Source: Nitrosopumilus sp. (lineage in GTDB: Archaea > Thermoproteota > Nitrososphaeria > Nitrososphaerales > Nitrosopumilaceae). Taken from it: a DNA stretch of 64,000 nucleotides. The stretch is from positions 2,112,001-2,176,000 of the forward strand of contig OZ252243.1 in NCBI GenBank assembly GCA_965249555.1. The letters are read 5' to 3'. Position 1 is the stretch's first letter, and each line of letters opens with the position of its first letter. The notes beneath the pieces are model-generated. The model worked only from the letters and a program-made list of their open reading frames with translations. It did not search any database and was not told the origin of the DNA. Made by a program: the position numbers and the translations under genes. Positions 1 through 64,000 of the stretch are shown here, piece by piece.

Positions 1-5
1 TGAGT

Positions 6-1790
6 GTGATTTTTCAAGATGATTTTGATAATGGTCTAAGTCAATGGTTACAAAATTCTCATTGGCGTTCTCATTATCCAGATGAAAGAAGACAACCGTC
101 AGGCAGTCCAAGTACAAATCATGTTTTAGAAGTTGATGGTTGTCCTAGTGACTGTGAGATTAGACTTCAAAATTCTATTGATTTCTCAGATGTTCAAAAT
201 CCTAGAATAGAATTTGATAGATATATTGACAGGTCTTTGGATAGAGGTGAATATCTAAAATTATTTGCTTATGATGGTTCTAGTTGGAATCAACTAGCAA
301 TATGGAATGATGAGAATGATGATGATGATGATATGTGGCATGAAGAGATAATTAGTTTGTCTGGTTATACCAACGATGATTTTAACATAAAGTTTGTAGC
401 AAAGATGTCAAGGTCTAATGAAGATGTTGCAGTTGATAATGTTGTAATTACTGGAGGAGTTGAAGGTGATAGTCCATCAAGTATTGATTCAGATAATGAT
501 GGTGTGAATGATTCAGATGATGATTGCCCTGAAGTATTAGGGTTAGTATCATTGAATGGGTGTCCAGATATGGAATCCCCAGTTTTTGATAACTTACCTT
601 CTGATATGACTTTTGAGAGAAGGAGTGCTACTTTGGGAAAATATGTAACCATTCCTGTAGTTACTGCAACTGATAATATTGATGGTTTGTTGAATGTTTC
701 TTGTGATGAATCTTCTGGATGGTTTGCAGTTGGAACGCATACTGTAACTTGTACTGTTTCAGATAATGCTGGAAATAGTATGATAGGTTCATTTAATATT
801 GTAATTACTGAACCGATTCCTACTGATAGAGATCATGATGGCGTTCCAGATTATTCTGATAATTGTCCTGATGAAGTAGGTGTTCCTTATAATGATGGTT
901 GTCCTCTTCCTTCTGATTCTGATATGGATGGTTTAGATGATTCAGGTAATAATTGCCCAGACTTGGTTGGGGCTGTTGAGAATTTAGATTGTCCTTTAGT
1001 TCTAGGTGGCCAAGCGATGGATAGTCATTTGGATGCTAGAATATCTGTTGGTGGTCTTATCGGTGATTTTGAGTCTACAGTTACACTTCCAGTTAGGTTG
1101 ATGGATGGTAGATATGGCATAGTTGTATCTGGTCATTCAGTTAATATTGTTGATACAAGTGTATCACCACACAATGTAATTTCTAATAATGATGCTGATT
1201 GGGATCATAGTGTTAGAAATTCAGCAGGTGATTTTGTTTCAATTAGCAGAAATGATCCATCTTTTAGTGTTTATCAAGTGGGAAATACTATGATTGCAGA
1301 TTTTGATTTTATTGAAGTTGATTCAAATTATTTGAGATTGAATACCATACTTAATTCTAATGATCATTATGTTGAAGTTTCATTTGGAGATATTGATGAT
1401 GTTTCAAATAATGGACATGTTACGATGAATGGTAGATACAGTGATTCTGTTGGCCAATTGTTGTATAGAAATGCTACAGTTTTTTCAGATAATGGAATAA
1501 CACTTGTTGATCAAGGAATTACAAATAATCAGGCCATAAGAGGGGATAGTGGAGCTCCATTAATTTATGATGATTCGATAGTTGGTTTACTTCATGGTGT
1601 TGCATGTGTTTTTGAATCACCTGATGAAAATAGGTCTAGATTAGACCTAAATCTCAGAGTTGATTTCCCTTGTGGAGGAAATGATGCTGAAAGTCTTGAT
1701 ATTTATCATTCAGATCATAACTATGATTATTATAAAGTATTTTCAGATTGGGATGAAGTTGTAAGAATGCTTGATATAACTCCTCCTTAA
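6..1790 (+). CDS. Secreted multidomain protein: jelly-roll-like domain, thrombospondin type-3 Ca-binding repeats, HYR domain, C-terminal trypsin-like serine protease (probably 5'-truncated by window edge)
   Basis: DxDxDGVxDxxDxCP repeats; HYR-like ATDNIDG..C......FAVGTHTVTCTVSDNAGN; catalytic-triad-like motifs SGHS, DFDF, GDSGAP. Confidence 0.75.
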   Translation: MIFQDDFDNGLSQWLQNSHWRSHYPDERRQPSGSPSTNHVLEVDGCPSDCEIRLQNSIDFSDVQNPRIEFDRYIDRSLDRGEYLKLFAYDGSSWNQLAIWNDENDDDDDMWHEEIISLSGYTNDDFNIKFVAKMSRSNEDVAVDNVVITGGVEGDSPSSIDSDNDGVNDSDDDCPEVLGLVSLNGCPDMESPVFDNLPSDMTFERRSATLGKYVTIPVVTATDNIDGLLNVSCDESSGWFAVGTHTVTCTVSDNAGNSMIGSFNIVITEPIPTDRDHDGVPDYSDNCPDEVGVPYNDGCPLPSDSDMDGLDDSGNNCPDLVGAVENLDCPLVLGGQAMDSHLDARISVGGLIGDFESTVTLPVRLMDGRYGIVVSGHSVNIVDTSVSPHNVISNNDADWDHSVRNSAGDFVSISRNDPSFSVYQVGNTMIADFDFIEVDSNYLRLNTILNSNDHYVEVSFGDIDDVSNNGHVTMNGRYSDSVGQLLYRNATVFSDNGITLVDQGITNNQAIRGDSGAPLIYDDSIVGLLHGVACVFESPDENRSRLDLNLRVDFPCGGNDAESLDIYHSDHNYDYYKVFSDWDEVVRMLDITPP

Positions 1791-1817
1791 TTTGTGTGAA
1801 ACTATTAATTTTAGATT

Positions 1818-2339
1818 ATGAATAAGATTTGGATTTTTTGTATCATATGCCTATTAATTTTTTCTTTAATAATAATTCTTTTGAACTATCAACAAGATCA
1901 AAAGACTGTTGAAGATGCAAATATCGTTGATAATAGAGTTATTATGGATGTAAGTAGTGTTTGTATAACTGGGAAAGAAAGTGTTTGTTCAATTTCTAAA
2001 AAATATGGATTTGATAAAATTAAGAAATCCATGATTCCAAAAAATAATAATTCAGTTTTTTATATTGATTGTAATAGATTAACTTTTGAAGATTTACCTA
2101 ATTATATTTTATCAGAAAGTTATTGTGAAGAATATGAAAAAAGAGTTTTCAGAGATTATAAAAAAGAGTTTTTTGAGTTAAGTGAATTTGGAATTGTATT
2201 TTGTAATCAAAGTATGTTATTAAATAATTATGGTTTTTTAATGTTTAATGAGAATGGAATTAGAATAATTGATGATTTAGGTTTGGATAGTAAATTATAC
2301 AAAAATAATTTAAATGTGTGTAATAAATTGAAAAACTAA
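1818..2339 (+). CDS. Hypothetical membrane-anchored Cys-containing protein
   Basis: 173-aa ORF with N-terminal hydrophobic segment, directly downstream of the protease gene. Confidence 0.6.
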   Translation: MNKIWIFCIICLLIFSLIIILLNYQQDQKTVEDANIVDNRVIMDVSSVCITGKESVCSISKKYGFDKIKKSMIPKNNNSVFYIDCNRLTFEDLPNYILSESYCEEYEKRVFRDYKKEFFELSEFGIVFCNQSMLLNNYGFLMFNENGIRIIDDLGLDSKLYKNNLNVCNKLKN

Positions 2340-2435
2340 CTTTTTATCTAAAATCAAACATTTTGTTGTTTGTAGTTATTATTTTAACATTGGTACACAG
2401 AATAGCTATGATTATTACAACAGAGAGCATGTCCT

Positions 2436-2487
2436 TGGTCCTAGACTGGTCCTAGACTGGTCCTAGACTGGTCCTAGACTGGTCCTA
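2436..2487. repeat. 11-bp tandem repeat (TGGTCCTAGAC x4.7)
   Basis: Read directly; abuts the IS630 end. Confidence 0.95.
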
Positions 2488-3561
2488 TAGCGACGATCAA
2501 AAGTTCGTGAACATCTTTGCAGGATTTCTAAAAATATAATTAACAACATCAAGTTTGAATTTTTCTGTTCCAAAGTATTGTGACACTGCATTATTCATTA
2601 TTGTAAACATTGCATAATATTCTGATACCAACAACACATGCTTATTTTCCAACACTGCTCTATCATGTTTAGATATGGTGAATCCTTTTGGTAGCCAAAT
2701 CAGTTTAACATCTGGATTATCTGTCAAAAAGTCCTTGACCTTCTTTGATTTGTGCACTGATGCCCTGTCAAGTATCAACGTAATTTTACCATATTTGTAG
2801 TGCAACTCTTTTAGATATTCTACAAATGTTATACCGTTGAATTTTTTATAAATTCTAAACAGCTGGTCTCCATTGATTGTAACTGTTCCATACACTGCCA
2901 AACTTTCATGGTTTCCCACATATGGAAGAAATATTCTTTTGGCAACTGGTGAGCAATATTTTCGTCCTGCTTTTACATCCCTAACAAAGAATGCCTCATC
3001 AAGCATTGCAATGGTGAATCCACTCTTTTTTAGGCGTGGAATTCTCTTTTTCATGCGTTGCTGCCCAGCTGCGCACGGCTGTTACACTTGCATGATTGAC
3101 GTGATATTTGTGCAGTTTTAGCAGACATTCCATACTGGCGCATTATTTTTCTGACATGTGTTATGTGAAATTTTATTCCAGTAGAATCAAATATTGTTTG
3201 CTGCAGCATTACAGGTGTAAATAGTGTCGACATAATTTTGAGCATGATATAATTCATTTGCTTCTTTGGGATTACACATGCTCTTTCACTCCTTGGGTGA
3301 TCGTAGAGGCCATCTACTTTAAAACGATCAACCCATTTGCGTACCCAGTTTGTACAGCGGTGTAGTGTTTGTGCGGTGTACTCTAATTTACCATCTTTGA
3401 GAACCATTAGTACTGCAAGCATCCTGACTATATCTTTGGAGTTTTCCTTTTTGTATGCTGCTTCAAGCTGTTCTAACTTGTTCATGTGTTTCATTGTGTG
3501 TGGTGATCAAAAAGTCTTTTGTTTTGATGATTTTTAGTTCACGAACTTTGACTCTTCGCTA
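2488..3561 (-). mobile_element. IS630-family element with frameshifted transposase
   Basis: Imperfect ~25-bp TIRs (TAGCGACGATCAAAAGTTCGTGAAC / GTTCACGAACTTTGACTCTTCGCTA) flanked by TA; HTH ORF 3051-3494 and DDE ORF 2497-3054 (DEAFF, LDRASVH); third acidic motif broken by frameshift. Confidence 0.85.
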
Positions 3562-3569
3562 TATGATAA

Positions 3570-3838
3570 TGATTTTCTCAGACTCAATTTTGCAGTGAGT
3601 TGCTTTGCAATGATCATCTTTTGTGTCCCTCCAACGTTTTTTTAAGTGTCATTGACGATGGTCAGCTCACCTACGATTCTTTTTAGAGTCTCATTTTCTT
3701 TTTGCAATGTCTTGCATGTATTGTCACCAGATCTTCTGTTTAATGCGGATTTGCCTCCATCCACAAACTTTTCTTTCCAAGAGTAGAATGTCTGCGGATG
3801 AATGTTGTGCTTTCTGCACAGTTCTGCAGTTCCAATGA
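3570..3838 (-). pseudogene. IS3-family orfA-like HTH transposase fragment
   Basis: AELCRKHNIHPQTFYSWKEKF...ENETLKRIVGEL followed by an A7 slippery tract. Confidence 0.65.
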
Positions 3839-3882
3839 TACCATAGTATATTATATTAAGACTAATTAGAATTTGATAATTA

Positions 3883-4686
3883 TTGAAAGTTTTAGGATTG
3901 TCTATAATTCTGATTTTATGTTTTAGTACAGTGCCATTATCCTTTAGTGAATATAAATCTGATAACACCCCATCATTAATACACGGGTTACCAGCTAGTG
4001 ATTATACAAAAATCTTAGATAGATACTGTTCATTTAATTTTATGACAGAAATTTATCTTAATCATACAATTACTAGCGGAAATTTAAAAAAAGTATGCAG
4101 TCAAGATTATTCTCATTTTTATTTTGAGCTTGATTCAGTTAATGATGATGGATTTTTAATTTTAGATATTCCTAAAGATATATTTGCACCTAGAGATATT
4201 TTTAATGCTTGGGTGTTCTCACCTTATTCTAATGATGAATCTGTTGGTCATTTATATATTAGATTTTATTTTTCTGTTGAACATTTGGAAAATAACCCGT
4301 TAACTGTTAAAGGAATACAAGATGGTTCATACTTGTTAATTACAAAAATAAAATCCTATGATACTTTTGATAGATACAAAATTCCTATTCTAAAGGGCGA
4401 TGTTTTTTTTGATATGGTATTTTCGGTTAATGGTACGCCTCATGATAATTATAATCCTCAGAAATATACTGAACCTATAACTGCAATTGATTTAGAATCT
4501 ATATCAATCCATAAAACAACATCATCAGAAATTCAAAAAATAGATCGCACGACTAAATCTGATGATGATCTTTCTTGTAAATCAAATTTTGTGCCAATTT
4601 TAAAACCTAGTAATGATAAAACTGTGTGCGTAAAACCTGCGACTGCTGAAAAATTAATCCAGCGTGGTTGGATTGATCTAAGATAG
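3883..4686 (+). CDS. Secreted protein with thaumarchaeal C-terminal Cys motif
   Basis: Signal peptide; C-terminal CKSNFVPILKPSNDKTVCVKPATAEKLIQRGW. Confidence 0.75.
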   Translation: MKVLGLSIILILCFSTVPLSFSEYKSDNTPSLIHGLPASDYTKILDRYCSFNFMTEIYLNHTITSGNLKKVCSQDYSHFYFELDSVNDDGFLILDIPKDIFAPRDIFNAWVFSPYSNDESVGHLYIRFYFSVEHLENNPLTVKGIQDGSYLLITKIKSYDTFDRYKIPILKGDVFFDMVFSVNGTPHDNYNPQKYTEPITAIDLESISIHKTTSSEIQKIDRTTKSDDDLSCKSNFVPILKPSNDKTVCVKPATAEKLIQRGWIDLR

Positions 4687-4719
4687 TATTGGATATCAGA
4701 TCAAAATCTCAGAAAATTA

Positions 4720-4820
4720 TAGGCGATTGGGTACCTACTACCCCTAGATTATTATTGAATATTTCACAAAAATAATGGGTGGATTTTGTATCATTTGCAA
4801 AAACAATCTCTGATGAATCA
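4720..4820. mobile_element. IS1595-like element end remnant
   Basis: GGTACCTACTACCCCTA end; homologous in reverse complement to 15128-15226 and 61478-61578. Confidence 0.55.
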
Positions 4821-4829
4821 TTGTTGGTG

Positions 4830-5379
4830 CAATTCCTGGAATCAAGGTGCACTGAGGATCTTTCCTGCATTTTCTGTAATAGCTGGTGGTGGAACTCAGT
4901 CTATCTGTCTTGATATTGCAGAAATGGGTGATGTGAATGTAAATGGAAATACAGGTAACATGATAATCATATACAATGCTGCTTCTAATGCAGTAGACAT
5001 GTATGATGATGATACCGATATGGATCTCTCACATACATGGAGTTCAAATTGTGCTGATGGTGCCAACAAGATAGGTGCTGATCAGTTAAGAGCAGATGCT
5101 CAAGGTGTAGAATGGGATATTGATGAAAATACAAGTTCCCACCATATCATAATTGAACTCAATACAGTAAGAGATTATGACACATCTAGTACATGTGGAT
5201 GGTTTCAAGCTCTAAATCCAGAATACATCTATAATCATGAAATGGGTCACTTTGCTGGACTTGATCATGCTGAGCAATGGTGGACAAGTAACAGTCATAG
5301 TATAATGAAATCAAGTTGTAACAGCGAGTTTGACGATGTTAAAACAGACGACATCACACAAATAAATGGATTCTACTAG
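4830..5379 (+). CDS. Matrixin-like (metzincin) zinc metalloprotease, N-terminus probably lost to IS remnant
   Basis: HEMGHFAGLDH zinc motif and SIM Met-turn; ORF start lies within the IS remnant. Confidence 0.75.
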
Positions 5380-5392
5380 GAGATTATGAAAA

Positions 5393-5983
5393 ATGAATAA
5401 AATAATCATCCCCGCAATTGTAGTAATAGTAGCAATTGTAGTATCCGGACTAGTATTTGTTAGTGAGTCAACTGAAAGTTCAACGTATGTGTATGTGCCA
5501 TCCGACATTTCAAAAGCAAATCCTGATGTAAAAGTTGCAGCAGGAAGTGCATCTCTCGATACATATGATCCTGCCGATGTAAAAGACAGAATTACTAATA
5601 CCGTAATTGGTTTTGTTCTATCTGTTGGCGATCCTATTGATTGGGTGAATGAAAATGATAGAACTCATGCTGCTGTACCAGTTACACTCAAAGTAACTGA
5701 AAACATCAAAGGTGAAATTGATAAGAAAGTAACTTTCTACTTACATGGAAAGTATTTCAGCGATCAACTTCTTTTAGTACCTTATGAAGCTCAATTTGAA
5801 ATAGGCGAACAAGTCCTAGTTCATTTGTATCCTGCAAGTGAGTTTGAGTTTCAAGATGGTGAGGCATTATATCCCATATTAGGGGAAAATGGCAAGTACA
5901 AAATCGGAGAAGATAACAAAGTATACAATAAAAACTATCCAAACGGAAAAAGTTTAGATTCTGCAAAGAACGAATCTAAATGA
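5393..5983 (+). CDS. Membrane-anchored hypothetical protein
   Basis: 196-aa ORF with N-terminal TM segment, followed by a T-rich terminator. Confidence 0.7.
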   Translation: MNKIIIPAIVVIVAIVVSGLVFVSESTESSTYVYVPSDISKANPDVKVAAGSASLDTYDPADVKDRITNTVIGFVLSVGDPIDWVNENDRTHAAVPVTLKVTENIKGEIDKKVTFYLHGKYFSDQLLLVPYEAQFEIGEQVLVHLYPASEFEFQDGEALYPILGENGKYKIGEDNKVYNKNYPNGKSLDSAKNESK

Positions 5984-6037
5984 TTTTTCTTTTTTTATTA
6001 TGTATAAAAACAAGGATATAGGTATGTATCCATGTGG

Positions 6038-7234
6038 GTTCTGTTAACTTAGCGGTTGATGAAATTTAAAATAGGAACTGGTAACTTTACGGTAGATAAT
6101 TCTACTTGGAAAGTGTCGGTAGATCAGACTTGACAGCACTTTGGATAATTGTTTTCCATTTATTGTCTCCTTGTATCTTGATTCCAGCTCTATCGGCTGG
6201 TGTATCACCATCTAGTCCTTGATGTGGTCTTATGTAGTTGTGGTGAATCTGCATACCGGATATAATTGCAGAATCAGTTTTTTTGATTCCTCTAACAACC
6301 TTTTCCCTCATTCTTAGAGTGTTTGAGTTAAATGACTCCATCTGATTGTTGTTTCTGTCATTTTTCATGTGGATATGTCTTATGTGTTCAGTTTCTTTGT
6401 GCAGAAAGTTTTTGGCTTTGTATTGTTTTTTCCAAGCATGGTGAAAGTTTGCAGCTCCGTTCAGAGATTAGTACAGTTGGAACTTTTTTTGCCTTTTGTT
6501 TAGCCTCTTTGAACATTGGAGATACATCATCATTTCCTTTGTGTGTAGATACCATTTGAGACAACCAGAATCTAGTTTCTGAATCAAGCATTGCAAAGAG
6601 ATATTTTTTATCGCCCTTGATTTTGAGATATAACTCGTCAGTTCTCCACTTTTCACCTACTTGTGGAGTTATTTTATCAAGATATTTTCCCATAAGATCA
6701 ACGTACTTTTTATTCCATTTTTGAATTGTAACGTGAGATACCTTGACACCTGTAAGGATTAGAGACTGGGAAACCTTGCGTGATGATTCACCATTAAAGT
6801 ATAGGTTCATTGCCATTGTTATCTGATCTGGTGTTGCCATCATCTTTTCAAAACCAAGATTGTGAGAACTTTCTTTTACAGTCATTACACTTGAATAACT
6901 GAATATTGTGTTGCTTGTTGTGTCGTATTCCCATTTTTATTATCTGTGTGGAATTACAATACTTGCATGAATCAAGTGTAATTTCAGAAATTATAACATC
7001 ATCTTTTACTTTCTGATGAAAGTTAATTGAGATTTATACTGCATGAATATGCTTACAACAAATTTTGTTAAAGTAATGATCCTCACAGGAACAAGACCAG
7101 CCATACTCTAAGGAGATAACGTCATGCTGTAATTTTCTTGATTGTGAGTTTACCTTGTAATGGGATTCATCAATTCTAATAATTTGGTTATTTTTCTCTG
7201 CAATTTGCTTTCCTCTAATCTCTCTTTGATTCAT
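6038..7234 (-). mobile_element. IS6-like element; transposase pseudogene with SWIM, Zn-ribbon and IS240-type DDE domains
   Basis: CSCEDH..CKHIHAV SWIM; WRTDELYLKI and NNQMESFN..HHNYIRPH motifs in fragments 6388-6885 and 6102-6368; GGTTCTGTT.. end at 6038 resembles IS6 TIRs. Confidence 0.75.
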
Positions 7235-7336
7235 GTTTATAGGTAGATTGAGTGGTATATAAATTATAGGTAGACTTATCGGTATATGTAATAGTATAGG
7301 TAGATTGATACACATGAGGATTAATCTACTGATAGA

Positions 7337-7516
7337 ATGGCTAGAATGCTCCCAAATCAGTCAACAGTATCAAAAGCAAAACCTGACAGTATTTCTGTAA
7401 GAACTACAATTCCTATTTTTATTGCCAAACAAATGGAGCTAGAAATTGGTGATGTCTTGGACTGGAAACTAGACAAAGTGTCTAATCACTGGATAGTAAC
7501 CATTGAAAAGGATTGA
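7337..7516 (+). CDS. AbrB/MazE-like small DNA-binding protein (59 aa, not in ORF track)
   Basis: Manual translation MARMLPNQSTVSKAKPDSISVRTTIPIFIAKQMELEIGDVLDWKL... Confidence 0.7.
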   Translation: MARMLPNQSTVSKAKPDSISVRTTIPIFIAKQMELEIGDVLDWKLDKVSNHWIVTIEKD

Positions 7517-7522
7517 TCTATT

Positions 7523-8407
7523 ATGAATAGAGCAACTAATAACTCTGAAAAAAAACATACAAGTGTAGTGAGACACCACATAGTAGAGAAACCAATACCA
7601 AAACTAGATTTAATCAAACAGAGATTGGGCGATCCATATTATTCAGATGATAATGTTTTACTGTATAATATGGACTGTGTAGCACTTATGGATAAATTGG
7701 GATCAAACAAGGTAGATTTGACTATAACATCTCCGCCCTATAACATAGGTAAAGAATATGAAGAAATTCAGAAACCACAAGATTATTTATCCTGGTGTGA
7801 AAAATGGATGAATCTAATTTTTAATGCAACTGTTGATACTGGCACATTTTGGCTCAATCTTGGATATTTTGAATTACCAAATGGAAAGGCTGTACCTATT
7901 GCCTATTTGTTATGGGATAAAACAGACTTTTATTTTATGCAGGAAATTATTTGGTATTACAAAGCTGGTGTAGCAACAAAAAAATATTTTTCTCCAAGAA
8001 ATGAAAAATATTTGTGGTATGTAAAAAATCAATCAAGATACAAATTCAATCTAGATTCAATTAGAGATCCAGATGTAAAGTATCCCAATCAAAAGAAAAA
8101 TGGAAAACTAAAATGTAATCCATTAGGAAAAAACCCTACTAATGTTTGGGAAATACCAAAGATTACATCTGGTAAAAACAGATCATCCAAGGAACGTGTA
8201 AATCATCCAGCACAATTTCCAACCGCTGTTCTAGAGAGAATAATAAAAGCCTCCAGTAATCCGCATGATTTGGTTTTTGATCCCTTCTTGGGTTCTGGAA
8301 GTGTAGCTGTATCTGGTCTCAAAAACAATAGACAGGTGATGGGATGTGATATAAGCACAGATTATCTTGATATTGCTATTGATAGAATACAAAAATTAGA
8401 TGTTTAG
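7523..8407 (+). CDS. Beta-class amino DNA methyltransferase (probably m4C, M.ScaI-like)
   Basis: TSPPY motif IV precedes DPFLGSG motif I; HPAQFP; convergent with ScaI-like REase. Confidence 0.9.
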   Translation: MNRATNNSEKKHTSVVRHHIVEKPIPKLDLIKQRLGDPYYSDDNVLLYNMDCVALMDKLGSNKVDLTITSPPYNIGKEYEEIQKPQDYLSWCEKWMNLIFNATVDTGTFWLNLGYFELPNGKAVPIAYLLWDKTDFYFMQEIIWYYKAGVATKKYFSPRNEKYLWYVKNQSRYKFNLDSIRDPDVKYPNQKKNGKLKCNPLGKNPTNVWEIPKITSGKNRSSKERVNHPAQFPTAVLERIIKASSNPHDLVFDPFLGSGSVAVSGLKNNRQVMGCDISTDYLDIAIDRIQKLDV

Positions 8408-8602
8408 AAGTTTGTACCTTTCAACATTGATAGATAATCTTGATTGTTGTCCTGATTGTAATTTCTGACCTAGCCAATCCTTATGGTCTAACCAACCAAA
8501 CCTAACATTGATAATTTGAGGTATAATTTCTTTAGACACATATTTCTCAAAGTTTACTGCTATGTGATAGCCTGATTTGGATTTTTTGTATGAATCAAGC
8601 AC
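8396..8602 (-). pseudogene. ScaI-family type II restriction endonuclease, C-terminal fragment
   Basis: KKSKSGYHIAVNFEK...RFGWLDHKDWLGQ..GQQSRL; 5' part replaced by IS66. Confidence 0.7.
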
Positions 8603-9952
8603 TTAGATGTATTTTGCCATCTCAGAAAACATGTTCAATTCCCTTATTCTCCATGTCTCAAAGCATGTGAGAAAGACTGAGATCATCCTCATGCCCTGAT
8701 CACTCTTCATCTGCCCGCGAACATTCCTCTGCATCACGCACTTTCGAATGGAATTCTCTGCATCATTGTTAGTTGACGGGACATCACCATCCATGACAAA
8801 CGTAAACATGCTGTTCCTTGCAGTCTTTAGCTTCTTGCCAAACTGAACCATCTCCATATCACCTTTCAAATATCGTGCAATGATACGGTCTAGCTGTTTT
8901 AGTAAATCATCCCTGTACGTTTCCCGCCGTTTTGTATGACGATTACCTACACTCCAAACCCTGGCATGACCTAGCATATCTGAGAGTTTCTCGTATAGAA
9001 TCCTTGCCTTTTTGTCCTGTGATTTTATTGCCAGATATTTGGCATCGCGCTGCAGGTGTGCAGTGCATCTCTGCTTTGTGTTATCACAAAATACTGTCCT
9101 GTACGGAGCATATCCGTCAGACACTAGGGTTCCTTTGAATTTCTTCCAGTACTTTTTTAGAACATTGGCACCTCTGCTGTACTCCAAGGCATACTGTGCA
9201 CTAGTCTTGCTTCTTGCAACCCACATCCATCCAGTATTTCCATCAATTGAAAATCCTGTCTCATCGATTCCGAGAATCTTTTCAGTCACGATTTCGCTGT
9301 GGATTGTATTGTAAAATGACTCTAACATCACACTACCGTTGCGAAGAATGGATTGTACGGTTGTATTGCTGATTTCTAATCCATATCTTTCATAGAGTGT
9401 GGTTCTGATAGCATCGTATGTCAATCTCTTTGAGAACAGTGAGACGACCTCACGTATCACTGAACCATCAAAACATCCATGTGATGGAAGGTTTCCCGTG
9501 GTTTGAAAATTATCAGAACAGTCCATGCAGATGTATTGATTCAAAACATGCTCAGTTATACCGTAGGGTGTTGGTGGAGGAATCTCAACCATTATCCTTT
9601 TGCAGGTTTTGGTTTGATGAATATTTTCACTACCGCATTTGGGACATGCATCTGATCTGTGGTGTTTGGTGCTAGTTGGTCTGAATTTCTGTGTCTTGCC
9701 AACGTGTCCTGCTATTCCACCACGTCTTGATTTGTCTGGCTGTCTGTGTTGTCTTTTTTGCTTTCTCCATTCAAGGGAATTCTTTGATGGCGGAGAGTGA
9801 GCATTCTCATAATATGACAGCTTTTTTTGCAGTTCCTTGTTTGATTCTATGAGATTCTCTATGACTAGTTTTAGTTGTTTTATCACTTCGTCTTGTTGTT
9901 TTGTCTTTTTTTGTAGCTGTATGATGATTTTCTCATGACCACAACCTGACAT
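8603..9952 (-). CDS. IS66-family transposase (TnpC-like), apparently intact
   Basis: Coiled coil, HSPPS, GGIAGHVG, CPKC..CMDC, IDETG, VSDGY, QRCTAHLQR, TNNDAENSIR. Confidence 0.92.
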   Translation of the reverse strand: MSGCGHEKIIIQLQKKTKQQDEVIKQLKLVIENLIESNKELQKKLSYYENAHSPPSKNSLEWRKQKRQHRQPDKSRRGGIAGHVGKTQKFRPTSTKHHRSDACPKCGSENIHQTKTCKRIMVEIPPPTPYGITEHVLNQYICMDCSDNFQTTGNLPSHGCFDGSVIREVVSLFSKRLTYDAIRTTLYERYGLEISNTTVQSILRNGSVMLESFYNTIHSEIVTEKILGIDETGFSIDGNTGWMWVARSKTSAQYALEYSRGANVLKKYWKKFKGTLVSDGYAPYRTVFCDNTKQRCTAHLQRDAKYLAIKSQDKKARILYEKLSDMLGHARVWSVGNRHTKRRETYRDDLLKQLDRIIARYLKGDMEMVQFGKKLKTARNSMFTFVMDGDVPSTNNDAENSIRKCVMQRNVRGQMKSDQGMRMISVFLTCFETWRIRELNMFSEMAKYI

Positions 9953-10082
9953 GTTTTGTATGATGATTTAGTTGATCTTAGATCTTTTTGTGTAATAGTG
10001 TTGATTTGTGCGTGAAGGTTGATACATACATCTTCATCCCTTTATTAGGACCTATTCGCAGTTATCAACCGAGGCTTGTCCC

Positions 10083-11196
10083 TCAACATCTAAAACGCGA
10101 CTTGCACAGTCCTAACTGTAATTCTGTACAAATTCTCTCTTTTAGCATCCAGTAAATAACTCGCAGGATCTTTGATGATGCGGCAACTGCGGCCTTTGAT
10201 GAGCCTCTCTTTTTCTTAATGCGATTGTAAAATTTTGTAATGTCACTGTTCTTGGCATGTATTGTATGGGCATGAACACATTGGGTAAGAACCCATCGTA
10301 GTGTCATGCTTCCCCTTTTGGTTATACGGCCATGGTGTAATCTGCAGAGTTTCTGACTGATGGCACGACTCGTGCATATGCGCATAACTTGTGAGAGTCA
10401 TTGAATCTGCTAATATCTGCAATTTCTGCTGCAATAACTAGTGATTAGTCACCAATTCCGGGTATTGATTTTATTATCATGGCATCAGGACTGGTCTTTA
10501 CGGCAGCATACACTCTTGAATTAATATCTTCAATTTGCAGATTAAGATGGCCTATCTGTCGTACAAATCCATCTATGCGATAGTCACCTAAGGGAGGTGA
10601 GTCTTCTGTTGTATGTTACAGTGAACGTGACTCCTGGTATCTTGATTCCCTCCTGTAACAAAATTCCATGAATAGAATTTTTGAGAGAGGTCCTCCACTG
10701 AACGAGTTTTTTTCTGTATCTTACCAGCTGGCGATGTTTTACTATCTTTTTGTTTGGAATATGGCATGTATCCCCAGCGCAAAAGATCTGCCCGTATTTT
10801 GGAATCAATCTTGCCTGTTTTTTTTGATGCGGCTATTGCCTTTGTAAGATACGGGTTTGAGAGTGTCACGTTTTGTATCCTAATTCATCTGTAAGAAATC
10901 TATACGTGTTATACTGATGATGACTCCATGACAATGTTTGCATGAATTGGTATGTCTGTAAAATGTTTCCTGATTGACTCATGAGTGTTCTCAACTTTTA
11001 TGTTTTGTAATATCTTTCCGTCATCATCCATTGTTGCTAGAAGAAATTCCTTGTGCAAGTCAATGCCAACATACATGCCCTTGTCTTTTTTTGCCCTAAT
11101 CTGTTTCTTTGGACTTTTCTTGGAATATGATGAATTACGAGCCCTGGACCTGGGTTCATTTTTCATGCTATCTGAATTCCTTCTTTTTGTATTCAC
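10083..11196 (-). pseudogene. IS110-family transposase, multiply frameshifted
   Basis: YVGIDLHK, VMESS, HGRITKRGSMTLRWVL, KAAVAASSKILRVIYWML spread over several frames. Confidence 0.85.
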
Positions 11197-11202
11197 ATAT
11201 AG

Positions 11203-11973
11203 TTATGTGGTTACAAATATGACCTGACTATCATCCATTATAGAGTTTAATTCTACCATGTCACAACTTGGAATTAAATCACATAGAACTCTATTTTCAA
11301 CTAATGACCAAAACTCAGGATCTATTTGGTGAACTTCCACACTAACATTTCCATAATTAGTCATCTTATTGACAGAAATTACTAATTGATCTACAAGTGT
11401 TCTATCTTGCGTTTTAACAATTTCTGTGATTCTATCAATTACTTCATCAAGTTCTTGTGGAATATCATATCTGAAAAATCCCCATTCATGAAGTTTTTTC
11501 TCTGCATTTGTTGGATTGTATGTGTTGTCAAGTTTTTCTAACTGGGAATAGAGAGTTGATAATTCATAACCATCAACATTCACACCAATTGCAGTTTCGA
11601 GGTTATAATTACGAATATTTTCTTTTAGCATATCTTGATTCCATTGATTATCCGACAGTTCAGATTTTGTAAAATTTAGAAAGATTTGGTGATTTATTAA
11701 ATCATCTGGACTAGTAGCCCATATTCTATCATTTACAACACCAATGTTTCCTACAGGTCCAACTGTATCTTCACTAGAAATAATATCTATTTCTTGATTT
11801 CCTGCTGAGGCATCATCTTCGTTTGTAGTTGTTTGTTCAAATGCCATCCTTGTCAGTTCTCCTTTATTTGATTTTTCTACATCAGCGTATGAATTATCTA
11901 CCATACCAAATGGCAGAATCATTGCAACAATCAGAGAGGCAAACAGTACTGTCTTTGCATTCTTGTACGTCAT
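11203..11973 (-). CDS. Secreted protein with conserved thaumarchaeal leader; possibly C-terminally cut by IS110
   Basis: MTYKNAKTVLFASLIVAMILPFG signal peptide; stop codon abuts IS110. Confidence 0.7.
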   Translation of the reverse strand: MTYKNAKTVLFASLIVAMILPFGMVDNSYADVEKSNKGELTRMAFEQTTTNEDDASAGNQEIDIISSEDTVGPVGNIGVVNDRIWATSPDDLINHQIFLNFTKSELSDNQWNQDMLKENIRNYNLETAIGVNVDGYELSTLYSQLEKLDNTYNPTNAEKKLHEWGFFRYDIPQELDEVIDRITEIVKTQDRTLVDQLVISVNKMTNYGNVSVEVHQIDPEFWSLVENRVLCDLIPSCDMVELNSIMDDSQVIFVTT

Positions 11974-12158
11974 TGTATCGTATACAACACCTTGTTATAA
12001 TACAGTTGATAATGACTTGCGGTATGCCTCAAAATAATAAAGCAGTTTATGGCAATTTGCTATCTTACAAAGTATACGTAAGGTCTGCAGCCCACAAATT
12101 GTACGGTTATACCAATAAAACAAAATCAAAGCACCAAAAAAACATTCACAATTTACTG
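11904..12158. repeat. ~255-bp duplicated promoter/signal-peptide block, copy 1 (copy 2 at 13784-14037)
   Basis: Near-identical sequence seen directly. Confidence 0.9.
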
Positions 12159-12715
12159 CATATTTTGTTTACACATGGGACAAGCTCCACTTGGGATATG
12201 ATAAAACACGAATCACGCAAAATATCATTAATTCGAGAATAAGAAAAGATTTACAGACGCCTACTGATTGGCAGAACAGATAGAGGCATACATTCAGGGG
12301 GCATACTGGATCTTGGCCTAGTAATCAAAGAGCAAAGTGCACCACACACAAAGTACAGGCCGTCATTGTATGGCATACTATACTGTATTGATACGCAAGA
12401 TCCTACCAAAAAAGACATTGACAGTATGGCAAAAAACTATGCATTTTTGATTCCCAAAATATTTGGCATCTGGGGCCAGGGTAAAATCAGCATTTACTGT
12501 TATAATGGTATTTTTAACAATCCCATCAGATTTGAAACCAAATCCAAACGCTGCACTATGTGAAGAAATAGAAACAAACGCAGTTGATGTATTGCGTACG
12601 ATTGATGAAAGAAAAGATGAAGGTTCTGATTATTCTGTACAGGAACTAATCTATTGGGATTATGCAAAAAAATGAAAGATCTAAAATGCGTTAGATGGAT
12701 TTTTCATTCCTAAAA

Positions 12716-12925
12716 TCACCTATTTTTAAATAATAATATTAATCCAATAGATAATGGTACAAAAATAACTGCAAGTGTGTAAATTATAGATACAATTTTT
12801 CCAAGTGTATCGTCTTGATCTTCTATAATTACAAAGGATGGAAGGTAGAATATTAGTGAGATTACACCCATACCCCCATACAATATCAACACGTAACAAA
12901 TTATTTTTAATTTTTTAGAGGACAT
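12716..12925 (-). CDS. Small two-TM membrane protein
   Basis: ATG at 12925 (MSSKKLKIICYVLIL...) just downstream of the 12942-13853 gene. Confidence 0.6.
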   Translation of the reverse strand: MSSKKLKIICYVLILYGGMGVISLIFYLPSFVIIEDQDDTLGKIVSIIYTLAVIFVPLSIGLILLFKNR

Positions 12926-12941
12926 AAAAAAGGAAACGGGG

Positions 12942-13853
12942 TTAGTTGAGAGATATGTCCGATATCGTTGTGGATAGTGTTGCGCTATATGTACTAGGTA
13001 TCTGTATGGTTTTTGTGAAAGATTCACAATCATTCACGTCAGAATGTGTGACTTCACTAGTCTCATCATAATTATATTGTATTTGTCCAAAAACATTTTT
13101 CGTGTTTCCAGTAGAAGTCATATCAAAGTCAACACTATCATGATGTGTAGCACTGTCAAGACACACAAGAGATTCATACGTAACTGTACCTCCAGTTGGA
13201 TTAACTATAAAGCCCCATGAAGAAGTACTAGTACCTTGATTCCATCCATATGATATCACTGGGAATGGAATTGTTGCAGGACCGTATCCGAAAAGAGGAA
13301 TAGTCATTATGGAGGTTCTCTTCAAAGCTAGATCTGATTGATGAACATAATACAAATTTGTATTCTCATCATCCACACCAACATTGTTTGTTTGAGGTGT
13401 CTCCATTTCTATTTTTGCGTTAATTACTCTTGTTTTCCAATACTCGGGGTTTGCATCAAATCTATCTTTAGTTGTAACTCCATATTCTTCCAATTCAAAA
13501 TATAGAGTAATACGCTTTATTTCAAGCTCTTGAATTGTTTGCTCTGATTTGTTTTGTTCCGTTGCCAGTTCTAATTGTTTTTCGGCTTCAGCAATATCAA
13601 CTATATGATCAAATATGAATTTCTCATACCCGCCAAGTGTGTCAACAAAAGATCTTAATTTTTCAATACTCTGTGCTTTTTCTATGTCTGACTGTTCTAA
13701 TAGCGTTTTTAAAACCCATTCTTCATATGCTGTCAGTTTTCCCATATCATTTACGTCTTGTTTTGCCTCTGCAGATTGCATACTACCAAATGGCAGAATC
13801 ATTGCAACAATCAGAGATGCAAACAGTACTGTCTTTGCGTTCTTATACGTCAT
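12942..13853 (-). CDS. Secreted protein with the same leader as 11203-11973 but an unrelated mature region
   Basis: First 23 aa identical. Confidence 0.75.
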   Translation of the reverse strand: MTYKNAKTVLFASLIVAMILPFGSMQSAEAKQDVNDMGKLTAYEEWVLKTLLEQSDIEKAQSIEKLRSFVDTLGGYEKFIFDHIVDIAEAEKQLELATEQNKSEQTIQELEIKRITLYFELEEYGVTTKDRFDANPEYWKTRVINAKIEMETPQTNNVGVDDENTNLYYVHQSDLALKRTSIMTIPLFGYGPATIPFPVISYGWNQGTSTSSWGFIVNPTGGTVTYESLVCLDSATHHDSVDFDMTSTGNTKNVFGQIQYNYDETSEVTHSDVNDCESFTKTIQIPSTYSATLSTTISDISLN

Positions 13854-14267
13854 TGTATTGTATACAACACCTTGTTATAATAAAATTGATAATGACTTGC
13901 GGTATGCCTCAAATAATAAACAAATTTATGGCAATTTGCTATCTTACAAAGTATACGTAAGGTCTGCAGCCCACAAATTGTACGGTTATACCAATAAAAC
14001 AAAATCAAAGCACCAAAAAAACATTCACAGTTTACTGAGACATGGGCATAATCCATTCTAATTTTTAACTGATTTCTCAAATTATTCAAATAGAAAAAGC
14101 AAAGGATCTCATCATGTTTTGTTCATTGGAATGATTACAAAACAAATAAAAATCCCTAGCAAGATTCTATGTGAGTCATTTCTTATTGGTGTTTTGTATC
14201 TGGCTGGAACATTATCTGTACGAGAATGCAATGAGACGAGGACGCCCGTTCCATCAAAAATGAGGGA

Positions 14268-14846
14268 TTGCAGAATCCACCTATGGTCCAAAAGGAATCA
14301 AAAAACTCGTATTTGTTACTGTCTGGACAGAGAAGGCTTGCTGCCCTGAAAAGGTTGGGTGCAAAGAAGATACCAGTGTTATTGCTTACTCAGAGTACGA
14401 AATATGATGTACATGATGCAAAGGCTGCATCAGTGGTTGAGAATCTGCATCGAAACAAAATGAACACAAAGGACATGACGGCAGCATGTGTATTTTTGAC
14501 AGAATCAGTTGGAAAAAGTAAAGCTGCAAAATCACTAGGAATATCATCACAAACTCTCAAGAAATACCTTGGATTTGCAGCAGTTCCAGATAGATTGAGG
14601 CAGTTTGTACCAAAAGAGCTGTCTCGTGATGATTGTGTGAAATTATATCAGGTCATCCCAAATCTATCAAAGGCTGTATCTGTTGCAGAGAAGATCATTC
14701 CACTGGATCAGAAACTACGAAGAGAGTATCTCAAGGTTTTGAGTCGTAGTCCAAAAACATCTCAAGTTGCTCAAGAAAGCAAAGAGTGGATTACAACAGA
14801 GAGTTGTTATTTTGTTGAACAAGGGAAATGCCCGGAAACTGCGTAG
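14268..14846 (+). pseudogene. ParB/Spo0J-like protein, truncated/frameshifted
   Basis: YLLLSGQRRLAALKRLG, VENLHR, HTH (AAKSLGIS); N-terminus missing. Confidence 0.7.
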
Positions 14847-14946
14847 TTTGGCTGTGAGAAAAGATGTAAAAGTTGTAGAGATGGCAGATGATATACTTTC
14901 TGATTATTTGAAAAGAAAGTAAATCTGGGAACAGATCATAATAGTC

Positions 14947-15226
14947 CTCCCATACGAAATCGTCTCCAACCCTACTGCAGACACCTCCTAGCGTGCTTTG
15001 CTGAATCAGGACATCTCAGATATGCCATCTCATTTTGTCTCTGCCTTTGGTACAGAGAGTTTTATTTTTGCAAAAAGTACGGGAAGGATTCTTGTCATAT
15101 TTTGATTCCAGGAATTGTATTAATAATTCATCAGGGATTGTTTTTGCAAATGATACAAAGTCAGTCCATTGTTTTTGTGAAATATTCCATAATAATCTTA
15201 GGGGTAGTAGGTACCCAATCGCCTAA
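14947..15226. mobile_element. Fused remnants: MITE end (as 54914-55255) and IS1595-like end
   Basis: CTCCCATACGAAATCGTCTCCAA matches the MITE TIR; TTAGGGGTAGTAGGTACC matches the IS1595-like TIR. Confidence 0.6.
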
Positions 15227-15256
15227 TTATATAATTCTCAAAAGATATGATGGAAC

Positions 15257-18200
15257 CTAGTCATTCCAGCTAAGATCAGAGTCATCATATATCATACAGT
15301 CACACAGCATCTCCTGGGCCAGCATCTCCTGTATGGATAGTGATTCCAGCAATGCGGGATCTGATACTCTGTCCAGCCTTAATGGCATGTCATATGAGAA
15401 TGATTCATCCAGAGTTCCCTGAATTGCCTTACTATCAAAGATTAGGGTTGCCCTGTCCTGCTCATCAATTACCAGATTTGCAAAGTTTGAATGAATTCTA
15501 GTCATTACGCTTGTTGGCAGATCATCTCTTTGTTGTATATCTGGTCTTGTAATCTGCAACCAGGTGCCATAGTCATTTTGTGACCATATGTATCCATATT
15601 GGTCCTCCCAGACCTGGTAACGTCTGTCCTGCTGGGTTAGTGATATGGTCTCAAACGGATTCTGGTTGCCATGCTTTTGTTTTAGTTCATGAGTTGCTGC
15701 TGCAAGTAATGCTTCTCCTGTAAACTCTACACCTTCGTTGATATATGTGGTAGTAGAATAACGTTGTTTGTCAACTGCATTAATTGCCAATACTTCATGG
15801 GATAATGGTGCCATTATTACAAATGATATGGTAACATCAAAGCACCTCTCTGCAGTATCTGATGATATGCATTTGACTTTGTCAATGGATGCACCAGTCA
15901 TCTTCTCATTTACTAGTTCCTCTTTTTGCTCATGGACTATATCTGCAATGTCATAGCCTGCAGGACTGGTATAGTTGCTATTTACATTTACTATAATGTG
16001 GGACTCTGCATTAGTTTTCAGGCCAATTTCTGGAACTCCAAGGGATAGAGATACCGACTTTAGACCATTTGTTGCATAGCCTTTGATGTGGACTGTATTG
16101 TTATCACCAATAATGCTGCTAGTCAGATTAAAGTCAGTGTGCCAGTTGTTTGTAATGGTTAATGGCATGCCATTAAAGACAAAGCCGTCATCAACTAGCT
16201 GTACTGCTTGATTATTCCAATGTTTGCCAAAGGTTGGCTTTGTTTTCCATTCATTAGAATCTCCACCTTTTTTCTTTGGTGTGTCAGTTCCAGTAATTAC
16301 ACCATCTCCACTATCGGAGTCATCAGGATTTTGAGCAGGTACTGTGTATGTTCTAGTTACAGATTCAGCTGCATTGTCTGATGCATCTACAGAATCATAA
16401 GTGATATCGTAATCGCCTTGTGTGTTAACATCAACATTTCCAGTTGTAGTAACTGTAGAGCCATCATCAGCTGAGACTCCTTTAAGCAAGTCAGGTTGTA
16501 ATGAGTCAGCTTGTAGTGTAACGGTAAGAGGATCAACTGTGATTACTGGTGGTGTTGTATCAGGTGGAGTTGGTGCTGCGGTAGCTGTAACTGTGACTGT
16601 TCTAGTTACTGTAACTGCATGGTTTCCGGCCGCATCAACTACATCAAAGGTAACATCATAGGTTCCAATCGTACTGGTATCAACTGTATCTCCAACAACT
16701 ACATCATCTGTGATAACTCCATCAGTGTTATCAGTTGCAGTAAAGGTGAATGGTGTGTATTCTTCTCCAAGTTCAACGGAGAATGATTCCTCATTGACTG
16801 TGATAGATGGTGCTGTTATATCAAATGCTTCAGGTACAGGTTCACATATTTCATTATCTACAGCAACACCCTTTATACAAACTCGATTAGCATCGTTTAG
16901 ATCGATGATATGAGTAATACGGATAGTATGTTGATTTGATCCGTCAGATGGAGTGAAAGTATCAAAATCACTACTACCGTCACTAATAATAAGAACATAG
17001 TTATTGGTGATACTAGTTTCTATATTACTCCAGGATACTGTAACGGAATTATCAGCATTTCTTACAGCATCTATTGTTGGTGGTGCTGCAACATCAGATG
17101 CTACTGTTACGGTTTCAGTGATGATAGCAAATAACCCATTGTTGTCAGTTACGGTATAAGTTACAGTATATTCTCCAGAAGTGTTGACATTTACCAAGTC
17201 ATCACCAACTACAATACTAGATGCAATTCCTGAGATATCAGATTCATTGGCAATTACACCTGGGGCGTATGTTCCGCCAAATGGTACTGTAGTTGTATAG
17301 TCAACTGTGTTACCATCAACATCAAAGGTTGGCGGTGTGGTATCAGATACGGTAATTGTAATTGATTGTTGGTCTGGCGTGTTACCTGCTGTATCAGCTG
17401 GCGCATCATACAATACGGTGTATACTCCTATAACACTGGAGTTAGGCGCATCATCTGTAATTGTTACTGTTCCAGAGTAGGCTGGGTCATTATCTTCTAC
17501 AGTAGCGTCAGGTATAGTGTAGGTGTCAGTTGTAGTTAACTCTATTGTTTCACTGGATCCTAATACCGTGATTACCGGTTTTTCGGTATCAAGTGTAATG
17601 ACTATAGCTGGTGATGCAGCAGATGTGTTGACTCCATCAGATGCTCTTGCAGTGAATGAGTTGGCACCCTCATCTAGTTCAACTCCTGCAAATGAGAAAT
17701 CACCTGATCCATCGGCAGTTACTGTACCAGCTGATGTCATTCCATTGAATAGTGTTATAGTTGCTCCGGCCTCAGTTGAACCGCCATCAATTGTGATTGG
17801 TGATGCGCCAACAGTTGCAGATGGTGTGGTAATTGCAGGAACTGGTGGTGGTGTGGTATCAACAGGTGGTACTTCTTCAGACGTTATATTATTATTATCT
17901 ACAGCACCACCAACGGGATTACCCTCAGAAAAACCAAATACACCAATTTCCTCAGCACTATTTGCTTTGTTAAAAGATGGATCATCTTTGGTAATAGTAT
18001 GTGGACTAGTGACAAGTTCAGCAATTGAATCAGGATCCTCACCTTCGTTAATTGCATAAATATTATAATCGGTACCAGGTATATTGCCCCAAGTTACTGT
18101 GATGGAGTCAGTAGTAGGTCTTGTAACTGTTACAAATGGTTCAGTTGGTGTAGTTGCTGCAAGTGTAGTTACAGACACGACACTAGAATCGGCACTGTCT

Positions 18201-21123
18201 CCAGCTGCTGCCACTGCCCTTATGGAATAGGTGTAAGTTGTTTCAGGTTCCAAGGTATCATCAGTGTATGATATCTCAGTCCCAGCGACGGGTATCTCAG
18301 TTGATCCTGTGCCACCTGTTCTGCTCAGTATGTAACCTGTTGCACTGGCAATTTTATTCCATGAGAGCGTTACACTGTTATGAGTAGGGGTTTCTGCCTC
18401 AAGTGTCGGGATGCCAGGTAGAGTCACTACTAATGGCCTCAGATATACATCGCCATTCAATAAAATGAGAATATCACTACTAAAACCATTGCCAAGGGAT
18501 AGTGGATCAGATGATACAGTGTTACCTATATCGCCAGTAGCAACAACTATGTCATCGCTGGCATCACCTGCCTCAACTAGAAATGTGCCTGCCCTTAACG
18601 GGACAAAGGATACAGTTACATCTCCAGCAGCATCTCCAGTATAACTAAATGTGCCTGCCCTGATTGCAAGTAGAGATGCAGGTGTGCTTGCAACTGTCGC
18701 ATCGTCAAATGAGAGGATTACATTGCCATCAAATTCATGGTTGACTGGTATCTGTTTACTTTTCACTATTTCATCTGTTACATCCGTATCTGTTACATCA
18801 ACAGTGTCAATCAACGTACCTGCCGTAATCGTAAATGTGCCTGCCTTTAAGGCTACAAACTCTACAAGTAAATCGTTTGTACCTATCGGAATAGTAACCT
18901 CAAAAGAGCCTGCCTCTATTGCCGGCTTAACCTCGGTCGTTACAGTCTGCCTTACAACGTCCTCACCGCCAAATGACAGGACGGCATTGCCGACATAGGA
19001 ATCCACATGATCAAATACGATGGTTACTCTGTCATCTATATTGTCGTTCGTAACAGCTATAGTTTTGGTCACTCCGTCCAACACAACACTGTATTCGCCT
19101 AGATGGCGGGGGTCAAATTCTACAAATACCTGGTCAAGAGAAAGAACTACGTAAACACTAAAAGAGTCTGCCTCTATTGCCGTCTGGTCAGATGTGTAAG
19201 TTGTTGTTGTGGCAACAAGAGTAGTTGCAGTGACCTCGTTAGAATCTACGCTTGTCCCGGCAGTATTTGTTGCCGTAATGGTATACTTGTAATTTGTTTC
19301 AGGTTCCAAGTTCTCATCATCGTAGAATGTATCAGTAATGTCCGGTATCTCTGATGTCTCTGTGCCAACAATTCTGGTCAAAGTGTAACTGTTGGCATTA
19401 TCCACTGCACCCCAGAAAAGCGTTATACGTGTGTCAGTGAATGATGCTAGTGTAAGTGCGGGAGTTTCAAGTGGAGCTGCAGTTACTTTGTATATTCTGG
19501 TTTTATCAACAGCTGGGTTTGTACCATCAGTTGAGGAATAAGTGATAGTGTAATCGCCTACTGTACCAACATCAACAGTTCCAGATATAGTAATTTCAGA
19601 GCCATCATCAGTTCTGACTCCAGTAGTAAGTTCTGGTGCAGGTGAGTTTAGTTCAAGAGTGATCTCTTCTGGAGTTACTGTGATTACTGGGGGAGTAGTA
19701 TCAGGTGCTGTTCCAGTTGTAGTTGTAGTAACCGTATTAGAACGAACACTTTCCCCAAAAGTATTTGTTGCTGTAACGAAATACTTGTACGCTGTACCAG
19801 AAAGCAGACCAGTATCACCGGTACTGAGTCCGCTGGTGCCTGACAACACTATTACATCATTACCGCCATCAACAATTCTGGTTAGAGTGTAACTGTCGGC
19901 ATTACTCACTGCAGTCCATGAAAGTAATATAATTGCATCAAGAGTTCTGTCTACAGAAAGTACGGGTGCGGCTGGTGGTGTAGTTAATGCTGTTCCAGTT
20001 GAAGTTGCAGACTCAACATTAGAAGTGGTAATTACCCCATCACCATCAAATGCTATGACATGATATTTGTAGGTTGTTCCAGGAAACACAGTATCCGTGT
20101 ATGTTGTCCCTGCAATATTTCCTCCTTGCTGACGGTTATCTCTATACACCTTATAGTATGTGGCATCAGTCACTGTATTCCATGAAAGTGATATAGTTGT
20201 ATCAGTAACTGCTCCTACAGAAATTACAAATGGATCTTCTACTGGTGGAGTTGTATCAGGTGCTGTGGTATCTGTAACTGTAACTGTTCTAGTTACTGTT
20301 TCTGCAAGGTTTCCAGCCGCATCAGCTACATCAAAGGTAACAGTGTAAGTATTAGCTACATTGATATCAACTGTATCTCCGTCAACAATTACACCACCTG
20401 TGATATCTCCATCAGTATCATCAGTTGCAAAATAGGTGAATGGCGTGTATGTTTCTCCAAGCTCGATGGAGAATGATTCTTCATTAACTGTGATTACTGG
20501 TTTTTCTGTATCTGGTGCACTAGTCGTTACAATCAAAGTATTAGAGTTAACTCTCGAGAGAGGATTATCGTAAAGTGCTCCGACATAATATTCGTAGGTC
20601 GTTCCAGGAGTCAGACCAGTATTAATGACGCTGGTGCGGGGGTCGCTGTAGGTGAGGTGGCGATTTGCTTGTAGTTCATCATTTCTATACACACTATAGT
20701 CAAAGGCATTATCTCGCGTCTTCCATAAAATCTCAATGCTTGTACTAGTGACGTCTCCCACACTAATTGTAGTTGGATTACGCGTTACAGTCTGCCTTGC
20801 AACTTCCTCACCGCCATATGACAAGATGACAGTATTAACAGAAGAACTCGCAATATTAAAGGAAATAGTTACTTCGTCATTAAGGTCATCTGATACAACA
20901 GTTCTAGTTTTGGTCTGTCCGCCCGCCGTAGCAGTGTATACGCCTTCCTTGAGGGGGTCAAAGTTTACCACTGTTTGGGTTGGAAGTGATCTAGTCTCAA
21001 AAGAGTCTCCATCGATTGCCGTCTGGCCAGGTGCGTAAGTTTGAGCCTCTGCACTTGCAAGAAGTGATATGGCAAACAGGACAACCCCCCCCCCACTAAC
21101 GCATTAAATAACATTTTATTCAT
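15257..21123 (-). CDS. Giant surface protein (FN3, DUF5011/HYR-like and Ig-like repeats, conserved C-terminal domain); signal peptide out of frame at a G10 tract
   Basis: 1904-aa ORF 15257-20971; its frame continues upstream into VVLFAISLLASAEAQ; ATG at 21123 joins it only with G11 or G8. Confidence 0.85.
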
Positions 21124-21369
21124 ATTGTATCAAAAATAATTTGCGGTTATAAAAGGTTTACAGGTTGATTTTTTAAGCTTGTAATTTGACAATCGTGAGC
21201 AATTTGGGATATCTCAGATATGGAGATGTGTAAAGTTTTGTAAAATGAGATTCAGGGGATCTCATTTTGATCGTATTTTTCAGTGGAATGCCAATGCCTA
21301 AAAATGGTGATTGGGCATCATACCCCCATACATCTATGCTGTCAAGATATGCATCCATTGCCATTCTAT

Positions 21370-22084
21370 CAGATTAATTTCATGCAACCATCTGACTCCT
21401 TTCTGCGAGAATGTCTTTGTGGGCGTAATCATATTTTGCAAGTATTGCATAAATCATGTTTTTGTGTCTTGATACATTTCGCACGCGATTCAATTCATGT
21501 ACCTTACCAGACTGTATAGTCTATATGGTATTTTTCTGGTACGAATGATTCATACACCATGTCTGCTCTTAGCAAGTCCTGCCAATACGTCTGAATCAAG
21601 TTTGTCGTTTTTTAGCTTTGCCTGTGCAATTATCTTGGTCTTTGCAGGATGTGCAAGAATTGTATCAATTCCATGGTTCTTCTAGCGTGTCATGTAGTCT
21701 GATCCAATAGTTTGCAGTTGATTCGCACACTGCCTGTATGTCATTACCATATGTCTTTTTGACGTGTTTGATAAAACCCATTATTCCATTTGTTGTATTA
21801 TCAAAGCTTGTCTGCTCTAGCTTCTTTCTGGATTCCTATTTTGTTGCAACACATCTCTTTGTGAATATTAATTCCTATGCTGATCATACCATCACCCTCC
21901 TTTTTGATCAAATTGCCTGATCTAGCGGAATGCTCCCATTTGCCATCTATGTGGTATTTTGTTTTCCGCTCACTTTGAGTTAGTCTGTGTAACGCCCTTG
22001 TACATGGCAGTAACCTTTCAACTCTCAGGCCCAACAGTGGGTATACATCACAAGATATGAAAAAGATTTCGTATAACGTCTGTG
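21370..22084 (-). pseudogene. IS110-family remnant (5' non-coding end plus N-terminal transposase fragments)
   Basis: ISIGINIHK, AVCEST, KLKNDKLDS fragments; near-identical to 59601-60078. Confidence 0.75.
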
Positions 22085-22595
22085 AAATCAAATCATTGAA
22101 AACCACGTATTAAATGTAAATTTTGCAAGAACTGTATTTACTAATCTGAATCCACACAGCTAACGCTAGGGTATAAAGATGCCATTATATCACGATCAGA
22201 GAATGCATGACATAGGTAATTATGACATTATTTTTTCAGATAGTTGTATCTATCAGATGAGAACTTTTTTGCCAAAAATTTGGCAGGCATATCAAAGATT
22301 TATCGTCTTTGATAAGGGTAAGAGTCGTTTTATTTTGTTATTTTGATTTTTCCCCAACCATGATTCGCAACAATGTACGATGTGCTGTACAGTGTTGTAT
22401 GGTATCATTGTGCAATGATACGATTTCATGGTTTCGGCAATGCCCGGTGGACAAAGCCAACCCAATCACAATTCTTCAAGAATAATAATTGAGCATCAAT
22501 GATATCTAACACCTCGTTGTATGAGGATCATTTGAGATATCACTGAATCATCAGGGGGATTCCCTTGAATTTTTTGAGGATTAGATATGATGGTT

Positions 22596-22958
22596 TTACG
22601 TATTGACTAATCCTAATTTTTGTATTTTGTTCTGTGTTTTTTTATTGCAGAATTTGTATGCCTTTTTTGATGGTCCTCCAATTTTGATGTAGAGTTGTTC
22701 TAGCAGACCAAGGCAGTTGTTTTTTGCCAGTTCATTAAACACTAGTACTGCAGTCATTGGTTGTAATTTATCATGTTTGCAGTCCTTGCACTTTGGCACT
22801 ATATCATCTAGTCTTTTTCTGGTAGAGCCATTTACAAACCTGTATGCCTTTCTTGCTGGATGGCCAGATTCACAAAACAGACGTCGAAATATTTTGGGCT
22901 TTGTGTTGCTCTTGGCAAACATCTCAAAGATCTTGACTAGAAGATTTGTTCCAATCAT
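22596..22958 (-). CDS. Hypothetical basic protein with Cys/His pairs
   Basis: 120-aa ORF, translationally coupled in a minus-strand operon. Confidence 0.55.
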   Translation of the reverse strand: MIGTNLLVKIFEMFAKSNTKPKIFRRLFCESGHPARKAYRFVNGSTRKRLDDIVPKCKDCKHDKLQPMTAVLVFNELAKNNCLGLLEQLYIKIGGPSKKAYKFCNKKTQNKIQKLGLVNT

Positions 22959-23140
22959 TGTACCATCAATGTTTTGTGGAATTCTTCTAGCTGTGTATCT
23001 GTGATGCTTACAGTACCTTGAGACAAGATGTCATATACTACCACCTCTTTTGTTTTCGGAGAATTTATTGTGTGATTGTATAGTGCTTTGCAGAAACTCT
23101 CTGGTCTGACTTTGTGATATGTAGCATATTTTACAATCAA
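22955..23140 (-). CDS. Small hypothetical protein
   Basis: Overlapping stop/start with neighbour. Confidence 0.45.
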   Translation of the reverse strand: MIVKYATYHKVRPESFCKALYNHTINSPKTKEVVVYDILSQGTVSITDTQLEEFHKTLMVQ

Positions 23141-23243
23141 CTACTATTCTGAAATCCAGTCCACATTCGCACTTTTGTCTGTCTTGTGTAACTCTTGGAT
23201 TTTTGCACCTGCATGTGAGGTATGGCTTGTCTGTCTCACTCCG

Positions 23244-23675
23244 CTAAATCAATCCTGGAACATCTGTGAATGGCTGGTAGTTGCAGTTTCTGCAGATCCA
23301 CAGCTCAAATGTATCATCTGTCAGTGTAGGATCTCCTCTCTTTATGAATTGGTATCCGTACTGTTGTGAATTGCATTTTGGGCATCCGTTGTCTGGACGG
23401 ACTATCTTTAGAGCGTCTCTGAATGGCATTGCAGGTGAGAGAATCAGCTTGGCGCCATTCCTCTTGATGTCTGGTATGTCAATATAGCCCCATTCGGCCA
23501 TCTCATCATTGTTCAGGTTGGCGTATCCGAATGCCTCATTTGTCTTTTCATCCAGTTCTGCCACACACCAGATGAAATTTACAGATGATACCATCCATAT
23601 CTGATGAATTATTTTTTCTGCAAACGGTGTTCCGTCTGTCTCGGATAGTCTTGGGATTATACTCTCGGAACTCAT
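23244..23675 (-). CDS. DUF2958-like protein with C-terminal Zn ribbon
   Basis: W.VAELD....AFGY......EWGYIDI; CPKC..CRNC. Confidence 0.7.
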   Translation of the reverse strand: MSSESIIPRLSETDGTPFAEKIIHQIWMVSSVNFIWCVAELDEKTNEAFGYANLNNDEMAEWGYIDIPDIKRNGAKLILSPAMPFRDALKIVRPDNGCPKCNSQQYGYQFIKRGDPTLTDDTFELWICRNCNYQPFTDVPGLI

Positions 23676-24121
23676 TGTACTATTCTCACAAAGTCTGCCA
23701 TGAATCTTCCAAGGTCCTCTGTATTGCAGTAGTCATTTGATCCGCCCGTATAGTCCTCAAAGTTTTCAGCAGTTCTGATCAGGAAACATTTGTCCCATCT
23801 GAGATCACCAATGCTGAAATAATAGATGTTTCCATTTCTTATCTCAAAGAATCCGTGTTGATCAAAGTGGTTTGGTTTTGCTATCTCTATCTTTGTTATC
23901 TCGAAATTATCATGCAATAATTTCGTGAACTGTTTTTTGAAGACTTTGCAGAATGTCAAGTATTGTGTGGTTATTGAACTTGATGACTTGTATTCTGCAT
24001 TTAGGAGAGCAAACCAATTCTTTGATGCTTCCTTGAAATTATCTTCCTTGATTGCACCTAGCTTGTCTTGCAACTCTCTTATCTGTTGCTCTATCTCTAT
24101 TTGTTGGACCATTCGGTTCAA
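23672..24121 (-). CDS. Hypothetical protein (first gene after repeat R1; likely start ATG of MVQQ)
   Basis: PNHFD.HGFF, YFSIGDLR, DYTGGSN; SD-like AGGAGG upstream. Confidence 0.65.
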   Translation of the reverse strand: MNRMVQQIEIEQQIRELQDKLGAIKEDNFKEASKNWFALLNAEYKSSSSITTQYLTFCKVFKKQFTKLLHDNFEITKIEIAKPNHFDQHGFFEIRNGNIYYFSIGDLRWDKCFLIRTAENFEDYTGGSNDYCNTEDLGRFMADFVRIVQ

Positions 24122-24342
24122 CCTCCTATTTCTGAAATAACGTTTCCAGTGGTACGATTCCTGTATGTGAAGTTACTTTCTGGGCATCTCTTTGAGATAT
24201 CATATTTGCAACTTCAAGGAATAATTTTCATTGAAACCGTCTGTGATTTCAATTATACAATCTCACACCCATCCGCTGAGTCGGTTCTGAAATTATATCT
24301 CAGAATAAAACGGGTTTGGATGATATGGCTCAGTCAAAAAAA
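24101..24342 (-). promoter_or_regulatory. ~240-bp conserved structured upstream repeat R1 (T-tract, pseudoknot-like core, hairpins, SD, first codons)
   Basis: Full copies also at 25729-25969, 32282-32515, 34105-34338, 35782-36015, 37393-37629, 38370-38611, 39950-40186, 40927-41168, 42507-42739. Confidence 0.85.
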
Positions 24343-24354
24343 GATGCTGTATGT

Positions 24355-24819
24355 CTACAGCTTGTCTTCGATTTTCTTTAAGATACCTGTCATATCTTTG
24401 AGAGAATTTGATGTCTCTTTCTGAGATGATGCTATCTCTTTGAGAGAATTTGATGTCTCTTTCTGAGATGATGCTGTCTCTTTCTGAGATGATGCTATCT
24501 CTTTGAGAATTCCAGATATCTCTATATGGTTTTCTTTGAGAATTTTTGTATGGCTCTCAAGGATTTCATTTTGCTCGTTGAATCGCCTGTACAGCTTGTG
24601 TGCCACATCTCTTGTTGCAAGCATCATATAGACACCTACGACGCCGGCAATAATAAAGGCAGCTCCCAAGGCAATCAGCATTTCATTATATGGGGGCGTG
24701 ATTCCAAGTGCCAGAATACCTGCTCCCAGACACATTATAACAAACAACCAGTGGTTGCCTTTTGTGGTATCTTGTATTTGGGATGAAATCCTTCTTATCT
24801 GGTTTTTGGTATCTACCAC
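24355..24819 (-). CDS. Two-TM protein with heptad-repeat coiled-coil tail (family M1)
   Basis: TM pair, then SSQKE(I/T)A/SNSLKEI 21-bp repeats; 6 paralogs in window. Confidence 0.75.
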   Translation of the reverse strand: MVDTKNQIRRISSQIQDTTKGNHWLFVIMCLGAGILALGITPPYNEMLIALGAAFIIAGVVGVYMMLATRDVAHKLYRRFNEQNEILESHTKILKENHIEISGILKEIASSQKETASSQKETSNSLKEIASSQKETSNSLKDMTGILKKIEDKL

Positions 24820-24893
24820 TTGTAATTTTTATCTCCGTTGTTATCCCACATTATCCCAGTCATGTGTCTCATCTGTATGCTCCTCTTAAAAAA

Positions 24894-25127
24894 CTAAGAG
24901 GCATGTACAAGCTCTGATTCTGCAGATAGTTTCTGCAACATTTTTACTGCAATGACATGCGAGCATTCACCTCGAAACTTGAATCCCATACATTCGCATA
25001 TCTCATCATTTATGATGTATGATCTTCCAGGAGTGGATGCGTTTACCTGGTAGGTATCATCATCAATCTGAATGATGCATTTTGTGTCTATGAGATTCTG
25101 TGCCTTTTTCTCCGTGAATTCAGACAT
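24894..25127 (-). CDS. SWIM zinc-finger protein
   Basis: CECMGFKFRGECSHVIAV. Confidence 0.75.
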   Translation of the reverse strand: MSEFTEKKAQNLIDTKCIIQIDDDTYQVNASTPGRSYIINDEICECMGFKFRGECSHVIAVKMLQKLSAESELVHAS

Positions 25128-25177
25128 TACCCACATTGGATGAAGACGTATCAAGGTGGATTTCTGTCGTATCACTC

Positions 25178-25540
25178 TCATAGAGTTGTATAATCTCCAT
25201 CACACACTCGGGTTTCTAATGTTGCTCCTGCAAACCAATTACTTTTAGTTAGTTCTTGCAGCTGCTGTCCTACCTTGTTTTCAGATACTCCAGATGCTGA
25301 TTTGGCAGACCATGTGATTCCAAGTTCTCTTTGTGTGTGTCCGCATTTCTCCGGTCCGTTGAATCTGATTTCAGTTGGAGCAATTGTCGGATAGTTCGTA
25401 CCCATTCCGTCTGCAAGAACTACTCCAAGATGTCTTAGTGGTGTTACCATCTTTTTGAAATCCGTTGCAACTTTTGAGAATTTTCCCGCATCAAACTCTG
25501 GTGATACGTAATAGTAGTGAGTGTAACCCATTAGTTGCAC
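25178..25540 (-). CDS. Hypothetical mobile-element protein (MGYTHY...IRFNG type)
   Basis: 120-aa ORF conserved in 6 copies. Confidence 0.6.
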   Translation of the reverse strand: MQLMGYTHYYYVSPEFDAGKFSKVATDFKKMVTPLRHLGVVLADGMGTNYPTIAPTEIRFNGPEKCGHTQRELGITWSAKSASGVSENKVGQQLQELTKSNWFAGATLETRVCDGDYTTL

Positions 25541-25749
25541 TCTACACAGTTACATGACACTGCATGCTGTTCTGGTAATGAGGAATAGTATGCTTCATTT
25601 ACAATCTTTTCCTCATGACACTGTTGCAGGATTTCAAGTTGTTCTGAACTCCACCCCATGCTAACTATACACTTTGTATGAGAGAGGGGATTTTGTGAAT
25701 TGATTTCTGTGCTCTCACTTGCACTGTTTTGTTGGACCATTCGGTTCAA
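25531..25749 (-). CDS. Small Cys/His protein (H...C.C..C)
   Basis: First gene after repeat; 6 copies. Confidence 0.6.
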   Translation of the reverse strand: MNRMVQQNSASESTEINSQNPLSHTKCIVSMGWSSEQLEILQQCHEEKIVNEAYYSSLPEQHAVSCNCVECN

Positions 25750-25969
25750 CCTCCTATTTCTGAAATAACGTTTCCAGTGGTACGATTCCTGTATGTGAAA
25801 TTACTTTTTGAGCATCTCTTTGAGATGTCATATTTGCAACTTCAAGGAATAATTTTCATTGAAACCGTCTGTGATTTCAATTATGTCATCTCACACCCGT
25901 CCACTGAGTCGGTTCTGAAACTATGTTTCAAAATAAAACGGGTTTGGATGGTATGGCTCAGTCAAAAAA
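25729..25969 (-). promoter_or_regulatory. Conserved upstream repeat R2
   Basis: Near-identical to R1. Confidence 0.85.
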
Positions 25970-25985
25970 TGTGGTGTTTGAAAAC

Positions 25986-26423
25986 TCAGTCTTTGCTTTG
26001 TAGAATGTCTTTTATCTCGTTCTGAGATTTTGCCATCTCGTTCTGAGATTTTGCCATCTCGTTCTGAGATTTTACTATCTCGTTCAGAGATTCTGTAATG
26101 GATTGCAATGCCTTTATGATACTTGTGCCAATATTCATGTTTTCTTTGCCGACATCATATATTGCCTCTTTGATACTTGTGCCAATATCCATCGTAGTCC
26201 AAGACATTAACATACCTACGAACCCAACTATAATAAAGGCTATGCCTTCACTTAGCAGTCGTTTGTCTGTCAGTTGGCTTGTGATGGTTAGGAATGACCC
26301 AACTACTACCATTGCCACAAATATCATGTTTTGACGTCGTGTAAGACTGGTTCTTATTCTGTCTGTGGTTATTTTTTCCATTTTCTTTTTTGTAATGCTG
26401 CAAGCATCATACCTTCTCCACAT
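25986..26423 (-). CDS. Two-TM protein with SQNEMAK heptad repeats (family M2; start probably downstream at MEKIT)
   Basis: Paralog of 42756-43433. Confidence 0.7.
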   Translation of the reverse strand: MWRRYDACSITKKKMEKITTDRIRTSLTRRQNMIFVAMVVVGSFLTITSQLTDKRLLSEGIAFIIVGFVGMLMSWTTMDIGTSIKEAIYDVGKENMNIGTSIIKALQSITESLNEIVKSQNEMAKSQNEMAKSQNEIKDILQSKD

Positions 26424-26482
26424 CCAATCTGCCTGTCAGGTGCATTTGCACTGATATTGGATTTGAGAGGATTGTCAGGTCA
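26415..26482 (-). promoter_or_regulatory. Short variant of the structured leader motif (also 27114-27180, 43425-43492)
   Basis: Covarying stems; lies directly upstream of genes. Confidence 0.7.
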
Positions 26483-26527
26483 CAAAAAAAGGATTGTATG
26501 GTGTAAAAATCACCATTTAACATTTGG

Positions 26528-27100
26528 TTATACCAAATATTTTGAGTGAGCCCTTAATTGCATGAAAGCACAGTGCAGAATGTTATACATTGTGTTCTGG
26601 TCTCGCGTGTGTTGGTTTGAGGATACATGTAAAAGAATGGCTTGTAGTGTTTCAACTTTCTCATTTCTTTCAAACTCCCACAAATGCCTGAGGTCGGCTT
26701 TGAACAGATTTCTATAAAATCCTTCACCATTATCAAGTGTCTGATGGGCAGTCTCTATGTTGTTAAAGTCACCAGTGTCCATATATCCAGACCTTTTGGT
26801 TATCCCATCTGACCTTGCAATGATAAATCTGTTAAAGTCTGTATCCGGCTCTAACTGATCCCATGCAAATGCCTCAAACACTTTTATCCCATATGAAAGA
26901 CTGGATTCATCCCCTACGATTATGTTATCATAGTTGTAGAATTTTCTTATCTCTTCCAGACTGGATTTGTCTGGTTTTGATCCTGTTGCTATTAGTATTT
27001 TCCCACATCTCAAAGTCAACTCATCTTTGTTAGATATGTCTCTTAATGTCAATACTAAATCAAGGTTCTCACTGTATTCTGATTTGTTCATTTTTTTCAC
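26528..27100 (-). CDS. Hypothetical protein
   Basis: 190-aa ORF downstream of leader motif. Confidence 0.65.
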   Translation of the reverse strand: MKKMNKSEYSENLDLVLTLRDISNKDELTLRCGKILIATGSKPDKSSLEEIRKFYNYDNIIVGDESSLSYGIKVFEAFAWDQLEPDTDFNRFIIARSDGITKRSGYMDTGDFNNIETAHQTLDNGEGFYRNLFKADLRHLWEFERNEKVETLQAILLHVSSNQHTRDQNTMYNILHCAFMQLRAHSKYLV

Positions 27101-27345
27101 TTTTTATCTTCCTTCTCCACACTTGCCTGCCTGTCAGGTACTTTCGTACTGTTGCAAGATTTGAGAGGATTGTCAGGTCAGTCCCTAGGATGTGCTGAAT
27201 TGTGGTCGCATACGCAAAGTAAACCCACAACTCAATACACCTTCGGGTATTATGGAGCCTTTCTGTCGTTGTAAGATGAGTTCTGCATCATTTGGGAGAT
27301 GTCATAACTTTATCTTTGTAATTGTTCCAAAGTCTTCAGTAGACA

Positions 27346-28152
27346 TTAGTTCTCTATCTCTATTGGCGGGTTTTCTTTAGTGATATTTTCAGCATCACTT
27401 AACATTGCAGTTATTGCCTTTTGTACTCTGCTGAGAACCTTAAAGCATGCCCGTCCAACTTCTTCTGGAGAGTCAGTTTTTGCATATGTTGCGATATAAT
27501 TCCAGGTGTAGTTTTCTGAATCATATCCGTACATCTTTGCAAGTACACAAGCTCCCAACTGTGCGACTGTTTCTTGTTCTGGGTCTTGTTTTAGCTTTAG
27601 TTTGATATTTTTGTTATCATACCAGTGAACTAATTCGTGTAGAAATGTATCAGGAGCTTCGGTACTCAGTACAATCTCTTTTCTTTTTGGATCAATTGAA
27701 CCGTATTCTCCATGACGTGTGTTTTCCCATTTCACATCAATTCCATTTTTTGCTGCCAAGTCAAACAACGGAGGCAGAACTTTTGGGGCATATTCTTGCA
27801 GAGGTTCACCTTCTGTATCCTCATATCGAAATACAGGCATTCCCCTGAATCCAATCACTATTGTTTTGTCCTCTTCATTTTTGTCTTTGATTCTTTTTTG
27901 CATTGGAATCAATATGTATATTGCCTTGGAACCTTTTTTGACATGTCTTCTTACCTGCTCCCACTGCCTGTATCCTCTTGCATCAGTTGTTCCAGAGAAG
28001 AGCATTAGTACTTGGTTTCCCAAAGACCATGAGGATGATGGAATTTCTTCTGCACTGATGAATGCCTTTGCACATGTTTCTGCAAACTCTTTGTTGGAAA
28101 AGTGTTCTACAATGTCATTTAGAATAGCTGTTGCCTTTTCAGAATTCTTCAT
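27346..28152 (-). CDS. ardC: ArdC-like protein (ssDNA-binding N-domain plus zincin-like domain), putative anti-restriction
   Basis: WSLGNQVLM..GYRQWEQVRRHVKKGSKAIYILIP, VFRYEDTEG, HELVH, ETVAQLGA. Confidence 0.8.
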   Translation of the reverse strand: MKNSEKATAILNDIVEHFSNKEFAETCAKAFISAEEIPSSSWSLGNQVLMLFSGTTDARGYRQWEQVRRHVKKGSKAIYILIPMQKRIKDKNEEDKTIVIGFRGMPVFRYEDTEGEPLQEYAPKVLPPLFDLAAKNGIDVKWENTRHGEYGSIDPKRKEIVLSTEAPDTFLHELVHWYDNKNIKLKLKQDPEQETVAQLGACVLAKMYGYDSENYTWNYIATYAKTDSPEEVGRACFKVLSRVQKAITAMLSDAENITKENPPIEIEN

Positions 28153-28478
28153 TGTGATGTGTATATTTGATAGCTTCGAATTGAAGACCGGCTGTTTGTG
28201 TTATGCTCTATGAGATTGTCTTTGAGATCATATCCTAGACTCTGATTCTGTTTTGCATTGCAAAACAAAGTAGCGTCACAATCTTCTTCAAGGTACACAT
28301 ATTTGTCGTTTGTGTAACTGTATTTTGAGATTTTCTCGGCAATTCCCAAGGACTCTAGTTCAGATTGTAAGACTTTGAGCCATCCGTGACTTTGGTCTGA
28401 AAAGAAATGGTACTTTTCGTTTGTTTCTATTACTTTTTGTTTCATGTTTTTCCTCCTTAAAGGGACCATCTCACACAT
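28149..28478 (-). CDS. Conserved phage/plasmid-type hypothetical protein
   Basis: DQSHGWLKV..LGI..IS.YSY..YLEEDCDA. Confidence 0.65.
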   Translation of the reverse strand: MCEMVPLRRKNMKQKVIETNEKYHFFSDQSHGWLKVLQSELESLGIAEKISKYSYTNDKYVYLEEDCDATLFCNAKQNQSLGYDLKDNLIEHNTNSRSSIRSYQIYTSQ

Positions 28479-28553
28479 CCGTTCTGCTGAGTCAGCTGGT
28501 ATTATTATACCAGGATAACGGAGTTGGAGTGGTAGTCTCAGTCAAGAAAAAAA
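28469..28553 (-). promoter_or_regulatory. Diverged core of the conserved upstream repeat
   Basis: GCTGAGTC..CTCAGTC retained; different inner hairpin CTGGTAT-TATT-ATACCAG. Confidence 0.7.
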
Positions 28554-28613
28554 TTGGGGTTGTGGATAGATGTTCTGGTGTGTTTGTAACTACACACCGT
28601 CTCATCTGGTTTG

Positions 28614-29651
28614 TTATATTTTCTGACTCGCTGTTGGGACAGGAAGCGAGCTTGCAAAGGATTGTACTATATGCTGGTTCTTTTCTTTGTGGTCTTTTTT
28701 GGTTGGTAGATTACCATATTTGTAGTCCAGTCTCCTCAGTTCTGTACCGTCCCATTTCTTCTCAAGAGAGTCTGCCTTTCTTTTGTACACCTTGGACTGT
28801 CTTTTGGATGTATGATTCCATGAATCAATCATCTCTGCAGATAGGACTGGTGTTGTGTGGATGATGAATGCTTTTGTCTCTGCGTTGAACTGTCTGTCTT
28901 TGGCATCATCTGTTGGCTCTCGATTGTATTTTTTGAGAATCTCTAGTTTGTCAGAGTCTGTCAATGGTCTGTCTCCTTCACTGATTGCAGCAACAAAAAT
29001 CAGACTGCATGATAGTATGGGTCTGACCTGAACAGTCTTTACCTCATCACCGCTTGGAATTAATAGTAATTCCTCACTGTGTGTTTTTCCTGTTGTCTGT
29101 ATGGATGATATTCCAGATAACTTTGGAGTGATTCCGGTACTCTGGTATCTCCTTGGTCGGTGTGATAGAATTCTGTCAGTCCTTTCAGCTGCTCTGATGT
29201 CTTTTTTTGCAAATTCTATCTCCAGGAATTGCTCATCCCATGATGGTACGATACCAGTAGAGAATCTCTTTCTTTGTACAAGGTATCCTCCACAGACACA
29301 ACGAGTTATGTCTGCTGGTTGTTTCCAGGAATGGCATCTCTTGCAACAAGTTGCCTTTTCAGTTTTTATGGAATCCATGTCAACTGGCTGTACTTCCAAT
29401 GGATATGCTCCCTTGAATTTCTTCATTGGAATCTCAAATAAACAGAGTTTGCCGTCTTGAAGAACTGCTACTACACCCTCTTTGGCTCTGAATTGAATCA
29501 AAGCCTTGTTGGTACGGTCATATTTGACATGACCTCTGTACCCTTGGGATTCTAGTTTCTGCTCAAGGTAGTTCTTTACCAAAAGCAATTTTTGACTACT
29601 TGGTACATTTTTGATACTTGTACTGGTATTGTTTGAATTTTTGAAAACCAT
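28614..29651 (-). CDS. Unknown basic protein with Zn-finger-like CKRC..CVC (paralog of 44246-45289)
   Basis: 345-aa ORF, highly similar paralog in window. Confidence 0.8.
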   Translation of the reverse strand: MVFKNSNNTSTSIKNVPSSQKLLLVKNYLEQKLESQGYRGHVKYDRTNKALIQFRAKEGVVAVLQDGKLCLFEIPMKKFKGAYPLEVQPVDMDSIKTEKATCCKRCHSWKQPADITRCVCGGYLVQRKRFSTGIVPSWDEQFLEIEFAKKDIRAAERTDRILSHRPRRYQSTGITPKLSGISSIQTTGKTHSEELLLIPSGDEVKTVQVRPILSCSLIFVAAISEGDRPLTDSDKLEILKKYNREPTDDAKDRQFNAETKAFIIHTTPVLSAEMIDSWNHTSKRQSKVYKRKADSLEKKWDGTELRRLDYKYGNLPTKKDHKEKNQHIVQSFASSLPVPTASQKI

Positions 29652-29968
29652 TTGGCTTCATCTCCTTTTGCAAAAAACATACCGAAGTTGTAACATATGA
29701 TGTCTGGTTTCTAGTAGATGTTGTCATCCAGCTTAGCCTAGGCTAAGATTAAAAAAATACATGGATGTGATTGAATATCAATCTACTGTCTGTTATCTGA
29801 CAGACTGTGTTGCACTGAAAAAAGATTTCACGTGTCTGTAGTCTTTGTATGCTTTTGCTAGTTTGGTTGTATTTCTGTCAGATTTTATCCTGCCAGAACA
29901 GACGTCATTTCTGAAAATATCGTTTTTCATCTGGACGATTCTCATATGAGAATTTTTTTTACCAGTCG

Positions 29969-30050
29969 CACACCCATCCGCTGAGTCGGTTCTGAAACTG
30001 TGTTTCAAAATAAAATGGGTTTGGACTGTATGGCTCAGTCAAGAAAAAAA
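29969..30050 (-). promoter_or_regulatory. Core-only copy of conserved upstream repeat
   Basis: Direct sequence match. Confidence 0.8.
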
Positions 30051-30082
30051 TTGGATTTCTGTAAATTTCTTTACAGTTGGTT

Positions 30083-30796
30083 TTAGCACCCAGATTGTTT
30101 TGCCCATGGTTCATCACCGAATTCACTGATATTACAGAATCGATGAATGATCTCCGCATGGCTGTTTGATACGAGTAATGAGTTGATAGATGCAGTTGGA
30201 GTGTGTGCTGGATATCCCATACACCACACCTTGGCAATCATCCTACCATGTGAGCCGCCTTTCTGCCCGTCGTCTGCATCATAGAGTACCGCGGTTCCAA
30301 CAGGGCATTGCTTTATTGTAAATGCAGTCGCATTAGAATAGCCTTGCTCGTTACGCTCTGGAGTGTTCACCAGGGATAGTCGTATTCGAATACCATCAAT
30401 GTCTATGGTATCACCGTCGACAATCTTTGTGACTTTTCCACTCTTAACCGTTCCATATGGTATGACATCAGGGATTTGCTGTTTTGCAATATTTGTTGAT
30501 GCAATATCATTTGGCGTATCTGCCGGTTCTGATATCTGGGTGTCATTGTGAACTTTTTCAAGTTCGTTTGTGGTGTTTGCAAAGACTGCACTTATGCCCT
30601 CTGTTTTTTCCTCAACTGATGATATCATTCCGGGAATGTCTGCTGCAAGCAGTGCTGGAACAACATAGGCGTATGTGAGGGATGCAATGCTGACAATAAA
30701 TACAGTCATGCAAACAGCCACTGTTATTTTTTTGATAAATTGTTTTTTTGACATGGACTCGTATGTGAGTTTCGGAAACTTATTCCTCATCAGCAT
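30083..30796 (-). CDS. Membrane-anchored staphylococcal-nuclease (thermonuclease) family protein
   Basis: GKVTKIVDGDTI..IRIRLSLVNTPE, HGRMIAKV, INSLLV; N-terminal TM. Confidence 0.9.
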   Translation of the reverse strand: MLMRNKFPKLTYESMSKKQFIKKITVAVCMTVFIVSIASLTYAYVVPALLAADIPGMISSVEEKTEGISAVFANTTNELEKVHNDTQISEPADTPNDIASTNIAKQQIPDVIPYGTVKSGKVTKIVDGDTIDIDGIRIRLSLVNTPERNEQGYSNATAFTIKQCPVGTAVLYDADDGQKGGSHGRMIAKVWCMGYPAHTPTASINSLLVSNSHAEIIHRFCNISEFGDEPWAKQSGC

Positions 30797-30838
30797 GTCT
30801 TCTAGTTGAGTTATATTGATGAAATGATATGAGAATAG

Positions 30839-30906
30839 TGAGGGTCAGAACTTTTGCTGTCATCATTACTGATGTTCAGATCAACGCCGCTCTCATCATC
30901 CCCTCA
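30839..30906 (-). ncRNA. Box C/D-type guide sRNA, copy 1
   Basis: UGAGGG-G-AUGAUGA-GAGCGGCGUUGAU-CUGA-ACAUCAGUA-AUGAUGA-CAGCAAAAGUU-CUGA-CCCUCA. Confidence 0.85.
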
Positions 30907-31072
30907 TTATCAATCTAGAATGTTTTGAAATGTGTAAATTGGAGTTTTGTAGACTGCACTTGTACCCTCTGTCTGCTCCTCAACTGATGATATCATTCCG
31001 GGAATGTCTGCTGCAAGCAGTGCCGTAACACTTCTGGTTATGAGTTATATTGATGAAATGATATGAGAATAG

Positions 31073-31140
31073 TGAGGGTCAGAATATGGGGCTGTCATCA
31101 TTACTGATGTTCAGATCAACGCCGTTCTCATATCCCCTCA
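31073..31140 (-). ncRNA. Box C/D-type guide sRNA, copy 2 (C box has a 1-nt deletion)
   Basis: C box reads AUAUGA; D' guide GAACGGCGUUGAU; D guide CAGCCCCAUAUU. Confidence 0.7.
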
Positions 31141-31306
31141 TTATCAATCTAGAATGTTTTGAAATGTGTAAATTGGAGTTTTGTAGACTGCACTTGTACC
31201 CTCTGTCTGCTCCTCAACTGATGATATCATTCCGGGAATGTCTGCTGCAAGCAGTGCCGTAACACTTCTGGTTATGAGTTATATTGATGGAATGATATGA
31301 GAATAG

Positions 31307-31374
31307 TGAGGGTCAGAATATTGGCTGTCATCATTACTGATGTTCAGATCAACGCCGTTCTCATCATCCCCTCA
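31307..31374 (-). ncRNA. Box C/D-type guide sRNA, copy 3
   Basis: Perfect C, D', C', D boxes; D' guide GAACGGCGUUGAU; D guide CAGCCAAUAUU. Confidence 0.85.
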
Positions 31375-31540
31375 TTATCAATCTAGAATGTTTTGAAATG
31401 TGTAAATTGGAGTTTTGTAGACTGCACTTGTACCCTCTGTCTGCTCCTCAACTGATGATATCATTCCGGGAATGTCTGCTGCAAGCAGTGCCGTAACACT
31501 TCTGGTTATGAGTTATATTGATGGAATGATATGAGAATAG

Positions 31541-31608
31541 TGAGGGTCAGAACGGTTTTCTGTCATCATATTGATGTTCAGCTCAACGCCGCTCTCATCA
31601 TCCCCTCA
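31541..31608 (-). ncRNA. Box C/D-type guide sRNA, copy 4
   Basis: Perfect boxes; D' guide GAGCGGCGUUGAG; D guide CAGAAAACCGUU. Confidence 0.85.
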
Positions 31609-31912
31609 TTATCAATCTAGAATGTTTTGAAATGTGTAAATTGGAGTTTTGTAAAATTTTAGGATATTTGGAAAATTGTATTGGGTTTTGTAAAGTTTTA
31701 GGATTTTGGAAAATTGTAAAGTTTGGAGTTTTGCAGAGTTGTAAATGGTTTTGGAAAAAAGTCAGTTTCTTGTAATGATTTTGTGGTTTTTGATTTTGTT
31801 GTCTGTTTTTTTGGTTTTAGTTTTGGGTTGTAAAGCGTTGCAATATTCTGCAACGCCAAAACATCCTGAAAATTCAATCAAAATATTTTCTTGTACCGTT
31901 TTTCTGCAGATA

Positions 31913-32179
31913 CTAGAATTCAGGCTCTCCGTCATCTGCAATTCCCGGTTTTGTATCAGAGATGGTATCTTTTTTTGGATCTGGATTGATTGTTCCCATA
32001 ACATCAGTTAGAATCTTTGAGACCTCAATACCCATACTGTCCTGGTTTTGTATGTAAAGCAGTAGATCCTCGCTTGTCTGCTCCAGCTTCCTTCTGATTC
32101 TTGCCCGAATCTCCCTTTGGTATTTCTTTGAGAATGTCTGTGGTGATATGATAAATCTCCTCTCCTTTGGACTCAGCAA
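31913..32179 (-). CDS. Small basic protein, putative ParR-like adaptor (paralog of 46948-47226)
   Basis: MLSPKERRFIISPQTFSKK vs MPLTEKEKRVIVSPLSFSSK; follows an actin gene remnant. Confidence 0.65.
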   Translation of the reverse strand: MLSPKERRFIISPQTFSKKYQREIRARIRRKLEQTSEDLLLYIQNQDSMGIEVSKILTDVMGTINPDPKKDTISDTKPGIADDGEPEF

Positions 32180-32285
32180 TTCTTTTCAGCCCTCATAAAG
32201 TGGCCTTGTGCATTGCTGTATAGCGCATCCCCTGGAATGACAAACTGTAGTCCGGTCTTTTTTAGGGACTGATTGATGGCGCCAT
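32173..32285 (-). pseudogene. 3' remnant of a second ParM-like actin gene
   Basis: Manual translation GAINQSLKKTGLQFVIPGDALYSNAQGHFMRAEKNC* aligns with the ParM C-terminus VRIAKNPVYSNALGMLKKASKH. Confidence 0.6.
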
Positions 32286-32515
32286 TCGGTTCAACCCCCT
32301 ATTTCTGAAATAACGTTTCCAGTAGTACAATTCCTGTATGTGAAATTACTTTTTGAACATCTCTTTGAGATATCCTGTTTGTAATTCCTAGGAATAATTT
32401 TCATTGAAACCGTTTGTGATTTCAATTATGTCATCTCACACCCATCCGCTGAGTCGGTTCTGAAACTATGTTTCAAAATAAAACGGGTTTGGATGGTATG
32501 GCTCAGTCAAAAAAA
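32282..32515 (-). promoter_or_regulatory. Conserved upstream repeat
   Basis: Near-identical to R1. Confidence 0.85.
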
Positions 32516-32527
32516 GATGCTGTATGT

Positions 32528-33046
32528 CTACAGCTTGTCTTCTATTCTCTTTAAGATACTTGTCATATCTTTGAGAGAATTTGATGTCTCTTTCTGAGAT
32601 GATGCTGTCTCTTTCTGAGATGATGCTATCTCTTTGAGAGAATTTGATGTCTCTTTCTGAGATGATGCTATCTCTTTGAGAGAATTTGATGTCTCTTTCT
32701 GAGATGATGCTATCTCTTTGAGAATTCCAGATGTCTCTATATGGTTTTCTTTGAGAATTTTTGTATGGCTCTCAAGGATTTCATTTTGCTCGTTGAATCG
32801 CCTGTACAGCTTGTGTGCCACATCTCTTGTTGCAAGCATCATATAGACACCTACGACGCCGGCAATAATAAAGGCAGCTCCCAAGGCAATCAGCATTTCA
32901 TTATATGGGGCGTGATTCCAAGTGCCAGAATACCTGCTCCCAGACACATTATAACAAACAACCAGTGGTTGCCTTTTGTGGTATCTTGTATTTGGGATGA
33001 AATCCTTCTTATCTGGTTTTTGATATCTACCACTTGTAATTTTCAT
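32528..33046 (-). pseudogene. Family M1 membrane protein, 1-bp frameshift
   Basis: G4 at 32907-32910 versus G5 in the other five copies. Confidence 0.65.
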
Positions 33047-33257
33047 CTCCGTTGTCTTTATCCCACATTCTTTGTTTTGAGTTTTTTCCGATATTTTCTA
33101 TTACAAGTTGGATTACACTTGGAATGCCAAGTCCGAACCCCAGTGCTTGCAGCAACTCCGCATGCATAACTGTTCCGCCTACAACGCTTAGTGCCCCACC
33201 TGCAGTAAACACAATCAGAAACACATTCATATCAGTCATGGGGATCATGTGTCTCAT
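33027..33257 (-). CDS. Small two-TM protein (deleted in the sister cassettes)
   Basis: 76-aa hydrophobic ORF present only in this copy. Confidence 0.55.
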   Translation of the reverse strand: MRHMIPMTDMNVFLIVFTAGGALSVVGGTVMHAELLQALGFGLGIPSVIQLVIENIGKNSKQRMWDKDNGDENYKW

Positions 33258-33278
33258 CTGTATGCTCCTCTTAAAAAA

Positions 33279-33512
33279 CTAAGAGACATGTACAAGCTCT
33301 GATTCTGCAGATAGTTTCTGCAACATTTTTACTGCAATGACATGCGAGCATCCCCCTCGAAACTTGAATCCCATACATTCGCATATCTCATCATTTATGA
33401 TGTATGATCTTCCAGGAGTGGATGCATTTACCTGGTAGGTATCATCATCAATCTGAATGATGCATTTTGTGTCTATGAGATTCTGTGCCTTTTTCTCCGT
33501 GAATTCAGACAT
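33279..33512 (-). CDS. SWIM zinc-finger protein
   Basis: CxC..CxH. Confidence 0.75.
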   Translation of the reverse strand: MSEFTEKKAQNLIDTKCIIQIDDDTYQVNASTPGRSYIINDEICECMGFKFRGGCSHVIAVKMLQKLSAESELVHVS

Positions 33513-33562
33513 TACTCACATTGGATGAAGACGTATCAAGGCGGATTTCTGTCGTATCACTC

Positions 33563-33925
33563 TCATAGAGTTGTACAATCTCCATCACACACTCGGGTTT
33601 CTAATGTTGCTCCTGCAAACCAATTACTTTTAGTTAGTTCTTGCAGCTGCTGTCCTACCTTGTTTTCAGATACTCCAGATGCTGATTTGGCAGACCATGT
33701 GATTCCAAGTTCTCTTTGTGTGTGTCCGCATTTCTCCGGTCCGTTGAATCTGATTTCAGTTGGAGCAATTGTCGGATAGTTCGTACCCATTCTGTCTGCA
33801 AGAACTACTCCAAGATGTCTTAGTGGTGTTACCATCTTTTTGAAATCCGTTGCAACTTTTGAGAATTTTCCCGCATCAAACTCTGGTGATACGTAATAGT
33901 AGTGAGTGTAACCCATTAGTTGCAC
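33563..33925 (-). CDS. MGYTHY-type hypothetical protein
   Basis: Paralog of 25178-25540. Confidence 0.6.
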   Translation of the reverse strand: MQLMGYTHYYYVSPEFDAGKFSKVATDFKKMVTPLRHLGVVLADRMGTNYPTIAPTEIRFNGPEKCGHTQRELGITWSAKSASGVSENKVGQQLQELTKSNWFAGATLETRVCDGDCTTL

Positions 33926-34125
33926 TCTACACAGTTACATGACACTGCATGCTGTTCTGGTAATGAGGAATAGTATGCTTCATTTGCAATCTTTTCCTCA
34001 TGACATTGTTGTAGGATTTCAAGTTGTTCTGAACTCCATCCCATGCTAACTATACACTTTGTATGAGAGAGGGGATTTTGTTGTACATTTTTGATACTTG
34101 TATATTGTTGGACCATTCGGTTCAA
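33916..34125 (-). CDS. Small Cys/His protein
   Basis: Paralog of 25531-25749. Confidence 0.6.
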   Translation of the reverse strand: MNRMVQQYTSIKNVQQNPLSHTKCIVSMGWSSEQLEILQQCHEEKIANEAYYSSLPEQHAVSCNCVECN

Positions 34126-34350
34126 CCTCCTATTTCTGAAATAACGTTTCCAGTGGTACGATTCCTGTATGTGAAGTTACTTTTTGAGCATCTCTTTGAG
34201 ATGTCATATTTGTAACTTCAAGGAATTTGAAACCGTTTGTGATTTCAATTATACAATCTCACACCCGTCCGCTGAGTCGGTTCTGAAACTATGTTTCAAA
34301 ATAAAACGGGTTTGGATGGTATGGCTCAGTCAAAAAAAGATGCTGTATGT

Positions 34351-34878
34351 CTACAGCTTGTCTTCTATTCTCTTTAAGATACCTGTCATATCTTTGAGAG
34401 AATTTGATGTCTCTTTCTGAGATGATGCTGTCTCTTTCTGAGATGATGCTATCTCTTTGAGAGAATTTGATGTCTCTTTCTGAGATGATGCTATCTCTTT
34501 CTGAGATGATGCTATCTCTTTGAGAGAATTTGATGTCTCTTTCTGAGATGATGCTATCTCTTTGAGAATTCCAGATGTCTCTATATGGTTTTCTTTGAGA
34601 ATTTTTGTATGGCTCTCAAGGATTTCATTTTGCTCGTTGAATCGCCTGTACAGCTTGTGTGCCACATCTCTTGTTGCAAGCATCATATAGACACCTACGA
34701 CGCCGGCAATAATAAAGGCAGCTCCCAAGGCAATCAGCATTTCATTATATGGGGGCGTGATTCCAAGTGCCAGAATACCTGCTCCCAGACACATTATAAC
34801 AAACAACCAGTGGTTGCCTTTTGTGGTATCTTGTATTTGGGATGAAATCCTTCTTATCTGGTTTTTGATATCTACCAC
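34351..34878 (-). CDS. Family M1 membrane/coiled-coil protein (175 aa)
   Basis: Longest heptad tract. Confidence 0.75.
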   Translation of the reverse strand: MVDIKNQIRRISSQIQDTTKGNHWLFVIMCLGAGILALGITPPYNEMLIALGAAFIIAGVVGVYMMLATRDVAHKLYRRFNEQNEILESHTKILKENHIETSGILKEIASSQKETSNSLKEIASSQKEIASSQKETSNSLKEIASSQKETASSQKETSNSLKDMTGILKRIEDKL

Positions 34879-34955
34879 TTGTAATTTTCATCTCCGTTGT
34901 CTTTATCCCACATTATCCCAGTCATGTGTCTCATCTGTATGCTCATCTTAAAAAA

Positions 34956-35189
34956 CTAAGAGGTATGTACAAGCTCTGGTTCCTTGGACTGTTTCTGCAA
35001 TATTTTTACTGCAATGACATGCGAGCATTCACCTCGAAACTTGAATCCCATACATTCGCATATCTCATCATTTATGATGTATGATCTTCCAGGAGTGGAT
35101 GCGTTTACCTGGTAGGTATCATCATCAATCTGAATGATGCATTTTGTGTCTATGAGATTCTGTGCCTTTTTCTCCGTGAATTCAGACAT
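34956..35189 (-). CDS. SWIM zinc-finger protein
   Basis: CxC..CxH. Confidence 0.75.
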   Translation of the reverse strand: MSEFTEKKAQNLIDTKCIIQIDDDTYQVNASTPGRSYIINDEICECMGFKFRGECSHVIAVKILQKQSKEPELVHTS

Positions 35190-35239
35190 TACTCACATTG
35201 GATGAAGACGTATCAAGGCGGATTTCTGTCGTATCACTC

Positions 35240-35602
35240 TCATAGAGTTGTACAATCTCCATCACACACTCGGGTTTCTAATGTTGCTCCTGCAAACCAA
35301 TTACTTTTAGTTAGTTCTTGCAGCTGTTGTCCTACCTTGTTTTCAGATACTCCAGATGCTGATTTGGCAGGCCATGTGATTCCAAGTTCTCTTTGTGTGT
35401 GTCCGCATTTCTCCGGTCCGTTGAATCTGATTTCAGTTGGAGTAATTGTCGGATAGTTCTCGCCCATTCCGTCTGCAAGAACTACTCCAAGATGTCTTAG
35501 TGGTGTTACCATCTTTTTGAAACCCGTTGCAACTTTTGAGAATTTCCCTGCATCAAACTCTGGTGATACGTAATAGTAGTGAGTGTAACCCATTAGTTGC
35601 AC
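35240..35602 (-). CDS. MGYTHY-type hypothetical protein
   Basis: Paralog. Confidence 0.6.
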   Translation of the reverse strand: MQLMGYTHYYYVSPEFDAGKFSKVATGFKKMVTPLRHLGVVLADGMGENYPTITPTEIRFNGPEKCGHTQRELGITWPAKSASGVSENKVGQQLQELTKSNWFAGATLETRVCDGDCTTL

Positions 35603-35802
35603 TCTACACAGTTACATGACACTGCATGCTGTTCTGGTAATGAGGAATAGTATGCTTCATTTGCAATCTTTTCCTCATGACATTGTTGTAGGATTTCAAG
35701 TTGTTCTGAACTCCATCCCATGCTAACTATACACTTTGTATGAGAGAGGGGATTTTGTTGTACATTTTTGATACTTGTATATTGTTGGACCATTCGGTTC
35801 AA
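35593..35802 (-). CDS. Small Cys/His protein
   Basis: Paralog. Confidence 0.6.
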   Translation of the reverse strand: MNRMVQQYTSIKNVQQNPLSHTKCIVSMGWSSEQLEILQQCHEEKIANEAYYSSLPEQHAVSCNCVECN

Positions 35803-36027
35803 CCTCCTATTTCTGAAATAACGTTTCCAGTGGTACGATTCCTGTATGTGAAGTTACTTTTTGAGCATCTCTTTGAGATGTCATATTTGTAACTTCAAGG
35901 AATTTGAAACCGTTTGTGATTTCAATTATACAATCTCACACCCGTCCGCTGAGTCGGTTCTGAAACTATGTTTCAAAATAAAACGGGTTTGGATGGTATG
36001 GCTCAGTCAAAAAAAGATGCTGTATGT

Positions 36028-36492
36028 CTACAGCTTGTCTTCTATTCTCTTTAAGATACTTGTCATATCTTTGAGAGAATTTGATGTCTCTTTCTGAGAT
36101 GATGCTGTCTCTTTCTGAGATGATGCTATCTCTTTGAGAGAATTTGATGTCTCTTTCTGAGATGATGCTATCTCTTTGAGAATTCCAGATGTCTCTATAT
36201 GGTTTTCTTTGAGAATTTTTGTATGGCTCTCAAGGATTTCATTTTGCTCGTTGAATCGCCTGTACAGCTTGTGTGCCACATCTCTTGTTGCAAGCATCAT
36301 ATAGACACCTACGACGCCGGCAATAATAAAGGCAGCTCCCAAGGCAATCAGCATTTCATTATATGGGGGCGTGATTCCAAGTGCCAGAATACCTGCTCCC
36401 AGACACATTATAACAAACAACCAGTGGTTGCCTTTTGTGGTATCTTGTATTTGGGATGAAATCCTTCTTATCTGGTTTTTGGTATCTACCAC
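36028..36492 (-). CDS. Family M1 membrane/coiled-coil protein (154 aa)
   Basis: Paralog. Confidence 0.75.
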   Translation of the reverse strand: MVDTKNQIRRISSQIQDTTKGNHWLFVIMCLGAGILALGITPPYNEMLIALGAAFIIAGVVGVYMMLATRDVAHKLYRRFNEQNEILESHTKILKENHIETSGILKEIASSQKETSNSLKEIASSQKETASSQKETSNSLKDMTSILKRIEDKL

Positions 36493-36566
36493 TTGTAATT
36501 TTCATCTCCGTTGTTATCCCACATTATCCCAGTCATGTGTCTCATCTGTATGCTCCTCTTAAAAAA

Positions 36567-36800
36567 CTAAGAGACATGTACAAGCTCTGGTTCCTTGGAC
36601 TGTTTCTGCAACATTTTTACTGCAATGACATGCGAGCATCCCCCTCTAAACTTGAATCCCATACATTCGCATATCTCATCATTTATGATGTATGATCTTC
36701 CAGGAGTGGATGCGTTTACCTGGTAGGTATCATCATCAATCTGAATGATGCATTTTGTGTCTATGAGATTCTGTGCCTTTTTCTCCGTGAATTCAGACAT
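36567..36800 (-). CDS. SWIM zinc-finger protein
   Basis: CxC..CxH; start at MSEFT. Confidence 0.75.
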   Translation of the reverse strand: MSEFTEKKAQNLIDTKCIIQIDDDTYQVNASTPGRSYIINDEICECMGFKFRGGCSHVIAVKMLQKQSKEPELVHVS

Positions 36801-36850
36801 TGCCCACATTGGATGAAGACGTATCAAGGCGGATTTCTGTCGTATCACTC

Positions 36851-37213
36851 TCATAGAGTTGTACAATCTCCATCACACACTCGGGTTTCTAATGTTGCTC
36901 CTGCAAACCAATTACTTTTAGTTAGTTCTTGCAGCTGCTGTCCTACCTTGTTTTCAGATACTCCAGATGCTGATTTGGCAGGCCATGTGATTCCAAGGTC
37001 TCTTTGTGTGTGTCCGCATTTCTCCAGTCCGTTGAATCTGATTTCAGTTGGAGTAATTGTCGGATAGTTCTCACCCATTCTGTCTGCAAGAACTACTCCA
37101 AGATGTCTTAGTGGTGTTACCATCTTTTTGAAACCCGTTGCAACTTTTGAGAATTTTTCCGCATCAAACTCTGGTGATACGTAATAGTAGTGAGTGTAAC
37201 CCATTAGTTGCAC
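36851..37213 (-). CDS. MGYTHY-type hypothetical protein
   Basis: Paralog. Confidence 0.6.
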   Translation of the reverse strand: MQLMGYTHYYYVSPEFDAEKFSKVATGFKKMVTPLRHLGVVLADRMGENYPTITPTEIRFNGLEKCGHTQRDLGITWPAKSASGVSENKVGQQLQELTKSNWFAGATLETRVCDGDCTTL

Positions 37214-37413
37214 TCTACACAGTTACATGACACTGCATACTGTTCTGGTAATGAGGAATAGTATGCTTCATTTGCAATCTTTTCCTCATGACACTGTTGC
37301 AGGATTTCAAGTTGTTCTGAACTCCACCCCATGCTAACTATACACTTTGTATGAGAGAAGGGATTTTGTTGTACATTTTTGATACTTGTATATTGTTGGA
37401 CCATTCGGTTCAA
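37204..37413 (-). CDS. Small Cys/His protein
   Basis: Paralog. Confidence 0.6.
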   Translation of the reverse strand: MNRMVQQYTSIKNVQQNPFSHTKCIVSMGWSSEQLEILQQCHEEKIANEAYYSSLPEQYAVSCNCVECN

Positions 37414-37633
37414 CCTCCTATTTCTGAAATAACGTTTCCAGTGGTACGATTCCTGTATGTGAAGTTACTTTTTGAGCATCTCTTTGAGATGTCATATTTG
37501 TAACTTCAAGGAATAATGTTGAAAATCTATCTTGATTTTCCAATCCATCTCACATCCATCCGCTGAATCGGTTCTGAAACTATGTTTCAAAATAAAACGG
37601 GTTTGGATGGTATGGCTCAGTCAAAAAAATATT

Positions 37634-37849
37634 TCAGATCTGTTGTAGAAGATCTTCTTTTGAGATTTCAGCTTGCTCCAGGATTAGTTTCAAGGTGGAT
37701 TCTCTGATTGGAGAATGCCTGGGTACTGGAACAATATTGCCATCTTTGTTTTGAAGTATGATGTGGCTTCCTCTTTGTCTATTTACAGAATACCCAAATT
37801 TGCTTAATGCCTTTATGACATCACGCCAATTGTGGTTTCTTAGACTCAA
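37634..37849 (-). CDS. hicA: HicA-family toxin
   Basis: VIKALSKFGY..RQRGSHIIL..VPVPRH..TLKLIL. Confidence 0.9.
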   Translation of the reverse strand: MSLRNHNWRDVIKALSKFGYSVNRQRGSHIILQNKDGNIVPVPRHSPIRESTLKLILEQAEISKEDLLQQI

Positions 37850-38064
37850 TTTGGAATCTCTACAATTATTTTCTGATCTGGTTTTGCTTTTTCTTTAATG
37901 GACTCTAGAACCAGAGAAATGACTTCTTTCATGTTTGATTCTAGCTGCTCCATTGTATCTCCTTCACTAATTGCTGCAGGTAATTCAAGGCATCGTCCTG
38001 TGTATCCACCTTCTGATGATTTGATTACCTGGATAGTGAACTTTCTTGTGTCCATGCTTTTCAT
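37846..38064 (-). CDS. hicB: HicB-family antitoxin
   Basis: EGGYTGRCLELPAAISEGDTMEQLESNMKEVI. Confidence 0.9.
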   Translation of the reverse strand: MKSMDTRKFTIQVIKSSEGGYTGRCLELPAAISEGDTMEQLESNMKEVISLVLESIKEKAKPDQKIIVEIPN

Positions 38065-38094
38065 TTTCTTGCTGTTTTACATCCTAAAAAAAGA

Positions 38095-38298
38095 TTAGGA
38101 ATCAAGAATTTTGTTCAATTCCTGCCTTATCTTTTTGAGCGTCTTTTTGTGCTTTCTCTGCCTGATATGATCCTGTGCAACCCCTAGGCTCTTGCATGCA
38201 TCAGACCATTCTCCTCGCTTTTCACATTCCAGGTTTCTTCCTGTGAATTCCCAATCCTCACAGTTCCAGTCAGAGACTGAGATTGAATATTCTGTCAT
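38095..38298 (-). CDS. Small hypothetical protein
   Basis: 67-aa ORF, duplicated at 40652-40855. Confidence 0.55.
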   Translation of the reverse strand: MTEYSISVSDWNCEDWEFTGRNLECEKRGEWSDACKSLGVAQDHIRQRKHKKTLKKIRQELNKILDS

Positions 38299-38623
38299 TA
38301 GTATTCAACCTCTACTGTACCCTTTGTATGAAAGACGTGATTTTGTCGTACATTTTTGATACTTGTATATTGTTGGACCATTCGGTTCAACCTCCTATTC
38401 CTGAAATAACGTTTCCAGTAGTACGATTCCTGTATGTGAAATTACTTTCAGAACATCTCTTTGAGATATCCTGTTTGTAACTTCAAGGAATAATTTTCAT
38501 TGAAACCGTCTGTGATTTCAATTATGTCATCTCACATCCATCCGCTGAGTCGGTTCTGAAACTATGTTTCAAAATAAAATGGGTTTGGATGGTATGGCTC
38601 AGTCAAAAAAAGATGCTGTATGT

Positions 38624-39046
38624 CTACAGCTTGTCTTCTATTCTCTTTAAGATACTTGTCATATCTTTGAGAGAATTTGATGTTTCTTTCTGAGATGATG
38701 CTGTCTCTTTCTGAGATGATGCTATCTCTTTGAGAATTCCAGATATCTCTATATGGTTTTCTTTGAGAATTTTTGTATGGCTCTCAAGGATTTCATTTTG
38801 CTCGTTGAATCGCCTGTACAGCTTGTGTGCCACATCTCTTGTTGCAAGCATCATATAGACACCTACGACGCCGGCAATAATAAAGGCAGCTCCCAAGGCA
38901 ATCAGCATTTCATTATATGGGGGCGTGATTCCAAGTGCCAGAATACCTGCTCCCAGACACATTATAACAAACAACCAGTGGTTGCCTTTTGTGGTATCTT
39001 GTATTTGGAATGAAATCCTTCTTATCTGGTTTTTGATATCTACCAC
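38624..39046 (-). CDS. Family M1 membrane/coiled-coil protein (140 aa)
   Basis: Paralog. Confidence 0.75.
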   Translation of the reverse strand: MVDIKNQIRRISFQIQDTTKGNHWLFVIMCLGAGILALGITPPYNEMLIALGAAFIIAGVVGVYMMLATRDVAHKLYRRFNEQNEILESHTKILKENHIEISGILKEIASSQKETASSQKETSNSLKDMTSILKRIEDKL

Positions 39047-39123
39047 TTGTAATTTTCATCTCCGTTGTCTTTATCCCACATTATCCCAGTCATGTGTCTC
39101 ATCTGTATGCTCCTCTTAAAAAA

Positions 39124-39357
39124 CTAAGAGACATGTACAAGCTCTGGTTCCTTGGACTGTTTCTGCAACATTTTTACTGCAATGACATGCGAGCATCCCC
39201 CTCTAAACTTGAATCCCATACATTCGCATATCTCATCATTTATGATGTATGATCTTCCAGGAGTGGATGCGTTTACCTGGTAGGTATCATCATCAATCTG
39301 AATGATGCATTTTGTGTCTATGAGATTCTGTGCCTTTTTCTCCGTGAATTCAGACAT
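39124..39357 (-). CDS. SWIM zinc-finger protein
   Basis: Paralog. Confidence 0.75.
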   Translation of the reverse strand: MSEFTEKKAQNLIDTKCIIQIDDDTYQVNASTPGRSYIINDEICECMGFKFRGGCSHVIAVKMLQKQSKEPELVHVS

Positions 39358-39407
39358 TGCCCACATTGGATGAAGACGTATCAAGGCGGATTTCTGTCGT
39401 ATCACTC

Positions 39408-39770
39408 TCATAGAGTTGTACAATCTCCATCACACACTCGGGTTTCTAATGTTGCTCCTGCAAACCAATTACTTTTAGTTAGTTCTTGCAGCTGCTGTCC
39501 TACCTTGTTTTCAGATACTCCAGATGCTGATTTGGCAGGCCATGTGATTCCAAGGTCTCTTTGTGTGTGTCCGCATTTCTCCAGTCCGTTGAATCTGATT
39601 TCAGTTGGAGTAATTGTCGGATAGTTCTCACCCATTCTGTCTGCAAGAACTACTCCAAGATGTCTTAGTGGTGTTACCATCTTTTTGAAACCCGTTGCAA
39701 CTTTTGAGAATTTTTCCGCATCAAACTCTGGTGATACGTAATAGTAGTGAGTGTAACCCATTAGTTGCAC
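39408..39770 (-). CDS. MGYTHY-type hypothetical protein
   Basis: Paralog. Confidence 0.6.
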   Translation of the reverse strand: MQLMGYTHYYYVSPEFDAEKFSKVATGFKKMVTPLRHLGVVLADRMGENYPTITPTEIRFNGLEKCGHTQRDLGITWPAKSASGVSENKVGQQLQELTKSNWFAGATLETRVCDGDCTTL

Positions 39771-39970
39771 TCTACACAGTTACATGACACTGCATACTGT
39801 TCTGGTAATGAGGAATAGTATGCTTCATTTGCAATCTTTTCCTCATGACACTGTTGCAGGATTTCAAGTTGTTCTGAACTCCACCCCATGCTAACTATAC
39901 ACTTTGTATGAGAGAAGGGATTTTGTTGTACATTTTTGATACTTGTATATTGTTGGACCATTCGGTTCAA
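39761..39970 (-). CDS. Small Cys/His protein
   Basis: Paralog. Confidence 0.6.
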   Translation of the reverse strand: MNRMVQQYTSIKNVQQNPFSHTKCIVSMGWSSEQLEILQQCHEEKIANEAYYSSLPEQYAVSCNCVECN

Positions 39971-40190
39971 CCTCCTATTTCTGAAATAACGTTTCCAGTG
40001 GTACGATTCCTGTATGTGAAGTTACTTTTTGAGCATCTCTTTGAGATGTCATATTTGTAACTTCAAGGAATAATGTTGAAAATCTATCTTGATTTTCCAA
40101 TCCATCTCACATCCATCCGCTGAATCGGTTCTGAAACTATGTTTCAAAATAAAACGGGTTTGGATGGTATGGCTCAGTCAAAAAAATATT

Positions 40191-40406
40191 TCAGATCTGT
40201 TGTAGAAGATCTTCTTTTGAGATTTCAGCTTGCTCCAGGATTAGTTTCAAGGTGGATTCTCTGATTGGAGAATGCCTGGGTACTGGAACAATATTGCCAT
40301 CTTTGTTTTGAAGTATGATGTGGCTTCCTCTTTGTCTATTTACAGAATACCCAAATTTGCTTAATGCCTTTATGACATCACGCCAATTGTGGTTTCTTAG
40401 ACTCAA
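40191..40406 (-). CDS. hicA: HicA-family toxin (copy 2)
   Basis: Same protein as 37634-37849. Confidence 0.9.
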   Translation of the reverse strand: MSLRNHNWRDVIKALSKFGYSVNRQRGSHIILQNKDGNIVPVPRHSPIRESTLKLILEQAEISKEDLLQQI

Positions 40407-40621
40407 TTTGGAATCTCTACAATTATTTTCTGATCTGGTTTTGCTTTTTCTTTAATGGACTCTAGAACCAGAGAAATGACTTCTTTCATGTTTGATTCTA
40501 GCTGCTCCATTGTATCTCCTTCACTAATTGCTGCAGGTAATTCAAGGCATCGTCCTGTGTATCCACCTTCTGATGATTTGATTACCTGGATAGTGAACTT
40601 TCTTGTGTCCATGCTTTTCAT
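40403..40621 (-). CDS. hicB: HicB-family antitoxin (copy 2)
   Basis: Same protein as 37846-38064. Confidence 0.9.
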   Translation of the reverse strand: MKSMDTRKFTIQVIKSSEGGYTGRCLELPAAISEGDTMEQLESNMKEVISLVLESIKEKAKPDQKIIVEIPN

Positions 40622-40651
40622 TTTCTTGCTGTTTTACATCCTAAAAAAAGA

Positions 40652-40855
40652 TTAGGAATCAAGAATTTTGTTCAATTCCTGCCTTATCTTTTTGAGCGTC
40701 TTTTTGTGCTTTCTCTGCCTGATATGATCCTGTGCAACCCCTAGGCTCTTGCATGCATCAGACCATTCTCCTCGCTTTTCACATTCCAGGTTTCTTCCTG
40801 TGAATTCCCAATCCTCACAGTTCCAGTCAGAGACTGAGATTGAATATTCTGTCAT
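40652..40855 (-). CDS. Small hypothetical protein
   Basis: Duplicate of 38095-38298. Confidence 0.55.
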   Translation of the reverse strand: MTEYSISVSDWNCEDWEFTGRNLECEKRGEWSDACKSLGVAQDHIRQRKHKKTLKKIRQELNKILDS

Positions 40856-41180
40856 TAGTATTCAACCTCTACTGTACCCTTTGTATGAAAGACGTGATTT
40901 TGTCGTACATTTTTGATACTTGTATATTGTTGGACCATTCGGTTCAACCTCCTATTCCTGAAATAACGTTTCCAGTAGTACGATTCCTGTATGTGAAATT
41001 ACTTTCAGAACATCTCTTTGAGATATCCTGTTTGTAACTTCAAGGAATAATTTTCATTGAAACCGTCTGTGATTTCAATTATGTCATCTCACATCCATCC
41101 GCTGAGTCGGTTCTGAAACTATGTTTCAAAATAAAATGGGTTTGGATGGTATGGCTCAGTCAAAAAAAGATGCTGTATGT

Positions 41181-41603
41181 CTACAGCTTGTCTTCTATTC
41201 TCTTTAAGATACTTGTCATATCTTTGAGAGAATTTGATGTTTCTTTCTGAGATGATGCTGTCTCTTTCTGAGATGATGCTATCTCTTTGAGAATTCCAGA
41301 TATCTCTATATGGTTTTCTTTGAGAATTTTTGTATGGCTCTCAAGGATTTCATTTTGCTCGTTGAATCGCCTGTACAGCTTGTGTGCCACATCTCTTGTT
41401 GCAAGCATCATATAGACACCTACGACGCCGGCAATAATAAAGGCAGCTCCCAAGGCAATCAGCATTTCATTATATGGGGGCGTGATTCCAAGTGCCAGAA
41501 TACCTGCTCCCAGACACATTATAACAAACAACCAGTGGTTGCCTTTTGTGGTATCTTGTATTTGGAATGAAATCCTTCTTATCTGGTTTTTGATATCTAC
41601 CAC
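41181..41603 (-). CDS. Family M1 membrane/coiled-coil protein (140 aa)
   Basis: Paralog. Confidence 0.75.
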   Translation of the reverse strand: MVDIKNQIRRISFQIQDTTKGNHWLFVIMCLGAGILALGITPPYNEMLIALGAAFIIAGVVGVYMMLATRDVAHKLYRRFNEQNEILESHTKILKENHIEISGILKEIASSQKETASSQKETSNSLKDMTSILKRIEDKL

Positions 41604-41680
41604 TTGTAATTTTCATCTCCGTTGTCTTTATCCCACATTATCCCAGTCATGTGTCTCATCTGTATGCTCCTCTTAAAAAA

Positions 41681-41914
41681 CTAAGAGACATGTACAAGCT
41701 CTGGTTCCTTGGACTGTTTCTGCAACATTTTTACTGCAATGACATGCGAGCATCCCCCTCGAAACTTGAATCCCATACATTCGCATATCTCATCATTTAT
41801 GATGTATGATCTTCCAGGAGTGGATGCGTTTACCTGGTAGGTATCATCATCAATCTGAATGATGCATTTTGTGTCTATGAGATTCTGTGCCTTTTTCTCT
41901 GTGAATTCAGACAT
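41681..41914 (-). CDS. SWIM zinc-finger protein
   Basis: Paralog. Confidence 0.75.
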   Translation of the reverse strand: MSEFTEKKAQNLIDTKCIIQIDDDTYQVNASTPGRSYIINDEICECMGFKFRGGCSHVIAVKMLQKQSKEPELVHVS

Positions 41915-41964
41915 TGCCCACATTGGATGAAGACGTATCAAGGCGGATTTCTGTCGTATCACTC

Positions 41965-42327
41965 TCATAGAGTTGTACAATCTCCATCACACACTCGGGT
42001 TTCTAATGTTGCTCCTGCAAACCAATTACTTTTAGTTAGTTCTTGCAGCTGCTGTCCTACCTTGTTTTCAGATACTCCAGATGCTGATTTGGCAGGCCAT
42101 GTGATTCCAAGTTCTCTTTGTGTGTGTCCGCATTTCTCCGGTCCGTTGAATCTGATTTCAGTTGGAGTAATTGTCGGATAGTTCTCACCCATTCTGTCTG
42201 CAAGAACTACTCCAAGATGTCTTAGTGGTGTTACCATCTTTTTGAAACCCGTTGCAACTTTTGAGAATTTTTCCGCATCAAACTCTGGTGATACGTAATA
42301 GTAGTGAGTGTAACCCATTAGTTGCAC
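41965..42327 (-). CDS. MGYTHY-type hypothetical protein
   Basis: Paralog. Confidence 0.6.
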   Translation of the reverse strand: MQLMGYTHYYYVSPEFDAEKFSKVATGFKKMVTPLRHLGVVLADRMGENYPTITPTEIRFNGPEKCGHTQRELGITWPAKSASGVSENKVGQQLQELTKSNWFAGATLETRVCDGDCTTL

Positions 42328-42527
42328 TCTACACAGTTACATGACACTGCATGCTGTTCTGATAATGAGGAACAGTATGCTTCATTTGCAATCTTTTCCT
42401 CATGACACTGTTGCAGGATTTCAAGTTGTTCTGAACTCCACCCCATGCTAACTATACACTTTGTATGAGAGAGGGGATTTTGTTGTACATTTTTGATACT
42501 TGTATATTGTTGGACCATTCGGTTCAA
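42318..42527 (-). CDS. Small Cys/His protein
   Basis: Paralog. Confidence 0.6.
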   Translation of the reverse strand: MNRMVQQYTSIKNVQQNPLSHTKCIVSMGWSSEQLEILQQCHEEKIANEAYCSSLSEQHAVSCNCVECN

Positions 42528-42755
42528 CCTCCTATTGCTGAAATAACGTTTCCAGTGGTACGATTCCTGTATGTGAAGTTACTTTTTGAGCATCTCTTTG
42601 AGATGTCATATTTGTAACTTCAAGGAATTTGAAACCGTTTGTGATTTCAATTATACAATCTCACACCCGTCCGCTGAGTCGGTTCTGAAACTATGTTTCA
42701 AAATAAAACGGGTTTGGATGGTATGGCTCAGTCAAAAAATGTGGTGTTTGAAAAC

Positions 42756-43433
42756 TCAGTCTTTGTTTTGTAGAATGTCTTTTACCTCGTTCAGAGATTT
42801 TGCCATCTCATTTTGAGATTTTGCCATCTCATTTTGAGATTTTGCAATATTGTTTTGTAGAATGTCTTTTACCTCGTTCAGAGATTTTGCCATCTCGTTC
42901 TGAGATTTTGCAATGGATTCCAATGCCGTCAGGTTTTCTTTGCCGACATCATATATTGCCTCTTTGATACTTGTGCCAATATTCATGTTTTCTTTGCCGA
43001 CATCATATATTGCCTCTTTGATACTTGTGCCAATATTCATGTTTTCTTTGCCGACATCATATATTGCCTCTTTGATACTTGTGCCAATATTCATGTTTTC
43101 TTTGCCGACATCATATATTGCCTCTTTGATACTTGTGCCAATATTCATGTTTTCTTTGCCGACATCATATATTGCCTCTTTGATACTTGTGCCAATATCC
43201 ATCGTAGTCCAAGACATTAACATACCTACGAATCCAACTATAATAAAGGCTATGCCTTCACTTAGCAGTCGTTTGTCTGTCAGTTGGCTTGTGATGGTTA
43301 GGAATGACCCAACTACTACCATTGCCACGAATATCATGTTTTGACGTCGTGTAAGACTGATTCTTATTTTCTCTGTTGTTATTTTTTCCATTTTCTTTTT
43401 TGTAATGCTGCAAGCATCATACCTTCTCCACAT
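42756..43433 (-). CDS. Family M2 two-TM protein with five 18-aa (54-bp) repeats and heptad repeats
   Basis: IGTSIKEAIYDVGKEN(MN) x5; SQNEMAK repeats. Confidence 0.75.
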   Translation of the reverse strand: MWRRYDACSITKKKMEKITTEKIRISLTRRQNMIFVAMVVVGSFLTITSQLTDKRLLSEGIAFIIVGFVGMLMSWTTMDIGTSIKEAIYDVGKENMNIGTSIKEAIYDVGKENMNIGTSIKEAIYDVGKENMNIGTSIKEAIYDVGKENMNIGTSIKEAIYDVGKENLTALESIAKSQNEMAKSLNEVKDILQNNIAKSQNEMAKSQNEMAKSLNEVKDILQNKD

Positions 43434-43495
43434 CCAATCTGCCTGTCAGGTGCATTTGCACTGATATTGGATTTGAGAGGATTGTCAGGTCAAAG

Positions 43496-43765
43496 TCAGT
43501 CCTTGTGATATACTGACTTGTGGTCGCATACTCGCATCAAGTCTATTGTATTTTCAGAATATCTTATGTTGTATAGTATTCTGTATTTTCCTACGTTGTA
43601 TGCAAATACTCGCATGTCTGGTTTGTAGACTCCCAAATTTGCAGGATTTTCAGAGTTTTCTAGTTCTTGGATTGCCTAGTTTATTCTTTGTTTGATTTAA
43701 GAATCAAGGTGCTTGTGTTGTTTGAGAAACTTTGCCTTTCTTGTGATATTCCAAGTTTCATTCAA
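43496..43765 (-). pseudogene. RelE/ParE-family toxin with two in-frame stops (not in ORF track)
   Basis: Manual translation: WNITRKAKFLKQHKHLDS*IKQRIN*AIQEL..VGKYRILYNI..IDLMRVCDHKSVY. Confidence 0.75.
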
Positions 43766-43767
43766 GA

Positions 43768-44046
43768 TTATTCTTTGAGTTCTTTCATGAATTCGTCAAA
43801 TGACAGTGTCTTCTTTCCATCATCACTACTTCTAAACTCTATAATGTCTAATACCTCTTCTGGAATTAGATCATCTTCATGCAGTGATTTTAGGTGTCCC
43901 TCAAAAGTATCTGATCTGTAGTTGCCTTTCTCAAAATCTTTTCTGATTATCTCCAGCTTGTCTTCTGGGAAATGCTCAAAGGGATTTACAGTTCTTGTCT
44001 TAGACATGATTCTTGATTGAATTCTCTTGCTTTTAAGACTGTCCAA
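43768..44046 (-). CDS. Probable antitoxin partner
   Basis: Directly upstream of the RelE-like gene; ends KKTLSFDEFMKEL. Confidence 0.55.
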   Translation of the reverse strand: MDSLKSKRIQSRIMSKTRTVNPFEHFPEDKLEIIRKDFEKGNYRSDTFEGHLKSLHEDDLIPEEVLDIIEFRSSDDGKKTLSFDEFMKELKE

Positions 44047-44245
44047 TCTTTTCGAGTTTGTGGATTATTTTTTGTACCTGCTCTTTTATGATACAGTCAA
44101 CTGTGTTTCCAGAACCCAGATTTGATTTCTGTACAAGTTGTGCATATGCATACTTTGTGGCCTTTCTTGCAACTGATTCCACTAGAACCTCAAAAAACGG
44201 TTCGTCCTGGAATTGTTTCAATGCAGATTCTTCAGCAGTCATCAT
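44033..44245 (-). CDS. Small hypothetical protein
   Basis: 70-aa ORF coupled to neighbours. Confidence 0.55.
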   Translation of the reverse strand: MMTAEESALKQFQDEPFFEVLVESVARKATKYAYAQLVQKSNLGSGNTVDCIIKEQVQKIIHKLEKIGQS

Positions 44246-45289
44246 CTATACTTTCTGATTCGCTGTTGGGACAGGAAGCGAGCTTGCAAAGGATTGTACC
44301 ATATGCTGGTTCTTTTCTTTGCGGTATTTTTTGGTTGGTAGATGACCATATTTGTAGTCCAGTCTCCTCAGTTCTGTACCATCCCATTTCTTCTCAAGAG
44401 AGTCTGCCTTTCTTCTGTACACTTTGGATTGTCTTTTGGATGTATGATTCCATGAATCAATCATCTCTGCAGATAGGACTGGCATTGTATGGTTGATGAA
44501 TGCTTTTGTCTCTGAGTCAAACTGTCTGTCTTTGGCATCATCTGTTGGCTCTCGATTGTATTTTTTGAGAATCTCTAGTTTGTCAGAGTCTGTCAATGGT
44601 CTGTCTCCTTCACTGATTGCAGCAACAAAAATCAGACTGCATGATAGTATGGGTCTGACCTGAACAGTCTTTACATCATTACCGCTTGGAATCAGCAACA
44701 ATTCCTCTTGGTGTAAATCTACCATACTTGTAGATGACATTCCAGCTAGTTTGCGTGTGATTCCAGTACTGTGGTATCTCCTTGGTCGGTGTGATAGAAT
44801 TCTGTCAGTCTTTATTGCTGCTCTGATGTCTTTTTTTGCAAATTCTGTCTCCAGGAATTGCTCATCCCATGATGGTACGATACCAGTAGTGAATCTCTTT
44901 CTTTGTACAAGGTATCCTCCACAGACACAACGAGTTATGTCTGCTGGTTGTTTCCAGGAATGGCATCTCTTGCAACAAGTTGCCTTTTCAGTTTTTATGG
45001 AATCCATGTCCACTGATTGCACTTCCAATGGATATGCTCCCTTGAATTTCTTCATTGGCATCTCAAATATGCAGAGTTTGCCGTCTTTGAGAACTGCTAC
45101 GGTTCCCTCTTGGACCCTGTATTGTATTAGAGCCTTGTTGGTTTGGTCATATTTGATATGACCTCTGTATCCTACAGATTCCAGTTTCTGCTCAAGGTAG
45201 TTCTTTGCCAAGAGTAGTTTCTGGCTTTGTACATTTTTTACACTTGTACATGTGTTTTGAATTTTTTTGCTTTGTGTTTTTCGCATCAT
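44246..45289 (-). CDS. Unknown basic Zn-finger-like protein (paralog of 28614-29651)
   Basis: 347 aa; CKRC..CVC. Confidence 0.8.
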   Translation of the reverse strand: MMRKTQSKKIQNTCTSVKNVQSQKLLLAKNYLEQKLESVGYRGHIKYDQTNKALIQYRVQEGTVAVLKDGKLCIFEMPMKKFKGAYPLEVQSVDMDSIKTEKATCCKRCHSWKQPADITRCVCGGYLVQRKRFTTGIVPSWDEQFLETEFAKKDIRAAIKTDRILSHRPRRYHSTGITRKLAGMSSTSMVDLHQEELLLIPSGNDVKTVQVRPILSCSLIFVAAISEGDRPLTDSDKLEILKKYNREPTDDAKDRQFDSETKAFINHTMPVLSAEMIDSWNHTSKRQSKVYRRKADSLEKKWDGTELRRLDYKYGHLPTKKYRKEKNQHMVQSFASSLPVPTANQKV

Positions 45290-45557
45290 AGTATTTTACC
45301 TCACCTAAATGGTGGTCTCTTCTCAAATGCTGCACTAATACAGATTGTAACTGATCTGTCCGTAGATAATCGATGTCGTCACCAGAGTATAGCTTGCGCT
45401 AGTATGAAAAAATAATTTCTGGTGTGAATATATTCCTCATCATTCAATGTCGGGAATCTATTCCTGTTGCTTCATCCTTTTTACGATGAAACAAATGATA
45501 CTGCTGTGCGGACTGGTTGTTCTCTTTGATGTTGTTGTATTTGAGAAAATTCTTTAT

Positions 45558-45616
45558 CCCTCATACCTGCTCGCTGAGTCGATTTCTTTGCAGGGTTGGA
45601 GATTATATCTCAGTTT
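45558..45616 (-). promoter_or_regulatory. Minimal diverged copy of the structured leader core
   Basis: CCTGC/GCAGG and CTGAG/CTCAG stems in the same interleaved order. Confidence 0.55.
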
Positions 45617-45670
45617 GACAAAACCTTGATCTTTTACCGACACTTAAAATAGTACAAAAACAAAATTGTA

Positions 45671-45740
45671 TAGAGGGCTCAGATAGATGGCTGTCATCAC
45701 TAATGATGTCAGATTGCCAGAGACTCATCATAGCCCTCTA
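45671..45740 (-). ncRNA. Box C/D-type guide sRNA, diverged fifth copy
   Basis: UAGAGGGC-U-AUGAUGA-GUCUCUGGCAAU-CUGA-CAUCAUUA-GUGAUGA-CAGCCAUCUAU-CUGA-GCCCUCUA. Confidence 0.85.
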
Positions 45741-46106
45741 TTTTGTTTTTGTATGGTTGGAGATTCTATCTCGGTTTTGCAAAGATTTGGCGTATTTGTG
45801 GTTGTCTAATTAGACAGCCTTTTTGATATTTTTTGTTAAAATTGTGTTTTTTTGTTGTGTTTGAGAAAACCTAGGGATTTTTTCTTATCTGCTGATTTTA
45901 CAGTCTTTTTTGTTGTGTTGGTTTTTTTACGCTTGATTTTAATTATGTATGGAAATTTTCTATTCAGGACTTTTTTTATCTCCATCATACAGCAAAATGC
46001 ATGGGTCGTCAAATTAGGCAACCATACAAGTGATTTTGTGTTTGAGGTTGTCTATTTAGGCAACCACAAAAAGTCGCCTTTTATTGAAAATTTACACCAT
46101 CATACG

Positions 46107-46961
46107 ATGAATGAAAATATAATTGGCTTAGACGTTGGAACTGGTTCAGTCAAAGTTGCAACGGTTCATGGAACGTTTGCATTCCCATCAATAGTTGCAA
46201 GAGGAAAAAGCATGGAGCTTGAATCAAGAGGAATGGTTCTAGTCGGAGAAGATGCAGTAAAGGCAGAACAGGTAAAGTCAGTGGTTCTAAAGACTCCAGT
46301 ATATAGAGGAGCGCCAACATCCATTAATGATTATTTGGAATTGATCAAACATGCATTAGATAAAGCAATAGAGCCACAAAAATATGCGTTATACAAATCC
46401 CAAAAGTATTCCGATTTGGTAATTATTGCAGGAATTCCTTACAATGCAAAAGAGTACAGTCAAAAAATAAAGGACTCAGTTATTGAAAAATTTGCCCCAA
46501 AGTTCTTTGGGTTGATGTATCAGGCAAAGGCAACGCTGGATAATGAAGATATGACTCATGGTATCGTATGTCATATCGGTCATGGTACAACTGAGATAAT
46601 GGTAGTATCGCATGGAAATATTGCACATGCTCAAACAATTAATCACGGGGTTGGAGACATAACAAATGTCATAACATCATCCAAGGCAGACTATTTGAAT
46701 GAGAAGATATTTTCAAAAAATACCGTACAATTAGCAGAGCAGAGAAAAATTCTTGCAGCACACATATCTGATGTATTGGAAAAAGTCATAATTGACTATC
46801 CACAGATTCCTGTGATTTGTGCAGGAGGCGGTGCACTAGTTCCAAAATTGATAGGTGAAATCAAAAATGACATAATTATCCATGTAAGAATTGCAAAGAA
46901 TCCAGTATATTCAAACGCACTTGGAATGCTAAAAAAGGCATCAAAACATGCCTCTGACTGA
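46107..46961 (+). CDS. ParM/StbA-like actin-family ATPase (284 aa; likely start MNENIIGLDVG)
   Basis: GLDVGTGSVK, FPSIV, HIGHGTTE, AGGGAL, YSNALG. Confidence 0.85.
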   Translation: MNENIIGLDVGTGSVKVATVHGTFAFPSIVARGKSMELESRGMVLVGEDAVKAEQVKSVVLKTPVYRGAPTSINDYLELIKHALDKAIEPQKYALYKSQKYSDLVIIAGIPYNAKEYSQKIKDSVIEKFAPKFFGLMYQAKATLDNEDMTHGIVCHIGHGTTEIMVVSHGNIAHAQTINHGVGDITNVITSSKADYLNEKIFSKNTVQLAEQRKILAAHISDVLEKVIIDYPQIPVICAGGGALVPKLIGEIKNDIIIHVRIAKNPVYSNALGMLKKASKHASD

Positions 46962-47226
46962 GAAAGAAAAGAGGGTAATTGTATCTCCTTTATCATTTTC
47001 ATCAAAACAAAGAAAGACTACCAAACACAGGACAAAGATAAAAATTCAAGATATATTGCATGATATGCAATTTCTAATTAAAAATCACCGTATAGTACAT
47101 GATGAGTTTGGAATTGATGTACTTGAAAATGCTGCAATGCCTGAGCATTTCTCAGAATCATACACCAAAGAGAATGACGGAGATACATCACATGATAAAC
47201 CATCAAATGATCCAGACCTGCTTTGA
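46948..47226 (+). CDS. Putative ParR-like adaptor / DNA-binding protein
   Basis: Small protein with basic N-terminus and acidic C-terminus, overlapping the actin stop codon. Confidence 0.6.
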   Translation: MPLTEKEKRVIVSPLSFSSKQRKTTKHRTKIKIQDILHDMQFLIKNHRIVHDEFGIDVLENAAMPEHFSESYTKENDGDTSHDKPSNDPDLL

Positions 47227-47486
47227 ATTCAAATTAATTTTTCATTACATAGTGAAGAAATCAGAAACATGATGGTGATTTTTATACGACAAACATATTA
47301 TTTGTTTTATTGAAAGTTGAGTTTTTTTATTTTGAAGATATTGCAAAAGACAGCATTCAAAAAGATATCAACAGGTTTGTTGAGAATAAAAAATATAGTT
47401 GATTTAAAAATGACATCTGTCATAAACAATGACAAAATATTTGTGCAAATTTTGGTCATGTATGACGATGAAGAAAAAATATGAAA

Positions 47487-47897
47487 TTAGATTTTTGGTA
47501 AATCCTTGATTTTTTGTAGTTGTTGTATCATGTCTGGAATTTGTGCAGGAATCTCAAGAATGACAACTCTGTCTTTGGGATATTTACATGAATATTTAAG
47601 AGGATCATATTTGTGACAAGATATCCATGTTGGAGGTTCCAAAACAACTTTGTTACCATCAACTGACACCACTTTTAGTACTTCTACATATTCTAGTTTT
47701 TTATTATATACAATCTGAAATCCAAGGATTGTTAAATCATGATGATCGTGTGTAATTTTTGCAATTGTATCTATTGTATATCTAAATGCACTTGTTATTT
47801 CTATTTGTAATCTTTTTTGTTTTTCTGAATCTTTATTCATACACAATACTGTAAATTTTATAAAGTGAGATTTCAATTTTGTGGCAATAAAATCCAA
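47487..47897 (-). CDS. Hypothetical protein
   Basis: 136-aa ORF. Confidence 0.5.
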   Translation of the reverse strand: MDFIATKLKSHFIKFTVLCMNKDSEKQKRLQIEITSAFRYTIDTIAKITHDHHDLTILGFQIVYNKKLEYVEVLKVVSVDGNKVVLEPPTWISCHKYDPLKYSCKYPKDRVVILEIPAQIPDMIQQLQKIKDLPKI

Positions 47898-48003
47898 ACA
47901 TCAAAGATATTTTAGGTACAATAATTACAAACCCCAAAAAACACAGAATCAAAATAGCAACCAACCCAAATTAACTAATTCCATTACATTTTTTTCTATG
48001 GGC

Positions 48004-48414
48004 TCATTCCAATAGTACTGTCATGATGTCCACATCATAATTTCCCAACGTATCGTATGCGTCAAATTGTACGATTATCTCATCTCCAGGAGTCATACCT
48101 GTAACTGGTATTACATCCAGATACTCTTTTGATTCTAGTATGTGTATCAACGGAGTTGAATCTGGATTGTGCAGTAATTTTACATGCGAGATAGAATCTA
48201 CAGTAACTGTGACGTTTTGTATGGTGTAATCCCCCATATTGTGTATGGTATAACTCAAAAATACAATATCGTTTACAAGATCTGCCCTTGCAAAGACTTG
48301 TATCTCAAGCTCGTCAAGATTAGTTGCACCTGAATTCAATATTAATGCAAACACAGAGCCTGTAACTGCAGTAACTACTGCGATATGTATCATGGTTTCT
48401 TTTGTTAGCATCAT
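48004..48414 (-). CDS. Pilin-like or membrane-anchored Ig-fold protein
   Basis: N-terminal hydrophobic helix, TIHNMGD..I, beta-rich body. Confidence 0.5.
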   Translation of the reverse strand: MMLTKETMIHIAVVTAVTGSVFALILNSGATNLDELEIQVFARADLVNDIVFLSYTIHNMGDYTIQNVTVTVDSISHVKLLHNPDSTPLIHILESKEYLDVIPVTGMTPGDEIIVQFDAYDTLGNYDVDIMTVLLE

Positions 48415-48941
48415 GACATATCACATGTGACGTATTTTTTTATCTCCAGTATTGCAGGGATCATACTATCAATGCTTGATGCTGTGATGACTAGTTTTGT
48501 ATCATATGCCTTTATTGCTACACCATTGGGAAATGACATCTGTATTGCAGGAAAAGACTGAATATCTTTTGTGTAATGGATGGTACCCCTCAAGACATCA
48601 ACATTTATCACACCATGATACTCAACAATTGCTGAAATCATAACTATTTGAGGTTGGGATGTTACAATACATTTCATCCCAATATCATTTAATTCCCTTA
48701 CAAAATCATGCAATGACTGTATTGCCTTTTCCTGAGTAGTTGATTTTGTAGAAGTCATTTTACCTGAATCATACAGATTGATTGTTCTCTGCTTTGTAGT
48801 AATTACAGTAGCTGGAAATCCATTCGGCCTATACTTTACACCATGTATTTTTTTTAAAATTATATCAACATCAAAACCTGAAATTTCTGCGCTTGAGACA
48901 TAGTTTGTTATCTTTATGATTGGCTTTTTGGTATCCGTCAT
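48411..48941 (-). CDS. tbp: Divergent TATA-box-binding protein homolog (176 aa)
   Basis: Two TBP repeats: IKITNYVSSA..YRPNGFPA..NLYDSGKMTST and IVMISA..QSFPAI..KAYDTKLVIT. Confidence 0.75.
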   Translation of the reverse strand: MTDTKKPIIKITNYVSSAEISGFDVDIILKKIHGVKYRPNGFPATVITTKQRTINLYDSGKMTSTKSTTQEKAIQSLHDFVRELNDIGMKCIVTSQPQIVMISAIVEYHGVINVDVLRGTIHYTKDIQSFPAIQMSFPNGVAIKAYDTKLVITASSIDSMIPAILEIKKYVTCDMS

Positions 48942-48942
48942 G

Positions 48943-49314
48943 TTATGATATGGATGAATTGTATTTGAGCAGGCTTTTTCGGTGATGTACATTTGAGAGA
49001 ACAGTACAAAAACATGCAACAGTCACAATGTATGTAATTATTAGATCATCATACCACAAAAATACCACACACTGTATCAGAAAAGAAATTACACCAATTA
49101 AAAGAAATGACATTCCATTTGGGAGAAATTTTGAAAAAATATGAAACAGTTGGTTTGTCTCATGTGTTTTGTAGTTTGGAATTGATACGGTAGAGAGGAA
49201 ATCAGATGAGAACGCAACTCCCCATAACACAAATGGTATAATCACTCCATAATCTGCAAGAACTACTTTGAGTGCTATTCCAAATAGAACAGAAAATATG
49301 GCAGTGATAAACAA
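48943..49314 (-). CDS. Multi-pass membrane protein
   Basis: About four hydrophobic segments. Confidence 0.6.
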   Translation of the reverse strand: MFITAIFSVLFGIALKVVLADYGVIIPFVLWGVAFSSDFLSTVSIPNYKTHETNQLFHIFSKFLPNGMSFLLIGVISFLIQCVVFLWYDDLIITYIVTVACFCTVLSNVHHRKSLLKYNSSIS

Positions 49315-49350
49315 GGATAAAAAATAACGTGGTGAGTAAAAAAAGACCCA

Positions 49351-49638
49351 TCACCTTGTTGGTGTTTTGTGTGGGTGGATCTTTAGTTGCAGTGCAACTA
49401 GGAAACCACCTCCAATCACTACCAGTGGAACTATTGCAAACATGTAATACTTTATTTCATATATCAGATCTGCCAAAAATCCGCCAAACAAGATTGGCTC
49501 ATCAGGAGGTGTCAGATTAGCATCCCAGTCATTTGCAAGTGCAATAATTACAGCAAGGACCATTATGCCTGCTCCGAGATAACCGAGTGGACCTTGTATT
49601 GCGTCATTTATGTTCTCACCTTTACTACGTCCTATCAT
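49351..49638 (-). CDS. Small two-TM protein (possible transfer/pilus component)
   Basis: Hydrophobic segments; near VirD4/VirB4. Confidence 0.55.
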   Translation of the reverse strand: MIGRSKGENINDAIQGPLGYLGAGIMVLAVIIALANDWDANLTPPDEPILFGGFLADLIYEIKYYMFAIVPLVVIGGGFLVALQLKIHPHKTPTR

Positions 49639-49768
49639 GTATGATGATGGTAGAATTGAATATAAACAGAGAATTTATCCAAAGAAATACAAAAACAGTA
49701 CAAAATCAGAAACGACATTAAGATAGAACAGTGAATTAAAGTCTTATAAAAAAACAGAAAAGACGTCA

Positions 49769-49999
49769 ATGAGTGATAGTGTGGATACACCAGTTGAACA
49801 AAAGTCATATCCCAGTAAGATATGGTATGTGGGACATTTCTTTTTATGGATTATAACCGGATTGGTATGTTATCTTATTTGGAAAGACAAAAACAAAGAA
49901 GCTGCAAGAAAACACTTGATTCACAGTATATGGATTGGATTAATTCCAGAAATTTTTGTATGGGTTGTACTTTTCTCCTCTTTTGGATTGTTAATTTAA
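49769..49999 (+). CDS. Small membrane protein
   Basis: WY....LWIITGLVCYLIWKDK...ARKHL. Confidence 0.6.
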   Translation: MSDSVDTPVEQKSYPSKIWYVGHFFLWIITGLVCYLIWKDKNKEAARKHLIHSIWIGLIPEIFVWVVLFSSFGLLI

Positions 50000-52572
50000 T
50001 TTTTCCTTGTTGGTTTTTTAGATATGTGATATGCTCCATTACGTTGACGAATAACAAATCCCCTTGAATCAATTTCATCAGATATTCTCTCTGCTAATTC
50101 TGGTTTATCATTATCAATGTGTGATTCCCATATGGCTAACAGCATCTGCTCAGTCAGACAACTAAGACTCTCTGAACTTAGTTTGTCATTAATAATAGAT
50201 GTATTTTGTTCAGTAACATCCTTTACAACATCATCAGTCTCAGAGAAAACTGGAGAACTAACTAAATCATCATTTTCAGCATCTATGTGTTCAACATCCA
50301 TCTTCTCTGATGCATTATTGGAATCTTTTGAAATGCTAGTTTCAGATTCTGTATTTGAATTCTGCACCACATCTGTCGCATCGCCCTCCATCTGATCAGA
50401 ATTATTCTCAGCCATTGGAAGGGACCATATTATCTTAGCACCAGGATTTTGTAGATTGGTATCAGGGTTTCCTATTTTGAATAGTTTCTTTTTTGATTGC
50501 AAATCAACTAGTGCATTTATGATGTCTTTTTGCTCATACTGATATGCCTTTTCAAGAATTGTATTTTGTGTGGTTTCTCCTCCCTTCCTGATGATTATCT
50601 CATAGATTACTGACTGTACCTCAGATAACGCACCCAATGTATGGTTTGCAGACTCTAGGGCATTTTTATCAAGAATCTGCAAGGCATAGTTTTTCTTCTC
50701 AATTCCTGCATCACTTAATGCCTTTTGTGTTATGTAACGGTCTTTTTCAGTAAACACCATAAACCACACAGAGTGTCCAAGCTTGATATTTTTCTCCCAG
50801 TTTACGTGGATCTGCTTCACATGTTTGCTTGGTGTGGCCTCAACTTCCAGTGCTATTGTATCCTCAGACCATTCGTGTGGACTGTACAGTTCTTGCTTAT
50901 GTTCACCCTTTACTATTTTTGGTGAAAAGATTGTCAGATCAGCCTTGCTTGCAGATTTTTTCCCCAAGTCAGGTATGCAGTATCGTCCTAAATTCATCTG
51001 TATGTTCATTACAAAAAAGATTGCAGCCAAATGCAAGTCCCCCCCACTTCTCCTACCTACTGCGGCTTCTGAAAATATTCTCTTGATTGCAGCATTTGTG
51101 ATTACATATCTTGATTCGAATTTGTCATCACCATCATGGGTGGTGACATTTTTTTTTGAAACAAAGTTGTTTGTGGCCATCAATGTGTCCAATAAGGCTG
51201 ATGCAATCTGACGTGGTGATGCATGGTATCTTCTTTTTATGGATGTGATAATCTCGTCTTTTGTCATGTCTCTGTTTTGCAATCTTAGTAGGTTCAGTAT
51301 TCCAAACTCCAATGGAGTAAGTAACACATCTGCATTCTCCCCAGCTTTGGTGTAATATTTGTCAAGTGACACATACTCTCCAAAATGATTCACACTGTAC
51401 TGTGCTGCTGTCTCATGTCTTGGTGGAATGGATAGATGTCTGGTTTTAGCAACTGCATGTGCTGGTTTATCCCCTGCCGAGTAAAATGAAAAATAGTGAA
51501 ACGATAACTGTTGTTGCTTTTCAGGAGATATTGGCAGTACTGCTTTTAGATGCAGTGCAGTCTTGCTATCACATCTAAAGCAGGCAATGGAACGGCATAG
51601 TGTCATGATTTCATCTGCCAAGTCTCGGTCAAGTGCAGAGACTGATTGGGTAGCAATAGTTGCCTTTATTCCATATTTCCGTACCGTATTTAGTAACGTG
51701 CGAACCATCTGCGGTGAGAACATTTGTACCTCATCTAGATACAGATTAAACGGAGAAAACGTACCATCAGGATTTCTCTCTCTTTTTCTATACCTCACAT
51801 AGAACAAATGCATAAACACATTTCCCAGGAACTGGACCATATCATCAGGTAGACCGCCACCAAGATCAATTATCACATACTTTCCATCATTAATCATATC
51901 CTTAAAATCCACTGATGATTTTTTGACATTAAACATTGCATCAAGTTCTGGAATGGTAAGCATCTTGTTTAGCTTGTTAAATATTACACCACCGGCTTCT
52001 TTTGGATACTGGTTATCGTACACATTACTGAAAAAATCCTTTGATTGTTTGTTTTGAATTTGCGGAATGAATGTCTCTCTAAAGCCCTTGTCAGTTAGTA
52101 GGTTTAGCATTGCACCTAGTGTGTCAGAGTTTGTTCCAATGACTCCCAATGCGCCGTTTCTTGCACATGTCTCAACTCTTGCTCCCCAAGAATTAGCAAA
52201 TGCCTTTGCCAGACATTCAGTAAAGTTTAGTGCAACCATTCCTGCATCATGAGGATCATCATTTTCTAATGGATTGAATCGTAATGTTTTTTCCCATTTT
52301 TTAATTGAGGATAAATTGATGTAGACTATTTTGTGATATTCTTCAGGCGGTATCATTGATAGTACTTCAAGGGATAACTCAGAGTGATTCTCAATTAGTA
52401 TGAAACCACGCTTTGCCAGAATATCTTGTAGCATTAACAATCTCAAGATTGATGACTTGCCTGAACCGATCTCACCTAATGCAAGTATGTTCTGTCGCAT
52501 CTTGTATGGTATTGATATTACCTTACCGCTGTCCAGATATCCAATTAGGGAATTCTCTTCTGCAAATGTCAT
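49996..52572 (-). CDS. VirD4/TraD-like coupling ATPase with C-terminal winged-helix and PD-(D/E)xK-like domains
   Basis: GEIGSGKS, FNPLE, LYLDEVQ, RKYG..ATQS; later H......ADLTI..IALEVE. Confidence 0.8.
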   Translation of the reverse strand: MTFAEENSLIGYLDSGKVISIPYKMRQNILALGEIGSGKSSILRLLMLQDILAKRGFILIENHSELSLEVLSMIPPEEYHKIVYINLSSIKKWEKTLRFNPLENDDPHDAGMVALNFTECLAKAFANSWGARVETCARNGALGVIGTNSDTLGAMLNLLTDKGFRETFIPQIQNKQSKDFFSNVYDNQYPKEAGGVIFNKLNKMLTIPELDAMFNVKKSSVDFKDMINDGKYVIIDLGGGLPDDMVQFLGNVFMHLFYVRYRKRERNPDGTFSPFNLYLDEVQMFSPQMVRTLLNTVRKYGIKATIATQSVSALDRDLADEIMTLCRSIACFRCDSKTALHLKAVLPISPEKQQQLSFHYFSFYSAGDKPAHAVAKTRHLSIPPRHETAAQYSVNHFGEYVSLDKYYTKAGENADVLLTPLEFGILNLLRLQNRDMTKDEIITSIKRRYHASPRQIASALLDTLMATNNFVSKKNVTTHDGDDKFESRYVITNAAIKRIFSEAAVGRRSGGDLHLAAIFFVMNIQMNLGRYCIPDLGKKSASKADLTIFSPKIVKGEHKQELYSPHEWSEDTIALEVEATPSKHVKQIHVNWEKNIKLGHSVWFMVFTEKDRYITQKALSDAGIEKKNYALQILDKNALESANHTLGALSEVQSVIYEIIIRKGGETTQNTILEKAYQYEQKDIINALVDLQSKKKLFKIGNPDTNLQNPGAKIIWSLPMAENNSDQMEGDATDVVQNSNTESETSISKDSNNASEKMDVEHIDAENDDLVSSPVFSETDDVVKDVTEQNTSIINDKLSSESLSCLTEQMLLAIWESHIDNDKPELAERISDEIDSRGFVIRQRNGAYHISKKPTRKN

Positions 52573-52589
52573 TGTATTTACTATTATTG

Positions 52590-54446
52590 TTACGATAATT
52601 TGGGACGGAATAGTTTTAGTTGCTCCTCATCAGGCAAGATATTCACAGGTACCACATGGTCGCCATATGTAACTAGGGCCTGACCAATGTTAAATCTCAT
52701 CAAATCATTTAATGCTGTCTTTGATAGGCTAAAGTTCTCACTTACCGCACCTATTGTAACCTTGTTTTGTTTCAAGAAAATTACAGTATCACTGTTCACT
52801 ACTACAGTCTTTGCGGAATCGTTTTTCACCAAATCCTCCATGTTTTGAGTGGCTAACATCATGTACATGTTGTATTTTCTGCCCCTCCTTGACATGTTCT
52901 CAATGTATCCTGCTAGAGATTCGTGCTTGAATAGCATCCACACTTCATCAAGCATTACTAGTTTTGGAATTATTTTGGGCATGCCAATGGTACGACCCAG
53001 TGCATAGCTTAGTGATATCTGAGTGATTAAACGGTGCACCATACCTCCTGCACTGCCGATATTTTTGAGTGATATTATCATCTTGTCAGTCTTTGGTGGT
53101 TCTCCTTCAAAGAAATTCCTAAATGGTGCTTTTGTTAATGGTCTGAAATATCTTATTACAGTTTCATCAGGACATAATTTTTCTAAAATATCATAGAATT
53201 TGAAAAAACTTCTCTTGGATAATTGGGTAGTTGTCATTTGTGACGCTGCTTCTTGCGCATATTCCCTGTCTAGTTCTGGAATGTTTAATGCCTGACACAG
53301 AGTTTCTGTCGCATTGTACACATCAGGTATCATCTTGAATATGTCAAGGCCTATCTTTACATCAGGGGTGTAATCCACATAGGAGAATCCCATGTTGTCT
53401 CCAAGTGCTCTGTATTCCCCTTCAGGGTCTATTCCAAAGATGAATGATTTGGGATACATCTTCTCAAAGCAGTGAATGATTAGCATTGCAGTAGTGGTTT
53501 TTCCTGAACCACTGGGGGCAACAAGTACCATGTTTTTGTTCATACGATTTTGTGGATTCCACTGGAACGGATAACCTGTATACATGTTGATTCCTAAAAG
53601 AAATCCCCCCTCTTCGTACAGCTCTGATGTGTAAAATGGAACGAATGCTGCAAGTGAACTTCGAATTACTAAAAATGGCGAACCAGTTTCTCCATGTAAC
53701 ATTGATTTTTGTATGTGTTTTGCAGTGTGGAGAATTAATCTGGAACTGGTTTTTTGCTCAAATATCTCTTGTTGTTTTTTTAGATTATCAAGAGAATCTG
53801 CAAGTATTGATACGTTAATCTTTATCATGAACAGCCCCTCATTGGTATTCTCTTTGAGAACCAACTCCCTTATTGCCAAAATATCATCAGTGTTTACCAG
53901 ATCAGTGCTTGATGCTTCTGATAGTTTTGATGATTTATGATTGTTAATTACTGATTTTTGTTTGTCTTTATTGATTGGCTTTATGTGCATTTTTACTACA
54001 TCTGCCATTGCATATACAGAATAAATCCATCCGGGGCTTAGTTCACCTGGAATTACTGAAAGGGCATATGTCTTGCAGTATAATCCTTCTTCAGTTATAC
54101 AATAATCAGGATACTCTTTTTGGATATCCCATTTTCTGGTGTCAGTTTTGCTATATTCTATGTCATGCTGTTCCAGTATTGGTTTGATGTCTTCAGCTGT
54201 GTTTAGAATTACTCTGTCAAACTTGCAGGACCGTATGGTTTTGTGAAACAGCAGATCCTCATAGTCTCTGACCATCTCAATGGTACATGGCTCTTGTAGT
54301 CCGTTTATGCAATCAATGAAATTGCCAATGATCAGGTCCTTTTCTGATATATCTGATACTGACTTTTCATCAGAAGAGTATAGTAGATTTTTAGGAGATA
54401 ACAAATAAGAGTTGATCTCTTGCTGCTGCTTTTGCTTTTTCATCAA
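52590..54446 (-). CDS. VirB4-like conjugative ATPase
   Basis: NKNMVLVAPSGSGKT, IDPEGEY, MLDEVW, RRGRKYN..ATQN. Confidence 0.85.
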   Translation of the reverse strand: MMKKQKQQQEINSYLLSPKNLLYSSDEKSVSDISEKDLIIGNFIDCINGLQEPCTIEMVRDYEDLLFHKTIRSCKFDRVILNTAEDIKPILEQHDIEYSKTDTRKWDIQKEYPDYCITEEGLYCKTYALSVIPGELSPGWIYSVYAMADVVKMHIKPINKDKQKSVINNHKSSKLSEASSTDLVNTDDILAIRELVLKENTNEGLFMIKINVSILADSLDNLKKQQEIFEQKTSSRLILHTAKHIQKSMLHGETGSPFLVIRSSLAAFVPFYTSELYEEGGFLLGINMYTGYPFQWNPQNRMNKNMVLVAPSGSGKTTTAMLIIHCFEKMYPKSFIFGIDPEGEYRALGDNMGFSYVDYTPDVKIGLDIFKMIPDVYNATETLCQALNIPELDREYAQEAASQMTTTQLSKRSFFKFYDILEKLCPDETVIRYFRPLTKAPFRNFFEGEPPKTDKMIISLKNIGSAGGMVHRLITQISLSYALGRTIGMPKIIPKLVMLDEVWMLFKHESLAGYIENMSRRGRKYNMYMMLATQNMEDLVKNDSAKTVVVNSDTVIFLKQNKVTIGAVSENFSLSKTALNDLMRFNIGQALVTYGDHVVPVNILPDEEQLKLFRPKLS

Positions 54447-54815
54447 AAGGAATGGAAAATTTTGAATAAAAAGGGAGATTAACTTGGAATGATTTTTCGA
54501 GAATCATGTCAGGGGATTATTACAAAATTGTAAGATCAGACATCAGATTCATTTATCATAACTTTCAAGTTTTCAGATGACAAATTCATTATTTTTTTCA
54601 ATGAAAACAGCCATGGGGTTGATTTTATTGTGTTTTGTTTCCGTCTTTTTCCAACATCTTACATAGTTCTTTGTCCTGCTTTGCCTTATCTTTGATTGAA
54701 TCAAGATATTTTGTTTTTAATCAAGCCCAACACGTTATACTCTCTTCTTCACATTCTGCATCAGATAATTTTAATCCCAAATCATGATTCCAAAATATAA
54801 CAGCATTGTTTGTTG

Positions 54816-54875
54816 GGGATTGGTAACTTAACGGGAGCTGTTTTCTCGTGGAAAGTGTCGGGAACTGACGTTTTG
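54816..54875. repeat. 60-bp repeat (second copy 59238-59297) resembling the IS6-like element end at 6074-6119
   Basis: Near-identical copies seen directly. Confidence 0.75.
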
Positions 54876-54913
54876 TATGGCTTTAACATTATCGAGAGAT
54901 AATATGGATCTTC

Positions 54914-55255
54914 TCTCCCATACGAAATCATCTCCAATTACTGCAGACACAGTGTACTTTGTACAATCAGGATATCTTTGATCTGTTTCTTTTACTTGTG
55001 TCAGTTCATGATTTTGTGTATAATACACTTTCAGAGTTAGCATGTGCCCGGATTGTTGCAAGCATCCGGTCTTGCAGCTGCCACCTTTGTTTTCTTCTCT
55101 TTGCAATTCTGAAATAGAATGATTCCATTCTTTCATCAAATCGTACCATAGTATTTGCAGAGGATTTCGTATGGGGCATATATGAGATGTCCTGATTCAG
55201 CAAAGCACGCTAGGAAGTGTCCTCAGTAGGGTTGGAGACGATTTCGTATGGGAGA
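54914..55255. mobile_element. MITE-like element with ~24-bp TIRs
   Basis: TCTCCCATACGAAATCATCTCCAA ... TTGGAGACGATTTCGTATGGGAGA. Confidence 0.7.
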
Positions 55256-55386
55256 ACCGATAATCACTATACTTTTAAAATAGTATTAGATCTGGACTCT
55301 TAATGATAAATAACAAAGGAATAATGACTTCAATAGTAGTATTGTTGTTGATACCATTTATGGCAACAACAACATAGCAGACGAAC

Positions 55387-56148
55387 TTGGACTTCGCTAA
55401 AACATCAACAGTATCCCTTTTCTTTTTTTTATTACTTTTTGTACCTTATGAAGCAGACGCAGAAAATTGTGAGAATATAGTTTTACATAAATTATCTGTA
55501 CCAAAAACAGTATGTGTAAGTAAAACTACCGCAGAAAAACTAGTCGATAGAGGTTGGGGCGTAACTGATTTAGAATTTAATATGCGTATTATTGATGTTG
55601 TTGATAAGATAAACAGTTGTACCATACTTTTTGGACTTTATGACGGCTATATGAAATTGAGTGGCTGGTATACATTAAAAGAAATGAAAGATTGTCTCGG
55701 AATTGACATTCCAATAAAGTATGAGCAAATCCAAGATGAATTCATAACTATTACTAGTATAGGTTTTGCATATGATCCTGGTTTTAGTCTTTTACTGGTA
55801 TTTGATAAAAATTGTACACCAGATGTATTCTCCACAAATGTAACTGCGCTTAGTTTAAACTCTACTGAAACAATCTGTTATGATTCGGCTGTTGATTATG
55901 GAAGTAACAGATCATCAGGTTGGGTGGCATCTTATAATATTGAAAAACCTATAATGGATTACATTGCAAAGTCAGAAAATAAATGTGATTTTCTAGATCT
56001 TCCAATCTTTGAATTATTTGATGGCAAGTATGATGACTTGTTATTAGCAATATGGGATAATGATACTCCACAACGATATGTTTTTCTTGAGTGTATTGGA
56101 GATAAACTTGATACCAATATATTTTCTGATATGTACAACACGTCCTAA
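55387..56148 (+). CDS. Secreted Cys-rich protein with thaumarchaeal motif
   Basis: Signal peptide; VCVSKTTAEKLVDRGW. Confidence 0.7.
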   Translation: MDFAKTSTVSLFFFLLLFVPYEADAENCENIVLHKLSVPKTVCVSKTTAEKLVDRGWGVTDLEFNMRIIDVVDKINSCTILFGLYDGYMKLSGWYTLKEMKDCLGIDIPIKYEQIQDEFITITSIGFAYDPGFSLLLVFDKNCTPDVFSTNVTALSLNSTETICYDSAVDYGSNRSSGWVASYNIEKPIMDYIAKSENKCDFLDLPIFELFDGKYDDLLLAIWDNDTPQRYVFLECIGDKLDTNIFSDMYNTS

Positions 56149-57007
56149 AACTGATCATTTTGCGGATATCTGATGATAATATGAAACCAACAATAACAAC
56201 CCAGACATGTATTCATGATTCACAAAGAAATATCAGACGCTCAATGGAGCACAGTTGCATCACATCTGCCAAAACCGGCAAGAACCGAAATACTAAGGAA
56301 CAATGACAGGACAGTAATCAACGGAATATTATATGTGTTGACTACTGGTTGCAGGTGGGCAGACATACCAAAGAGATACTGCTCAAAATCCACCGCGCAT
56401 CTGCGATTCCAGGAATTTCAAAAGAGAGGCATTTGGAAAAAGATCCTATCCAAGCTAGCCAAATCCGCACACAGACAAGGAAAGATCAAGCTGCAAAAGA
56501 TTTCAATTGACTCGTTATCAATTGCTGCAAAAAAAGCGATTTAGTGGAATATGACGGATTCAAAAGGATTTTAGGCACAAAATTGCATGTCGCAGTGGAG
56601 AAGACAGGACTGCCGGTTTCAATTCTGTGCAGTCCTGCAAATGTCCATGACAGTACCAAGTTCATCGATGTGCTAGAAAACATCTCAGATTTTCTTGATG
56701 ATGATGCACTCGCAAAGACCGTATCGGCATATGCAGACAAGGGCTATGATGCTGCATACATCAGGGATTATCTCAAGTGCCATGGAATTGGCTGCAGCAT
56801 TCCCTACAAAAAAATTCTAAATCCATCACCCCGAAAAATCGTAAAAACAATTACAACAAGACAAGGTATGTCGTGGAGAGGTTCTTTGCATGGCTCAAGT
56901 GCGGGTTTAGAAGAACTACAATCAGATACGAAAGGAATTGCGAGAACTATCTCGGACTCGTGTATCTGGCATCAATTATTATGTATTGGAGGGTTATAGG
57001 ATGAGTT
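56136..57007 (+). mobile_element. IS5-family element, frameshifted transposase
   Basis: ISDAQW..VINGILYVLTTGCRWADIP, SIDS, ADKGYD, RYVVERFFAWLK; imperfect TIRs. Confidence 0.85.
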
Positions 57008-57311
57008 GTGGATATTATGATGTTGCAAAACACATGTTCATATCTGACCCTATGGATAAATTTGGAAATAAAATCAAAGATGTTCTAACGGTTCAATCAA
57101 AAGAGGTTTTGCAGGATTTGGTTGTTTGATTATTTTAAAATAGGTTCTAAATCTTCTTTAGTTGTTTCGTAATCTTTATCAACAAAATCAACAGAACCTT
57201 TAGGTTCAATCATATATGCCAAAGGATTTTCATCACAATCATAAATATCCTTAATACTATCTTCAGTCATATCAACATTATGAGATCTTTTATTGTTTAA
57301 ATTTGGTGATT

Positions 57312-57700
57312 AGGTACCTACTGCCCCTAACATATTTCTCAACAATAAATCAAACAAATTGCAATCCCTATTATTGTATCTCCATTCCATCTCCTTGAGG
57401 TACAGTAAAAATTTGCCTGGACTCACCCATGATGCTTTGCCATGTTCTCTTTGGCAAAACTCCAAAAGCCTTCAATTCCATTAATGTAAACATCCCCTTT
57501 GCCAAACATCTTGTTGTGATCTACTGAGAGATGCTTGTATCCATTGAACACAAGCGAGTCATATCCCTTCCACTTGTCAGTGTACATGATGCTTCCTTTT
57601 TTCACTTTTCTAATTGTACTTTTCAGAAGGGTTTTAGCTTTTACATTATTTACTATCTCAACGTGAACCCTTCCATTTCTCTCTAAAATGCCAAACACAA
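57312..57700 (-). pseudogene. IS1595 (ISXO2-like) transposase 3' fragment with TIR
   Basis: FGILERNG..YTDKWKGY..VDH..INGIEGFWSFAK. Confidence 0.8.
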
Positions 57701-57748
57701 TGGTCTCTGATGCAGTCTTGGCAGATACGGATAGCTCAAAGAGCTTGA

Positions 57749-59233
57749 TCAGTGAGTTGCAGTATGAATTCTTCCCTCCATATCATAAAGACAAATTTCT
57801 ACACCACTTAGCCAATCAATATTGCCATCTATATCTTCATATTTCAAATTACCAAAAATAAGGGAATCCCCACCAGTCCCATAGGCTAGTGAAAGAGACC
57901 AGTATAGCGGTGGAAAAAACGATTGAGTTCTCAATCTGTCCTCAAATTTATCCAGAAATTTCTGAATGAATTCATCATCCAGTCCCATATCTCTCATGGA
58001 TACTTCTACGCTTTGATCAGGGTAGCTTGACTGAAGAAATTCCAAAAGATCTTCCCATTGTCTATCTGAAATATAGTCTGAGTCTTGGTATGGCTCTTCT
58101 ACTATGAGATATGAATGCTGCTCAAAGAATCCTTCCTTGTATGGAGATGTTCCAGCAAATCCAGGATATGCTTCAAAGAATCCTGTTATATAATCCTCAT
58201 CAAGGATAGATTGTCTACTTAACCATCCTTCATAATTATCAGGTACCTCAGGATATGAATCTATAAGATATTTTGCAAGAGCATCATATGTCGGAGGACT
58301 GTAAGAATCTTCATTATGTACAATCATTAATTCATGATATTGCCCAAGTTGGCTTGGACCTTCACCAATCATGTATACTGGATCTTCACTAAGATGTACT
58401 ATATTATCAGGTGCAATATAGTAGTAAATTCTTTCATCAGATGATGGTATATAGGTAACATATATCTCACCATAATTGTAATCAACATTTGGTTGATTAA
58501 TTACAAATGAGAATATTTCTTGTTGTGGAGAAGTGTTATCATACATTGGTTGAACACTTCCTGTTTCAAATGTTCTAGGGAAATGAGTCGTATCAGTACC
58601 TACGCCATCAGATATGTAATCAGGTCTGTTTAAAAGTTTTACATACGTAGGATGATGAATGAAAATACTATATTCACCACATCTCTCTACTGGACATTCA
58701 AATTCTGAATCTTCATAATCTTCAAAATCTACACCAAATTCATCATCACCATCTGATGGTACAATAAAACTATAATCTAAGACAACATTAAAAGACTCTC
58801 CTACTCTCACTTCTTCTGGAAAAGTCAAAGTATATTGTGGCCAAAAAGGTTCATATGATCCAAGTTCACCTGTACCGATTTCTTTTCCAATATTAGTCAT
58901 AGATATTTTTTTGTCACTTGATGAGATTTCTGAATTTACTATTTTAGATGGAGTCAATTGAAAATCTGATTGAATAATTTCCCAACCATAAGATTCTAAT
59001 TTCTTTGCTGTATTTTCATTTACACAAGCTGGAGTATTTCGTGGCGATTCCATTAAAATTTTCGAACCATTACATTGAATTTCATTAATTGGTATTCTCG
59101 AACTGAATTGTTGTAGTGGTGATAAAGTTTCTGATTCTGCAAGTGCAGGCATTGCACTTAATCCGATAGCAATGACTGCAAGCAGTATTGATGTTGTTAT
59201 ATTATTCAATAATTTATAATAGTATAGAAGCAT
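57749..59233 (-). CDS. Secreted acidic protein with thaumarchaeal N-terminal motif; probably C-terminally truncated
   Basis: SPLQQF..IQC..PACV..TAKKLESYGW; ends next to IS1595 remnant. Confidence 0.7.
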   Translation of the reverse strand: MLLYYYKLLNNITTSILLAVIAIGLSAMPALAESETLSPLQQFSSRIPINEIQCNGSKILMESPRNTPACVNENTAKKLESYGWEIIQSDFQLTPSKIVNSEISSSDKKISMTNIGKEIGTGELGSYEPFWPQYTLTFPEEVRVGESFNVVLDYSFIVPSDGDDEFGVDFEDYEDSEFECPVERCGEYSIFIHHPTYVKLLNRPDYISDGVGTDTTHFPRTFETGSVQPMYDNTSPQQEIFSFVINQPNVDYNYGEIYVTYIPSSDERIYYYIAPDNIVHLSEDPVYMIGEGPSQLGQYHELMIVHNEDSYSPPTYDALAKYLIDSYPEVPDNYEGWLSRQSILDEDYITGFFEAYPGFAGTSPYKEGFFEQHSYLIVEEPYQDSDYISDRQWEDLLEFLQSSYPDQSVEVSMRDMGLDDEFIQKFLDKFEDRLRTQSFFPPLYWSLSLAYGTGGDSLIFGNLKYEDIDGNIDWLSGVEICLYDMEGRIHTATH

Positions 59234-59600
59234 ATTAGGGATTGGTAACTTAACGGGAGCTGTTTTCTCGTGGAAAGTGTCGGGAGCTGACGTTTTGAAT
59301 CAGGGGTCTATTATAGTGACATAGACATGAAATCACAATCTTATTCAGATTCAAAAATTAAAATGGAATAAAAAGAATCAAAAGACGGTTCAGAGCAAAG
59401 CCTAATCATCACGATTGGCTTCAGACTAACGCTTTCTTTATTCCGGGATGGGAAAATAGGCTAATCTATCATGTCCCGAATCAAACACTTTTGGAAAATA
59501 CCCATAATATCGAAATTGGGATTTTCCATGTCCCTAATCAAACAGCAGGTGGAAGTGTCCCAAAGTTTGAACAGTACCATATTCTACCACTCGCAGATTA

Positions 59601-60078
59601 CACAGACGTTATACGAAATCTTTTTCATATCTTGTGATGTATACCTACTGTTGGGCCTGAGAGTTGAATGAATACTGCCATGTACAAGGACGTTACACAG
59701 ACTAACTCAAAGTGAGCGGAAAACAAAATACCACATAGATGGCAAATGGGAGCATTCCGCTAGATCAGGCAATTTGATCAAAAAGGAGGTGATGGTATGA
59801 TCAGCATAGGAATTGATGTTCACAAAATAAAATGTGTTGCAACAAAATAGGAATCCAGAAAGAAGCTAGAGCAGACAAGCTTTGATAATACCACAAATGG
59901 AATAATGGGTTTTATCAAACATATCAAAAAGACATATGGCAATGACATACAGGCAGTGTGCGAATCAACTGCAAACTATTGGATCAGACTACATGACACA
60001 CTAGAGGACCATGGAATTGATACAATTCTTGCACATCCTGCAAAGACCAAGATAATTGCACAGGCAAAGCTAAAAAAC
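59601..60078 (+). pseudogene. IS110-family remnant (inverted sister of 21608-22084)
   Basis: ISIGIDVHK, AVCESTANYW. Confidence 0.75.
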
Positions 60079-60095
60079 ATACCATAAATGGAAAA

Positions 60096-60314
60096 CTAGC
60101 GTGACTGAATTTCAGGTTTTGATTTTATTATTGCATTTATTGCTTCCTCTGGCATTGACTGAGAAAACAATACCTCAAATCCAACTGCTCTGCCATTTTC
60201 ATCTATATCCAAAAACCTGTCTTTACCAAGAGGGATAGTCTTTGATACTTTGGAATCCTCAGATATGCAAAAATAGGCTACTTTTGTCTGATTATCATAT
60301 CTTACTAAAGCCAA
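60096..60314 (-). CDS. DUF2283-family protein (putative antitoxin)
   Basis: VRYD....VAYF..LDIDENGRAVGFEVL. Confidence 0.8.
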   Translation of the reverse strand: MALVRYDNQTKVAYFCISEDSKVSKTIPLGKDRFLDIDENGRAVGFEVLFSQSMPEEAINAIIKSKPEIQSR

Positions 60315-60570
60315 TTGCTCTCAAGCCTCCTTTGTCAGTGTACATGGAAGTAATAACTACCATCTTTGTATTAAACTTGTTATATATCACAACCAAATAT
60401 GCCTGTCCATTAACTACTGGCTCATCTACGTTTGCAAAACTCTTGTAGTTTTGCCTATCTGAATCATAAATGGTTTCAGTGGGGCTGTTTATGATTTTTT
60501 GAATCAAATCCTTTGTGATGCCTCTTTCAATCATCCGTTTTAATGCATGATCACTAAATATAATTCTCAA
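60295..60570 (-). CDS. DUF4258-family protein (putative toxin)
   Basis: IIFSDHALKRMIERGIT..VVITSM. Confidence 0.8.
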   Translation of the reverse strand: MRIIFSDHALKRMIERGITKDLIQKIINSPTETIYDSDRQNYKSFANVDEPVVNGQAYLVVIYNKFNTKMVVITSMYTDKGGLRAIGFSKI

Positions 60571-60733
60571 TGATTATTCTTAATTCTAGTTGCAAATAAA
60601 ACTTGAGACAATCCTAGATACCATATGTTTTTTGTTTCCAAAATATAGCACCTGATGTGACTTTCATGATGGTTTACCAATAATAAATCTAAGATTGGAC
60701 TTTCAATTATTTTCTTTCCAAGTTACCAACAAC

Positions 60734-61562
60734 CTACTGCCCCTAACATATACTTTAACAATAAATCAAACAAATTACCATCCCTGTTGTATCTCCATTC
60801 CATCTCTCTTGAGGTATGGTAAAAATTTGCCTGGACTCACTCCATGATGCTTGGGCATGTTCTCTTTGGCAAAACTCCAAAAGCCTTCAATTCCGTTAAT
60901 GTACACATCCCCTTTGCCAAACATCCTGCTGTGATCTATTGAGGATGTTTGTATCCATTGAACACAAGCGAGTCATATCCCTTCCATTTCTCAGTGTACA
61001 CAATGCTTCCTTTTCTGACCTTCTTGATGGTACTTGCAAGTAATGTTTTTGCTTTGACGTTATTTACAATCTCAACGTAAACCCTGCCGTTTCTCTCAAA
61101 TTCCAAACACAATGGTCTTGTTTTTGGCACCACGTCCACGATTTTCCTTTTCCTCCAGAATATGCCTAGTCAGTATTAATCTGGCCACGTAGGAACCTTG
61201 TTGGTATCTGCCACTTCTCAAGTATGGAATATCTGGCTGTATCAAGAGATGTATTGTGATTTGTGCATCTGTTCTGCAGTCTTTGCATGCACGGACTAGT
61301 GATTAGTGGGAACCATTTGGAATTCCAATTAATGGGAATTCGGATCTGGAATATGGTTTGAGATCTTTCTGGCATTTTGTGCATCTTTGTTCCTGCCTTT
61401 GGTACAGAAAGTTTTATTTTTGCAAAAAGTACGAAAAGGATTCTTGACGTATCTTGATTCCAGGAATTGTATTAATAATTCATCAGGGATTGTTTTTGCA
61501 AATGATGCAAAGTCAGTCCATTGTTTTTGTGAAATATTCCATAATAATCTTAGGGGTAGTAG
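60734..61562 (-). mobile_element. Degenerate IS1595-family element
   Basis: Ends CTACTGCCCCTAA / TTAGGGGTAGTAG; frameshifted ISXO2-like transposase fragments. Confidence 0.7.
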
Positions 61563-61609
61563 ATACCCAATCACCTAATTACATATGATTCTCAAATATG
61601 TGACGGAAC

Positions 61610-64000
61610 CTAGTCATTCCAGCTAAGATCAGAGTCATCATATATCATACAGTCACACAGCATCTCCTGGGCCAGCATCTCCTGTATGGATAGTGATTCC
61701 AGCAATGCAGGATCTGATACCCTGTCCAGCCTTAATGGCATATCATATGAGAATGATTCATCCAAGGTTCCCTGAATTGCCTTACTATCAAAGATTAGGG
61801 TTGCCCTGTCCTGCTCATCAATTACCAGATTTGCAAAGTTTGAATGAATTCTAGTCATTACGCTTGTTGGCAGATCATCTCTTTGTTGCATATCAGGTCT
61901 TGTAATCTGCAACCAGGTGCCATAGTCATTTTGTGACCATATGTATCCATATTGGTCCTCCCAGACCTGGTAACGTCTGTCTTGCTGGGTCAGTGATATG
62001 GTCTCAAACGGATTCTGGTTGCCATGCTTTTGTTTTAACTCATGAGTTGCTGCTGCAAGTAATGCTTCACCTGTAAACTCTACACCTTCGTTGATATATG
62101 TGGTAGTAGAGTAACGTTGTTTGTCAACTGCATTAATTGCCAATACTTCATGGGATAATGGTGCCATTATTACAAATGATATGGTAACATCAAAGCACCT
62201 CTCTGCAGTATCTGATGATATGCATTTGACTTTGTCAATGGATGCACCAGTCATCTTCTCATTTACCAGTCCCTCTTTTTGCTCATGGACTATATCTGCA
62301 ATGTCATAGCCTGCAGGACTGGTATAGTTGCTATTTACATTTACTATAATGTGGGACTCTGCATTAGTTTTCAGGCCAATTTCTGGAACTCCAAGGGATA
62401 GGGATACCGACTTTAGGCCATTTGTTGCATAGCCTTTGATGTGGACTGTATTGTCATCACCAATAATGCTGCTAGTCAGATCAAAGTCAGTGTGCCAGTT
62501 GTTTGTAATGGTTAATGGCATGCCATTAAAGACAAAGCCGTCATCAACTAGCTGTACTGCCTGATTATTCCAATGTTTGCCAAAGGTTGGCTTTGTTTTC
62601 CATTCATTAGAATCTCCACCTTTTTTCTTTGGTGTGTCAGAAGGTATACTAGCGATGTCACCAGCTCCACTATCGTTGTCATCAGGATTTTGAGCAGTTA
62701 CTGTAACTGTTCTAGTTACTGTAACTGCAGAGTTTCCAGCCGCATCATCTACATCAAAGGTAACAGTGTAAGTATTAGCTACATTGGGATCAACTGTATC
62801 TACAACAACTACACCACTTGTGATATCCCCATCAGTGTTATCAGTTGCAGCAAAGGTGAATGCTGTGTATGTTTCTCCAAGTTCAATGGAGAATGATTCC
62901 TCATTGACTGTGATAGATGGTGCTGTGGTATCAAATGCTTCAGGTACAGGTTCACATATTTTATTATCTACACCAACACCCTTTACACAAACTTCATTAG
63001 CATCGTTTAGATCGATGATATTAGTATCAGTGATATGAAATTCATTTGATACTACAGTTGGAGTGAAAGTATCAGAATCACTACTACCGTCACTAATAGT
63101 AATAACATATTCATTGGAGATATTAGTTTCTATATTACTCCAGGATACTGTAACGGAATTATCAGCATTTCTTACAGCATCTACAGTTGGTGTTGCAGCT
63201 GTAGTTGCAGTAACCTCGTTAGAAGAAGCACTTGGTCCAACGGAATTTGTAGCTATAATGGTATACTTGTACTCTGTGTCTGCAGTCAGACCAGTATCAG
63301 TGGCAGCCAGTTCGGTGGTTTCTGATAGCACCGTTTCAGCAGGATTGTTTCCAAGGGTTCTGCTCAGGGTGTAGCTGTCGGCATTATCCACTGCAACCCA
63401 TGAAAGTGATATAGTTGTATCAGTGGTAGAGTCTACGACAAGTGCAGGAGTTGCAGGAGCTACTGGGGTATCAAGTGTAATGACTACAGGTAATGATGCA
63501 GTAGATATGTTTGGTCCATCAGATGCTCTTACAGTGAATGAGTTGGGACCTTCAGACAGTGCAACTGCTGCAAATGAGAAAGCACCTGTTCCATCGGCAG
63601 TTGTCGTACCAGCTGGTGTTGCTCCATTGAATAGTGTTATAGTTGTCCCGGCCTCAGCCGTACCATCAATTGTGATTGATGATGTATTGACAGTTGCAGA
63701 TGGCGTGGTAATTGTAGGAACTGGTGGTGGTGTGGTATCAACAGGTGGTACTTCTTCAGACGTTATATTATTATTATCTACAGCACCACCAACGGGATTA
63801 CCCTCAGAAAAACCAAATACACCAATTTCCTCAGCACTATTTGCTTTGTTAAAAAATGAATCATCTTTGGTAATATCATGTGGACTAGTGACAAGGTCAT
63901 CAATTAACTCAGGATCCTCACCTTCGTTAATTGCATAAATATTATAATCGGTACCAGGTATATTGCCCCAAGTTACTGTGATGGTATCAGTATCAGGTCT
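61610..64000 (-). CDS. Second giant FN3/Ig surface protein (partial; appears to run off the window)
   Basis: C-terminal ~1 kb nearly identical to 15257-16280; homology continues to the window end. Confidence 0.8.
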   Translation of the reverse strand, partial: RPDTDTITVTWGNIPGTDYNIYAINEGEDPELIDDLVTSPHDITKDDSFFNKANSAEEIGVFGFSEGNPVGGAVDNNNITSEEVPPVDTTPPPVPTITTPSATVNTSSITIDGTAEAGTTITLFNGATPAGTTTADGTGAFSFAAVALSEGPNSFTVRASDGPNISTASLPVVITLDTPVAPATPALVVDSTTDTTISLSWVAVDNADSYTLSRTLGNNPAETVLSETTELAATDTGLTADTEYKYTIIATNSVGPSASSNEVTATTAATPTVDAVRNADNSVTVSWSNIETNISNEYVITISDGSSDSDTFTPTVVSNEFHITDTNIIDLNDANEVCVKGVGVDNKICEPVPEAFDTTAPSITVNEESFSIELGETYTAFTFAATDNTDGDITSGVVVVDTVDPNVANTYTVTFDVDDAAGNSAVTVTRTVTVTAQNPDDNDSGAGDIASIPSDTPKKKGGDSNEWKTKPTFGKHWNNQAVQLVDDGFVFNGMPLTITNNWHTDFDLTSSIIGDDNTVHIKGYATNGLKSVSLSLGVPEIGLKTNAESHIIVNVNSNYTSPAGYDIADIVHEQKEGLVNEKMTGASIDKVKCISSDTAERCFDVTISFVIMAPLSHEVLAINAVDKQRYSTTTYINEGVEFTGEALLAAATHELKQKHGNQNPFETISLTQQDRRYQVWEDQYGYIWSQNDYGTWLQITRPDMQQRDDLPTSVMTRIHSNFANLVIDEQDRATLIFDSKAIQGTLDESFSYDMPLRLDRVSDPALLESLSIQEMLAQEMLCDCMIYDDSDLSWND

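Follow-up and report, generated by a model that had tools for sequence, protein, structure and literature searches.

In the window, the whole 64,000-nucleotide stretch of Nitrosopumilus sp. DNA that we analysed, the minus strand between 24.2 and 45.6 kb carries 10 full copies of a ~240-nt repeat and 5 copies of its 5′ module alone. From sequence comparison, we think it reasonably likely that this repeat is a modular structured mRNA leader, which would co-regulate heterologous cassettes and supply the homology for duplicating and reordering them. The structured leader is previously undescribed. Its copies belong to an integrative conjugative element of Nitrosopumilus, in whose accessory arm they probably switch on different small gene cassettes together.

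A model search gave 15 matches, all 15 on the minus strand (24226–45622), and all 11 BLAST matches against the 2.23-Mb genome fell inside the window, with no copy found in the rest of the genome. This agrees with the initial annotation, which described a structured repeat of ~240 nt in a single orientation. Its core-only copies (5) were also recovered, but it had counted 11 full copies where we count 10. Their 5′ ends on the minus strand lie at 24342, 25970, 32515, 34338, 36015, 37629, 38611, 40186, 41168, and 42740. The direct repeat runs from a T7 tract through TTGAAA/TTTCAA and ATTCCT-TGAAGTTAC..ATCTC-AAA-GAGAT..GTAACTTCA-AGGAAT to AGGAGG and ATG GTC CAA CAA. The MVQQ first codons noted earlier open 9 of the 10 full copies (the copy at 32515 reads MAPSISP), but the different cargo behind them comes, within the window, to only four kinds of ORF opened by the leader ATG (66–69 aa six times, 27 aa twice, 146 aa once, and 7 aa once). 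The leaders and associated features are as follows.

24098 to 24342, minus strand: long-form leader (T7, 5′ module, P3, 3′ module, AGGAGG, ATG+12), opening the 146-aa ORF at 23672–24112
24346 to 24361, minus strand: terminator-like hairpin GCUGUA-GACA-UACAGC, then AUC-U7, including a stop codon and directly before a leader
25726 to 25970, minus strand: long-form leader opening unit A (69-aa Cys-rich ORF, 120 aa, SWIM-like 95 aa, TM+repeat 154 aa)
26372 to 26488, minus strand: 5′ module of the type II variant, with tail GACCUGACA and loop CUGACAGG, at the head of the TM+repeat gene at 25986–26423; 26 bits, E 0.004
27346 to 28152, minus strand: ArdC-like protein, weak N-domain match, HExxH motif visible
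28448 to 28550, minus strand: short-form leader, 52.6 bits (5′ module, ~10 nt, AAGGAGG, ATG of a ~98-aa ORF), followed by the ArdC-like gene
29931 to 30047, minus strand: 5′ module only, 96.2 bits, followed by a different ~280-nt leader and a 345-aa gene (28614–29651)
32271 to 32515, minus strand: long-form leader with GGGGG replacing GGAGG; its ATG opens 7 codons only
34102 to 34338, minus strand: long-form leader heading a unit A copy; RNA MFE −64.1, z −4.99
35779 to 36015, minus strand: long-form leader heading a unit A copy
37390 to 37629, minus strand: long-form leader heading a unit A copy, with another hairpin (AAAAUC..GAUUUU) in place of P3
37634 to 37849 and 37846 to 38064, minus strand: HicA and HicB, which in unit B follow a 27-aa ORF and one of 67 aa
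38367 to 38611, minus strand: long-form leader heading unit B
39947 to 40186, minus strand: long-form leader heading a unit A copy
40924 to 41168, minus strand: long-form leader heading the second unit B
42504 to 42740, minus strand: long-form leader heading the first unit A copy
43382 to 43498, minus strand: 5′ module of the type II variant, preceding the TM+repeat gene at 42756–43433; weak model score, 19.7 bits, E 0.07
45538 to 45622, minus strand: divergent short 5′ module, 30.3 bits, E 5e-4, at the head of the whole array
48411 to 49019, minus strand: TBP paralogue carried by the element (Pfam TBP 33.6 bits, cut-off 22.9), with the T4SS ATPase genes on one side and the array on the other
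49996 to 52572, minus strand: VirD4/TraG-like ATPase gene
52590 to 54446, minus strand: VirB4-like ATPase gene; together with the previous gene it makes up the conjugation module, which shares the strand of the array and lies upstream of it

Terminator-like hairpin sites also precede leaders at 32519, 34342, 36019, 38615, and 41172 (6 minus-strand sites in total), and locus L004 has a compensated variant, ACUGUA..UACAGU. The type II module at 43382–43498 is near-identical in sequence to 26410–26491, and this variant also precedes TMrep genes in loci L002, L003, L024, and L036. The module heading the array lies within a divergent intergenic region before a 347-aa gene (44246–45289), an arrangement found homologously in locus L043, with ATTTTAAG ~30 nt upstream.

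Across copies from different species, at least seven helices and a pseudoknot keep their pairing through compensatory changes. In the 5′ domain (~90 nt), the long stem P1 surrounds two hairpins, the variable P2 and the small P2b. The P2b loop (ACUCAG) pairs with the 5′ tail (CUGAG); the order tail, P1-5′, hairpin, tail partner, P1-3′ makes this a nested pseudoknot. After the variable hairpin P3 comes the 3′ domain (~125 nt), with a three-part hairpin, P4, carrying a conserved CAAAG loop, and P5, carrying a conserved ACGUUA loop. The last hairpin, P6, follows a perfect AGGAGG; the G of AUG together with codons 2–4 forms its 3′ arm, which explains why MVQQ is conserved. P2 and P3 are kept as hairpins while their sequence changes completely, several sequence blocks are nearly invariant between copies, and independent MFE folds of diverged copies recovered the same helices. 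None of 4,227 Rfam families matched the leader. The more widely conserved of the two modules is the 5′ domain, which also occurs alone: 21 of 64 distinct matches lack the 3′ module.

In MAFFT alignments fitted to no structure, the 3′ domain of 31 distinct sequences was 85.8% paired vs. 33–48% with partners slid, while P1, P2b, and the pseudoknot together were 92.8% paired vs. 28–41%, with double changes in 12 of 20 pairs. Because few genomes supply many copies, double-change cell counts overstate independent events; with that reservation, the 3′ domain held 112 such cells vs. 24–49 (reached in 0 of 500 shuffles), and model-fitted alignments, which are biased towards structure, gave 298 cells and 88.4% pairing for 64 distinct sequences and 194 cells and 89.8% for 42. 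The pseudoknot by itself was 95.7% paired vs. 21–53%, and variants included CUGGG:CCCAG at the G423 loci, CCGAG:CUCGG in another genus, and CCUG:CAGG in a variant class.

The initial annotation had proposed folding the repeat both as RNA and as ssDNA, and both proved stable: the RNA reached z −4.99, and the complementary strand folded as DNA was far more stable than shuffles (z −4.65). The sense strand folded better in 22 of 32 copies and the antisense in 10, with a modest mean difference of −3.7 kcal/mol. Because both strands fold stably and differ so modestly, folding alone cannot separate RNA from ssDNA. However, wobble pairs within the helices (GU 95 vs. AC 54) favour the mRNA-sense strand over the template strand, and P6 covaries with codon 2 (GUC/GUU/GCA/GCU against ACC/AACC/UGCC/AGCC). 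The last helix, with its SD-proximal spacer and start codon, is a translation-level feature. The unit always lies directly before a start codon, and in the short form the 5′ domain ends ~10 nt before the SD. Genome-wide, AGGAGG precedes 10 of 1,387 long ORFs, and TTTAAA-type boxes peak 27–30 nt before ATGs, a spacing indicating a leaderless regime in the host.

We propose that the T-tract, often with a terminator-like hairpin before it, closes the preceding cassette as an insulator; in 44 of 54 contexts, a run of at least 5 T immediately precedes the unit. The unit would then act in RNA, so that all cassettes share a strong translation start that depends on the SD and is gated by structure, and probably have RNA stability or factor binding in common as well. 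The 5′ domain may also work alone, as in the short form directly before SD and ATG. Because the host is otherwise largely leaderless and SD-poor, the cassettes would form one co-regulated set. Transcription of each unit could start at a non-canonical promoter read by the element's TBP paralogue or arrive by read-through from the array head. A TATA-like box precedes the head copy, and a scan of 63 leader contexts showed no host-type TATA in any fixed position. With efficient termination at the T-tract, the 5′ domain would be in RNA only if transcription restarts within a few bases, and if termination is efficient, T-tracts and terminator-like hairpins without a fixed host-type TATA weigh against an mRNA leader.

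Segmental duplication accounts for much of the array, with a 1.6-kb unit present as six cassettes (unit A, 92–98% identity) and a 982-bp HicAB unit as two (unit B, 100% identity). Homology between unlike cassettes is confined to 234–306 nt of leader, and the edges of duplicated and reordered cassettes coincide with repeat copies. Ordinary homologous recombination between copies ~87–94% identical could change the number and order of cassettes, by amplification, deletion, and reshuffling, with no need for a dedicated recombinase. No tyrosine recombinase was found near the array, and the 5 Phage_integrase matches in the genome are all >600 kb away. Across related elements, leaders open 46 distinct ORFs, of which the 28 of at least 40 aa fall into 13 clusters; the cargo pool is shared, its order differs, and tandem amplification through the repeats is visible within the window. 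These comparisons uphold the earlier view of a repeat that heads operons, is fused to unrelated cargo, and takes part in integrase-free shuffling. Cassette order, which the annotation had wanted compared, is not fixed in related elements, and leader arrays are present there.

Its cargo list fared unevenly. HicA is solid (66 bits) and HicB weak, the SWIM match is sub-threshold (E 0.034), membrane proteins were recognised by visible hydrophobic segments only, and DUF2958 had no Pfam match at E ≤ 10 in any of 10 cargo proteins tested. The ArdC-like protein scored 20.7 bits against Pfam ArdcN, below the 22.6 cut-off, and matched PDB ArdC at E 0.008–0.017 over residues 61–264, a weak, sub-threshold but consistent call; a homologue is fused directly to a long-form leader in locus L033. 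For most cargo, no recognisable family was found. The suggested anti-defence regulon would depend on this one weak ArdC-like protein, with DUF2958 unsupported.

The VirB4-like, VirD4/TraG-like, and actin/ParM-like genes support placing the array in a thaumarchaeal conjugative element. VirB4, the TBP paralogue, and the leader array share one strand and are syntenic in the window and in genomes G009, G236, and G327. R1 matches occurred in 17 of 150 other Nitrosopumilus genomes, as co-oriented clusters of 1–14 copies, 70–78% identical and downstream of VirB4 and the TBP paralogue; leader copies occur in other species and genera. As in thaumarchaeal ICEs (Krupovic et al. 2019, main text of PMC6563490), there is a VirB4/VirD4 pair and an element-encoded basal transcription factor, spread over tens of kb in the same host phylum. 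Those ICEs are reported there always to carry TFIIB homologues, in TFIIB-ParB pairs, whereas here we found a TBP paralogue and no TFIIB near the window. That main text nowhere uses the words leader, promoter, TBP, or ArdC. The analogy drawn earlier with a plasmid leading region holds for the architecture, but no oriT or relaxase was found in the window region.

Could the conserved unit be DNA rather than RNA? CUP repeats contain a promoter together with the opening codons of the ORFs behind them, and they mediate recombination. They are also ArdK binding sites regulating ardB, ardK, and repA (passage of PMC6289460, citing Delver and Belogurov 1997). Like the CUPs of the IncN pKM101/R46 leading region, one upstream sequence heads different operons of a conjugative element and may define one regulon. 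Unlike these dsDNA promoter/operator sites for a repressor, the leader has a covarying multi-helix fold, a pseudoknot, and a start-codon hairpin, comes without an identified ArdK-like regulator or promoter, and is present at 15 copies per element in an archaeal host. We regard it as quite unlikely that the unit is mainly an archaeal analogue of CUPs, in which the TBP paralogue or a repressor would bind TTGACTGAG, CCAAACCC, and GACTCAGCGGATGGGTGTGAGAT, and the RNA would comprise only what follows an internal start. The divergent TBP syntenic with arrays in four genomes fits that idea, as do the TFIIB homologues of other ICEs (main text of PMC6563490), the near-invariant blocks, the AT-rich TTTTATTT between P1 and P2 in most copies, and the new start needed per cassette because each ends in a terminator-like signal. 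Yet P1, P2, and the tail pseudoknot covary although they flank or precede any internal start, P2 and P3 survive complete sequence change as a protein site would not, and the AT-rich stretch is lost in the GC-richer L005 and L026, with no host-type TATA at a fixed place in the 63 contexts. An Frpo-like single-strand promoter, as originally suggested, would fold in the incoming strand after ssDNA transfer and recruit the transcription machinery before complementary-strand synthesis. The conjugative setting, a unidirectional array of small genes with an ArdC-like protein and a TA pair, and stable ssDNA folding are compatible with it, and in passages of PMC11541004 bacterial leading regions likewise combine one-strand orientation with Frpo elements, folded and non-coding upstream of early genes in F-like and IncI plasmids (Frpo/ssi). 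We nevertheless consider it very unlikely. Frpo is one long imperfect hairpin that rebuilds −35/−10 boxes in the transferred (template) strand, whereas the leader has at least seven short helices, no long stem rebuilding a duplex TATA/BRE, no conserved TATA-like box, and a wobble bias towards the sense strand, with P6 built from SD-proximal sequence and the start codon; the main text of PMC6563490 also reports no relaxases in thaumarchaeal ICEs and raises dsDNA transfer.

An RNA that acts on transcription or processing instead of translation is unlikely in our view, although the long, strictly unidirectional arrays punctuated by T-tracts and terminator-like hairpins, the internal copies without a recognisable host promoter behind a head copy that has a TATA-like box, and the nested pseudoknot of a 5′ domain that can occur alone would all suit it. 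The put RNA of phage HK022 and EAR of Bacillus re-arm RNA polymerase for processive terminator read-through, and a pseudoknotted 5′ domain made just after a T-tract terminator might do the same for the next terminators; alternatively, a self-processing or nuclease-guiding element might cut a polycistronic transcript at the T-tract and leave a protected 5′ end. However, no Rfam ribozyme or antiterminator family matched even at E ≤ 10, the 5′ domain comes after the terminator that would need suppressing and so could act on later ones only, and we know of no archaeal read-through or self-processing leader RNA. That the repeat is a passive by-product, either recent segmental duplication of an operon head or a functionless non-autonomous mobile repeat, is extremely improbable and contradicted by the cross-species covariation. 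It is true that one duplicated cassette follows six of the 10 full copies and that two cassettes share 100% identity, but copies of only 70–78% identity have been kept in other species and genera, where every helix shows compensatory changes, and the single orientation directly before start codons is accompanied by no terminal inverted repeats or transposase association.

A structured mRNA leader also resembles known cis-regulatory leaders, which may be riboswitch-like or protein-binding, or may work as the traJ leader/FinP of F does. In both, a covarying structure lies directly upstream of the ribosome-binding site and extends into it, and strongly conserved loops hint at a partner, be it a ligand, a protein, or an RNA. 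Unlike them, this leader lacks an Rfam match, recurs 10–15 times per element before unrelated genes, has its own upstream T-tract, and is made of two modules that also occur separately. Integron attC arrays differ in having an integron integrase and a single R/L-box hairpin, whereas here the repeat is 5′ of the cassette and supplies SD and ATG. Still, both are unidirectional arrays of small, mostly uncharacterised cassettes whose folded repeat is conserved more in structure than in sequence and whose content varies between relatives.

All genes of the array region lie on the minus strand, and the repeat is therefore read on that strand. By searching the window for repeats, we recovered a 242-nt family with 10 members and its 85-nt 5′ core with 11, spanning 24100-42747. 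Alignment of the copies placed a sharp left border at a T6-7 tract and a right border between 4 and about 20 codons past the ATG, which lies 9 nt after AGGAGG. Within the complete 2.23-Mb single-contig genome, one leader copy returned 11 BLAST matches, 11/11 inside the window. R1, a covariance model of the 5′ part of the leader, gave 15 matches when run unfiltered on the whole window, all on the minus strand between 24226 and 45622 and each preceding a start codon. The initial annotation had described a co-oriented repeat array with 11 full copies and further core-only copies; the array and the core-only copies stand, and the number of full copies is 10. The R1 matches were distributed as follows:

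10 of the 15 matches, minus strand: full leader copies
29931-30047, minus strand: core-only copy
28448-28550, minus strand: short form, whose core ends ~10 nt before AAGGAGG and an ATG
45538-45622, minus strand: divergent copy in the divergent intergenic region that heads the whole array
26372-26488, minus strand: type II variant (a 5′-module sequence variant) before one of the two larger TM+repeat genes
43382-43498, minus strand: type II variant before the other of the two larger TM+repeat genes (weak R1 match, 19.7 bits)

The leader folds into seven or more short helices, and the same helices were recovered independently by minimum free energy (MFE) folds of 20 diverged copies. RNAalifold on a first full-length MAFFT alignment recovered this fold only in part because the variable hairpins were misaligned, and it was replaced by helices defined by hand on one window copy and counted on MAFFT sub-alignments not fitted to structure. 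In the 3′ module (P4a UUCC:GGAA, P4b, P4c with a CAAAG loop, P5 with an ACGUUA loop, and P6), 85.8% of 1158 cells were paired vs. 33-48% with slid partners, and 22 of the 38 pairs had changed on both sides (112 cells vs. 24-49, a level reached by 0 of 500 shuffles). For P1, P2b, and the tail-loop pseudoknot together, pairing was 92.8% vs. 28-41%, and both partners had changed in 12 of the 20 pairs. Realignment with R1 and a second model, R2, leans towards the model and adds the variable hairpins P2 and P3 to the count; it gave 88.4% paired and 298 double-change cells in one set (64 distinct sequences) and 89.8% and 194 in another (42 distinct). In P2 and P3, the sequence was entirely replaced while the hairpin was kept. 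Conservation of structure via compensatory substitutions is a trait that this leader shares with generic structured cis-regulatory mRNA leaders.

Two contacts deserve separate mention. The pseudoknot between CUGAG and the CUCAG loop of P2b was paired in 95.7% of cells vs. 21-53%, with compensated versions in the loci of one related genome, G423 (CUGGG:CCCAG), in another genus (CCGAG:CUCGG), and in the type II class (CCUG:CAGG), as well as single uncompensated changes (9/62 cells at the second pair). P6 pairs the spacer after the SD (5′ arm) with the G of the AUG and codons 2-4 (3′ arm). Because codon 2 varies among GUC, GUU, GCA, and GCU together with the opposite bases of P6, the conserved M-V/A-Q-Q start of the encoded proteins would largely reflect an RNA constraint. 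A CGU:ACG contact of three pairs, linking the P5 loop with upstream sequence, was invariant and so uninformative. An HDV-like topology of the 5′ domain is not claimed, as pairing of the tail starts only at its third base and Rfam ribozymes gave no match.

The leader is a real, conserved element that is new to Rfam. Rfam 15, whose families cover HEARO/omega RNA as well as riboswitches and ribozymes, gave 0 matches in the 64 kb at gathering thresholds, and the eight matches of one copy at E ≤ 10 had a best E of 1.5, to an unrelated family. In a limited search of open-access text, we found no description of the repeat, which does not prove absence. BLAST found copies 70-78% identical in other Nitrosopumilus species. 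A 21-nt core pattern recovered 10 stretches in species genomes, from four assemblies of Nitrosopumilus and a 10-kb contig with a Nitrospinales bin label, as well as 12 metagenome contigs, and had no exact match in the viral contig collection. The Nitrospinales-binned contig (loci L033/L034) carries two long-form leaders and the same cargo families; most likely it belongs to a Nitrosopumilus element and was binned wrongly. Among 150 other Nitrosopumilus genomes, 17 had R1 matches, from 1 to 14 per genome and clustered in a shared orientation; in one (G236), 13 of the 14 copies share a strand and fall within 42 kb, and in another (G327), the 13 copies form two clusters on a single strand. When the family was sampled evenly, 6 of 150 genomes and 4 of 24 genera had matches.

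The array adjoins the genes of a conjugative element, listed here with the surrounding features:

49996-54446: VirB4-like and VirD4/TraG-like ATPases (Pfam)
45852-46961: actin/ParM-like gene (Pfam)
48411-49019, minus strand: TBP paralogue (Pfam, 33.6 bits vs. a cut-off of 22.9)
15257-20971 (minus strand), 61610-64000 (minus strand), and 3-1790 (plus strand): very large surface proteins containing Ig-like, fn3, and HYR domains, flanking the element
2.5-10 kb and 56-57 kb: scattered transposase genes of IS66, IS4/5, DDE_3, and IS240 type

The TBP paralogue, 29-48% identical to its matches in related genomes, sits between the T4SS ATPase genes and the leader array. VirB4, the TBP paralogue, and the array follow the same order on one strand in the window and in three related genomes (G009, G236, and G327); in two others (G377 and G036), the leader copies do not adjoin the VirB4 match. 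A genome search returned no TFIIB match near the window, a scan of the window found no tRNA or tmRNA, and no relaxase or oriT was identified in the window. In the main text of a survey of thaumarchaeal integrated elements (PMC6563490), ICEs carry VirB4/VirD4 and TFIIB-ParB without a relaxase, and the words leader, promoter, TBP, and ArdC do not occur; the window element differs in carrying a TBP paralogue where those ICEs are reported with TFIIB instead.

The initial annotation had proposed an archaeal counterpart of a plasmid leading region, with Frpo/ssi-like single-strand promoters. An Frpo/ssi element is a long imperfect ssDNA hairpin that rebuilds a duplex promoter in its stem (for archaea, BRE/TATA); the structure forms in the transferred strand, which is the template for the downstream genes, and its place is beside oriT, within the leading region of an element that a relaxase transfers as ssDNA. 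The leader instead consists of short helices, and host-type TATA words had no fixed position in or before it across 63 contexts (at most 6/63 in any 10-nt bin), so a long hairpin with a rebuilt promoter was not found. The choice of strand is less clear-cut. In the unfitted alignments, the helices contained 95 G:U cells vs. 54 A:C cells and ~20 of each other mismatch type, and the sense MFE was below that of the complement in 22 of 32 copies (mean difference 3.7 kcal/mol), both of which favor the sense strand. Still, the template strand of one copy folded as DNA with a z-score of -4.65, vs. -4.99 for the same copy as RNA, and neither sense vs. antisense MFE nor DNA vs. RNA folding discriminated sharply. 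Given the bias towards the sense strand, an SD/AUG hairpin, and a short form whose core stands directly before the SD, mRNA would be the most economical carrier of the structure. The leader's position and the SD/AUG hairpin likewise argue that it is transcribed and forms the 5′ UTR of the mRNA downstream.

Across the whole host genome, in a crude ORF set taken from the first ATG, TTTAAA-type words peaked 27-30 nt before ATGs and AGGAGG preceded only 10 of 1387 long ORFs; on this basis, the host appears largely leaderless and SD-poor, which is why the perfect SD of the leaders stands out. In the head copy, ATTTTAAG stands ~30 nt ahead of the tail, a placement from which RNA would begin immediately before the 5′ domain. 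A T run of at least 5 preceded the unit in 44 of 54 contexts, and six window copies follow a hairpin that includes the stop codon, a hairpin compensated in the related locus L004. Because the internal units combine the lack of a fixed TATA word with these T runs and terminator-like hairpins, they would either rely on read-through from the array head or use a non-canonical start, which might be served by the element's TBP paralogue; alternatively, the 5′ domain itself would deal with the terminators. A scan for sigma-70 sites, a model irrelevant to archaea, showed no enrichment (49 vs. 56.9 expected). A bolder reading, which we consider improbable, is that the 5′ domain represents a new class of large pseudoknotted archaeal RNA acting at each T-tract on the polymerase (processive antitermination) or on the transcript (self-processing), such that, with the TBP paralogue, an incoming conjugative element could express its one-way array of establishment cassettes (20-40 kb) as one program that is switched as a whole. 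If true, this would be an RNA-based archaeal counterpart of the zygotic induction of plasmid leading regions.

Other known arrays resemble this one to different degrees. Each IncN CUP repeat contains a promoter and a binding site of the element-encoded repressor ArdK, and the leader is like these repeats in occurring as conserved upstream copies in one orientation (15/15 on the minus strand) that head different operons. The architecture of the array is closest to IncN CUP repeats (PMC6289460) and Frpo leading regions (PMC11541004). An integron does not fit. No IntI-type tyrosine recombinase lies beside the array, and attC forms one imperfect hairpin behind each promoterless cassette, at its 3′ end, whereas the leader is multi-helix, lies 5′ of the cassette, and carries an SD and ATG. 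The leading-region analogy is apt in design and only putative in mechanism: unidirectional cassettes, a common head, and strong translation signals are shared with bacterial leading regions, and here the design is apparently realized at the RNA level in an otherwise leaderless, SD-poor host. Overall, the best reading of the repeat is a modular mRNA leader by which cassettes of Nitrosopumilus conjugative elements are unified and mobilized.

To measure duplication, we cut the array at the repeat borders and compared the pieces. Six cassettes were copies of one 1.6-kb unit (unit A; 92-98% identical), with a Cys-rich ORF of 66-69 aa, another ORF of 120 aa, a SWIM-like ORF, and a gene for a membrane protein that bears tandem heptad-like repeats. 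Two more were 100% identical over 982 bp (unit B: a 27-aa ORF, a 67-aa ORF, HicB, and HicA). Given these six and two duplicates, the window alone overstates cargo diversity. Homology between unlike cassettes was confined to 234-306 nt, i.e., the leader, and the window documents recent amplification via recombination between leaders. Related elements contained the same cargo families in differing orders and combinations, in line with the cassette shuffling originally proposed. The claim that this happens without an integrase also held, as Phage_integrase (PF00589) matches occurred only at 0.19, 0.42, 0.56, 0.65, and 1.49 Mb of the genome and none near the window (2.11-2.18 Mb); the array shows a route of cassette turnover without one. 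Contigs from four DNA runs break at the repeats, and most joints had 20-30-nt sides, too short for use. In one run from a related population (X5), a contig (depth 11, side 92) connected 29999 with 24300: the 5′ module of the 345-aa cassette is joined there to the upstream side of another leader, and the variable hairpin contains 19 other letters. Read this way, the breakpoint would fall within the leader and the 345-aa gene would have another cassette ahead of it; we treat this joint as a hint only.

Over all loci, the leader ATG opens 46 distinct ORFs. After removal of the first 25 residues, the 28 of at least 40 aa fell into 13 clusters, including a 66-71-aa family (11 members), a 143-aa Zn-ribbon family (3), a 345-aa family (2), the ArdC-like protein (1), and proteins of 271, 195, 181, and 146 aa. 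The frequent Cys-rich first gene (66-71 aa) is a candidate regulator. The remaining 18 ORFs were short (6-31 aa), two of them cut by locus ends, and many encode a conserved 27-31-aa peptide, ..TS.SI.NVQ..T.FY...TVEV.N (window 38298-38378, minus strand, and related loci L003, L007, L037, and L047). The peptide is similar to the N-terminal half of 66-71-aa family members and could represent either a micro-ORF or an upstream ORF. The residues that follow MVQQ (TS.SIKNVQ) look like the start of the 345/347-aa proteins, which suggests that the leader originated as the head of that gene and later captured other genes at varying depths.

The cargo named initially was recovered unevenly. HicA was solid, and HicB, its neighbor in both B units, was a weak match. 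ArdC consists of an N-terminal ssDNA-binding ArdcN domain and a C-terminal HExxH metalloprotease domain; the ArdC-like protein (27346-28152) matched ArdcN weakly (20.7 bits vs. a cut-off of 22.6), matched the PDB ArdC structures 6sna and 6i89 by phmmer at E 0.008 and 0.017 over residues 61-264, and has a visible HELVH. SWIM was a weak match in the window, and the DUF2958 assignment found no Pfam match at E ≤ 10. SNase was weak in the window and clear in a homologue in the related locus L043. The 345-, 120-, 98-, and 92-aa proteins had nothing in Pfam at E ≤ 10, longer cargo homologues from other loci were assigned no family, and the 345-aa protein had no usable match in the ESM Atlas. The 120-aa ORF of unit A (e.g., 36851-37213) has homologues of 187-547 aa in other loci, so the window copies may be truncated or split versions of these.

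Structured cis-regulatory RNAs known from Archaea are very few, and we know of none in mobile elements of Thaumarchaeota; this one is large (~240 nt), is supported by covariation helix by helix, and reaches 14-15 copies per element. We also know of almost nothing on how accessory genes of archaeal conjugative elements are organized and expressed, for which the leader offers a handle. Because it stands at the 5′ end of every cassette, the leader can serve as a search key for the cargo repertoire in marine metagenomes, yielding candidate anti-defense and establishment genes.

Several smaller features accompany the array. Most leaders in the window and related loci are preceded by one TM+repeat gene, with in-frame tandem repeats at 42875-43202 and in the 3′ halves of 24355-24819, 32528-33046, 34351-34878, and 36028-36492. 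The 225-aa protein has five to six 54-bp units and the others KEIASSQ/KETSNSL units; paralogues of 140, 154, 172, and 175 aa differ in repeat number. Between an 88-aa ORF and the SNase-like gene, 30807-31552 holds three tandem 234-bp units, 85-98% identical and apparently non-coding. Just upstream of the head copy, a composite inverted repeat (45653-45753; 14-nt perfect arms and 15-nt arms at 87%, ~42 nt apart) is a candidate regulatory or transfer-origin-like site, and a different inverted repeat occupies the equivalent place in L043. Finally, GACTGAG, the first seven bases of the leader, recurs ~20-30 nt ahead of it at the ends of several upstream genes, as ..AAAGACTGAG or ..AAAGACTAG (K-D-stop), at 25971-25995 and 42741-42765 (minus strand) and in many related loci, an echo that may reflect chance, a scar left by recombination, or a second sequence with which the P2b loop could pair.

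Follow-up and report, generated by a model that had tools for sequence, protein, structure and literature searches.

A repeated motif on the minus strand of a Nitrosopumilus sp. genome (GCA_965249555.1) is a new family of folded RNA, about 80 nt long, carried by integrative-conjugative-type elements of the Nitrosopumilaceae. It is a previously undescribed, strongly conserved structured element and forms the 5'-most module of each expression unit. From its sequence context we favour, at a probability of roughly 0.4, a role as an RNA punctuation element in cis that creates and/or protects the downstream 5' end. It may represent a signal of a new kind, for RNA processing or RNA protection.

Copies of the motif in the genome and in relatives

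In the window, the 64,000-nt stretch of DNA that was analysed (OZ252243.1:2112001-2176000), the 16 copies reported in a preliminary description are all present where it placed them, on the minus strand within 24250-45618 (Table 1). The covariance model R2 returns exactly 16 window matches (E 8.5e-21 to 4.3e-4) and no further window match at E ≤ 0.05. A strict descriptor allowing no mismatch gives 10 matches on the two strands of the complete 2,230,439-base genome, all among the window copies; the six copies that it misses contain a wobble or mismatch. An IUPAC pattern finds 10 matches on the reverse strand versus 0 on the forward strand, and the same pattern reversed finds 0 on either strand. 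The copies fall into five sequence types (A, 11 copies; D, two copies; B, C, and E, one copy each) rather than the three subtypes first proposed. The 11 type A copies are near-identical because the region consists of duplicated 1.6-2.6 kb gene cassettes, and therefore the window alone offers few independent comparisons.

Table 1 Motif copies and associated features in the window.
Feature	Position	Strand	R2 score (bits)	Details
Type A, P1 CUGAG/CUCAG	24250-24338	-	93.8	T7 run at 24336-24342 just upstream; then 149-aa and 143-aa ORFs
Type A	25878-25966	-	95.3	UGG replaces CGG after P1b
Type D, P1 CCUG/CAGG, P2 UCCAAU/AUUGGA	26405-26484	-	32.9	Descriptor match; T7 run at 26484-26490; 145-aa membrane/repeat ORF downstream
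Type E, P1 CCUG/CAGG, P2 CUUGC/GCAAG	27104-27182	-	29.1	Missed by model R1; P3 GUAC-GAAA-GUAC; no T-run; 190-aa ORF downstream; conserved UGA reads as the stop codon of a small upstream ORF
Type B, P2 UCCGUU/AACGGA, P3 CUGGUAU/AUACCAG	28459-28546	-	60.4	Descriptor match; T7 run at 28547-28553; downstream AAGGAGG and AUG, 109-aa ORF, then ArdC-like 268-aa ORF
Type A variant, P2 CCCAU/AUGGG	29955-30043	-	95.1	P0 CAGUC/GACUG; bulge C
Type A	32423-32511	-	96.1	
Type A, reference copy	34246-34334	-	99.2	T7 run at 34332-34338; MFE fold P0-core-P2-P3-P4, z -2.82
Type A	35923-36011	-	99.2	Identical to 34246-34334
Type A	37537-37625	-	87.1	G-U wobble in P1, C-A mismatch in P2
Type A	38519-38607	-	92.9	
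Type A	40094-40182	-	87.1	Duplicate of 37537-37625
Type A	41076-41164	-	92.9	Duplicate of 38519-38607
Type A	42648-42736	-	99.2	
Type D	43415-43494	-	35.1	No T-run; directly after ORF end (…GACUGAC); 225-aa ORF downstream
Type C, no P3 hairpin, P2 CCUGC/GCAGG	45548-45618	-	45.3	First of array; TATA-like TATTTTAAG about 35 nt upstream of P1a
Partial type-C-like motif, 5' half only (P1a-like, UCCAAC)	45750-45790	-		Read from the sequence, unscored by the models; C/D-box sRNA directly downstream
Second conserved structured leader domain	34096-34245	-		RNAalifold; between type A motif and AGGAGG/AUG of a 69-aa ORF

Covariance-model searches of 150 other genomes of the genus detect the motif in 19; it also occurs in four further genera of the family, and in none of 70 genomes from 11 other families. 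The host is archaeal, in line with the setting assumed at the outset, and the elements hold 16-25 copies each. A GC-rich viral contig also carries a copy, after a stop codon and without a T-run.

The proposed novelty of the motif stands, as no Rfam family matches it. A scan of the window against Rfam 15 at the gathering score gives no match. At E ≤ 10, the region 24000-46000 gives 36 weak matches, none of which covers a motif copy; the closest one near the copies, CRISPR-DR56 (E 8.9), touches only the 3' tail of two of them.

Fold and covariation

The fold is built on a long imperfect stem composed, in succession, of P0, a conserved core in which YCAAA faces UGUG-N-R, and P2. This stem closes a three-way junction, the other two arms of which are the variable hairpin P3 and P4, a mini-stem of 3 bp. 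The 5' tail (P1a, UGA followed by CUGAG or CCUG) pairs with the loop of P4 (A followed by CUCAG or CAGG), forming the pseudoknot P1. About 25 positions, located in the junctions and the core, are near-invariant.

Covariation is significant across an alignment of 114 distinct copies from many genomes. Pair cells are paired in 92.3% of 2685 cases, versus 71.1% after shuffling (0 of 500 shuffles reach the observed value) and 31-48% with slid partners, and both sides change in 23 of 27 pairs; these counts are inflated by the relatedness of many copies and by the fitting of the alignment to the nested helices. P1 and P4, which were left out of the search model, are together 89.5% paired, versus 82.6% after shuffling and 23-48% with slid partners. 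In 92 of the 114 copies every P1 pair forms, in eight different complementary versions. The MFE folds of 10 diverse copies all contain P0-core-P2-P3; the fold energies are modest on their own (z -0.3 to -2.8).

P1, P2, and the inner hairpin, as originally drawn, are confirmed and covary widely, except that type C has no inner hairpin. The conserved GA before P1b and CRR after it form the covarying stem P4. The two conserved blocks UC(C)AA and URUG(G)AG make up opposite strands of one helix, which the covarying stem P0 extends outward. The preliminary description thus holds for an undescribed structured element, its covariation, and its placement, but its fold was incomplete, with no P0, P4, or core pairing.

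On the gene-sense strand, G-U/U-G combinations outnumber A-C/C-A combinations (135 versus 41), and G-U exceeds A-C in 19 of 27 pair columns. Therefore, the gene-sense strand is the one that folds.

Position relative to expression units

The motif precedes almost every cargo gene on the element and, in relatives, also tRNA genes. The next module is an SD with AUG, a second structured leader, or a directly abutting tRNA. The distance from P0b to the start signals is 0-25 nt in types B, D, and E; type A has the second structured domain before the start codon, which comes about 140 nt later. That domain also follows the other type A copies, and RNAalifold places 22 pairs in it across 12 copies from seven genomes, 16 of them with compensatory changes. 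In the arrays of relatives, nine of nine tRNAs (Rfam matches) start where the motif match ends, and a tRNA-Asp in another genus does the same. Other genes of the element encode VirD4/TraG-like and VirB4-like ATPases and an ArdC-like protein.

The earlier placement of the motif, after a gene end or T-tract and ahead of an operon, agrees with our finding that at least five consecutive T occur within 20 nt in 94 of 107 distinct upstream flanks. Typically, a stop codon is followed by a T6-8 run and, 0-5 nt later, by the motif. Runs of at least six T follow only 118 of 1034 host ORFs. The T-run is absent from the other 13 flanks, in most of which, as we read them, the motif begins within a few nucleotides after a stop codon. 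A/T-only runs are not enriched at -38 to -18 from the motif start (22 of 107 flanks, versus 16-28 of 107 in other windows).

A possible role in creating or protecting RNA 5' ends

In the role that we favour, the cargo units would be transcribed largely as read-through RNA, and the motif would act in cis to create and/or protect the 5' end of the RNA that follows it. Either it would cleave itself at its conserved 5' edge, between UGA and C, or cleavage would occur at the U-run and the compact knot would then halt degradation by 5'-to-3' exonucleases. In this way, cargo genes and tRNAs that are poor in promoters would each yield stable RNAs of their own. We count for an RNA-level role that the motif persists after stop codons in most T-run-less flanks and in the viral copy, and for punctuation that the cargo is generic (tRNAs, AAGGAGG with AUG, the second leader). 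The type C copy's own TATA-like box upstream of P1a and the lack of A/T-run enrichment at -38 to -18 count for an RNA context. The resemblance of the A/C-rich box and T-run to host BRE/TATA boxes and the presence of a TBP homologue count against punctuation.

HDV-like ribozymes, including the tRNA-linked 'theta' ribozymes, and hatchet are small RNAs that self-cleave at their own 5' edge. The motif shares with HDV-like ribozymes the crossing strand order P1a-P2a-hairpin-P1b-P2b of their nested double pseudoknot, an order confirmed here by covariation, and with both groups its multiple copies on mobile elements, the lack of a fixed gene partner, the linkage to tRNAs, and the conserved 5' boundary. 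However, HDV-like ribozymes have a P1 of about 6-7 bp, a P1.1, and a catalytic C in an unpaired J4/2, whereas the motif has a P1 of 4-5 bp, no P1.1, and no P4/J4-2 region with a free catalytic C. Only C-R-G (3 nt) lies between P1b and P2b; its C is U in copy 25878-25966 and pairs within P4, and therefore this C is not an obvious catalytic base. In addition, P0, the core, and the loop-tail pairing are extra in the motif, which lies upstream rather than downstream of tRNAs. No covariance model of HDV-like ribozymes or hatchet matches it, and neither does any other known ribozyme family in Rfam.

The xrRNAs of flaviviruses and plant viruses are compact three-way junctions with the 5' strand tied back by a pseudoknot. 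The motif likewise combines a three-way junction, in which P2, P3, and P4 are each supported by covariation, with a 5'-strand pseudoknot, and it is placed where the downstream RNA fragment would begin. Flavivirus-type xrRNAs halt 5'-to-3' exonucleases, and their 5' end, paired into the junction, is enclosed by a ring. Unlike in xrRNAs, the partner of the 5' tail is a hairpin loop (P4) rather than the junction, and a second pseudoknot is not seen. No Rfam xrRNA model matches the motif, which is archaeal, DNA-encoded, and multi-copy.

A candidate nuclease is aCPSF1/FttA, which, according to PMC8716108 and PMC11616081, binds U-tracts, cuts downstream of them, and has 5'-to-3' exonuclease activity. 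PMC11616081 places the cut 22 nt behind the polymerase; the knot would then be unformed when the torpedo starts, making the anti-torpedo version kinetically doubtful. It is possible, but on the less probable side, that the motif is an RNA of a new class, either catalytic, as a new self-cleaving ribozyme, or mechanically resistant, as the first knot known to block exonucleases on a prokaryotic mobile element, and that Thaumarchaeal conjugative elements rely on it to divide a single long read-through transcript into separate, stable mRNAs, tRNAs, and small RNAs. If true, cargo arrays would be punctuated independently of promoters.

Alternative roles

The motif could instead be a regulatory leader that binds a protein encoded by the element or the host, or else a small ligand, and turns all cargo units on or off in concert, for example through toggled P1/P4/P0 pairings that control processing, stability, or translation. 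The near-invariant junction and core positions are aptamer-like, P0b is close to the start signals in types B, D, and E, one leader common to many units suggests co-regulation, and the element itself carries a transcription-factor-like gene. However, tRNAs and unrelated genes as cargo offer no coherent ligand pathway, a variable expression platform is not evident, and in type A the start codon is distant and behind another structured domain. We regard such a leader as unlikely.

Two further RNA-level roles are both improbable. In one, the motif is released as a product in its own right, a stable and abundant small RNA that acts in trans on a host RNA-binding or defence factor, as its decoy or sponge. 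RNase P cleavage of the motif-tRNA units would free an RNA of about 85 nt, and the copy number per element and the compact fold are consistent with such a product, but the strict 5'-of-unit position and the fusion to downstream leaders argue for a role in cis, and there is no known target. In the other, the motif enables the polymerase to read through the inter-unit T-runs, either as a put-like RNA of processive antitermination or as an anti-FttA element. The T-runs just ahead of the motif, the rarity of such runs after host ORFs, and an upstream region without a canonical TATA box favour this role. However, the T-run to be suppressed is transcribed before the motif, the motif is kept where the T-run is absent, and the FttA cut lies 22 nt behind the polymerase in the PMC11616081 account.

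We assign little probability to a single-stranded DNA element of conjugative transfer, be it a priming or ssi-type site, a single-stranded DNA promoter, or an attC-like site at cassette boundaries. Such an element would fit the ATPase and ArdC-like genes and the single orientation of the motif between cassettes. AttC sites are purely nested hairpins with R''/R' boxes (RYYYAAC/GTTRRRY). Like them, the motif is structured, lies between promoter-less cassettes in one orientation, conserves shape above sequence, and has a variable terminal hairpin inside conserved paired boxes; its nested P0-core-P2-P3 part is loosely attC-hairpin-like. However, attC folds as single-stranded DNA without a pseudoknot, and has no counterpart of P4 or of the crossing helix P1. 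The core, YCAAA(C) facing UGUG-N-R, departs from the attC box consensus, and Pfam scans of 30 window ORFs reveal no integron integrase or other tyrosine recombinase. Moreover, the motif abuts mRNA starts and tRNA 5' ends, the latter pointing to transcription. Frpo-type promoters and ssi signals, which occur in the leading regions of conjugative plasmids, resemble the motif as repeated folded elements before anti-restriction-type genes, in one orientation on a conjugative element. In Frpo, however, it is the template strand that folds, into a long hairpin mimicking a promoter, whereas the motif is a small junction with a pseudoknot. Template-strand folding predicts a wobble bias opposite to the one observed, which disfavours the single-stranded DNA alternative raised in the preliminary description. 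In addition, PMC6563490 reports no relaxase for elements of this kind and suggests transfer of double-stranded DNA.

Least probable is a mainly double-stranded promoter, in which the A/C-rich box and T-run would be BRE/TATA, possibly used by the element's own TBP, with initiation at CAAA and the complementarity secondary. Every kind of unit needs a promoter, and the motif, like archaeal BRE/TATA, stands before every unit. In archaeal promoters of this type, the A/T-rich box is about 26 nt upstream of the start site. Its upstream box and T-run resemble host tRNA promoters, which have AAAC/AGAC then TTTTTAGA, 25-29 nt before tRNA +1. The distance from the end of the T-run to the conserved CAAA is 16-22 nt, the element has a gene for a TBP homologue at 48411-49019, and similar genes lie upstream of the arrays in four of five relatives. 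However, a T-run acting as TATA box would set the start near the CAAA inside the motif and yield transcripts without P1a and P0a, whose covariation with P1b and P0b cannot be explained in this way; a promoter needs no covariation between segments 40-60 bp apart. Furthermore, the spacing between T-run and motif varies by 0-5 nt without compensation, the motif persists in the 13 flanks and the viral copy that have no T-run, and the box before the T-run is G-poor and C-rich, unlike host BRE regions. The T-run may act as a promoter in addition to an RNA role of the motif.

Predicted fold of the motif

The copies of the motif, an element of about 80 nt, fall into sequence types A–E. We used model-based alignments because types C, D, and E were misaligned when all types were aligned together with MAFFT. 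The preliminary description proposed that the helices covary, and the wider alignment of 150 model-aligned matches (114 distinct) bears this out. In this alignment, which is fitted to the nested helices and includes many kin copies, standard pairs make up 92.3% of the 2685 pair cells, compared with 71.1% after shuffling (0/500 reach the observed value). Pairing drops to 31–48% when the partners are slid by 1–3 columns, and both-sided changes occur in 23 of the 27 pairs.

P1, P2, and the inner hairpin (P3) drawn in that description are retained, within a larger fold that adds a core helix, P0, and P4. In the core, YCAAA lies opposite UGUG-N-R and forms C-G, A-U, A·G, and A-U pairs with one bulged base. 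P0 continues the core helix outward and covaries, with double changes in 5/5 pairs and variants such as CCAUC/GAUGG, CAGUC/GACUG, and CGCC/GGCG. P4 is a 3-bp stem formed by the 'GA' and 'CRR' on either side of P1b, the 3′ strand of the pseudoknot. Its column pair 103–112 is U-A in 53, C-G in 45, and other in 13 cases, and its column pair 102–113 is C-G in 99, U-A in 9, and U-G in 3. Given the P4 stem, P2, P3, and P4 would form a three-way junction, with the P4 loop paired to the 5′ tail.

P1 and P4 serve as independent tests because both are absent from the search model. Jointly, they are 89.5% paired, compared with 82.6% after shuffling (0/500) and 23–48% after sliding. When P1 is parsed by hand in the 114 distinct copies, 92 are fully paired, 15 have one mismatch, and 7 are worse or lack it. 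There are eight fully complementary versions of P1 (including CUGAG/CUCAG, CCUG/CAGG, CUGGG/CCCAG, CCGAG/CUCGG, and CUGG/CCAG), three of which contain a G-U wobble. In addition, RNAfold regains the nested P0-core-P2-P3 fold in 10/10 diverse copies and P4 in 8/10, with energies that modestly beat those of shuffles (z −0.32 to −2.82). About 25 bases of the motif are near-invariant. A K-turn, a BHB splice motif, a hammerhead, a programmed frameshift, and a U-run/A-run outer helix were rejected on inspection by eye, as their registers or conserved bases misfit.

Copies in the genome and in relatives

All 16 copies announced earlier are found on the minus strand of the window. Eleven are near-identical type-A copies, and the other five diverge from type A at the majority of paired positions. 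The 24–43 kb region consists of duplicated 1.6–2.6 kb cassettes of four small genes each. In the whole genome (2,230,439 bases, both strands), a strict no-mismatch descriptor gives 10 matches, all among the 16 copies. An IUPAC pattern gives 10 reverse-strand and 0 forward matches, and its backwards control gives 0. A loose descriptor was dropped as non-specific (1995 matches versus 1154 on the reversed sequence), and a match at 46081–46154 (E 0.32) was discarded because it is antisense inside the actin-like gene. In line with the claimed novelty, the motif has no Rfam match at the gathering score; at E ≤ 10, the only overlap with any copy is a chance-level CRISPR-DR56 match (E 8.9) at the tail of two copies. 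Reads of four contig-only runs contain the region, with strain variants. Read joints at motif or T-run edges (e.g., 28553>29967 and 26487>29966) have sides of 20–25 letters at 90% likeness and are most likely a shared-repeat artefact.

The covariance model R1, built from types A and B, detects the motif in 7 of the 60 genomes sampled elsewhere in the genus and in none of 40 genomes from 19 other families. The model R2, rebuilt from 47 matches, finds it in 19 of 150 genomes of a same-genus sample, where copies are arrayed with up to 25 matches per genome. R2 also finds it in 7 of 150 genomes of a family-wide draw, all in four other genera. In a class-wide draw, 9 of 80 genomes of the same family are positive, as are 0 of 70 across 11 other families. 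Pattern matches in public genomes (29 stretches) come mostly from records titled Nitrosopumilus, and others from Nitrosarchaeum and Nitrososphaerota. Of 14 stretches scored with the model, 11 are confirmed; the three that fail are titled Clostridia, Spirochaetota, and Paraglaciecola. In IMG/VR, one contig carries a model-confirmed copy (65.6 bits); a second viral pattern matched two contigs, neither of them model-confirmed.

Coordinates of features in the window
Feature	Position	Strand	Remark
IS-type transposase genes (DDE_3, IS240/rve, IS66)	2497-3054, 6388-6885, 8603-9952		flanking array
N6/N4 DNA methylase	7523-8407		flanking array
1904-aa surface protein	15257-20971	minus	Ig-like + fn3 repeats; flanking array
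Membrane/coiled-coil ORF paralogues	24355-24819, 32528-33046, 34351-34878, 36028-36492, 38624-39046, 41181-41603	minus	
Type D motifs	26405-26484, 43415-43494	minus	
Type E motif	27104-27182	minus	
ArdC-like gene	27346-28152		
Type B motif	28459-28546	minus	
Archaeal C/D-box sRNA genes	30845-31601, 45679-45731	minus	Rfam below gathering, E 0.009-1.4
T6 runs without motif	33273-33278, 34950-34955, 36561-36566, and parallel sites	minus	directly behind SWIM-like gene inside cassettes
Second leader domain	34096-34245, likewise after every type-A copy	minus	compensation in 16/22 predicted pairs
54-nt tandem repeat (5 copies)	42875-43202		within 225-aa ORF behind a type-D motif
Type C motif	45548-45618	minus	
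Orphan 5′ half of type-C-like motif	45750-45790	minus	directly upstream of C/D sRNA
Actin/ParM-like gene	45852-46961	plus	
TBP homologue, divergent, 202 aa	48411-49019	minus	PF00352, E 3.6e-8, 33.6 bits vs cut-off 22.9
VirD4/TraG-like ATPase	49996-52572		
VirB4/TraG-P-loop-like ATPase	52590-54446		

Cargo downstream of the motif

In type B and many relatives, AAGGAGG and then AUG follow 10–25 nt past P0b. In type A, the motif and AGGAGG plus AUG are separated by another conserved, structured domain of about 100 nt, in which UUCCU/AGGAA forms the outer stem, the CAAAG loop of a hairpin is invariant, and a block of CGUAC..CUGGAAACGUUA is conserved. In type D, a small hairpin and an A-rich stretch precede the start codon. 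P0b was considered as the type-D Shine-Dalgarno sequence and rejected, as homologous units start further downstream, behind the small hairpin. tRNA genes start 0–5 nt after the motif: in two relatives' arrays, 9/9 Rfam tRNA matches begin at the end of a motif match, and ARAGORN places a tRNA-Ile and, in another genus, a tRNA-Asp likewise right behind it. Whatever the cargo, the motif is always the 5′-most module. This suggests that it acts at the 5′ end of the RNA or early in transcription rather than in translation.

Tandem units of motif, tRNA, and T5-run occur in stretches of three relatives' genomes: L057 18383–19861 and L058 1111–1888 (G165), L066 1004–1091 (G181), and L104 1586–1658 (G224). 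The G165 tRNAs, of about 102 nt, contain an intron-like insert, and their variable arm is not the same in every copy; they are missed by ARAGORN and score 42–45 bits with Rfam tRNA.

The four-gene cassette, encoding 69 aa, 120 aa, a SWIM-like Zn-finger ORF (77–99 aa), and a repeat-bearing membrane/coiled-coil ORF, is present six times at 88–100% identity. The paralogues of this membrane/coiled-coil ORF carry in-frame amino-acid tandem repeats (KEIASSQKETSNSL) of variable copy number. The ORF behind the other type-D copy is related to the repeat-bearing 225-aa ORF.

Upstream flank

The gene end and T-tract reported upstream of the motif recur widely: at least five T lie within 20 nt in 94 of 107 distinct flanks, and an ORF ends 0–39 nt upstream in 87/107. 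The T-run ends 0–5 nt before the invariant UGA ahead of P1a, and an A/C-rich stretch (G at most about 0.1) precedes it. A/T-only runs at −38 to −18 are not enriched (22/107 versus 16–28/107 in other windows). Of 1034 host ORFs that encode 200 aa or more, only 118 have a run of T≥6 no further than 40 nt from the stop codon, and the sequence ahead of these runs is A/T-rich, not A/C-rich. Since host T-runs are rare and preceded by A/T, the box-plus-T-run of the motif is a specific module. As judged from sequence, the motif is a conserved, strand-specific, and pseudoknotted fold located at unit boundaries.

Proposed role and alternatives

We tentatively propose, with a probability of about 40%, that the motif serves as punctuation in read-through transcripts, where it would generate the 5′ end of the RNA behind it, shield that end, or both. 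One route to this end would be self-cleavage between UGA and C; another would be a block to 5′-to-3′ decay. According to passages of PMC8716108, U-tracts are bound by aCPSF1/FttA, which cuts the RNA downstream of them, and its thaumarchaeal orthologues behave in the same way. Passages of PMC11616081 describe that FttA cleaves 22 nt behind the polymerase and then degrades 5′ to 3′. Because of this short distance, a direct anti-torpedo role is kinetically doubtful, and post-transcriptional protection or self-cleavage would be favoured.

Alternatively, the motif could be a leader that co-regulates the units behind it, which we regard as unlikely and which would define a regulon for these elements. 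That it is a stable RNA acting in trans is improbable, and an antitermination element is improbable to the same degree.

An ssDNA element is a poorer candidate still. G-U/U-G cells outnumber A-C/C-A cells in the nested helices (135 versus 41) and in all helices (146 versus 68); of the 27 pair columns, G-U exceeds A-C in 19, falls below it in 5, and ties in 3. The largest A-C count is, by reading, an alignment artefact from the 4-bp P1 variant. The excess of G-U over A-C identifies the gene-sense strand as the folded one, which would fit an RNA and speaks against a folded template strand.

The least probable reading is that the motif is a promoter only. The box-plus-T-run resembles host tRNA promoters (AAAC/AGAC, then TTTTTAGA, 25–29 nt before tRNA +1), and the element encodes a TBP homologue; TBP-related genes lie 3–30 kb upstream of motif arrays, on the same strand, in 4/5 relatives. 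No TFB gene is found in the window, and the host carries seven elsewhere. The conserved CAAA is 16–22 nt past the T-run. If the T-run served as a TATA box, transcription would begin near CAAA and leave P1a and P0a untranscribed, which is irreconcilable with their covariation. Because P1a and P0a covary, an RNA covering the entire motif would have to exist, at least by upstream read-through. The T-run is missing from 13/107 flanks, most of which, as read, lie within a few nucleotides of a stop codon; in the type-E copy, the UGA reads as the upstream stop codon itself. The GC-rich viral copy also has no T-run, a TATA-like box of its own lies about 35 nt ahead of P1a in type C, and the T-run-to-motif gap varies without compensation. 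These sequence features would support a full-length motif RNA.

Behind the cassette-internal T6 runs stands AAGA, similar to the host TATA form TTTTTAGA; the runs may act as promoters or terminators within the cassettes.

Relation to known RNAs

On the features tested, the motif falls outside the xrRNA, HDV-like, attC, and Frpo families. By analogy, its crossing strand order and junction-plus-5′-knot layout would work most like the HDV-like and xrRNA families, respectively. We found no description of the motif in literature on thaumarchaeal conjugative elements, archaeal exonuclease-resistant RNA, or Nitrosopumilus pseudoknots. To our knowledge, ammonia-oxidising archaea have few known structured RNAs, and our literature search found none from their mobile elements. 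The motif stands out by its unusually rich natural covariation, its pseudoknotted three-way junction, and its generic use ahead of mRNAs, tRNAs, and other structured leaders. Should it create or protect 5′ ends as a ribozyme or as a block to exonucleases, it would represent a new tool-like RNA and account for the expression of long, promoter-poor cargo arrays by archaeal conjugative elements. Either as such an RNA or as a regulatory leader, it is a specific searchable marker of this element family in Nitrosopumilaceae genomes.

Host, mobile element, and neighbouring C/D-box sRNAs

The SSU rRNA of the genome is archaeal (1455.8 bits). No mcrA is found in the genome, and the host is therefore not a methanogen. 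The G+C content is 34.4% for the genome and 37–40% for the element. The gene content of the window matches the thaumarchaeal integrative-conjugative elements described in passages of PMC6563490, which make no mention of a promoter, pseudoknot, or ssDNA; its supplementary tables may list related elements.

One C/D-box locus is a tandem array of 234 nt. Three of its units are textbook examples, with boxes C, D′, C′, and D plus a terminal stem; the C box of the fourth is degenerate. D guides vary from unit to unit, and no rRNA or motif target stood out when the guides were compared with the genome at ≤1 mismatch. Shortly upstream of the type-C motif there is one extra unit, and in the relative G172 the 3′ end of a C/D sRNA precedes a type-C-like motif copy.

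Follow-up and report, generated by a model that had tools for sequence, protein, structure and literature searches.

A tandem array of probable box C/D-type guide RNA genes with one hypervariable guide on an integrated conjugative-type element of Nitrosopumilus

An integrated element of a Nitrosopumilus sp. carries four near-identical units, each with the boxes of a guide RNA and each with a different sequence at one of its two guide positions. This raises the question of what kind of RNA the units encode, which proteins it would serve, and what a guide that changes from copy to copy would be doing beside a partner that stays constant. The units were analysed in the window, that is, the whole stretch of 64,000 nucleotides in which the array lies, and in related genomes.

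Array architecture and box C/D layout

Tandem Repeats Finder places the array at 30807-31653 on the minus strand, with a period of 234, 3.6 copies, 96% matches, and a score of 1561, and a repeat search of the window gives a spacing of exactly 234 bp for the four copies. Each 234-bp unit contains one sRNA gene, a TATA-like AATATAAC word, and 80 nt taken from the nuclease gene that lies downstream. The minus-strand sRNA unit of 68 nt is laid out as UGAGGG-GAUGAUGA-13 nt-CUGA-8/9 nt-UGAUGA-11/12 nt-CUGA-CCCUCA. Repeat finding and the reading of the units agree with the earlier, sequence-only reading, which had described four 68-nt minus-strand units at 234-bp spacing with a 6-bp stem and boxes C, D', C', and D. 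In u1 (30839-30906), box C (30893-30900), box D' (30876-30879), box C' (30860-30865), and box D (30845-30848) frame a D' guide at 30880-30892 and a D guide at 30849-30859. Unit u2 (31073-31140; D guide at 31083-31094) shares this layout with the 1-nt deletion in box C that had been noticed earlier (GAU-AUGA), and is probably defective because of the missing nucleotide. Unit u3 lies at 31307-31374 (D guide at 31317-31327) and u4, the first unit of the array, at 31541-31608 (D guide at 31551-31562), with a loop that is 1 base shorter and a G at the end of its D' guide. These units are all on the minus strand, as is u5 (45671-45740), a solitary homologous unit of 70 nt with an 8-bp stem (UAGAGGGC/GCCCUCUA) in a divergent intergenic region adjoining a ParM-like gene. 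The D guides of u1 to u4 are CAGCAAAAGUU, CAGCCCCAUAUU, CAGCCAAUAUU, and CAGAAAACCGUU, respectively, exactly as first given. Boxes C and D are perfect in u1, u3, u4, and u5, the internal boxes D' (CUGA) and C' (UGAUGA) are present in all five units, and the spacers of 13 nt (C to D') and 11-12 nt (C' to D) are canonical, which together with the stem confirms the archaeal box C/D sRNA layout. A strict C/D'/C'/D regular expression has four matches in the 2.23-Mb genome, all of them in the window (u1, u3, u4, and u5), and a relaxed expression has six stem-bearing matches in the genome and none on the reversed genome, so that chance does not account for the units. On the right strand, the Rfam model RF00095, which was built on Pyrococcus RNAs, gives u1, u2, u3, and u4 scores of 26.9, 18.2, 29.0, and 21.8 bits, all under its gathering score of 45, and a search of the whole window at gathering scores returned no matches.

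The sequences between the sRNA genes hold candidate promoter words and a trace of how the array arose. The TATA-like word TTTACA at 30933-30938 (minus strand) starts 32 nt upstream of the 5' end of u1, recurs in each unit at 31167, 31401, and 31635, and is a putative promoter element of the sRNA genes. A further run of TTTACA(A) words, with spacings of 15 to 39 nt, extends upstream of the array (31635-31745, minus strand) and possibly represents iterons or promoter elements. Downstream of each unit stands AATATAAC (30810-30817, minus strand; also 31044, 31278, and 31512), which may serve as a TATA element; its last copy lies ~20-27 nt before two ATGs of the nuclease gene, and similar words trail the units in two other genomes. 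The 80-nt copy of an internal nuclease-gene fragment at 30951-31030 (minus strand) is 91% identical to 30583-30662 and is found again at 31185-31264 and 31419-31498. The array is thus a product of duplication, as the repetition of this fragment in the units indicates.

Folding was assessed in an alignment of 20 units, in which 93.8% of the stem cells are paired, compared with 30-56% when the partner strand is slid. Three pairs are changed on both sides, and the covariation score was reached by 0 of 500 shuffles. For the terminal stem of 6-8 bp, 91.7% of the cells are paired and two pairs are changed on both sides. One G-U pair occurs in the 20-unit alignment, and G-U pairs are also seen in the GCUCUC stems of L158. 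The central hairpin shows one compensatory change, from CAUCA/UGAUG to CUUCA/UGAAG, which bears out the alternative D'/C' hairpin proposed from the sequence; by sequestering box C', this predicted hairpin could compete with the C'/D' K-loop.

Homologous units with the same stem and boxes and other guides were found in 3 of 401 genomes of the family (reversed-pattern control, 0) and, by pattern search, in 5 of 151 genomes of the genus. With the covariance model R1, which scores u5 at 81.8 bits (the best match) and u1 at 66.9 bits, units were detected in 8 of the 61 genus genomes sampled. The boxes are conserved in the family. When one genome per species was scanned, 18 stretches matched, of which 8 belong to Nitrosopumilus or Nitrosopumilaceae and the other 10 lack the layout; a general expression collected 40 units from 9 sources. 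Judged by these searches, the units are a sporadic accessory RNA family of the genus. Its members are often arranged in tandem, in arrays that run from 2 to at least 11 units and have periods of 129 to 259 nt among genomes, next to genes for a ParM-like partition protein and a membrane nuclease. Across the relatives C' reads UGANGA and D' is mostly CUGA, and guide pairs are kept between genomes although stems and hairpins have diverged. Mutated C boxes are found in u2 and in some units of genome G274, and for this reason part of the array may be decaying. The general stem-and-box pattern had no matching stretches in a scan of viral contigs, and in a metagenome scan with the hairpin pattern the full layout was present in 0 of 80 among the matches listed, all of which are chance matches.

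Guide variation and guide complementarity

In the alignment of the units, 7 of the 9 columns of the D-guide core are variable compared with 6 of 226 elsewhere (Fisher p = 8e-9); five of these six lie within the sRNA and one in the 166-nt remainder. The description of the units as nearly identical except for the D guide is thereby upheld for the concentration in the D core, and has to be amended for the six other columns that also vary. Concentrated guide variation is also seen in two other arrays, in G274 and, at the D' position, in L156, and the hypervariability of one guide is supported. Unit-specific guide words also occur in contigs of public DNA runs, and run X2, which may be the source sample and hence not independent, has a depth of 7500 over the guide pieces of u1, u2, and u4 vs 22973 over the shared part. 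A contig of run X5, from a different study, spans 31041-31240 with 0 differences, the C-box deletion of u2 included. In runs X4 and X5, some parts of the array have low or no contig cover. A search for reverse transcriptase found no RVT_1 match in the genome, and a DGR-like (reverse-transcriptase) origin of the guide variation was rejected.

Recurrent guides of other genomes were scored on the rRNA and tRNA of this genome, which stood in for those of their own hosts, with shuffled guides as controls. GACCUGGCGUUGAU and AUCUGGCGUUGU form 10 Watson-Crick pairs with 16S 905-915 (shuffles as good: 0/100 and 2/100, respectively), GUUCCAUUCAUU forms 11 pairs with 23S 2071-2081 (3/100), and CAGCCUGUUAUA forms 10 pairs with 23S 2549-2558 (0/100). 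Among the tRNAs, 10 pairs are made by GCCGCGUGCAAU with the anticodon loop and stem of tRNA-Ala(UGC) (3/100) and by AAAGCCGUGACAU with tRNA-Asp(GUC) at an anticodon loop site (0/100). According to the accessible part of a review, hotspots of archaeal guide targets lie in helices 68-71 of 23S rRNA and in the peptidyl-transferase centre.

The D' guide of the array itself pairs with 16S 904-912 through 8 Watson-Crick pairs and one G-U pair, a match that alone is not significant, as 33-38 of 100 shuffles reach 8. The fifth base of this guide from box D' lies opposite 16S A908. Its 9-nt core, GGCGUUGAU, is shared by another 11 units, which come from four other genomes (G274 has five, G449 and G357 have one each, and L156 has four variants), with GGCGUUGU as the core variants of L156 and an extra U in one G274 unit. 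The 4 bases 5' of the core vary (GAGC, GAAC, GACC, GACA), and the conserved part of the D' guide is exactly the part that pairs with 16S 904-912, in the likely helix 31 region. Homologues of the D' guide reach 10 pairs at the same site, and the 16S guide occupies the D' position in most units and the D position in L156. From this complementarity, the constant guide looks aimed at the host 16S rRNA.

The guides of u1 to u5, tested by sliding complementarity against 16S, 23S, and 56 tRNAs, do not beat their shuffles (fraction as good, 0.21-0.998), nor do 16 variable guides tested against rRNA and tRNA; the power of this test is limited, because two candidate chromosomal C/D RNAs, taken as positive controls, also gave no significant targets. 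Significant sites emerged only when the guides that recur across genomes were compared. Genome-wide, nothing but the units carries a complement of the D' guides at 1 mismatch or fewer, and matches of the D guides are at chance numbers. There are no cis targets in the window or in the 19-kb loci and no sites of the ACU-NNNN-GUGUC type in rRNA. Among the variable guides, 4 of 22 at D and 2 of 17 at D' form a duplex of 7 bp or more with a tRNA anticodon loop in which the fifth guide base faces positions 32-38, compared with shuffled means of 3.3 and 2.9. The 7-bp matches between u1 and tRNA-Lys(UUU) and between CAGCCACAAU and tRNA-His were dropped and are not claimed here, because anticodon-loop matches are at chance level.

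The array probably comprises box C/D sRNA genes that use the L7Ae-Nop5-fibrillarin machinery of the host, with a D' guide on 16S rRNA and a hypervariable D guide. The ordinary host methylation machinery is favoured because the 9-nt core of the constant guide and its longer relatives pair with the host 16S rRNA. A 234-bp segment would have been tandemly duplicated recently, giving four box C/D sRNA genes, three intact and one with a broken C box, which belong to an accessory family on the integrated conjugative-type elements of the genus. In each presumed transcript, boxes C and D would fold into a kink-turn beside the 6-bp terminal stem, and L7Ae, Nop5, and fibrillarin, none of which the element encodes, would be supplied by the host and assemble on the RNA. 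The constant D' guide would pair with 16S 904-912 and place a 2'-O-methyl group on A908, and the D guide would act as a second, hypervariable specificity module. Duplication and short-tract exchange at the conserved stem and hairpin may have made and reshuffled the units.

A bolder form of this explanation, which we consider rather unlikely, is that the element holds one guide as an rRNA anchor and rewrites the 4-9-nt core of its partner, by short-tract conversion or targeted mutation, redirecting the host fibrillarin complex. Possible targets would be tRNA anticodon loops and transcripts of host defence genes or rival elements, where a 2'-O-methyl group would block ribonuclease cleavage or decoding. 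If this were true, the array would be a natural, mobile, self-diversifying RNA-guided RNA-modification system and an extant intermediate form linking box C/D sRNAs to TIGR-type guide arrays.

It is unlikely that the array is decaying duplication debris, that is, sRNA genes carried along with an amplified piece of the nuclease locus and no longer functional. Neutral decay cannot put 7 of the 13 variable columns in a 9-nt core and one in the 166-nt non-sRNA part, and the concentrated variation recurs in G274 and, at D', in L156. The promoter-plus-gene fragment of the nuclease gene in each unit, the many tandem gene-module duplications in the surrounding 23-43 kb, the broken C box of u2, and the pairing of the D' guide with 16S over only 9 bp speak for such debris; against it, u1, u3, and u4 have boxes and stems free of any defect, and particular guide pairs persist from one genome to another where stems and hairpins have diverged.

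Element context and neighbouring genes

The location of the array in an integrated element of conjugative type, as originally proposed, is borne out by TraG/VirD4-like and VirB4/TraG-P-loop ATPases, an ArdC-like protein, and a ParM-like protein. The nuclease gene downstream of the array (30083-30796, minus strand) encodes 237 aa with an N-terminal membrane segment and a weak SNase-like domain (Pfam SNase, 17.2 bits, under the cut-off of 21), and by synteny its homologue trails the arrays in other genomes. Upstream of the array, an 88-aa gene without a Pfam match (31913-32179, minus strand) resembles, as judged by eye, a 92-aa gene downstream of the ParM-like gene, and from its position its product may be ParR-like. 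The ParM/actin-like gene (45852-46961, plus strand; Pfam MreB_Mbl 40.9 and Actin 29.3 bits) is divergent from u5, and its homologues adjoin arrays in other genomes. The genes for Nop5, fibrillarin, and L7Ae are located elsewhere on the chromosome.

The sequence-only reading had left two partners for the guide array, the host 2'-O-methylation machinery and a separate effector. The first of these is favoured by the pairing of the D' core with 16S rRNA. The second, a dedicated element-encoded effector of the TIGR-Tas or IS110 type that targets DNA, with the two guides reading its two strands, is very unlikely. The array resembles TIGR stem-loop arrays, as the available texts on these describe them, in its tandem units with two short guides each, its location on a mobile element, and one spacer of 8-12 nt that varies, and a conserved 305-347-aa protein is encoded downstream in several loci. 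The boxes, however, are full K-turn boxes (RUGAUGA/CUGA) and not the CCA/UG-type motifs given for tigRNAs, the 68-nt unit and 234-nt period do not fit units of ~36 nt or closely packed stem-loops, and the recurrent guides match rRNA and tRNA, on which fibrillarin guides classically act. A six-frame Nop-domain search of the genome found only the chromosomal Nop5 (C1:1375959-1376615), in keeping with the earlier statement that no intact Nop-domain gene was seen in the window. A Nop match was present in 0 of 20 window proteins scanned with a Pfam model that divergent Tas proteins could escape. The 345-aa neighbour of the array has 34 homologues and neither a Pfam match nor a sequence match in the PDB. 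Its AlphaFold model (mean pLDDT 60) is partly confident, beta-rich, and contains a zinc ribbon, and with this poor query Foldseek found no match in the PDB at E <= 0.001; a Nop-like fold is not apparent in this model. The TIGR-Tas/IS110-like proposal is not supported.

That the repeats act chiefly as DNA, as a centromere-like or iteron array for ParM/ParR-like partition with secondary RNA features, is highly improbable: the arrays are tandem, a ParM-like gene or its small partner adjoins them in the window and in L028, L029, L032, and L158, and TTTACA(A) words lie in and upstream of the present array, but the conserved features are strand-asymmetric box motifs and not palindromic half-sites, the stems allow G-U pairs that would be mismatches in DNA, the periods range widely among genomes (129 to 259 nt), and the guide cores that are conserved have complements in rRNA and tRNA, although DNA and RNA roles can coexist.

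Relation to known systems

In the accessible part of a review, box C/D guide RNAs count as housekeeping genes of the chromosome that are numerous in thermophiles and scarce in mesophiles; here a conjugative-type element of a mesophilic ammonia oxidiser bears whole C/D guide arrays. The conserved guides point at the P-site region and the peptidyl-transferase centre of the ribosome, at a helix of an intersubunit bridge, and at the anticodon loops of two tRNAs. Active arrays would mean that mobile elements can change how the translation machinery of their host is modified. The sharply localised hypervariability of the partner guide in three arrays offers a definite case in which to test how the specificity of RNA-guided methylation diversifies in nature. 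A literature search found no mobile-element-borne or thaumarchaeal C/D sRNA array, in line with the initial statement that no description was known; the supplements of PMC6009581 and Tripp et al. 2017 may list archaeal clusters, and a survey of thaumarchaeal integrated elements (PMC6563490) does not contain the words snoRNA, sRNA, non-coding, ParM, actin, or fibrillarin. What we did not find described, and what appears to be new, is a set of four tandem C/D guide genes on an archaeal integrated conjugative element with one guide apparently aimed at the host 16S rRNA and the other hypervariable.

The units, which are 68-70 nt long, share with archaeal box C/D sRNAs their size, the boxes C/D'/C'/D, the terminal stem, and the pair of ~12-nt guides, as well as recurrent guides complementary to functional regions of rRNA and to tRNA anticodon loops, in a host that encodes the three proteins. 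They differ from them in lying on a conjugative-type integrated element, sporadically (8/61 genus genomes), in being homologous beyond the boxes, in stem and central hairpin, in forming tandem arrays with one hypervariable guide, and in having an 8-9-nt D'-C' spacer that can pair with box C'. The polycistronic snoRNA clusters of plants and trypanosomatids and the two- or three-gene sRNA clusters of archaea, as far as the sources at hand describe them, likewise have C/D genes in a row, probably processed from longer transcripts; those clusters are chromosomal and contain different RNAs for different rRNA sites, whereas the present units are near-identical copies with one guide shared and the other differing.

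Closer in some respects are the MITE-like C/D sRNA elements of Pyrobaculum, which the available text of Lui et al. 2018 (PMC6009581) describes as multi-copy, with orphan guides and in unstable genome regions. These elements are likewise multi-copy C/D-like units with guide replacement, target migration, and circular permutation of guides, but their copies are dispersed on the chromosome of a hyperthermophile, in contrast to the present units, which stand in tandem on a mesophile's mobile element and vary chiefly in a guide core of 4-9 nt. TIGR arrays and their Tas proteins, in the portions available of Faure et al. 2025 (PMC12045711) and bioRxiv 2026.09.09.750476, are alike in their tandem dual-spacer guides, their occurrence on mobile elements, and their boxes C/D with stem-loop variants. 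Their units are described there as ~36-nt dual repeats or as close-set stem-loops with CCA/UG-type boxes, with spacers of ~9 nt. The present array departs from these in its boxes, which are of the K-turn type, in the far greater length of its unit and period, in the lack of a neighbouring Nop-domain (Tas) gene, and in having one conserved guide that matches rRNA. The localised hypervariability of one guide is also relevant to the evolutionary connection that has been proposed between box C/D RNAs and the tandem guide arrays of mobile elements.

Architecture of the units

A repeat search of the window revealed a tandem repeat at 30807–31653 with a period of 234, 3.6 copies, and 96% identity, in which four copies lie in register at a spacing of exactly 234 bp. 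As the sequence-only reading had described, each holds a 68-nt unit on the minus strand; the units lie at 30839–30906 (u1), 31073–31140 (u2), 31307–31374 (u3), and 31541–31608 (u4). A unit is comprised of, 5' to 3', UGAGGG, GAUGAUGA, a 13-nt spacer (the D' guide), CUGA, 8–9 nt, UGAUGA, an 11–12-nt spacer (the D guide), CUGA, and CCCUCA, which bears out the box C/D layout and the UGAGGG/CCCUCA terminal stem claimed in that reading; box C of u2 is indeed one base short, and the D-side spacers of u1–u4 are the four sequences it had given. A strict four-box expression has four matches in the entire 2.23-Mb genome, all inside the window, namely u1, u3, u4, and a solitary fifth unit at 45671–45740 (u5). 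A relaxed box expression gave six stem-bearing candidates in the genome compared with none on the reversed genome.

Alignment of 20 units shows pairing in 93.8% of cells for the terminal stem and central hairpin, which falls to 30–56% when the partners are slid by 1–3 columns as a control in the same alignment. In three pairs (two of the outer stem, one of the hairpin) both partners have changed, and the covariation score was reached by 0 of 500 shuffles. The hairpin change, from A-U to U-A in seven units, backs the earlier proposal that the D'/C' region can alternatively fold as a hairpin. The outer stem of one unit contains G-U pairing, as do the GCUCUC stems of L158, a locus of a relative, and the box motifs are strand-asymmetric. 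The Rfam archaeal C/D model matches all of u1–u4 on the correct strand with 18–29 bits, short of the gathering score of 45, and no hit anywhere in the window attains an Rfam gathering score.

Two more features are present in each unit, the word AATATAAC and an 80-nt stretch with 91% identity to codons of the gene downstream at 30083–30796 (the nuclease gene), whose product is membrane-anchored and has a weak SNase-like match; the last-unit copy of AATATAAC is positioned just upstream of the start codons of this gene. The array is therefore a tandem duplication of a segment that includes the sRNA gene and extends into the nuclease gene. The word TTTACA begins 32 nt upstream of the 5' end of every unit, a position that would suit an archaeal TATA box.

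Predicted targets and variation of the guides

Guides from the units of other genomes were scored against the rRNA and tRNA of the own genome, and for guides recurring across genomes the predicted complementarity to stable RNAs is significant. GACCUGGCGUUGAU and AUCUGGCGUUGU form 10 Watson-Crick pairs with 16S 905–915 (shuffles as good, 0/100 and 2/100), GUUCCAUUCAUU forms 11 pairs with 23S 2071–2081 (3/100), CAGCCUGUUAUA forms 10 with 23S 2549–2558 (0/100), GCCGCGUGCAAU forms 10 with the anticodon loop and stem of tRNA-Ala(UGC) (3/100), and AAAGCCGUGACAU forms 10 with tRNA-Asp(GUC) (0/100), the fifth guide base being opposite C36 in both tRNAs. In terms of E. coli rRNA, the three rRNA sites would be 16S helix 31, 23S helix 71, and the peptidyl-transferase centre (its central loop), respectively. 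Helices 68–71 and the peptidyl-transferase centre are named as archaeal guide-target hotspots in a review.

The D' guide of the array is GAGCGGCGUUGAU or GAACGGCGUUGAU, with G as the final base in u4, and pairs with 16S 904–912 through 8 Watson-Crick pairs and one G-U, its fifth base opposite A908; taken alone this match is not significant, as 33–38 of 100 shuffles reach 8 pairs. The core GGCGUUGAU is also found in 11 more units of four other genomes, four of them (L156, a relative's locus) with GGCGUUGU, and the four bases 5' of the core vary among units, so that the conserved part is the part paired with 16S 904–912. No other guide for this site was found in the own genome. The search of guide complements against host rRNA and tRNA proposed in the sequence-only reading gave significant matches for the guides recurring across genomes and failed for the variable ones, none of which (0/16) matched rRNA or tRNA better than shuffles; a specific test against anticodon loops also gave chance level.

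The statement that the units are nearly identical except for the D-proximal guide holds for the D-guide core, where 7 of 9 columns vary, and has to be relaxed elsewhere, with 6 of the 226 other columns of the unit alignment variable too (Fisher p = 8e-9); the 166 nt outside the sRNA contain only one variable column. This focused variation is left unexplained if the array is pure duplication debris, a reading we consider unlikely. The guide differences, on whose support by raw reads the sequence-only reading had made its proposal depend, are backed at the level of contigs, the unit-specific words being present in those of public DNA runs. Run X2, which is possibly the source sample, has a depth of 7500 over the guide pieces of u1, u2, and u4 versus 22973 over the shared part, and a contig of X5, from a different study, covers 31041–31240 with 0 differences, C-box deletion included. 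A third run, X1, holds low-depth contigs (31–39 versus thousands for the main form) at 31525–31593, 31296–31357, and 30940–31024, which map to the regions of u4 and u3, differ at 3–6 positions, and could reflect either rare guide variants of the population or errors of sequencing at such high depth.

The localization of the variation is reproducible in the window, in L156, and in G274, another genome of the genus. At two G274 loci, the D-guide core distinguishes units that are otherwise identical over ~130 nt (CAACCGAAAAU versus CAACACACAAU; CAGCCACAAU, CAGCCAAAAAU, CAGCUAAAAU). In three canonical L156 units the 16S guide occupies the D position, and here it is the D'-guide core that varies (GACAC-CAAC/ACAC/CCCC-AGU), with nearly identical spacers, indicating that the partner of the 16S guide is the hypervariable one, be it at D or at D'. 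Some guide pairs are kept between genomes although stems and hairpins have diverged: CAGCCACAAU occurs together with the 16S guide in both G274 and a further genome, G449, and GUCUCUGGCGAU with CAGCAAAGCUAU in two genomes. One L156 D guide occurs with different D' guides. The conserved pairs and the re-pairing in L156 together suggest that guides are exchanged as modules and that at least some variants are under selection. No RVT_1 reverse transcriptase is encoded in the genome.

Distribution and genomic context

The central-hairpin pattern retrieved units from 3 of 401 genomes of Nitrosopumilaceae, all of one genus, and its reversed form retrieved 0 from the same genomes; a second pattern was found in 5 of 151 genomes of the genus. 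Scanning one genome per prokaryotic species gave 18 stretches, eight in Nitrosopumilus sp. or Nitrosopumilaceae archaeon records, the other 10 (nine bacteria, one Thermoplasmata) being without the layout. A covariance-model search, as suggested earlier, was run on 61 high-quality genomes of the genus with a model built from 20 units (R1); it identified homologous units in eight, which are all 1.9–2.6 Mb in size and mostly nearly closed assemblies. A general expression yielded 40 units in the window and eight loci, with further units in three more genomes. Given this sporadic occurrence, the sRNA family is accessory rather than core. The array period is 129–146 nt at the two G274 loci, 192 nt in G449, 141–174 nt in L156 (at least 11 units), and 234–259 nt in L158.

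A nuclease homologue follows the array in the window, L028, L029, L032, and L156, and a divergent ParM-like gene lies beside units in the window (u5), L028, L029, L032, and L158; L030, L031, and L033 have neither within 9.5 kb. A chiefly DNA-level function, with the array as centromere of the ParM-like system, is improbable and leaves the box motifs, G-U pairs, and rRNA complementarity unexplained.

Outside the window, the own chromosome has two more C/D-like units, C1:180178–180256 (L201:1530–1609) and C1:2013706–2013781 (L205:1513–1588), with GAAGGGC/GCCCUUC stems, common downstream sequence, R1 scores of 38 and 28 bits, and a GCCGUGA-containing guide in both, that of the first forming 9 bp with tRNA-Asp(GUC). 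Of 61 genus genomes, only three have the C1:180178 type, one of them in four dispersed copies, which suggests a mobile, MITE-like sRNA unit. Two short candidate C/D sRNAs, C1:401496–401545 and C1:902438–902484 (GUGAUGA ... CUGA, 5–6-bp stems, degenerate internal boxes), have no rRNA or tRNA match above shuffles.

The window encodes a TraG/VirD4-like protein, a VirB4/TraG-P-loop ATPase, an ArdC-like protein, a TBP paralogue, a ParM/actin-like protein, an IS66 transposase, a DNA methylase, and many tandemly duplicated small-gene modules, among them HicA/HicB-like pairs recognized by eye only. This gene set supports an integrated conjugative-type element, in agreement with the sequence-only reading. 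Between 23000 and 43500, modules of 1.7–2.5 kb are tandemly duplicated, with five to seven copies each of 120-aa, 69–72-aa, 77–99-aa, and 140–175-aa ORFs and the HicA/HicB-like pairs interspersed, making this a very recombinogenic stretch of the element. An 82-nt repeat (29966–30047 and 32434–32515, 93% identical) lies downstream of minus-strand genes; its bin has roughly 18–36 times the neighbouring contig depth in DNA runs, which makes it a short element present in multiple copies in these samples. At 32568–32756, inside a 172-aa coiled-coil gene, lies a 21-nt (7-codon) tandem repeat of KEIASSQKETSNSL type whose copy number varies between paralogues of the gene. The TBP-domain protein encoded at 48411–49019 (Pfam TBP, 33.6 bits) may provide the element with a TATA-binding factor of its own; a 179-aa ORF near the ParM-like gene of L028 resembles it by eye. 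A 1066-bp direct repeat, 96.7% identical (59013–60078, or C1:2171013–2172078, and C1:2091626–2092691), has its copies 79 kb apart, bracketing most of the window, and could represent a copy of an insertion sequence or mark a boundary of the element. By eye, the ORFs at 10083–11196 and 59905–60087 resemble IS110-family transposase fragments.

Proposed function and relation to known systems

The u1–u4 family most likely represents genuine box C/D sRNA genes, accessory and element-borne, that would use the host methylation machinery, with one guide conserved and directed at rRNA and the other hypervariable and orphan. This favours the branch of the earlier proposal in which the array borrows host 2'-O-methylation. 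The host chromosome encodes one Nop5, one fibrillarin, and L7Ae-type proteins, all outside the window; none of these genes is in the window, consistent with the earlier remark that it holds no intact Nop-domain gene. In a limited literature search, no C/D sRNA array of thaumarchaea or of a mobile element was found described.

The other branch, an unrecognized effector, here a dedicated TIGR-Tas-like protein using these guides, is not supported and appears highly unlikely. The element has no Nop-domain gene, and the conserved 345-aa neighbour has no Pfam, PDB-sequence, or Foldseek match, its structure model being poor. The array also differs from TIGR arrays as described in PMC12045711 and bioRxiv 2026.09.09.750476 in box type, unit size, and period.

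Follow-up and report, generated by a model that had tools for sequence, protein, structure and literature searches.

A putative box C/D sRNA family in the control region of presumed plasmid-like elements of Nitrosopumilus

Box C/D guides are regarded as cellular housekeeping genes, abundant mainly in thermophiles; what, then, is a C/D-like sequence doing beside a partition gene in a Nitrosopumilus chromosome? The sequence in question, here called cd5, occupies positions 45671–45740 of the 64,000-nucleotide stretch of DNA that we analysed (the window). With a probability of roughly 0.7, we read it as a genuine archaeal box C/D sRNA gene belonging to a family carried by putative plasmid-like integrated Nitrosopumilus elements, a reading drawn from sequence comparison and folding. 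Members of the family typically occupy a control region with an actin-like partition operon on one side and, on the other, a leftward operon whose first gene often encodes a 347-aa Zn-ribbon protein, and because relatives recur at this same spot in related elements, mobile DNA seems to carry its own RNA-modification guides.

An earlier, sequence-only reading of the window had described a C/D scaffold here, and all that it listed can be seen on the minus strand: four boxes, their spacing, CAUCA/UGAUG pairing and a CAG following C′. This strand reads from 45740 to 45671 as UAGAGGGC-UA-UGAUGA-GUCUCUGGCAAU-CUGA-CAUCAUUAG-UGAUGA-CAGCCAUCUAU-CUGA-GCCCUCUA. Its parts, in plus-strand coordinates, are as follows:

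45671–45740, minus strand: box C/D sRNA cd5, recognised by boxes, sub-threshold Rfam matches, covariance model and folding
45733–45740, minus strand: 5′ stem, UAGAGGGC
45725–45730, minus strand: C box UGAUGA (with the preceding A, AUGAUGA at 45731–45725)
45713–45724, minus strand: 12-nt D′ guide, GUCUCUGGCAAU
45709–45712, minus strand: D′ box CUGA
45700–45708, minus strand: linker of 9 nt, CAUCAUUAG
45694–45699, minus strand: C′ box UGAUGA
45683–45693, minus strand: 11-nt D guide, CAGCCAUCUAU
45679–45682, minus strand: D box CUGA
45671–45678, minus strand: 3′ stem, GCCCUCUA
45653–45666 and 45740–45753, minus strand: arms of an outer 14-nt perfect inverted repeat, 100% complementary, which lengthens the terminal stem

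This is the layout of an archaeal C/D RNA, with RUGAUGA towards the 5′ end and CUGA towards the 3′ end, the D′ and C′ boxes on a short linker (8–10 nt in the 23 relatives tabulated) and spacers of 12 and 11 nt (10–14 nt family-wide) against an archaeal norm of ~12 nt. The terminal stem of 8 bp begins directly after box D, and in box C the GA is preceded by three unpaired bases; such a 3-nt bulge, together with a stem that adjoins box D, is characteristic of the k-turn register in box C/D RNAs. The plus strand of 45671–45740 has no C/D boxes. Since both strands fold equally well (minimum free energy −26.7 kcal/mol, z −3.1, for cd5; −26.6 kcal/mol for the plus strand), energy cannot tell them apart, and it is the boxes that do. 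Extended to 107 nt by the outer inverted repeat, the fold reaches −38.7 kcal/mol (z −6.8), a value equalled by 0 of 200 shuffles; on the RNA strand the 3′ arm of this repeat is rich in U (AUUUUGUUUUUGUA), and it may be a terminator or a precursor stem. One feature counts against the C/D reading: the CAUCA/UGAUG hairpin would compete with formation of the C′/D′ k-loop. Among contigs from sequencing runs (four compared), those of two runs are identical to the window across cd5, and that of a third is ~90% alike over 45227–47057 and lacks one nucleotide of the D′ guide, at 45721.

Chance is a poor source for such a motif. In the window, the strict four-box pattern has four matches, cd5 and three copies of a tandem array described below, and dinucleotide-preserving shuffles of the window contained any strict motif in 1 of 300 cases (mean 0.003). 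Elsewhere in the 2,230,439-bp genome the strict pattern was not found, its matches being confined to the cd5 and array places, and a reversed control pattern gave 0 matches in our set of 151 genomes of the genus, in which the genome of this window is G000. Rfam yielded 0 matches in the window at gathering score; in E-value mode, the 401 bases around cd5 matched many full-length C/D snoRNA models, on the minus strand only, the top sub-threshold model being archaeal sR1 (RF01152; 25.1 bits, E 1.7e-4, gathering score 45). Under the family's own covariance model, trained on 14 of its C/D members, cd5 scores 84.3 bits (E 5e-18).

The sequence-only reading had further held that the terminal stem differs yet stays paired, and that cd5 is a fifth, diverged member of one C/D scaffold; both statements stand. 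Across the 14 aligned sequences, 88% of the cells of the terminal helix are paired, as against 16–60% when the 3′ partner is slid, and three stem pairs show double-sided changes (AU in eight sequences and UA in five; UA in seven, GC in two and GU in one; the third being an outer pair), a covariation score attained by 0 of 500 shuffles. Compensatory change across the family thus keeps a helix of 8–9 bp, of which cd5 has 8, in k-turn register; with only 14 sequences, and related ones, this covariation is supportive, not conclusive.

The host genome, a single 2.23-Mb contig of Nitrosopumilus type (34.4% G+C, one 16S–23S operon), encodes the C/D machinery, with fibrillarin (298 bits), Nop5 (231.6 bits) and L7Ae (90.8 bits) all above Pfam cut-offs. 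The window itself contains TraG- and VirB4/HerA-type ATPases (TraG-D_C, 26 bits; P-loop_TraG/DUF87, 51.9 bits), a TBP paralogue, a DNA methylase, an IS66 transposase, large Ig-like surface proteins and many tandem repeats, a gene content from which the setting is read as a putative integrated plasmid-like or conjugative element. The immediate surroundings of cd5 are these:

44246–45289, minus strand: gene for the 347-aa Zn-ribbon protein, first gene downstream of cd5, 390 nt away
45587–45622, minus strand: copy B of a 36-nt direct repeat, downstream of cd5, with palindrome GAGAUAUAAUCUC and a TATA-like centre; 83% identity between copies
45748–45783, minus strand: copy A of the 36-nt direct repeat, just upstream of cd5
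45800–45825, 46004–46029 and 46046–46071: three palindromic repeats of 20–26 nt, GGTTGTCTAATTAGACAGCC-like, between cd5 and the actin-like gene
~46107–46961, plus strand: gene for an actin-like (ParM/MreB-type) partition ATPase, divergent from cd5; its open reading frame is listed from 45852, with a likely ATG at 46107
46948–47226, plus strand: 92-aa adaptor-like gene; it overlaps the last bases of the actin-like gene and belongs to no Pfam family

The product of the actin-like gene matches actin/MreB-fold ATPase domains above their cut-offs (PF06723, 40.9 bits, cut-off 27; PF00022, 29.3 bits, cut-off 27), and scores 18.2 against ALP_N, under the cut-off of 26.3. The 347-aa protein has an invariant cysteine cluster, CCxxC...CxC, and no Pfam family; its AlphaFold model, with a mean pLDDT of 63 and confident only over residues ~20–170, found no fold match above noise (best Foldseek E 0.5; best VIA-align Z 5.2). 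The 36-nt repeat that brackets cd5 has the palindrome GAGAU(A/U)(U/G)AAUCUC, and AAGGTTTTGTCAAACTGAG is kept downstream of the C/D RNA in G000, G187 and G483. Copy B is the probable promoter/operator of the 347-aa operon; because the TATA-like centre of copy A lies ~26 nt before the first stem base, this copy may be cd5's own promoter. The 20–26-nt palindromes resemble centromere/operator-like sites, and related GTAATTA palindromes occur upstream of the C/D RNA in G187, G483 and G286.

About 14 kb to the left, the window holds the other four C/D sRNAs of the family as a tandem array:

28614–29651, minus strand: gene for a 345-aa Zn-ribbon paralogue, downstream of the array, with 90% nucleotide identity to the 347-aa gene
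30083–30796: gene for a 237-aa protein, between the array and the 345-aa paralogue
30807–31653, minus strand: tandem array of four C/D sRNAs, with a 234-nt period, 3.6 units and 96% matches
30834–30909, 31068–31143 (C box broken), 31302–31377 and 31536–31611, minus strand: model matches of the four array copies
31913–32179, minus strand: 88-aa adaptor paralogue, upstream of the array on the same strand, E 1e-9 to the 92-aa adaptor

The two loci had been said to share an equivalent context. This is borne out for the downstream gene (345 or 347 aa) and describes the cd5 locus accurately, and it fits the array locus only loosely: there the adaptor paralogue is in the other orientation, no actin-like gene is detectable and an extra 237-aa gene intervenes, so the statement is only partly right. 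(A 41-aa open stretch upstream of the 88-aa reading frame, which by eye resembles an actin remnant, was discarded when BLASTP gave no alignment.) The array copies have in common the D′ guide GA[G/A]CGGCGUUGA[U/G], and their four D guides are all different. Over the block common to the four units, 7 of 12 D-guide columns vary as against 6 of 133 other columns (Fisher p 5e-6, the columns having been picked after the alignment was seen), and in the arrays of G286 changes are likewise concentrated at the centre of the D guide; we hypothesize, from the three arrays measured, that D guides are hypervariable within arrays. One array copy has suffered a one-base deletion in its C box, giving AUAUGA, and with UUAUGA and UUAUAA in G286 such broken boxes indicate that part of the family is decaying.

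How widely does the scaffold recur? The covariance model gave 59 matches in 15 of the 151 genomes, often in arrays (13 copies in G286, at two loci; 11 in G482; 4 in G488), and the box pattern, which matched 10 genomes, two of them only through low-complexity sequence of the TGATGATGATG type, supplied further members in G340, G483, G489, G500 and G501. Scanning metagenomes returned one match, a marine contig with a member of the C/D family; a pattern scan of IMG/VR viral contigs returned 0. Homologues of the 347-aa protein are present in 10 of the 151 genomes, sometimes as 4–5 tandem genes; sampling 401 genomes from the order found them in 7, none of these outside the genus.

The sequence-only reading had made the RNA a core part of the element family and had proposed co-occurrence with the 345-aa protein and the actin as the check. 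RNA and 347-aa homologue are found together in six genomes (G000, G340, G483, G489, G187 and G286), adjacent in five and apart in G340, and the RNA does sit at the same place in homologous elements, 0.3–1.4 kb upstream of the homologue in G187, G483, G286 (twice) and G489; the single RNA of G187 precedes the first 347-aa-type gene by 400 nt, and the arrays of G286 lie 1.4 kb upstream at both loci. The association is frequent, not obligatory. A 347-aa homologue is undetectable in 9 of the 15 RNA-bearing genomes, 4 of the 10 homologue-bearing genomes (their homologues all ≤37% identical) are without the RNA, and searches with the C/D model over 18 kb found nothing around both actin/347-aa loci of G340 or around the distant homologues of G358, G372 and G382; 'core' is thus too strong a word. 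The link to the actin-like partition gene is tighter. Close actin-like homologues (≥48% identity) occupy 10 loci in 8 genomes, a count that leaves out two contig-end fragments in G268, and at 8 of these 10 loci a C/D RNA or array lies divergently upstream, 284–1314 nt away (362 nt in G000, 320 in G187, 348 and 284 in G286, 319 in G483, 424 in G500, 429 in G482 and 1314 in G488). Many other C/D copies lie elsewhere, and in G340 and G501 they stand upstream of homologues of window ORFs 7034–6102; within the window, no C/D copy was seen upstream of ORFs 3051–3494 and 7034–7315, whose homologues follow C/D RNAs in other genomes. We give counts alone because related genomes are not independent, and the pattern they form makes the RNA a recurrent, non-obligatory module of these elements.

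Both guides of cd5 had been called new, and guide turnover on a conserved scaffold had been taken as a sign of function. The turnover claim is half right. Against the window array both guides are indeed new, and D guides, and they alone, do turn over; the D′ guide of cd5, on the other hand, recurs with 1–3 changes in G340, G501, G187 and G482, and D′ guides in general fall into at least four classes kept across species:

Class 1: GAnCGGCGUUGAU, in G000 (array), G286, G483 and G489
Class 2, that of cd5: GUCUCUGGC[A/G]AU, in G000, G340 and G501, with variants GUUUCUGGCACGU in G187 and GUUUCUGGCACU in G482
Class 3: G(U/AC)(U/A)CCAUUCAU(U/A), in G286, G500 and G489
Class 4: GCCGCGUGCA(AU/UG), in G500 and the marine metagenome contig

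Among the carriers of class 2, stems, linkers and D guides differ while the D′ guide stays, the D guide being CAGCCAUCUAU in cd5, CAGCAAAGCUAU in G340 and G501, and CAGCAACAAU in G187. A search for the class 2 guide found full C/D members only in G000, G340, G501, G187 and G482, its other four matches having no recognisable full four-box structure.

What might the guides of cd5 recognise? Complementarity to rRNA or tRNA of ~9 bp or more that covers guide nucleotide 5, as archaeal C/D guides show, was not found for it: against 16S and 23S rRNA the D′ guide reached at best 9 pairs with 2 G–U (shuffle p 0.77) and the D guide a p of 0.66, and against 56 tRNAs called by Aragorn the values were 0.96 and 0.54. 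RNase P, SRP and 5S RNA and the rRNA spacers offered no target either; over the whole genome, the only perfect complements were the guides' own antisense, one-mismatch complements were at chance level, and 10-bp cores with G–U were noise. The sole 11-nt genomic complement, at genome position 1299601, is antisense to a nucleotidyltransferase-like reading frame and was dropped. Orphan guides are known among archaeal box C/D sRNAs, so the absence of a target does not exclude cd5 from that family; given the RNAs searched, its substrate would be another host or element RNA.

Other members come closer to a target. The class 3 guide GUUCCAUUCAUU of G286 forms 11 Watson–Crick base pairs with 23S 2071–2081 (AUGAAUGGAAC), a match equalled by 3 of 200 shuffled guides, and at the same site its variants in G500 and G489 form 9 and 8 bp, all placing methylation on A2074. 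By ungapped alignment with the annotated E. coli 23S gene, the site is 1966–1976 and the nucleotide A1969, in domain IV shortly after helix 69; the accessible text of a review (PMC7994747) describes helices 68–71 of this domain as a conserved hotspot of C/D methylation. With 32 guides tested, ~0.5 would be expected at p ≤ 0.015 by chance, and the three with p ≤ 0.025 (one at 0.015, two at 0.025) are only a modest excess. Class 1 pairs with 23S 2002–2012 (E. coli 1897–1907; 10–11 pairs, 2–3 of them G–U) and with 16S 904–912 (9 pairs, the site being identical in five relatives checked), neither significantly (shuffle p 0.07–0.57), and class 4 with the anticodon arm of tRNA-Ala(UGC) over 10 Watson–Crick bp (shuffle p 0.1), a lead only. 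Two further candidates were rejected: a 12–13-nt match of class 1 to the 3′ end of tRNA-Ser(CGA) is in the same sense and not complementary, and a model for the array of an anchor plus nearby D-guide sites scored 29.5 at best, against a null mean of 25.8 and a 95th percentile of 29.5.

Anatomy, stem covariation, conserved D′ guides and the presence of three core proteins in the host favour a true C/D ribonucleoprotein on host proteins. We would expect cd5 to be transcribed leftward, starting either at the promoter-like motif that is present in two copies or, with cd5 at its head, as part of the operon leader; C/D next to the terminal stem, and C′/D′, would then form a k-turn and k-loop that recruit the host's L7Ae, Nop5 and fibrillarin, and the 12-nt D′ and 11-nt D guides would direct 2′-O-methylation. 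By the C/D rule, the methylated nucleotide pairs with the fifth guide base upstream of each box. Being kept between species, the D′ guide is probably the working one.

Could the same sequence instead act in cis, its k-turns binding L7Ae or a whole C/D ribonucleoprotein on the leftward operon transcript, so that processing, stability or translation is controlled and the guides are mere spacers? The RNA does always precede a gene or operon in the same orientation (that of the 347-aa or 237-aa protein or, in G340 and G501, homologues of ORF 7034–6102), cd5 is without a target, and binding of L7Ae to k-turns in mRNA is documented in the available text of PMC5539422. A k-turn switch, however, needs neither two exact 11–13-nt spacers nor a cross-species D′ guide nor a covarying stem closing a 70-nt unit; the downstream genes vary between loci; a promoter-like motif separates the RNA from the 347-aa gene in G000, G187 and G483; and a single leader would hardly account for arrays of up to 13 copies. 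We consider a cis-acting leader unlikely. We think it doubtful indeed that cd5 descends from an ordinary cellular C/D sRNA which an element captured, duplicated in tandem and now carries without function. Such an origin would sit well with orphan guides, with C boxes broken in some array copies, with the two weaker C/D-like loci elsewhere in the chromosome and with C/D genes that duplicate and ride MITE-like elements, as the text available of PMC6009581 reports; it sits badly with boxes and stem that are intact in cd5 and, despite the divergence of flanks, stems and D guides, in single-copy orthologues from five other genomes, with a D′ guide better conserved than its surroundings, and with a search of the 151 genomes of the genus that found no chromosomal class 2 'source' gene.

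Position invites yet another view, to which we give very little credence: that cd5 is a DNA-level site for partition, replication or transfer, made of repeats and a hairpin that merely mimic C/D boxes. Palindromic repeats surround it in a par/operator region, it forms an extended inverted repeat itself, its relatives occur in iteron-like tandem arrays, and it folds equally well on both strands. Yet the motif is strand-asymmetric and fits the RNA consensus box for box in the correct k-turn register, its spacers hold a length of 10–14 nt while their sequence changes, distinct adjoining palindromes already fit the operator/centromere role, and one guide class matches rRNA over 11 bp. Each of these rivals fits some of the facts; none explains at once why the spacers are exact, the motif strand-asymmetric and the D′ guide conserved between species.

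Taking cd5 as a C/D sRNA gene, one may go further, to a reading that we put forward as a speculation with the odds well against it: the RNAs could be a programmable RNA-methylation cargo of plasmid-like elements that borrows host fibrillarin, with the conserved D′ guide permanently directed at a host RNA (23S domain IV for some classes, possibly also the tRNA-Ala(UGC) anticodon loop) and the D guide diversified in arrays under selection. If this were true, cargo RNAs might protect RNAs of the host or the element against 2′-OH-dependent nucleases, or retune ribosomes in the element's favour, and they would be the guide-RNA counterpart of plasmid-borne rRNA methyltransferases.

The box C/D sRNA family is well known; what seems new here is its carriage by putative mobile elements. 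Like archaeal box C/D sRNAs such as sR1 (RF01152), cd5 has the boxes, ~12-nt guides, terminal stem and 55–70-nt size, and a host with the three proteins; unlike them, it falls under the Rfam gathering score, is element-borne beside partition genes and has orphan guides, its family forms tandem arrays, and it resides in a mesophilic-type thaumarchaeon in which very few other C/D genes can be recognised. In type II (ParMRC-like) plasmid partition loci, the gene of an actin-like ATPase precedes that of a small adaptor, and palindromic sites are repeated upstream; the cd5 locus shows the same order and upstream palindromes, its adaptor belonging to no Pfam family. We know of no C/D RNA gene upstream of a described ParMRC locus. 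Epstein–Barr virus encodes a C/D snoRNA, v-snoRNA1, in single copy, which is alike in being a mobile genome's C/D RNA dependent on host C/D proteins, and different in coming from a eukaryotic virus, in being single-copy and in having no relation to cd5 in sequence or context. A further comparison is Pyrobaculum, where C/D sRNA duplication, guide replacement and a proliferating MITE-like form are reported in the accessible text of Lui et al. 2018 (PMC6009581): there too guide genes multiply with mobile or unstable DNA, guides are replaced and orphan guides occur, the copies being dispersed on a hyperthermophile chromosome, whereas here they form head-to-tail arrays and singles at a fixed place of a putative conjugative-type element. 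The words plasmid, virus and tandem have 0 occurrences in the text of that paper available to us, as do sRNA, snoRNA and fibrillarin in the available text of a survey of thaumarchaeal integrated elements (PMC6563490). A full-text literature search, whose reach ended before supplements and most subscription journals, found no report that plasmids, viruses or integrated elements carry C/D sRNAs or methylation-guide sRNAs.

If the RNAs are active, mobile DNA could reprogram the RNA modification of its host by delivering a 60-nt guide, and the family would offer a testable case of element-driven ribosome or tRNA modification in archaea. Run over the whole chromosome, the covariance model finds the five window copies (49–84 bits) and two weak loci, at genome coordinates 180176–180259 (35.3 bits) and 2013704–2013784 (30.4 bits); a looser scan for C and D boxes with a stem lists 14 candidates as against 1–5 in shuffles, none of the 14 having a 10-nt perfect rRNA complement. 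In a mesophilic-type ammonia oxidiser, then, hardly any C/D gene of the cell itself can be recognised, while mobile elements hold up to 13 copies beside partition genes, and within one and the same RNA a guide kept across species stands next to another that varies sharply between neighbouring copies.

A 27-codon piece from the 5' part of the 237-aa gene (30083-30796) lying downstream of the window's array of four C/D sRNA copies (30807-31653, minus strand) recurs, 85% identical, in every 234-nt array unit (window 30680-30796 compared with the units), indicating that the duplication unit covers the RNA together with part of the coding sequence. The gene's product has a weak SNase-like match and a hydrophobic segment at its N-terminus. 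Large tandem arrays of the same C/D family are found in other genomes of the genus:

G482:C2:119859-123213, tandem array of 11 copies
G286:C1:276036-276922 and 451037-451768, tandem arrays of 8 and 5 copies
G488:C1:483767-484540, tandem array of 4 copies

The D'-C' linker of the G482 copies is a 17-nt hairpin, and in several of the G286 copies the C box is degenerate (UUAUGA, UUAUAA).

Around the window array, the minus strand of 22500-43500 carries a long series of gene modules that are near-repeats of one another, in which each 120-aa ORF is followed by ORFs of 140-175 aa containing coding tandem repeats of 21/42/63 nt (...SSQKETSNSLKEIA...):

Window 22596, 25178, 33563, 35240, 36851, 39408 and 41965, minus strand, seven 363-nt ORFs (120 aa)
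Window 42929-43202, 54-nt repeat, 5.1 copies, within a 225-aa ORF

Beyond the window, our own covariance model, built from 14 family members, yielded two weaker C/D-like RNAs in the host chromosome, the first of them closely followed by homologues of the ORFs at window 3051-3494 and 2497-3054:

Genome 180176-180259, plus strand, 35.3 bits, stem GAAGGGC/GCCCUUC
Genome 2013704-2013784, plus strand, 30.4 bits, stem GAAGGC/GCCUUC

Among the D' guide classes common to several species, class 4 has these carriers:

L058 (marine metagenome contig) 538-613, minus strand
G500:C1:648277-648352 (another genome of the genus)

Its D' guide, GCCGCGUGCA(AU/UG), can form 10 bp with U33-G42 of tRNA-Ala(UGC), and methylation guided by this pairing would fall on C36 of the anticodon; with a shuffle p of 0.1, the match is only a lead. 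tRNA-Ser(CGA) was rejected as a partner for class 1, whose D' guide and start of box D' read CCGGCGUUGAUCU in G286 and CGGCGUUGAUCU in the window array: the tRNA's 3' end and trailer (genome 1829245-1829260, outside the window) are identical to them in the same sense rather than complementary, and the identity may be chance. Chance may likewise account for the partial complementarity (UGGC/GCCA) of the two guides of the single C/D sRNA at window 45671-45740 (minus strand; guides 45713-45724 and 45683-45693), which pair with each other in the MFE fold.

The host genome as a whole is highly repetitive: near-identical copies of an IS66 transposase, homologues of window 8603-9952, occur in number around the chromosome, as do several further dispersed multi-copy gene pairs. 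Aragorn called ten 'tRNA-Phe(GAA)' and several 72-nt 'tRNA-Leu' genes in it, most of which are probably false or repeat-derived.
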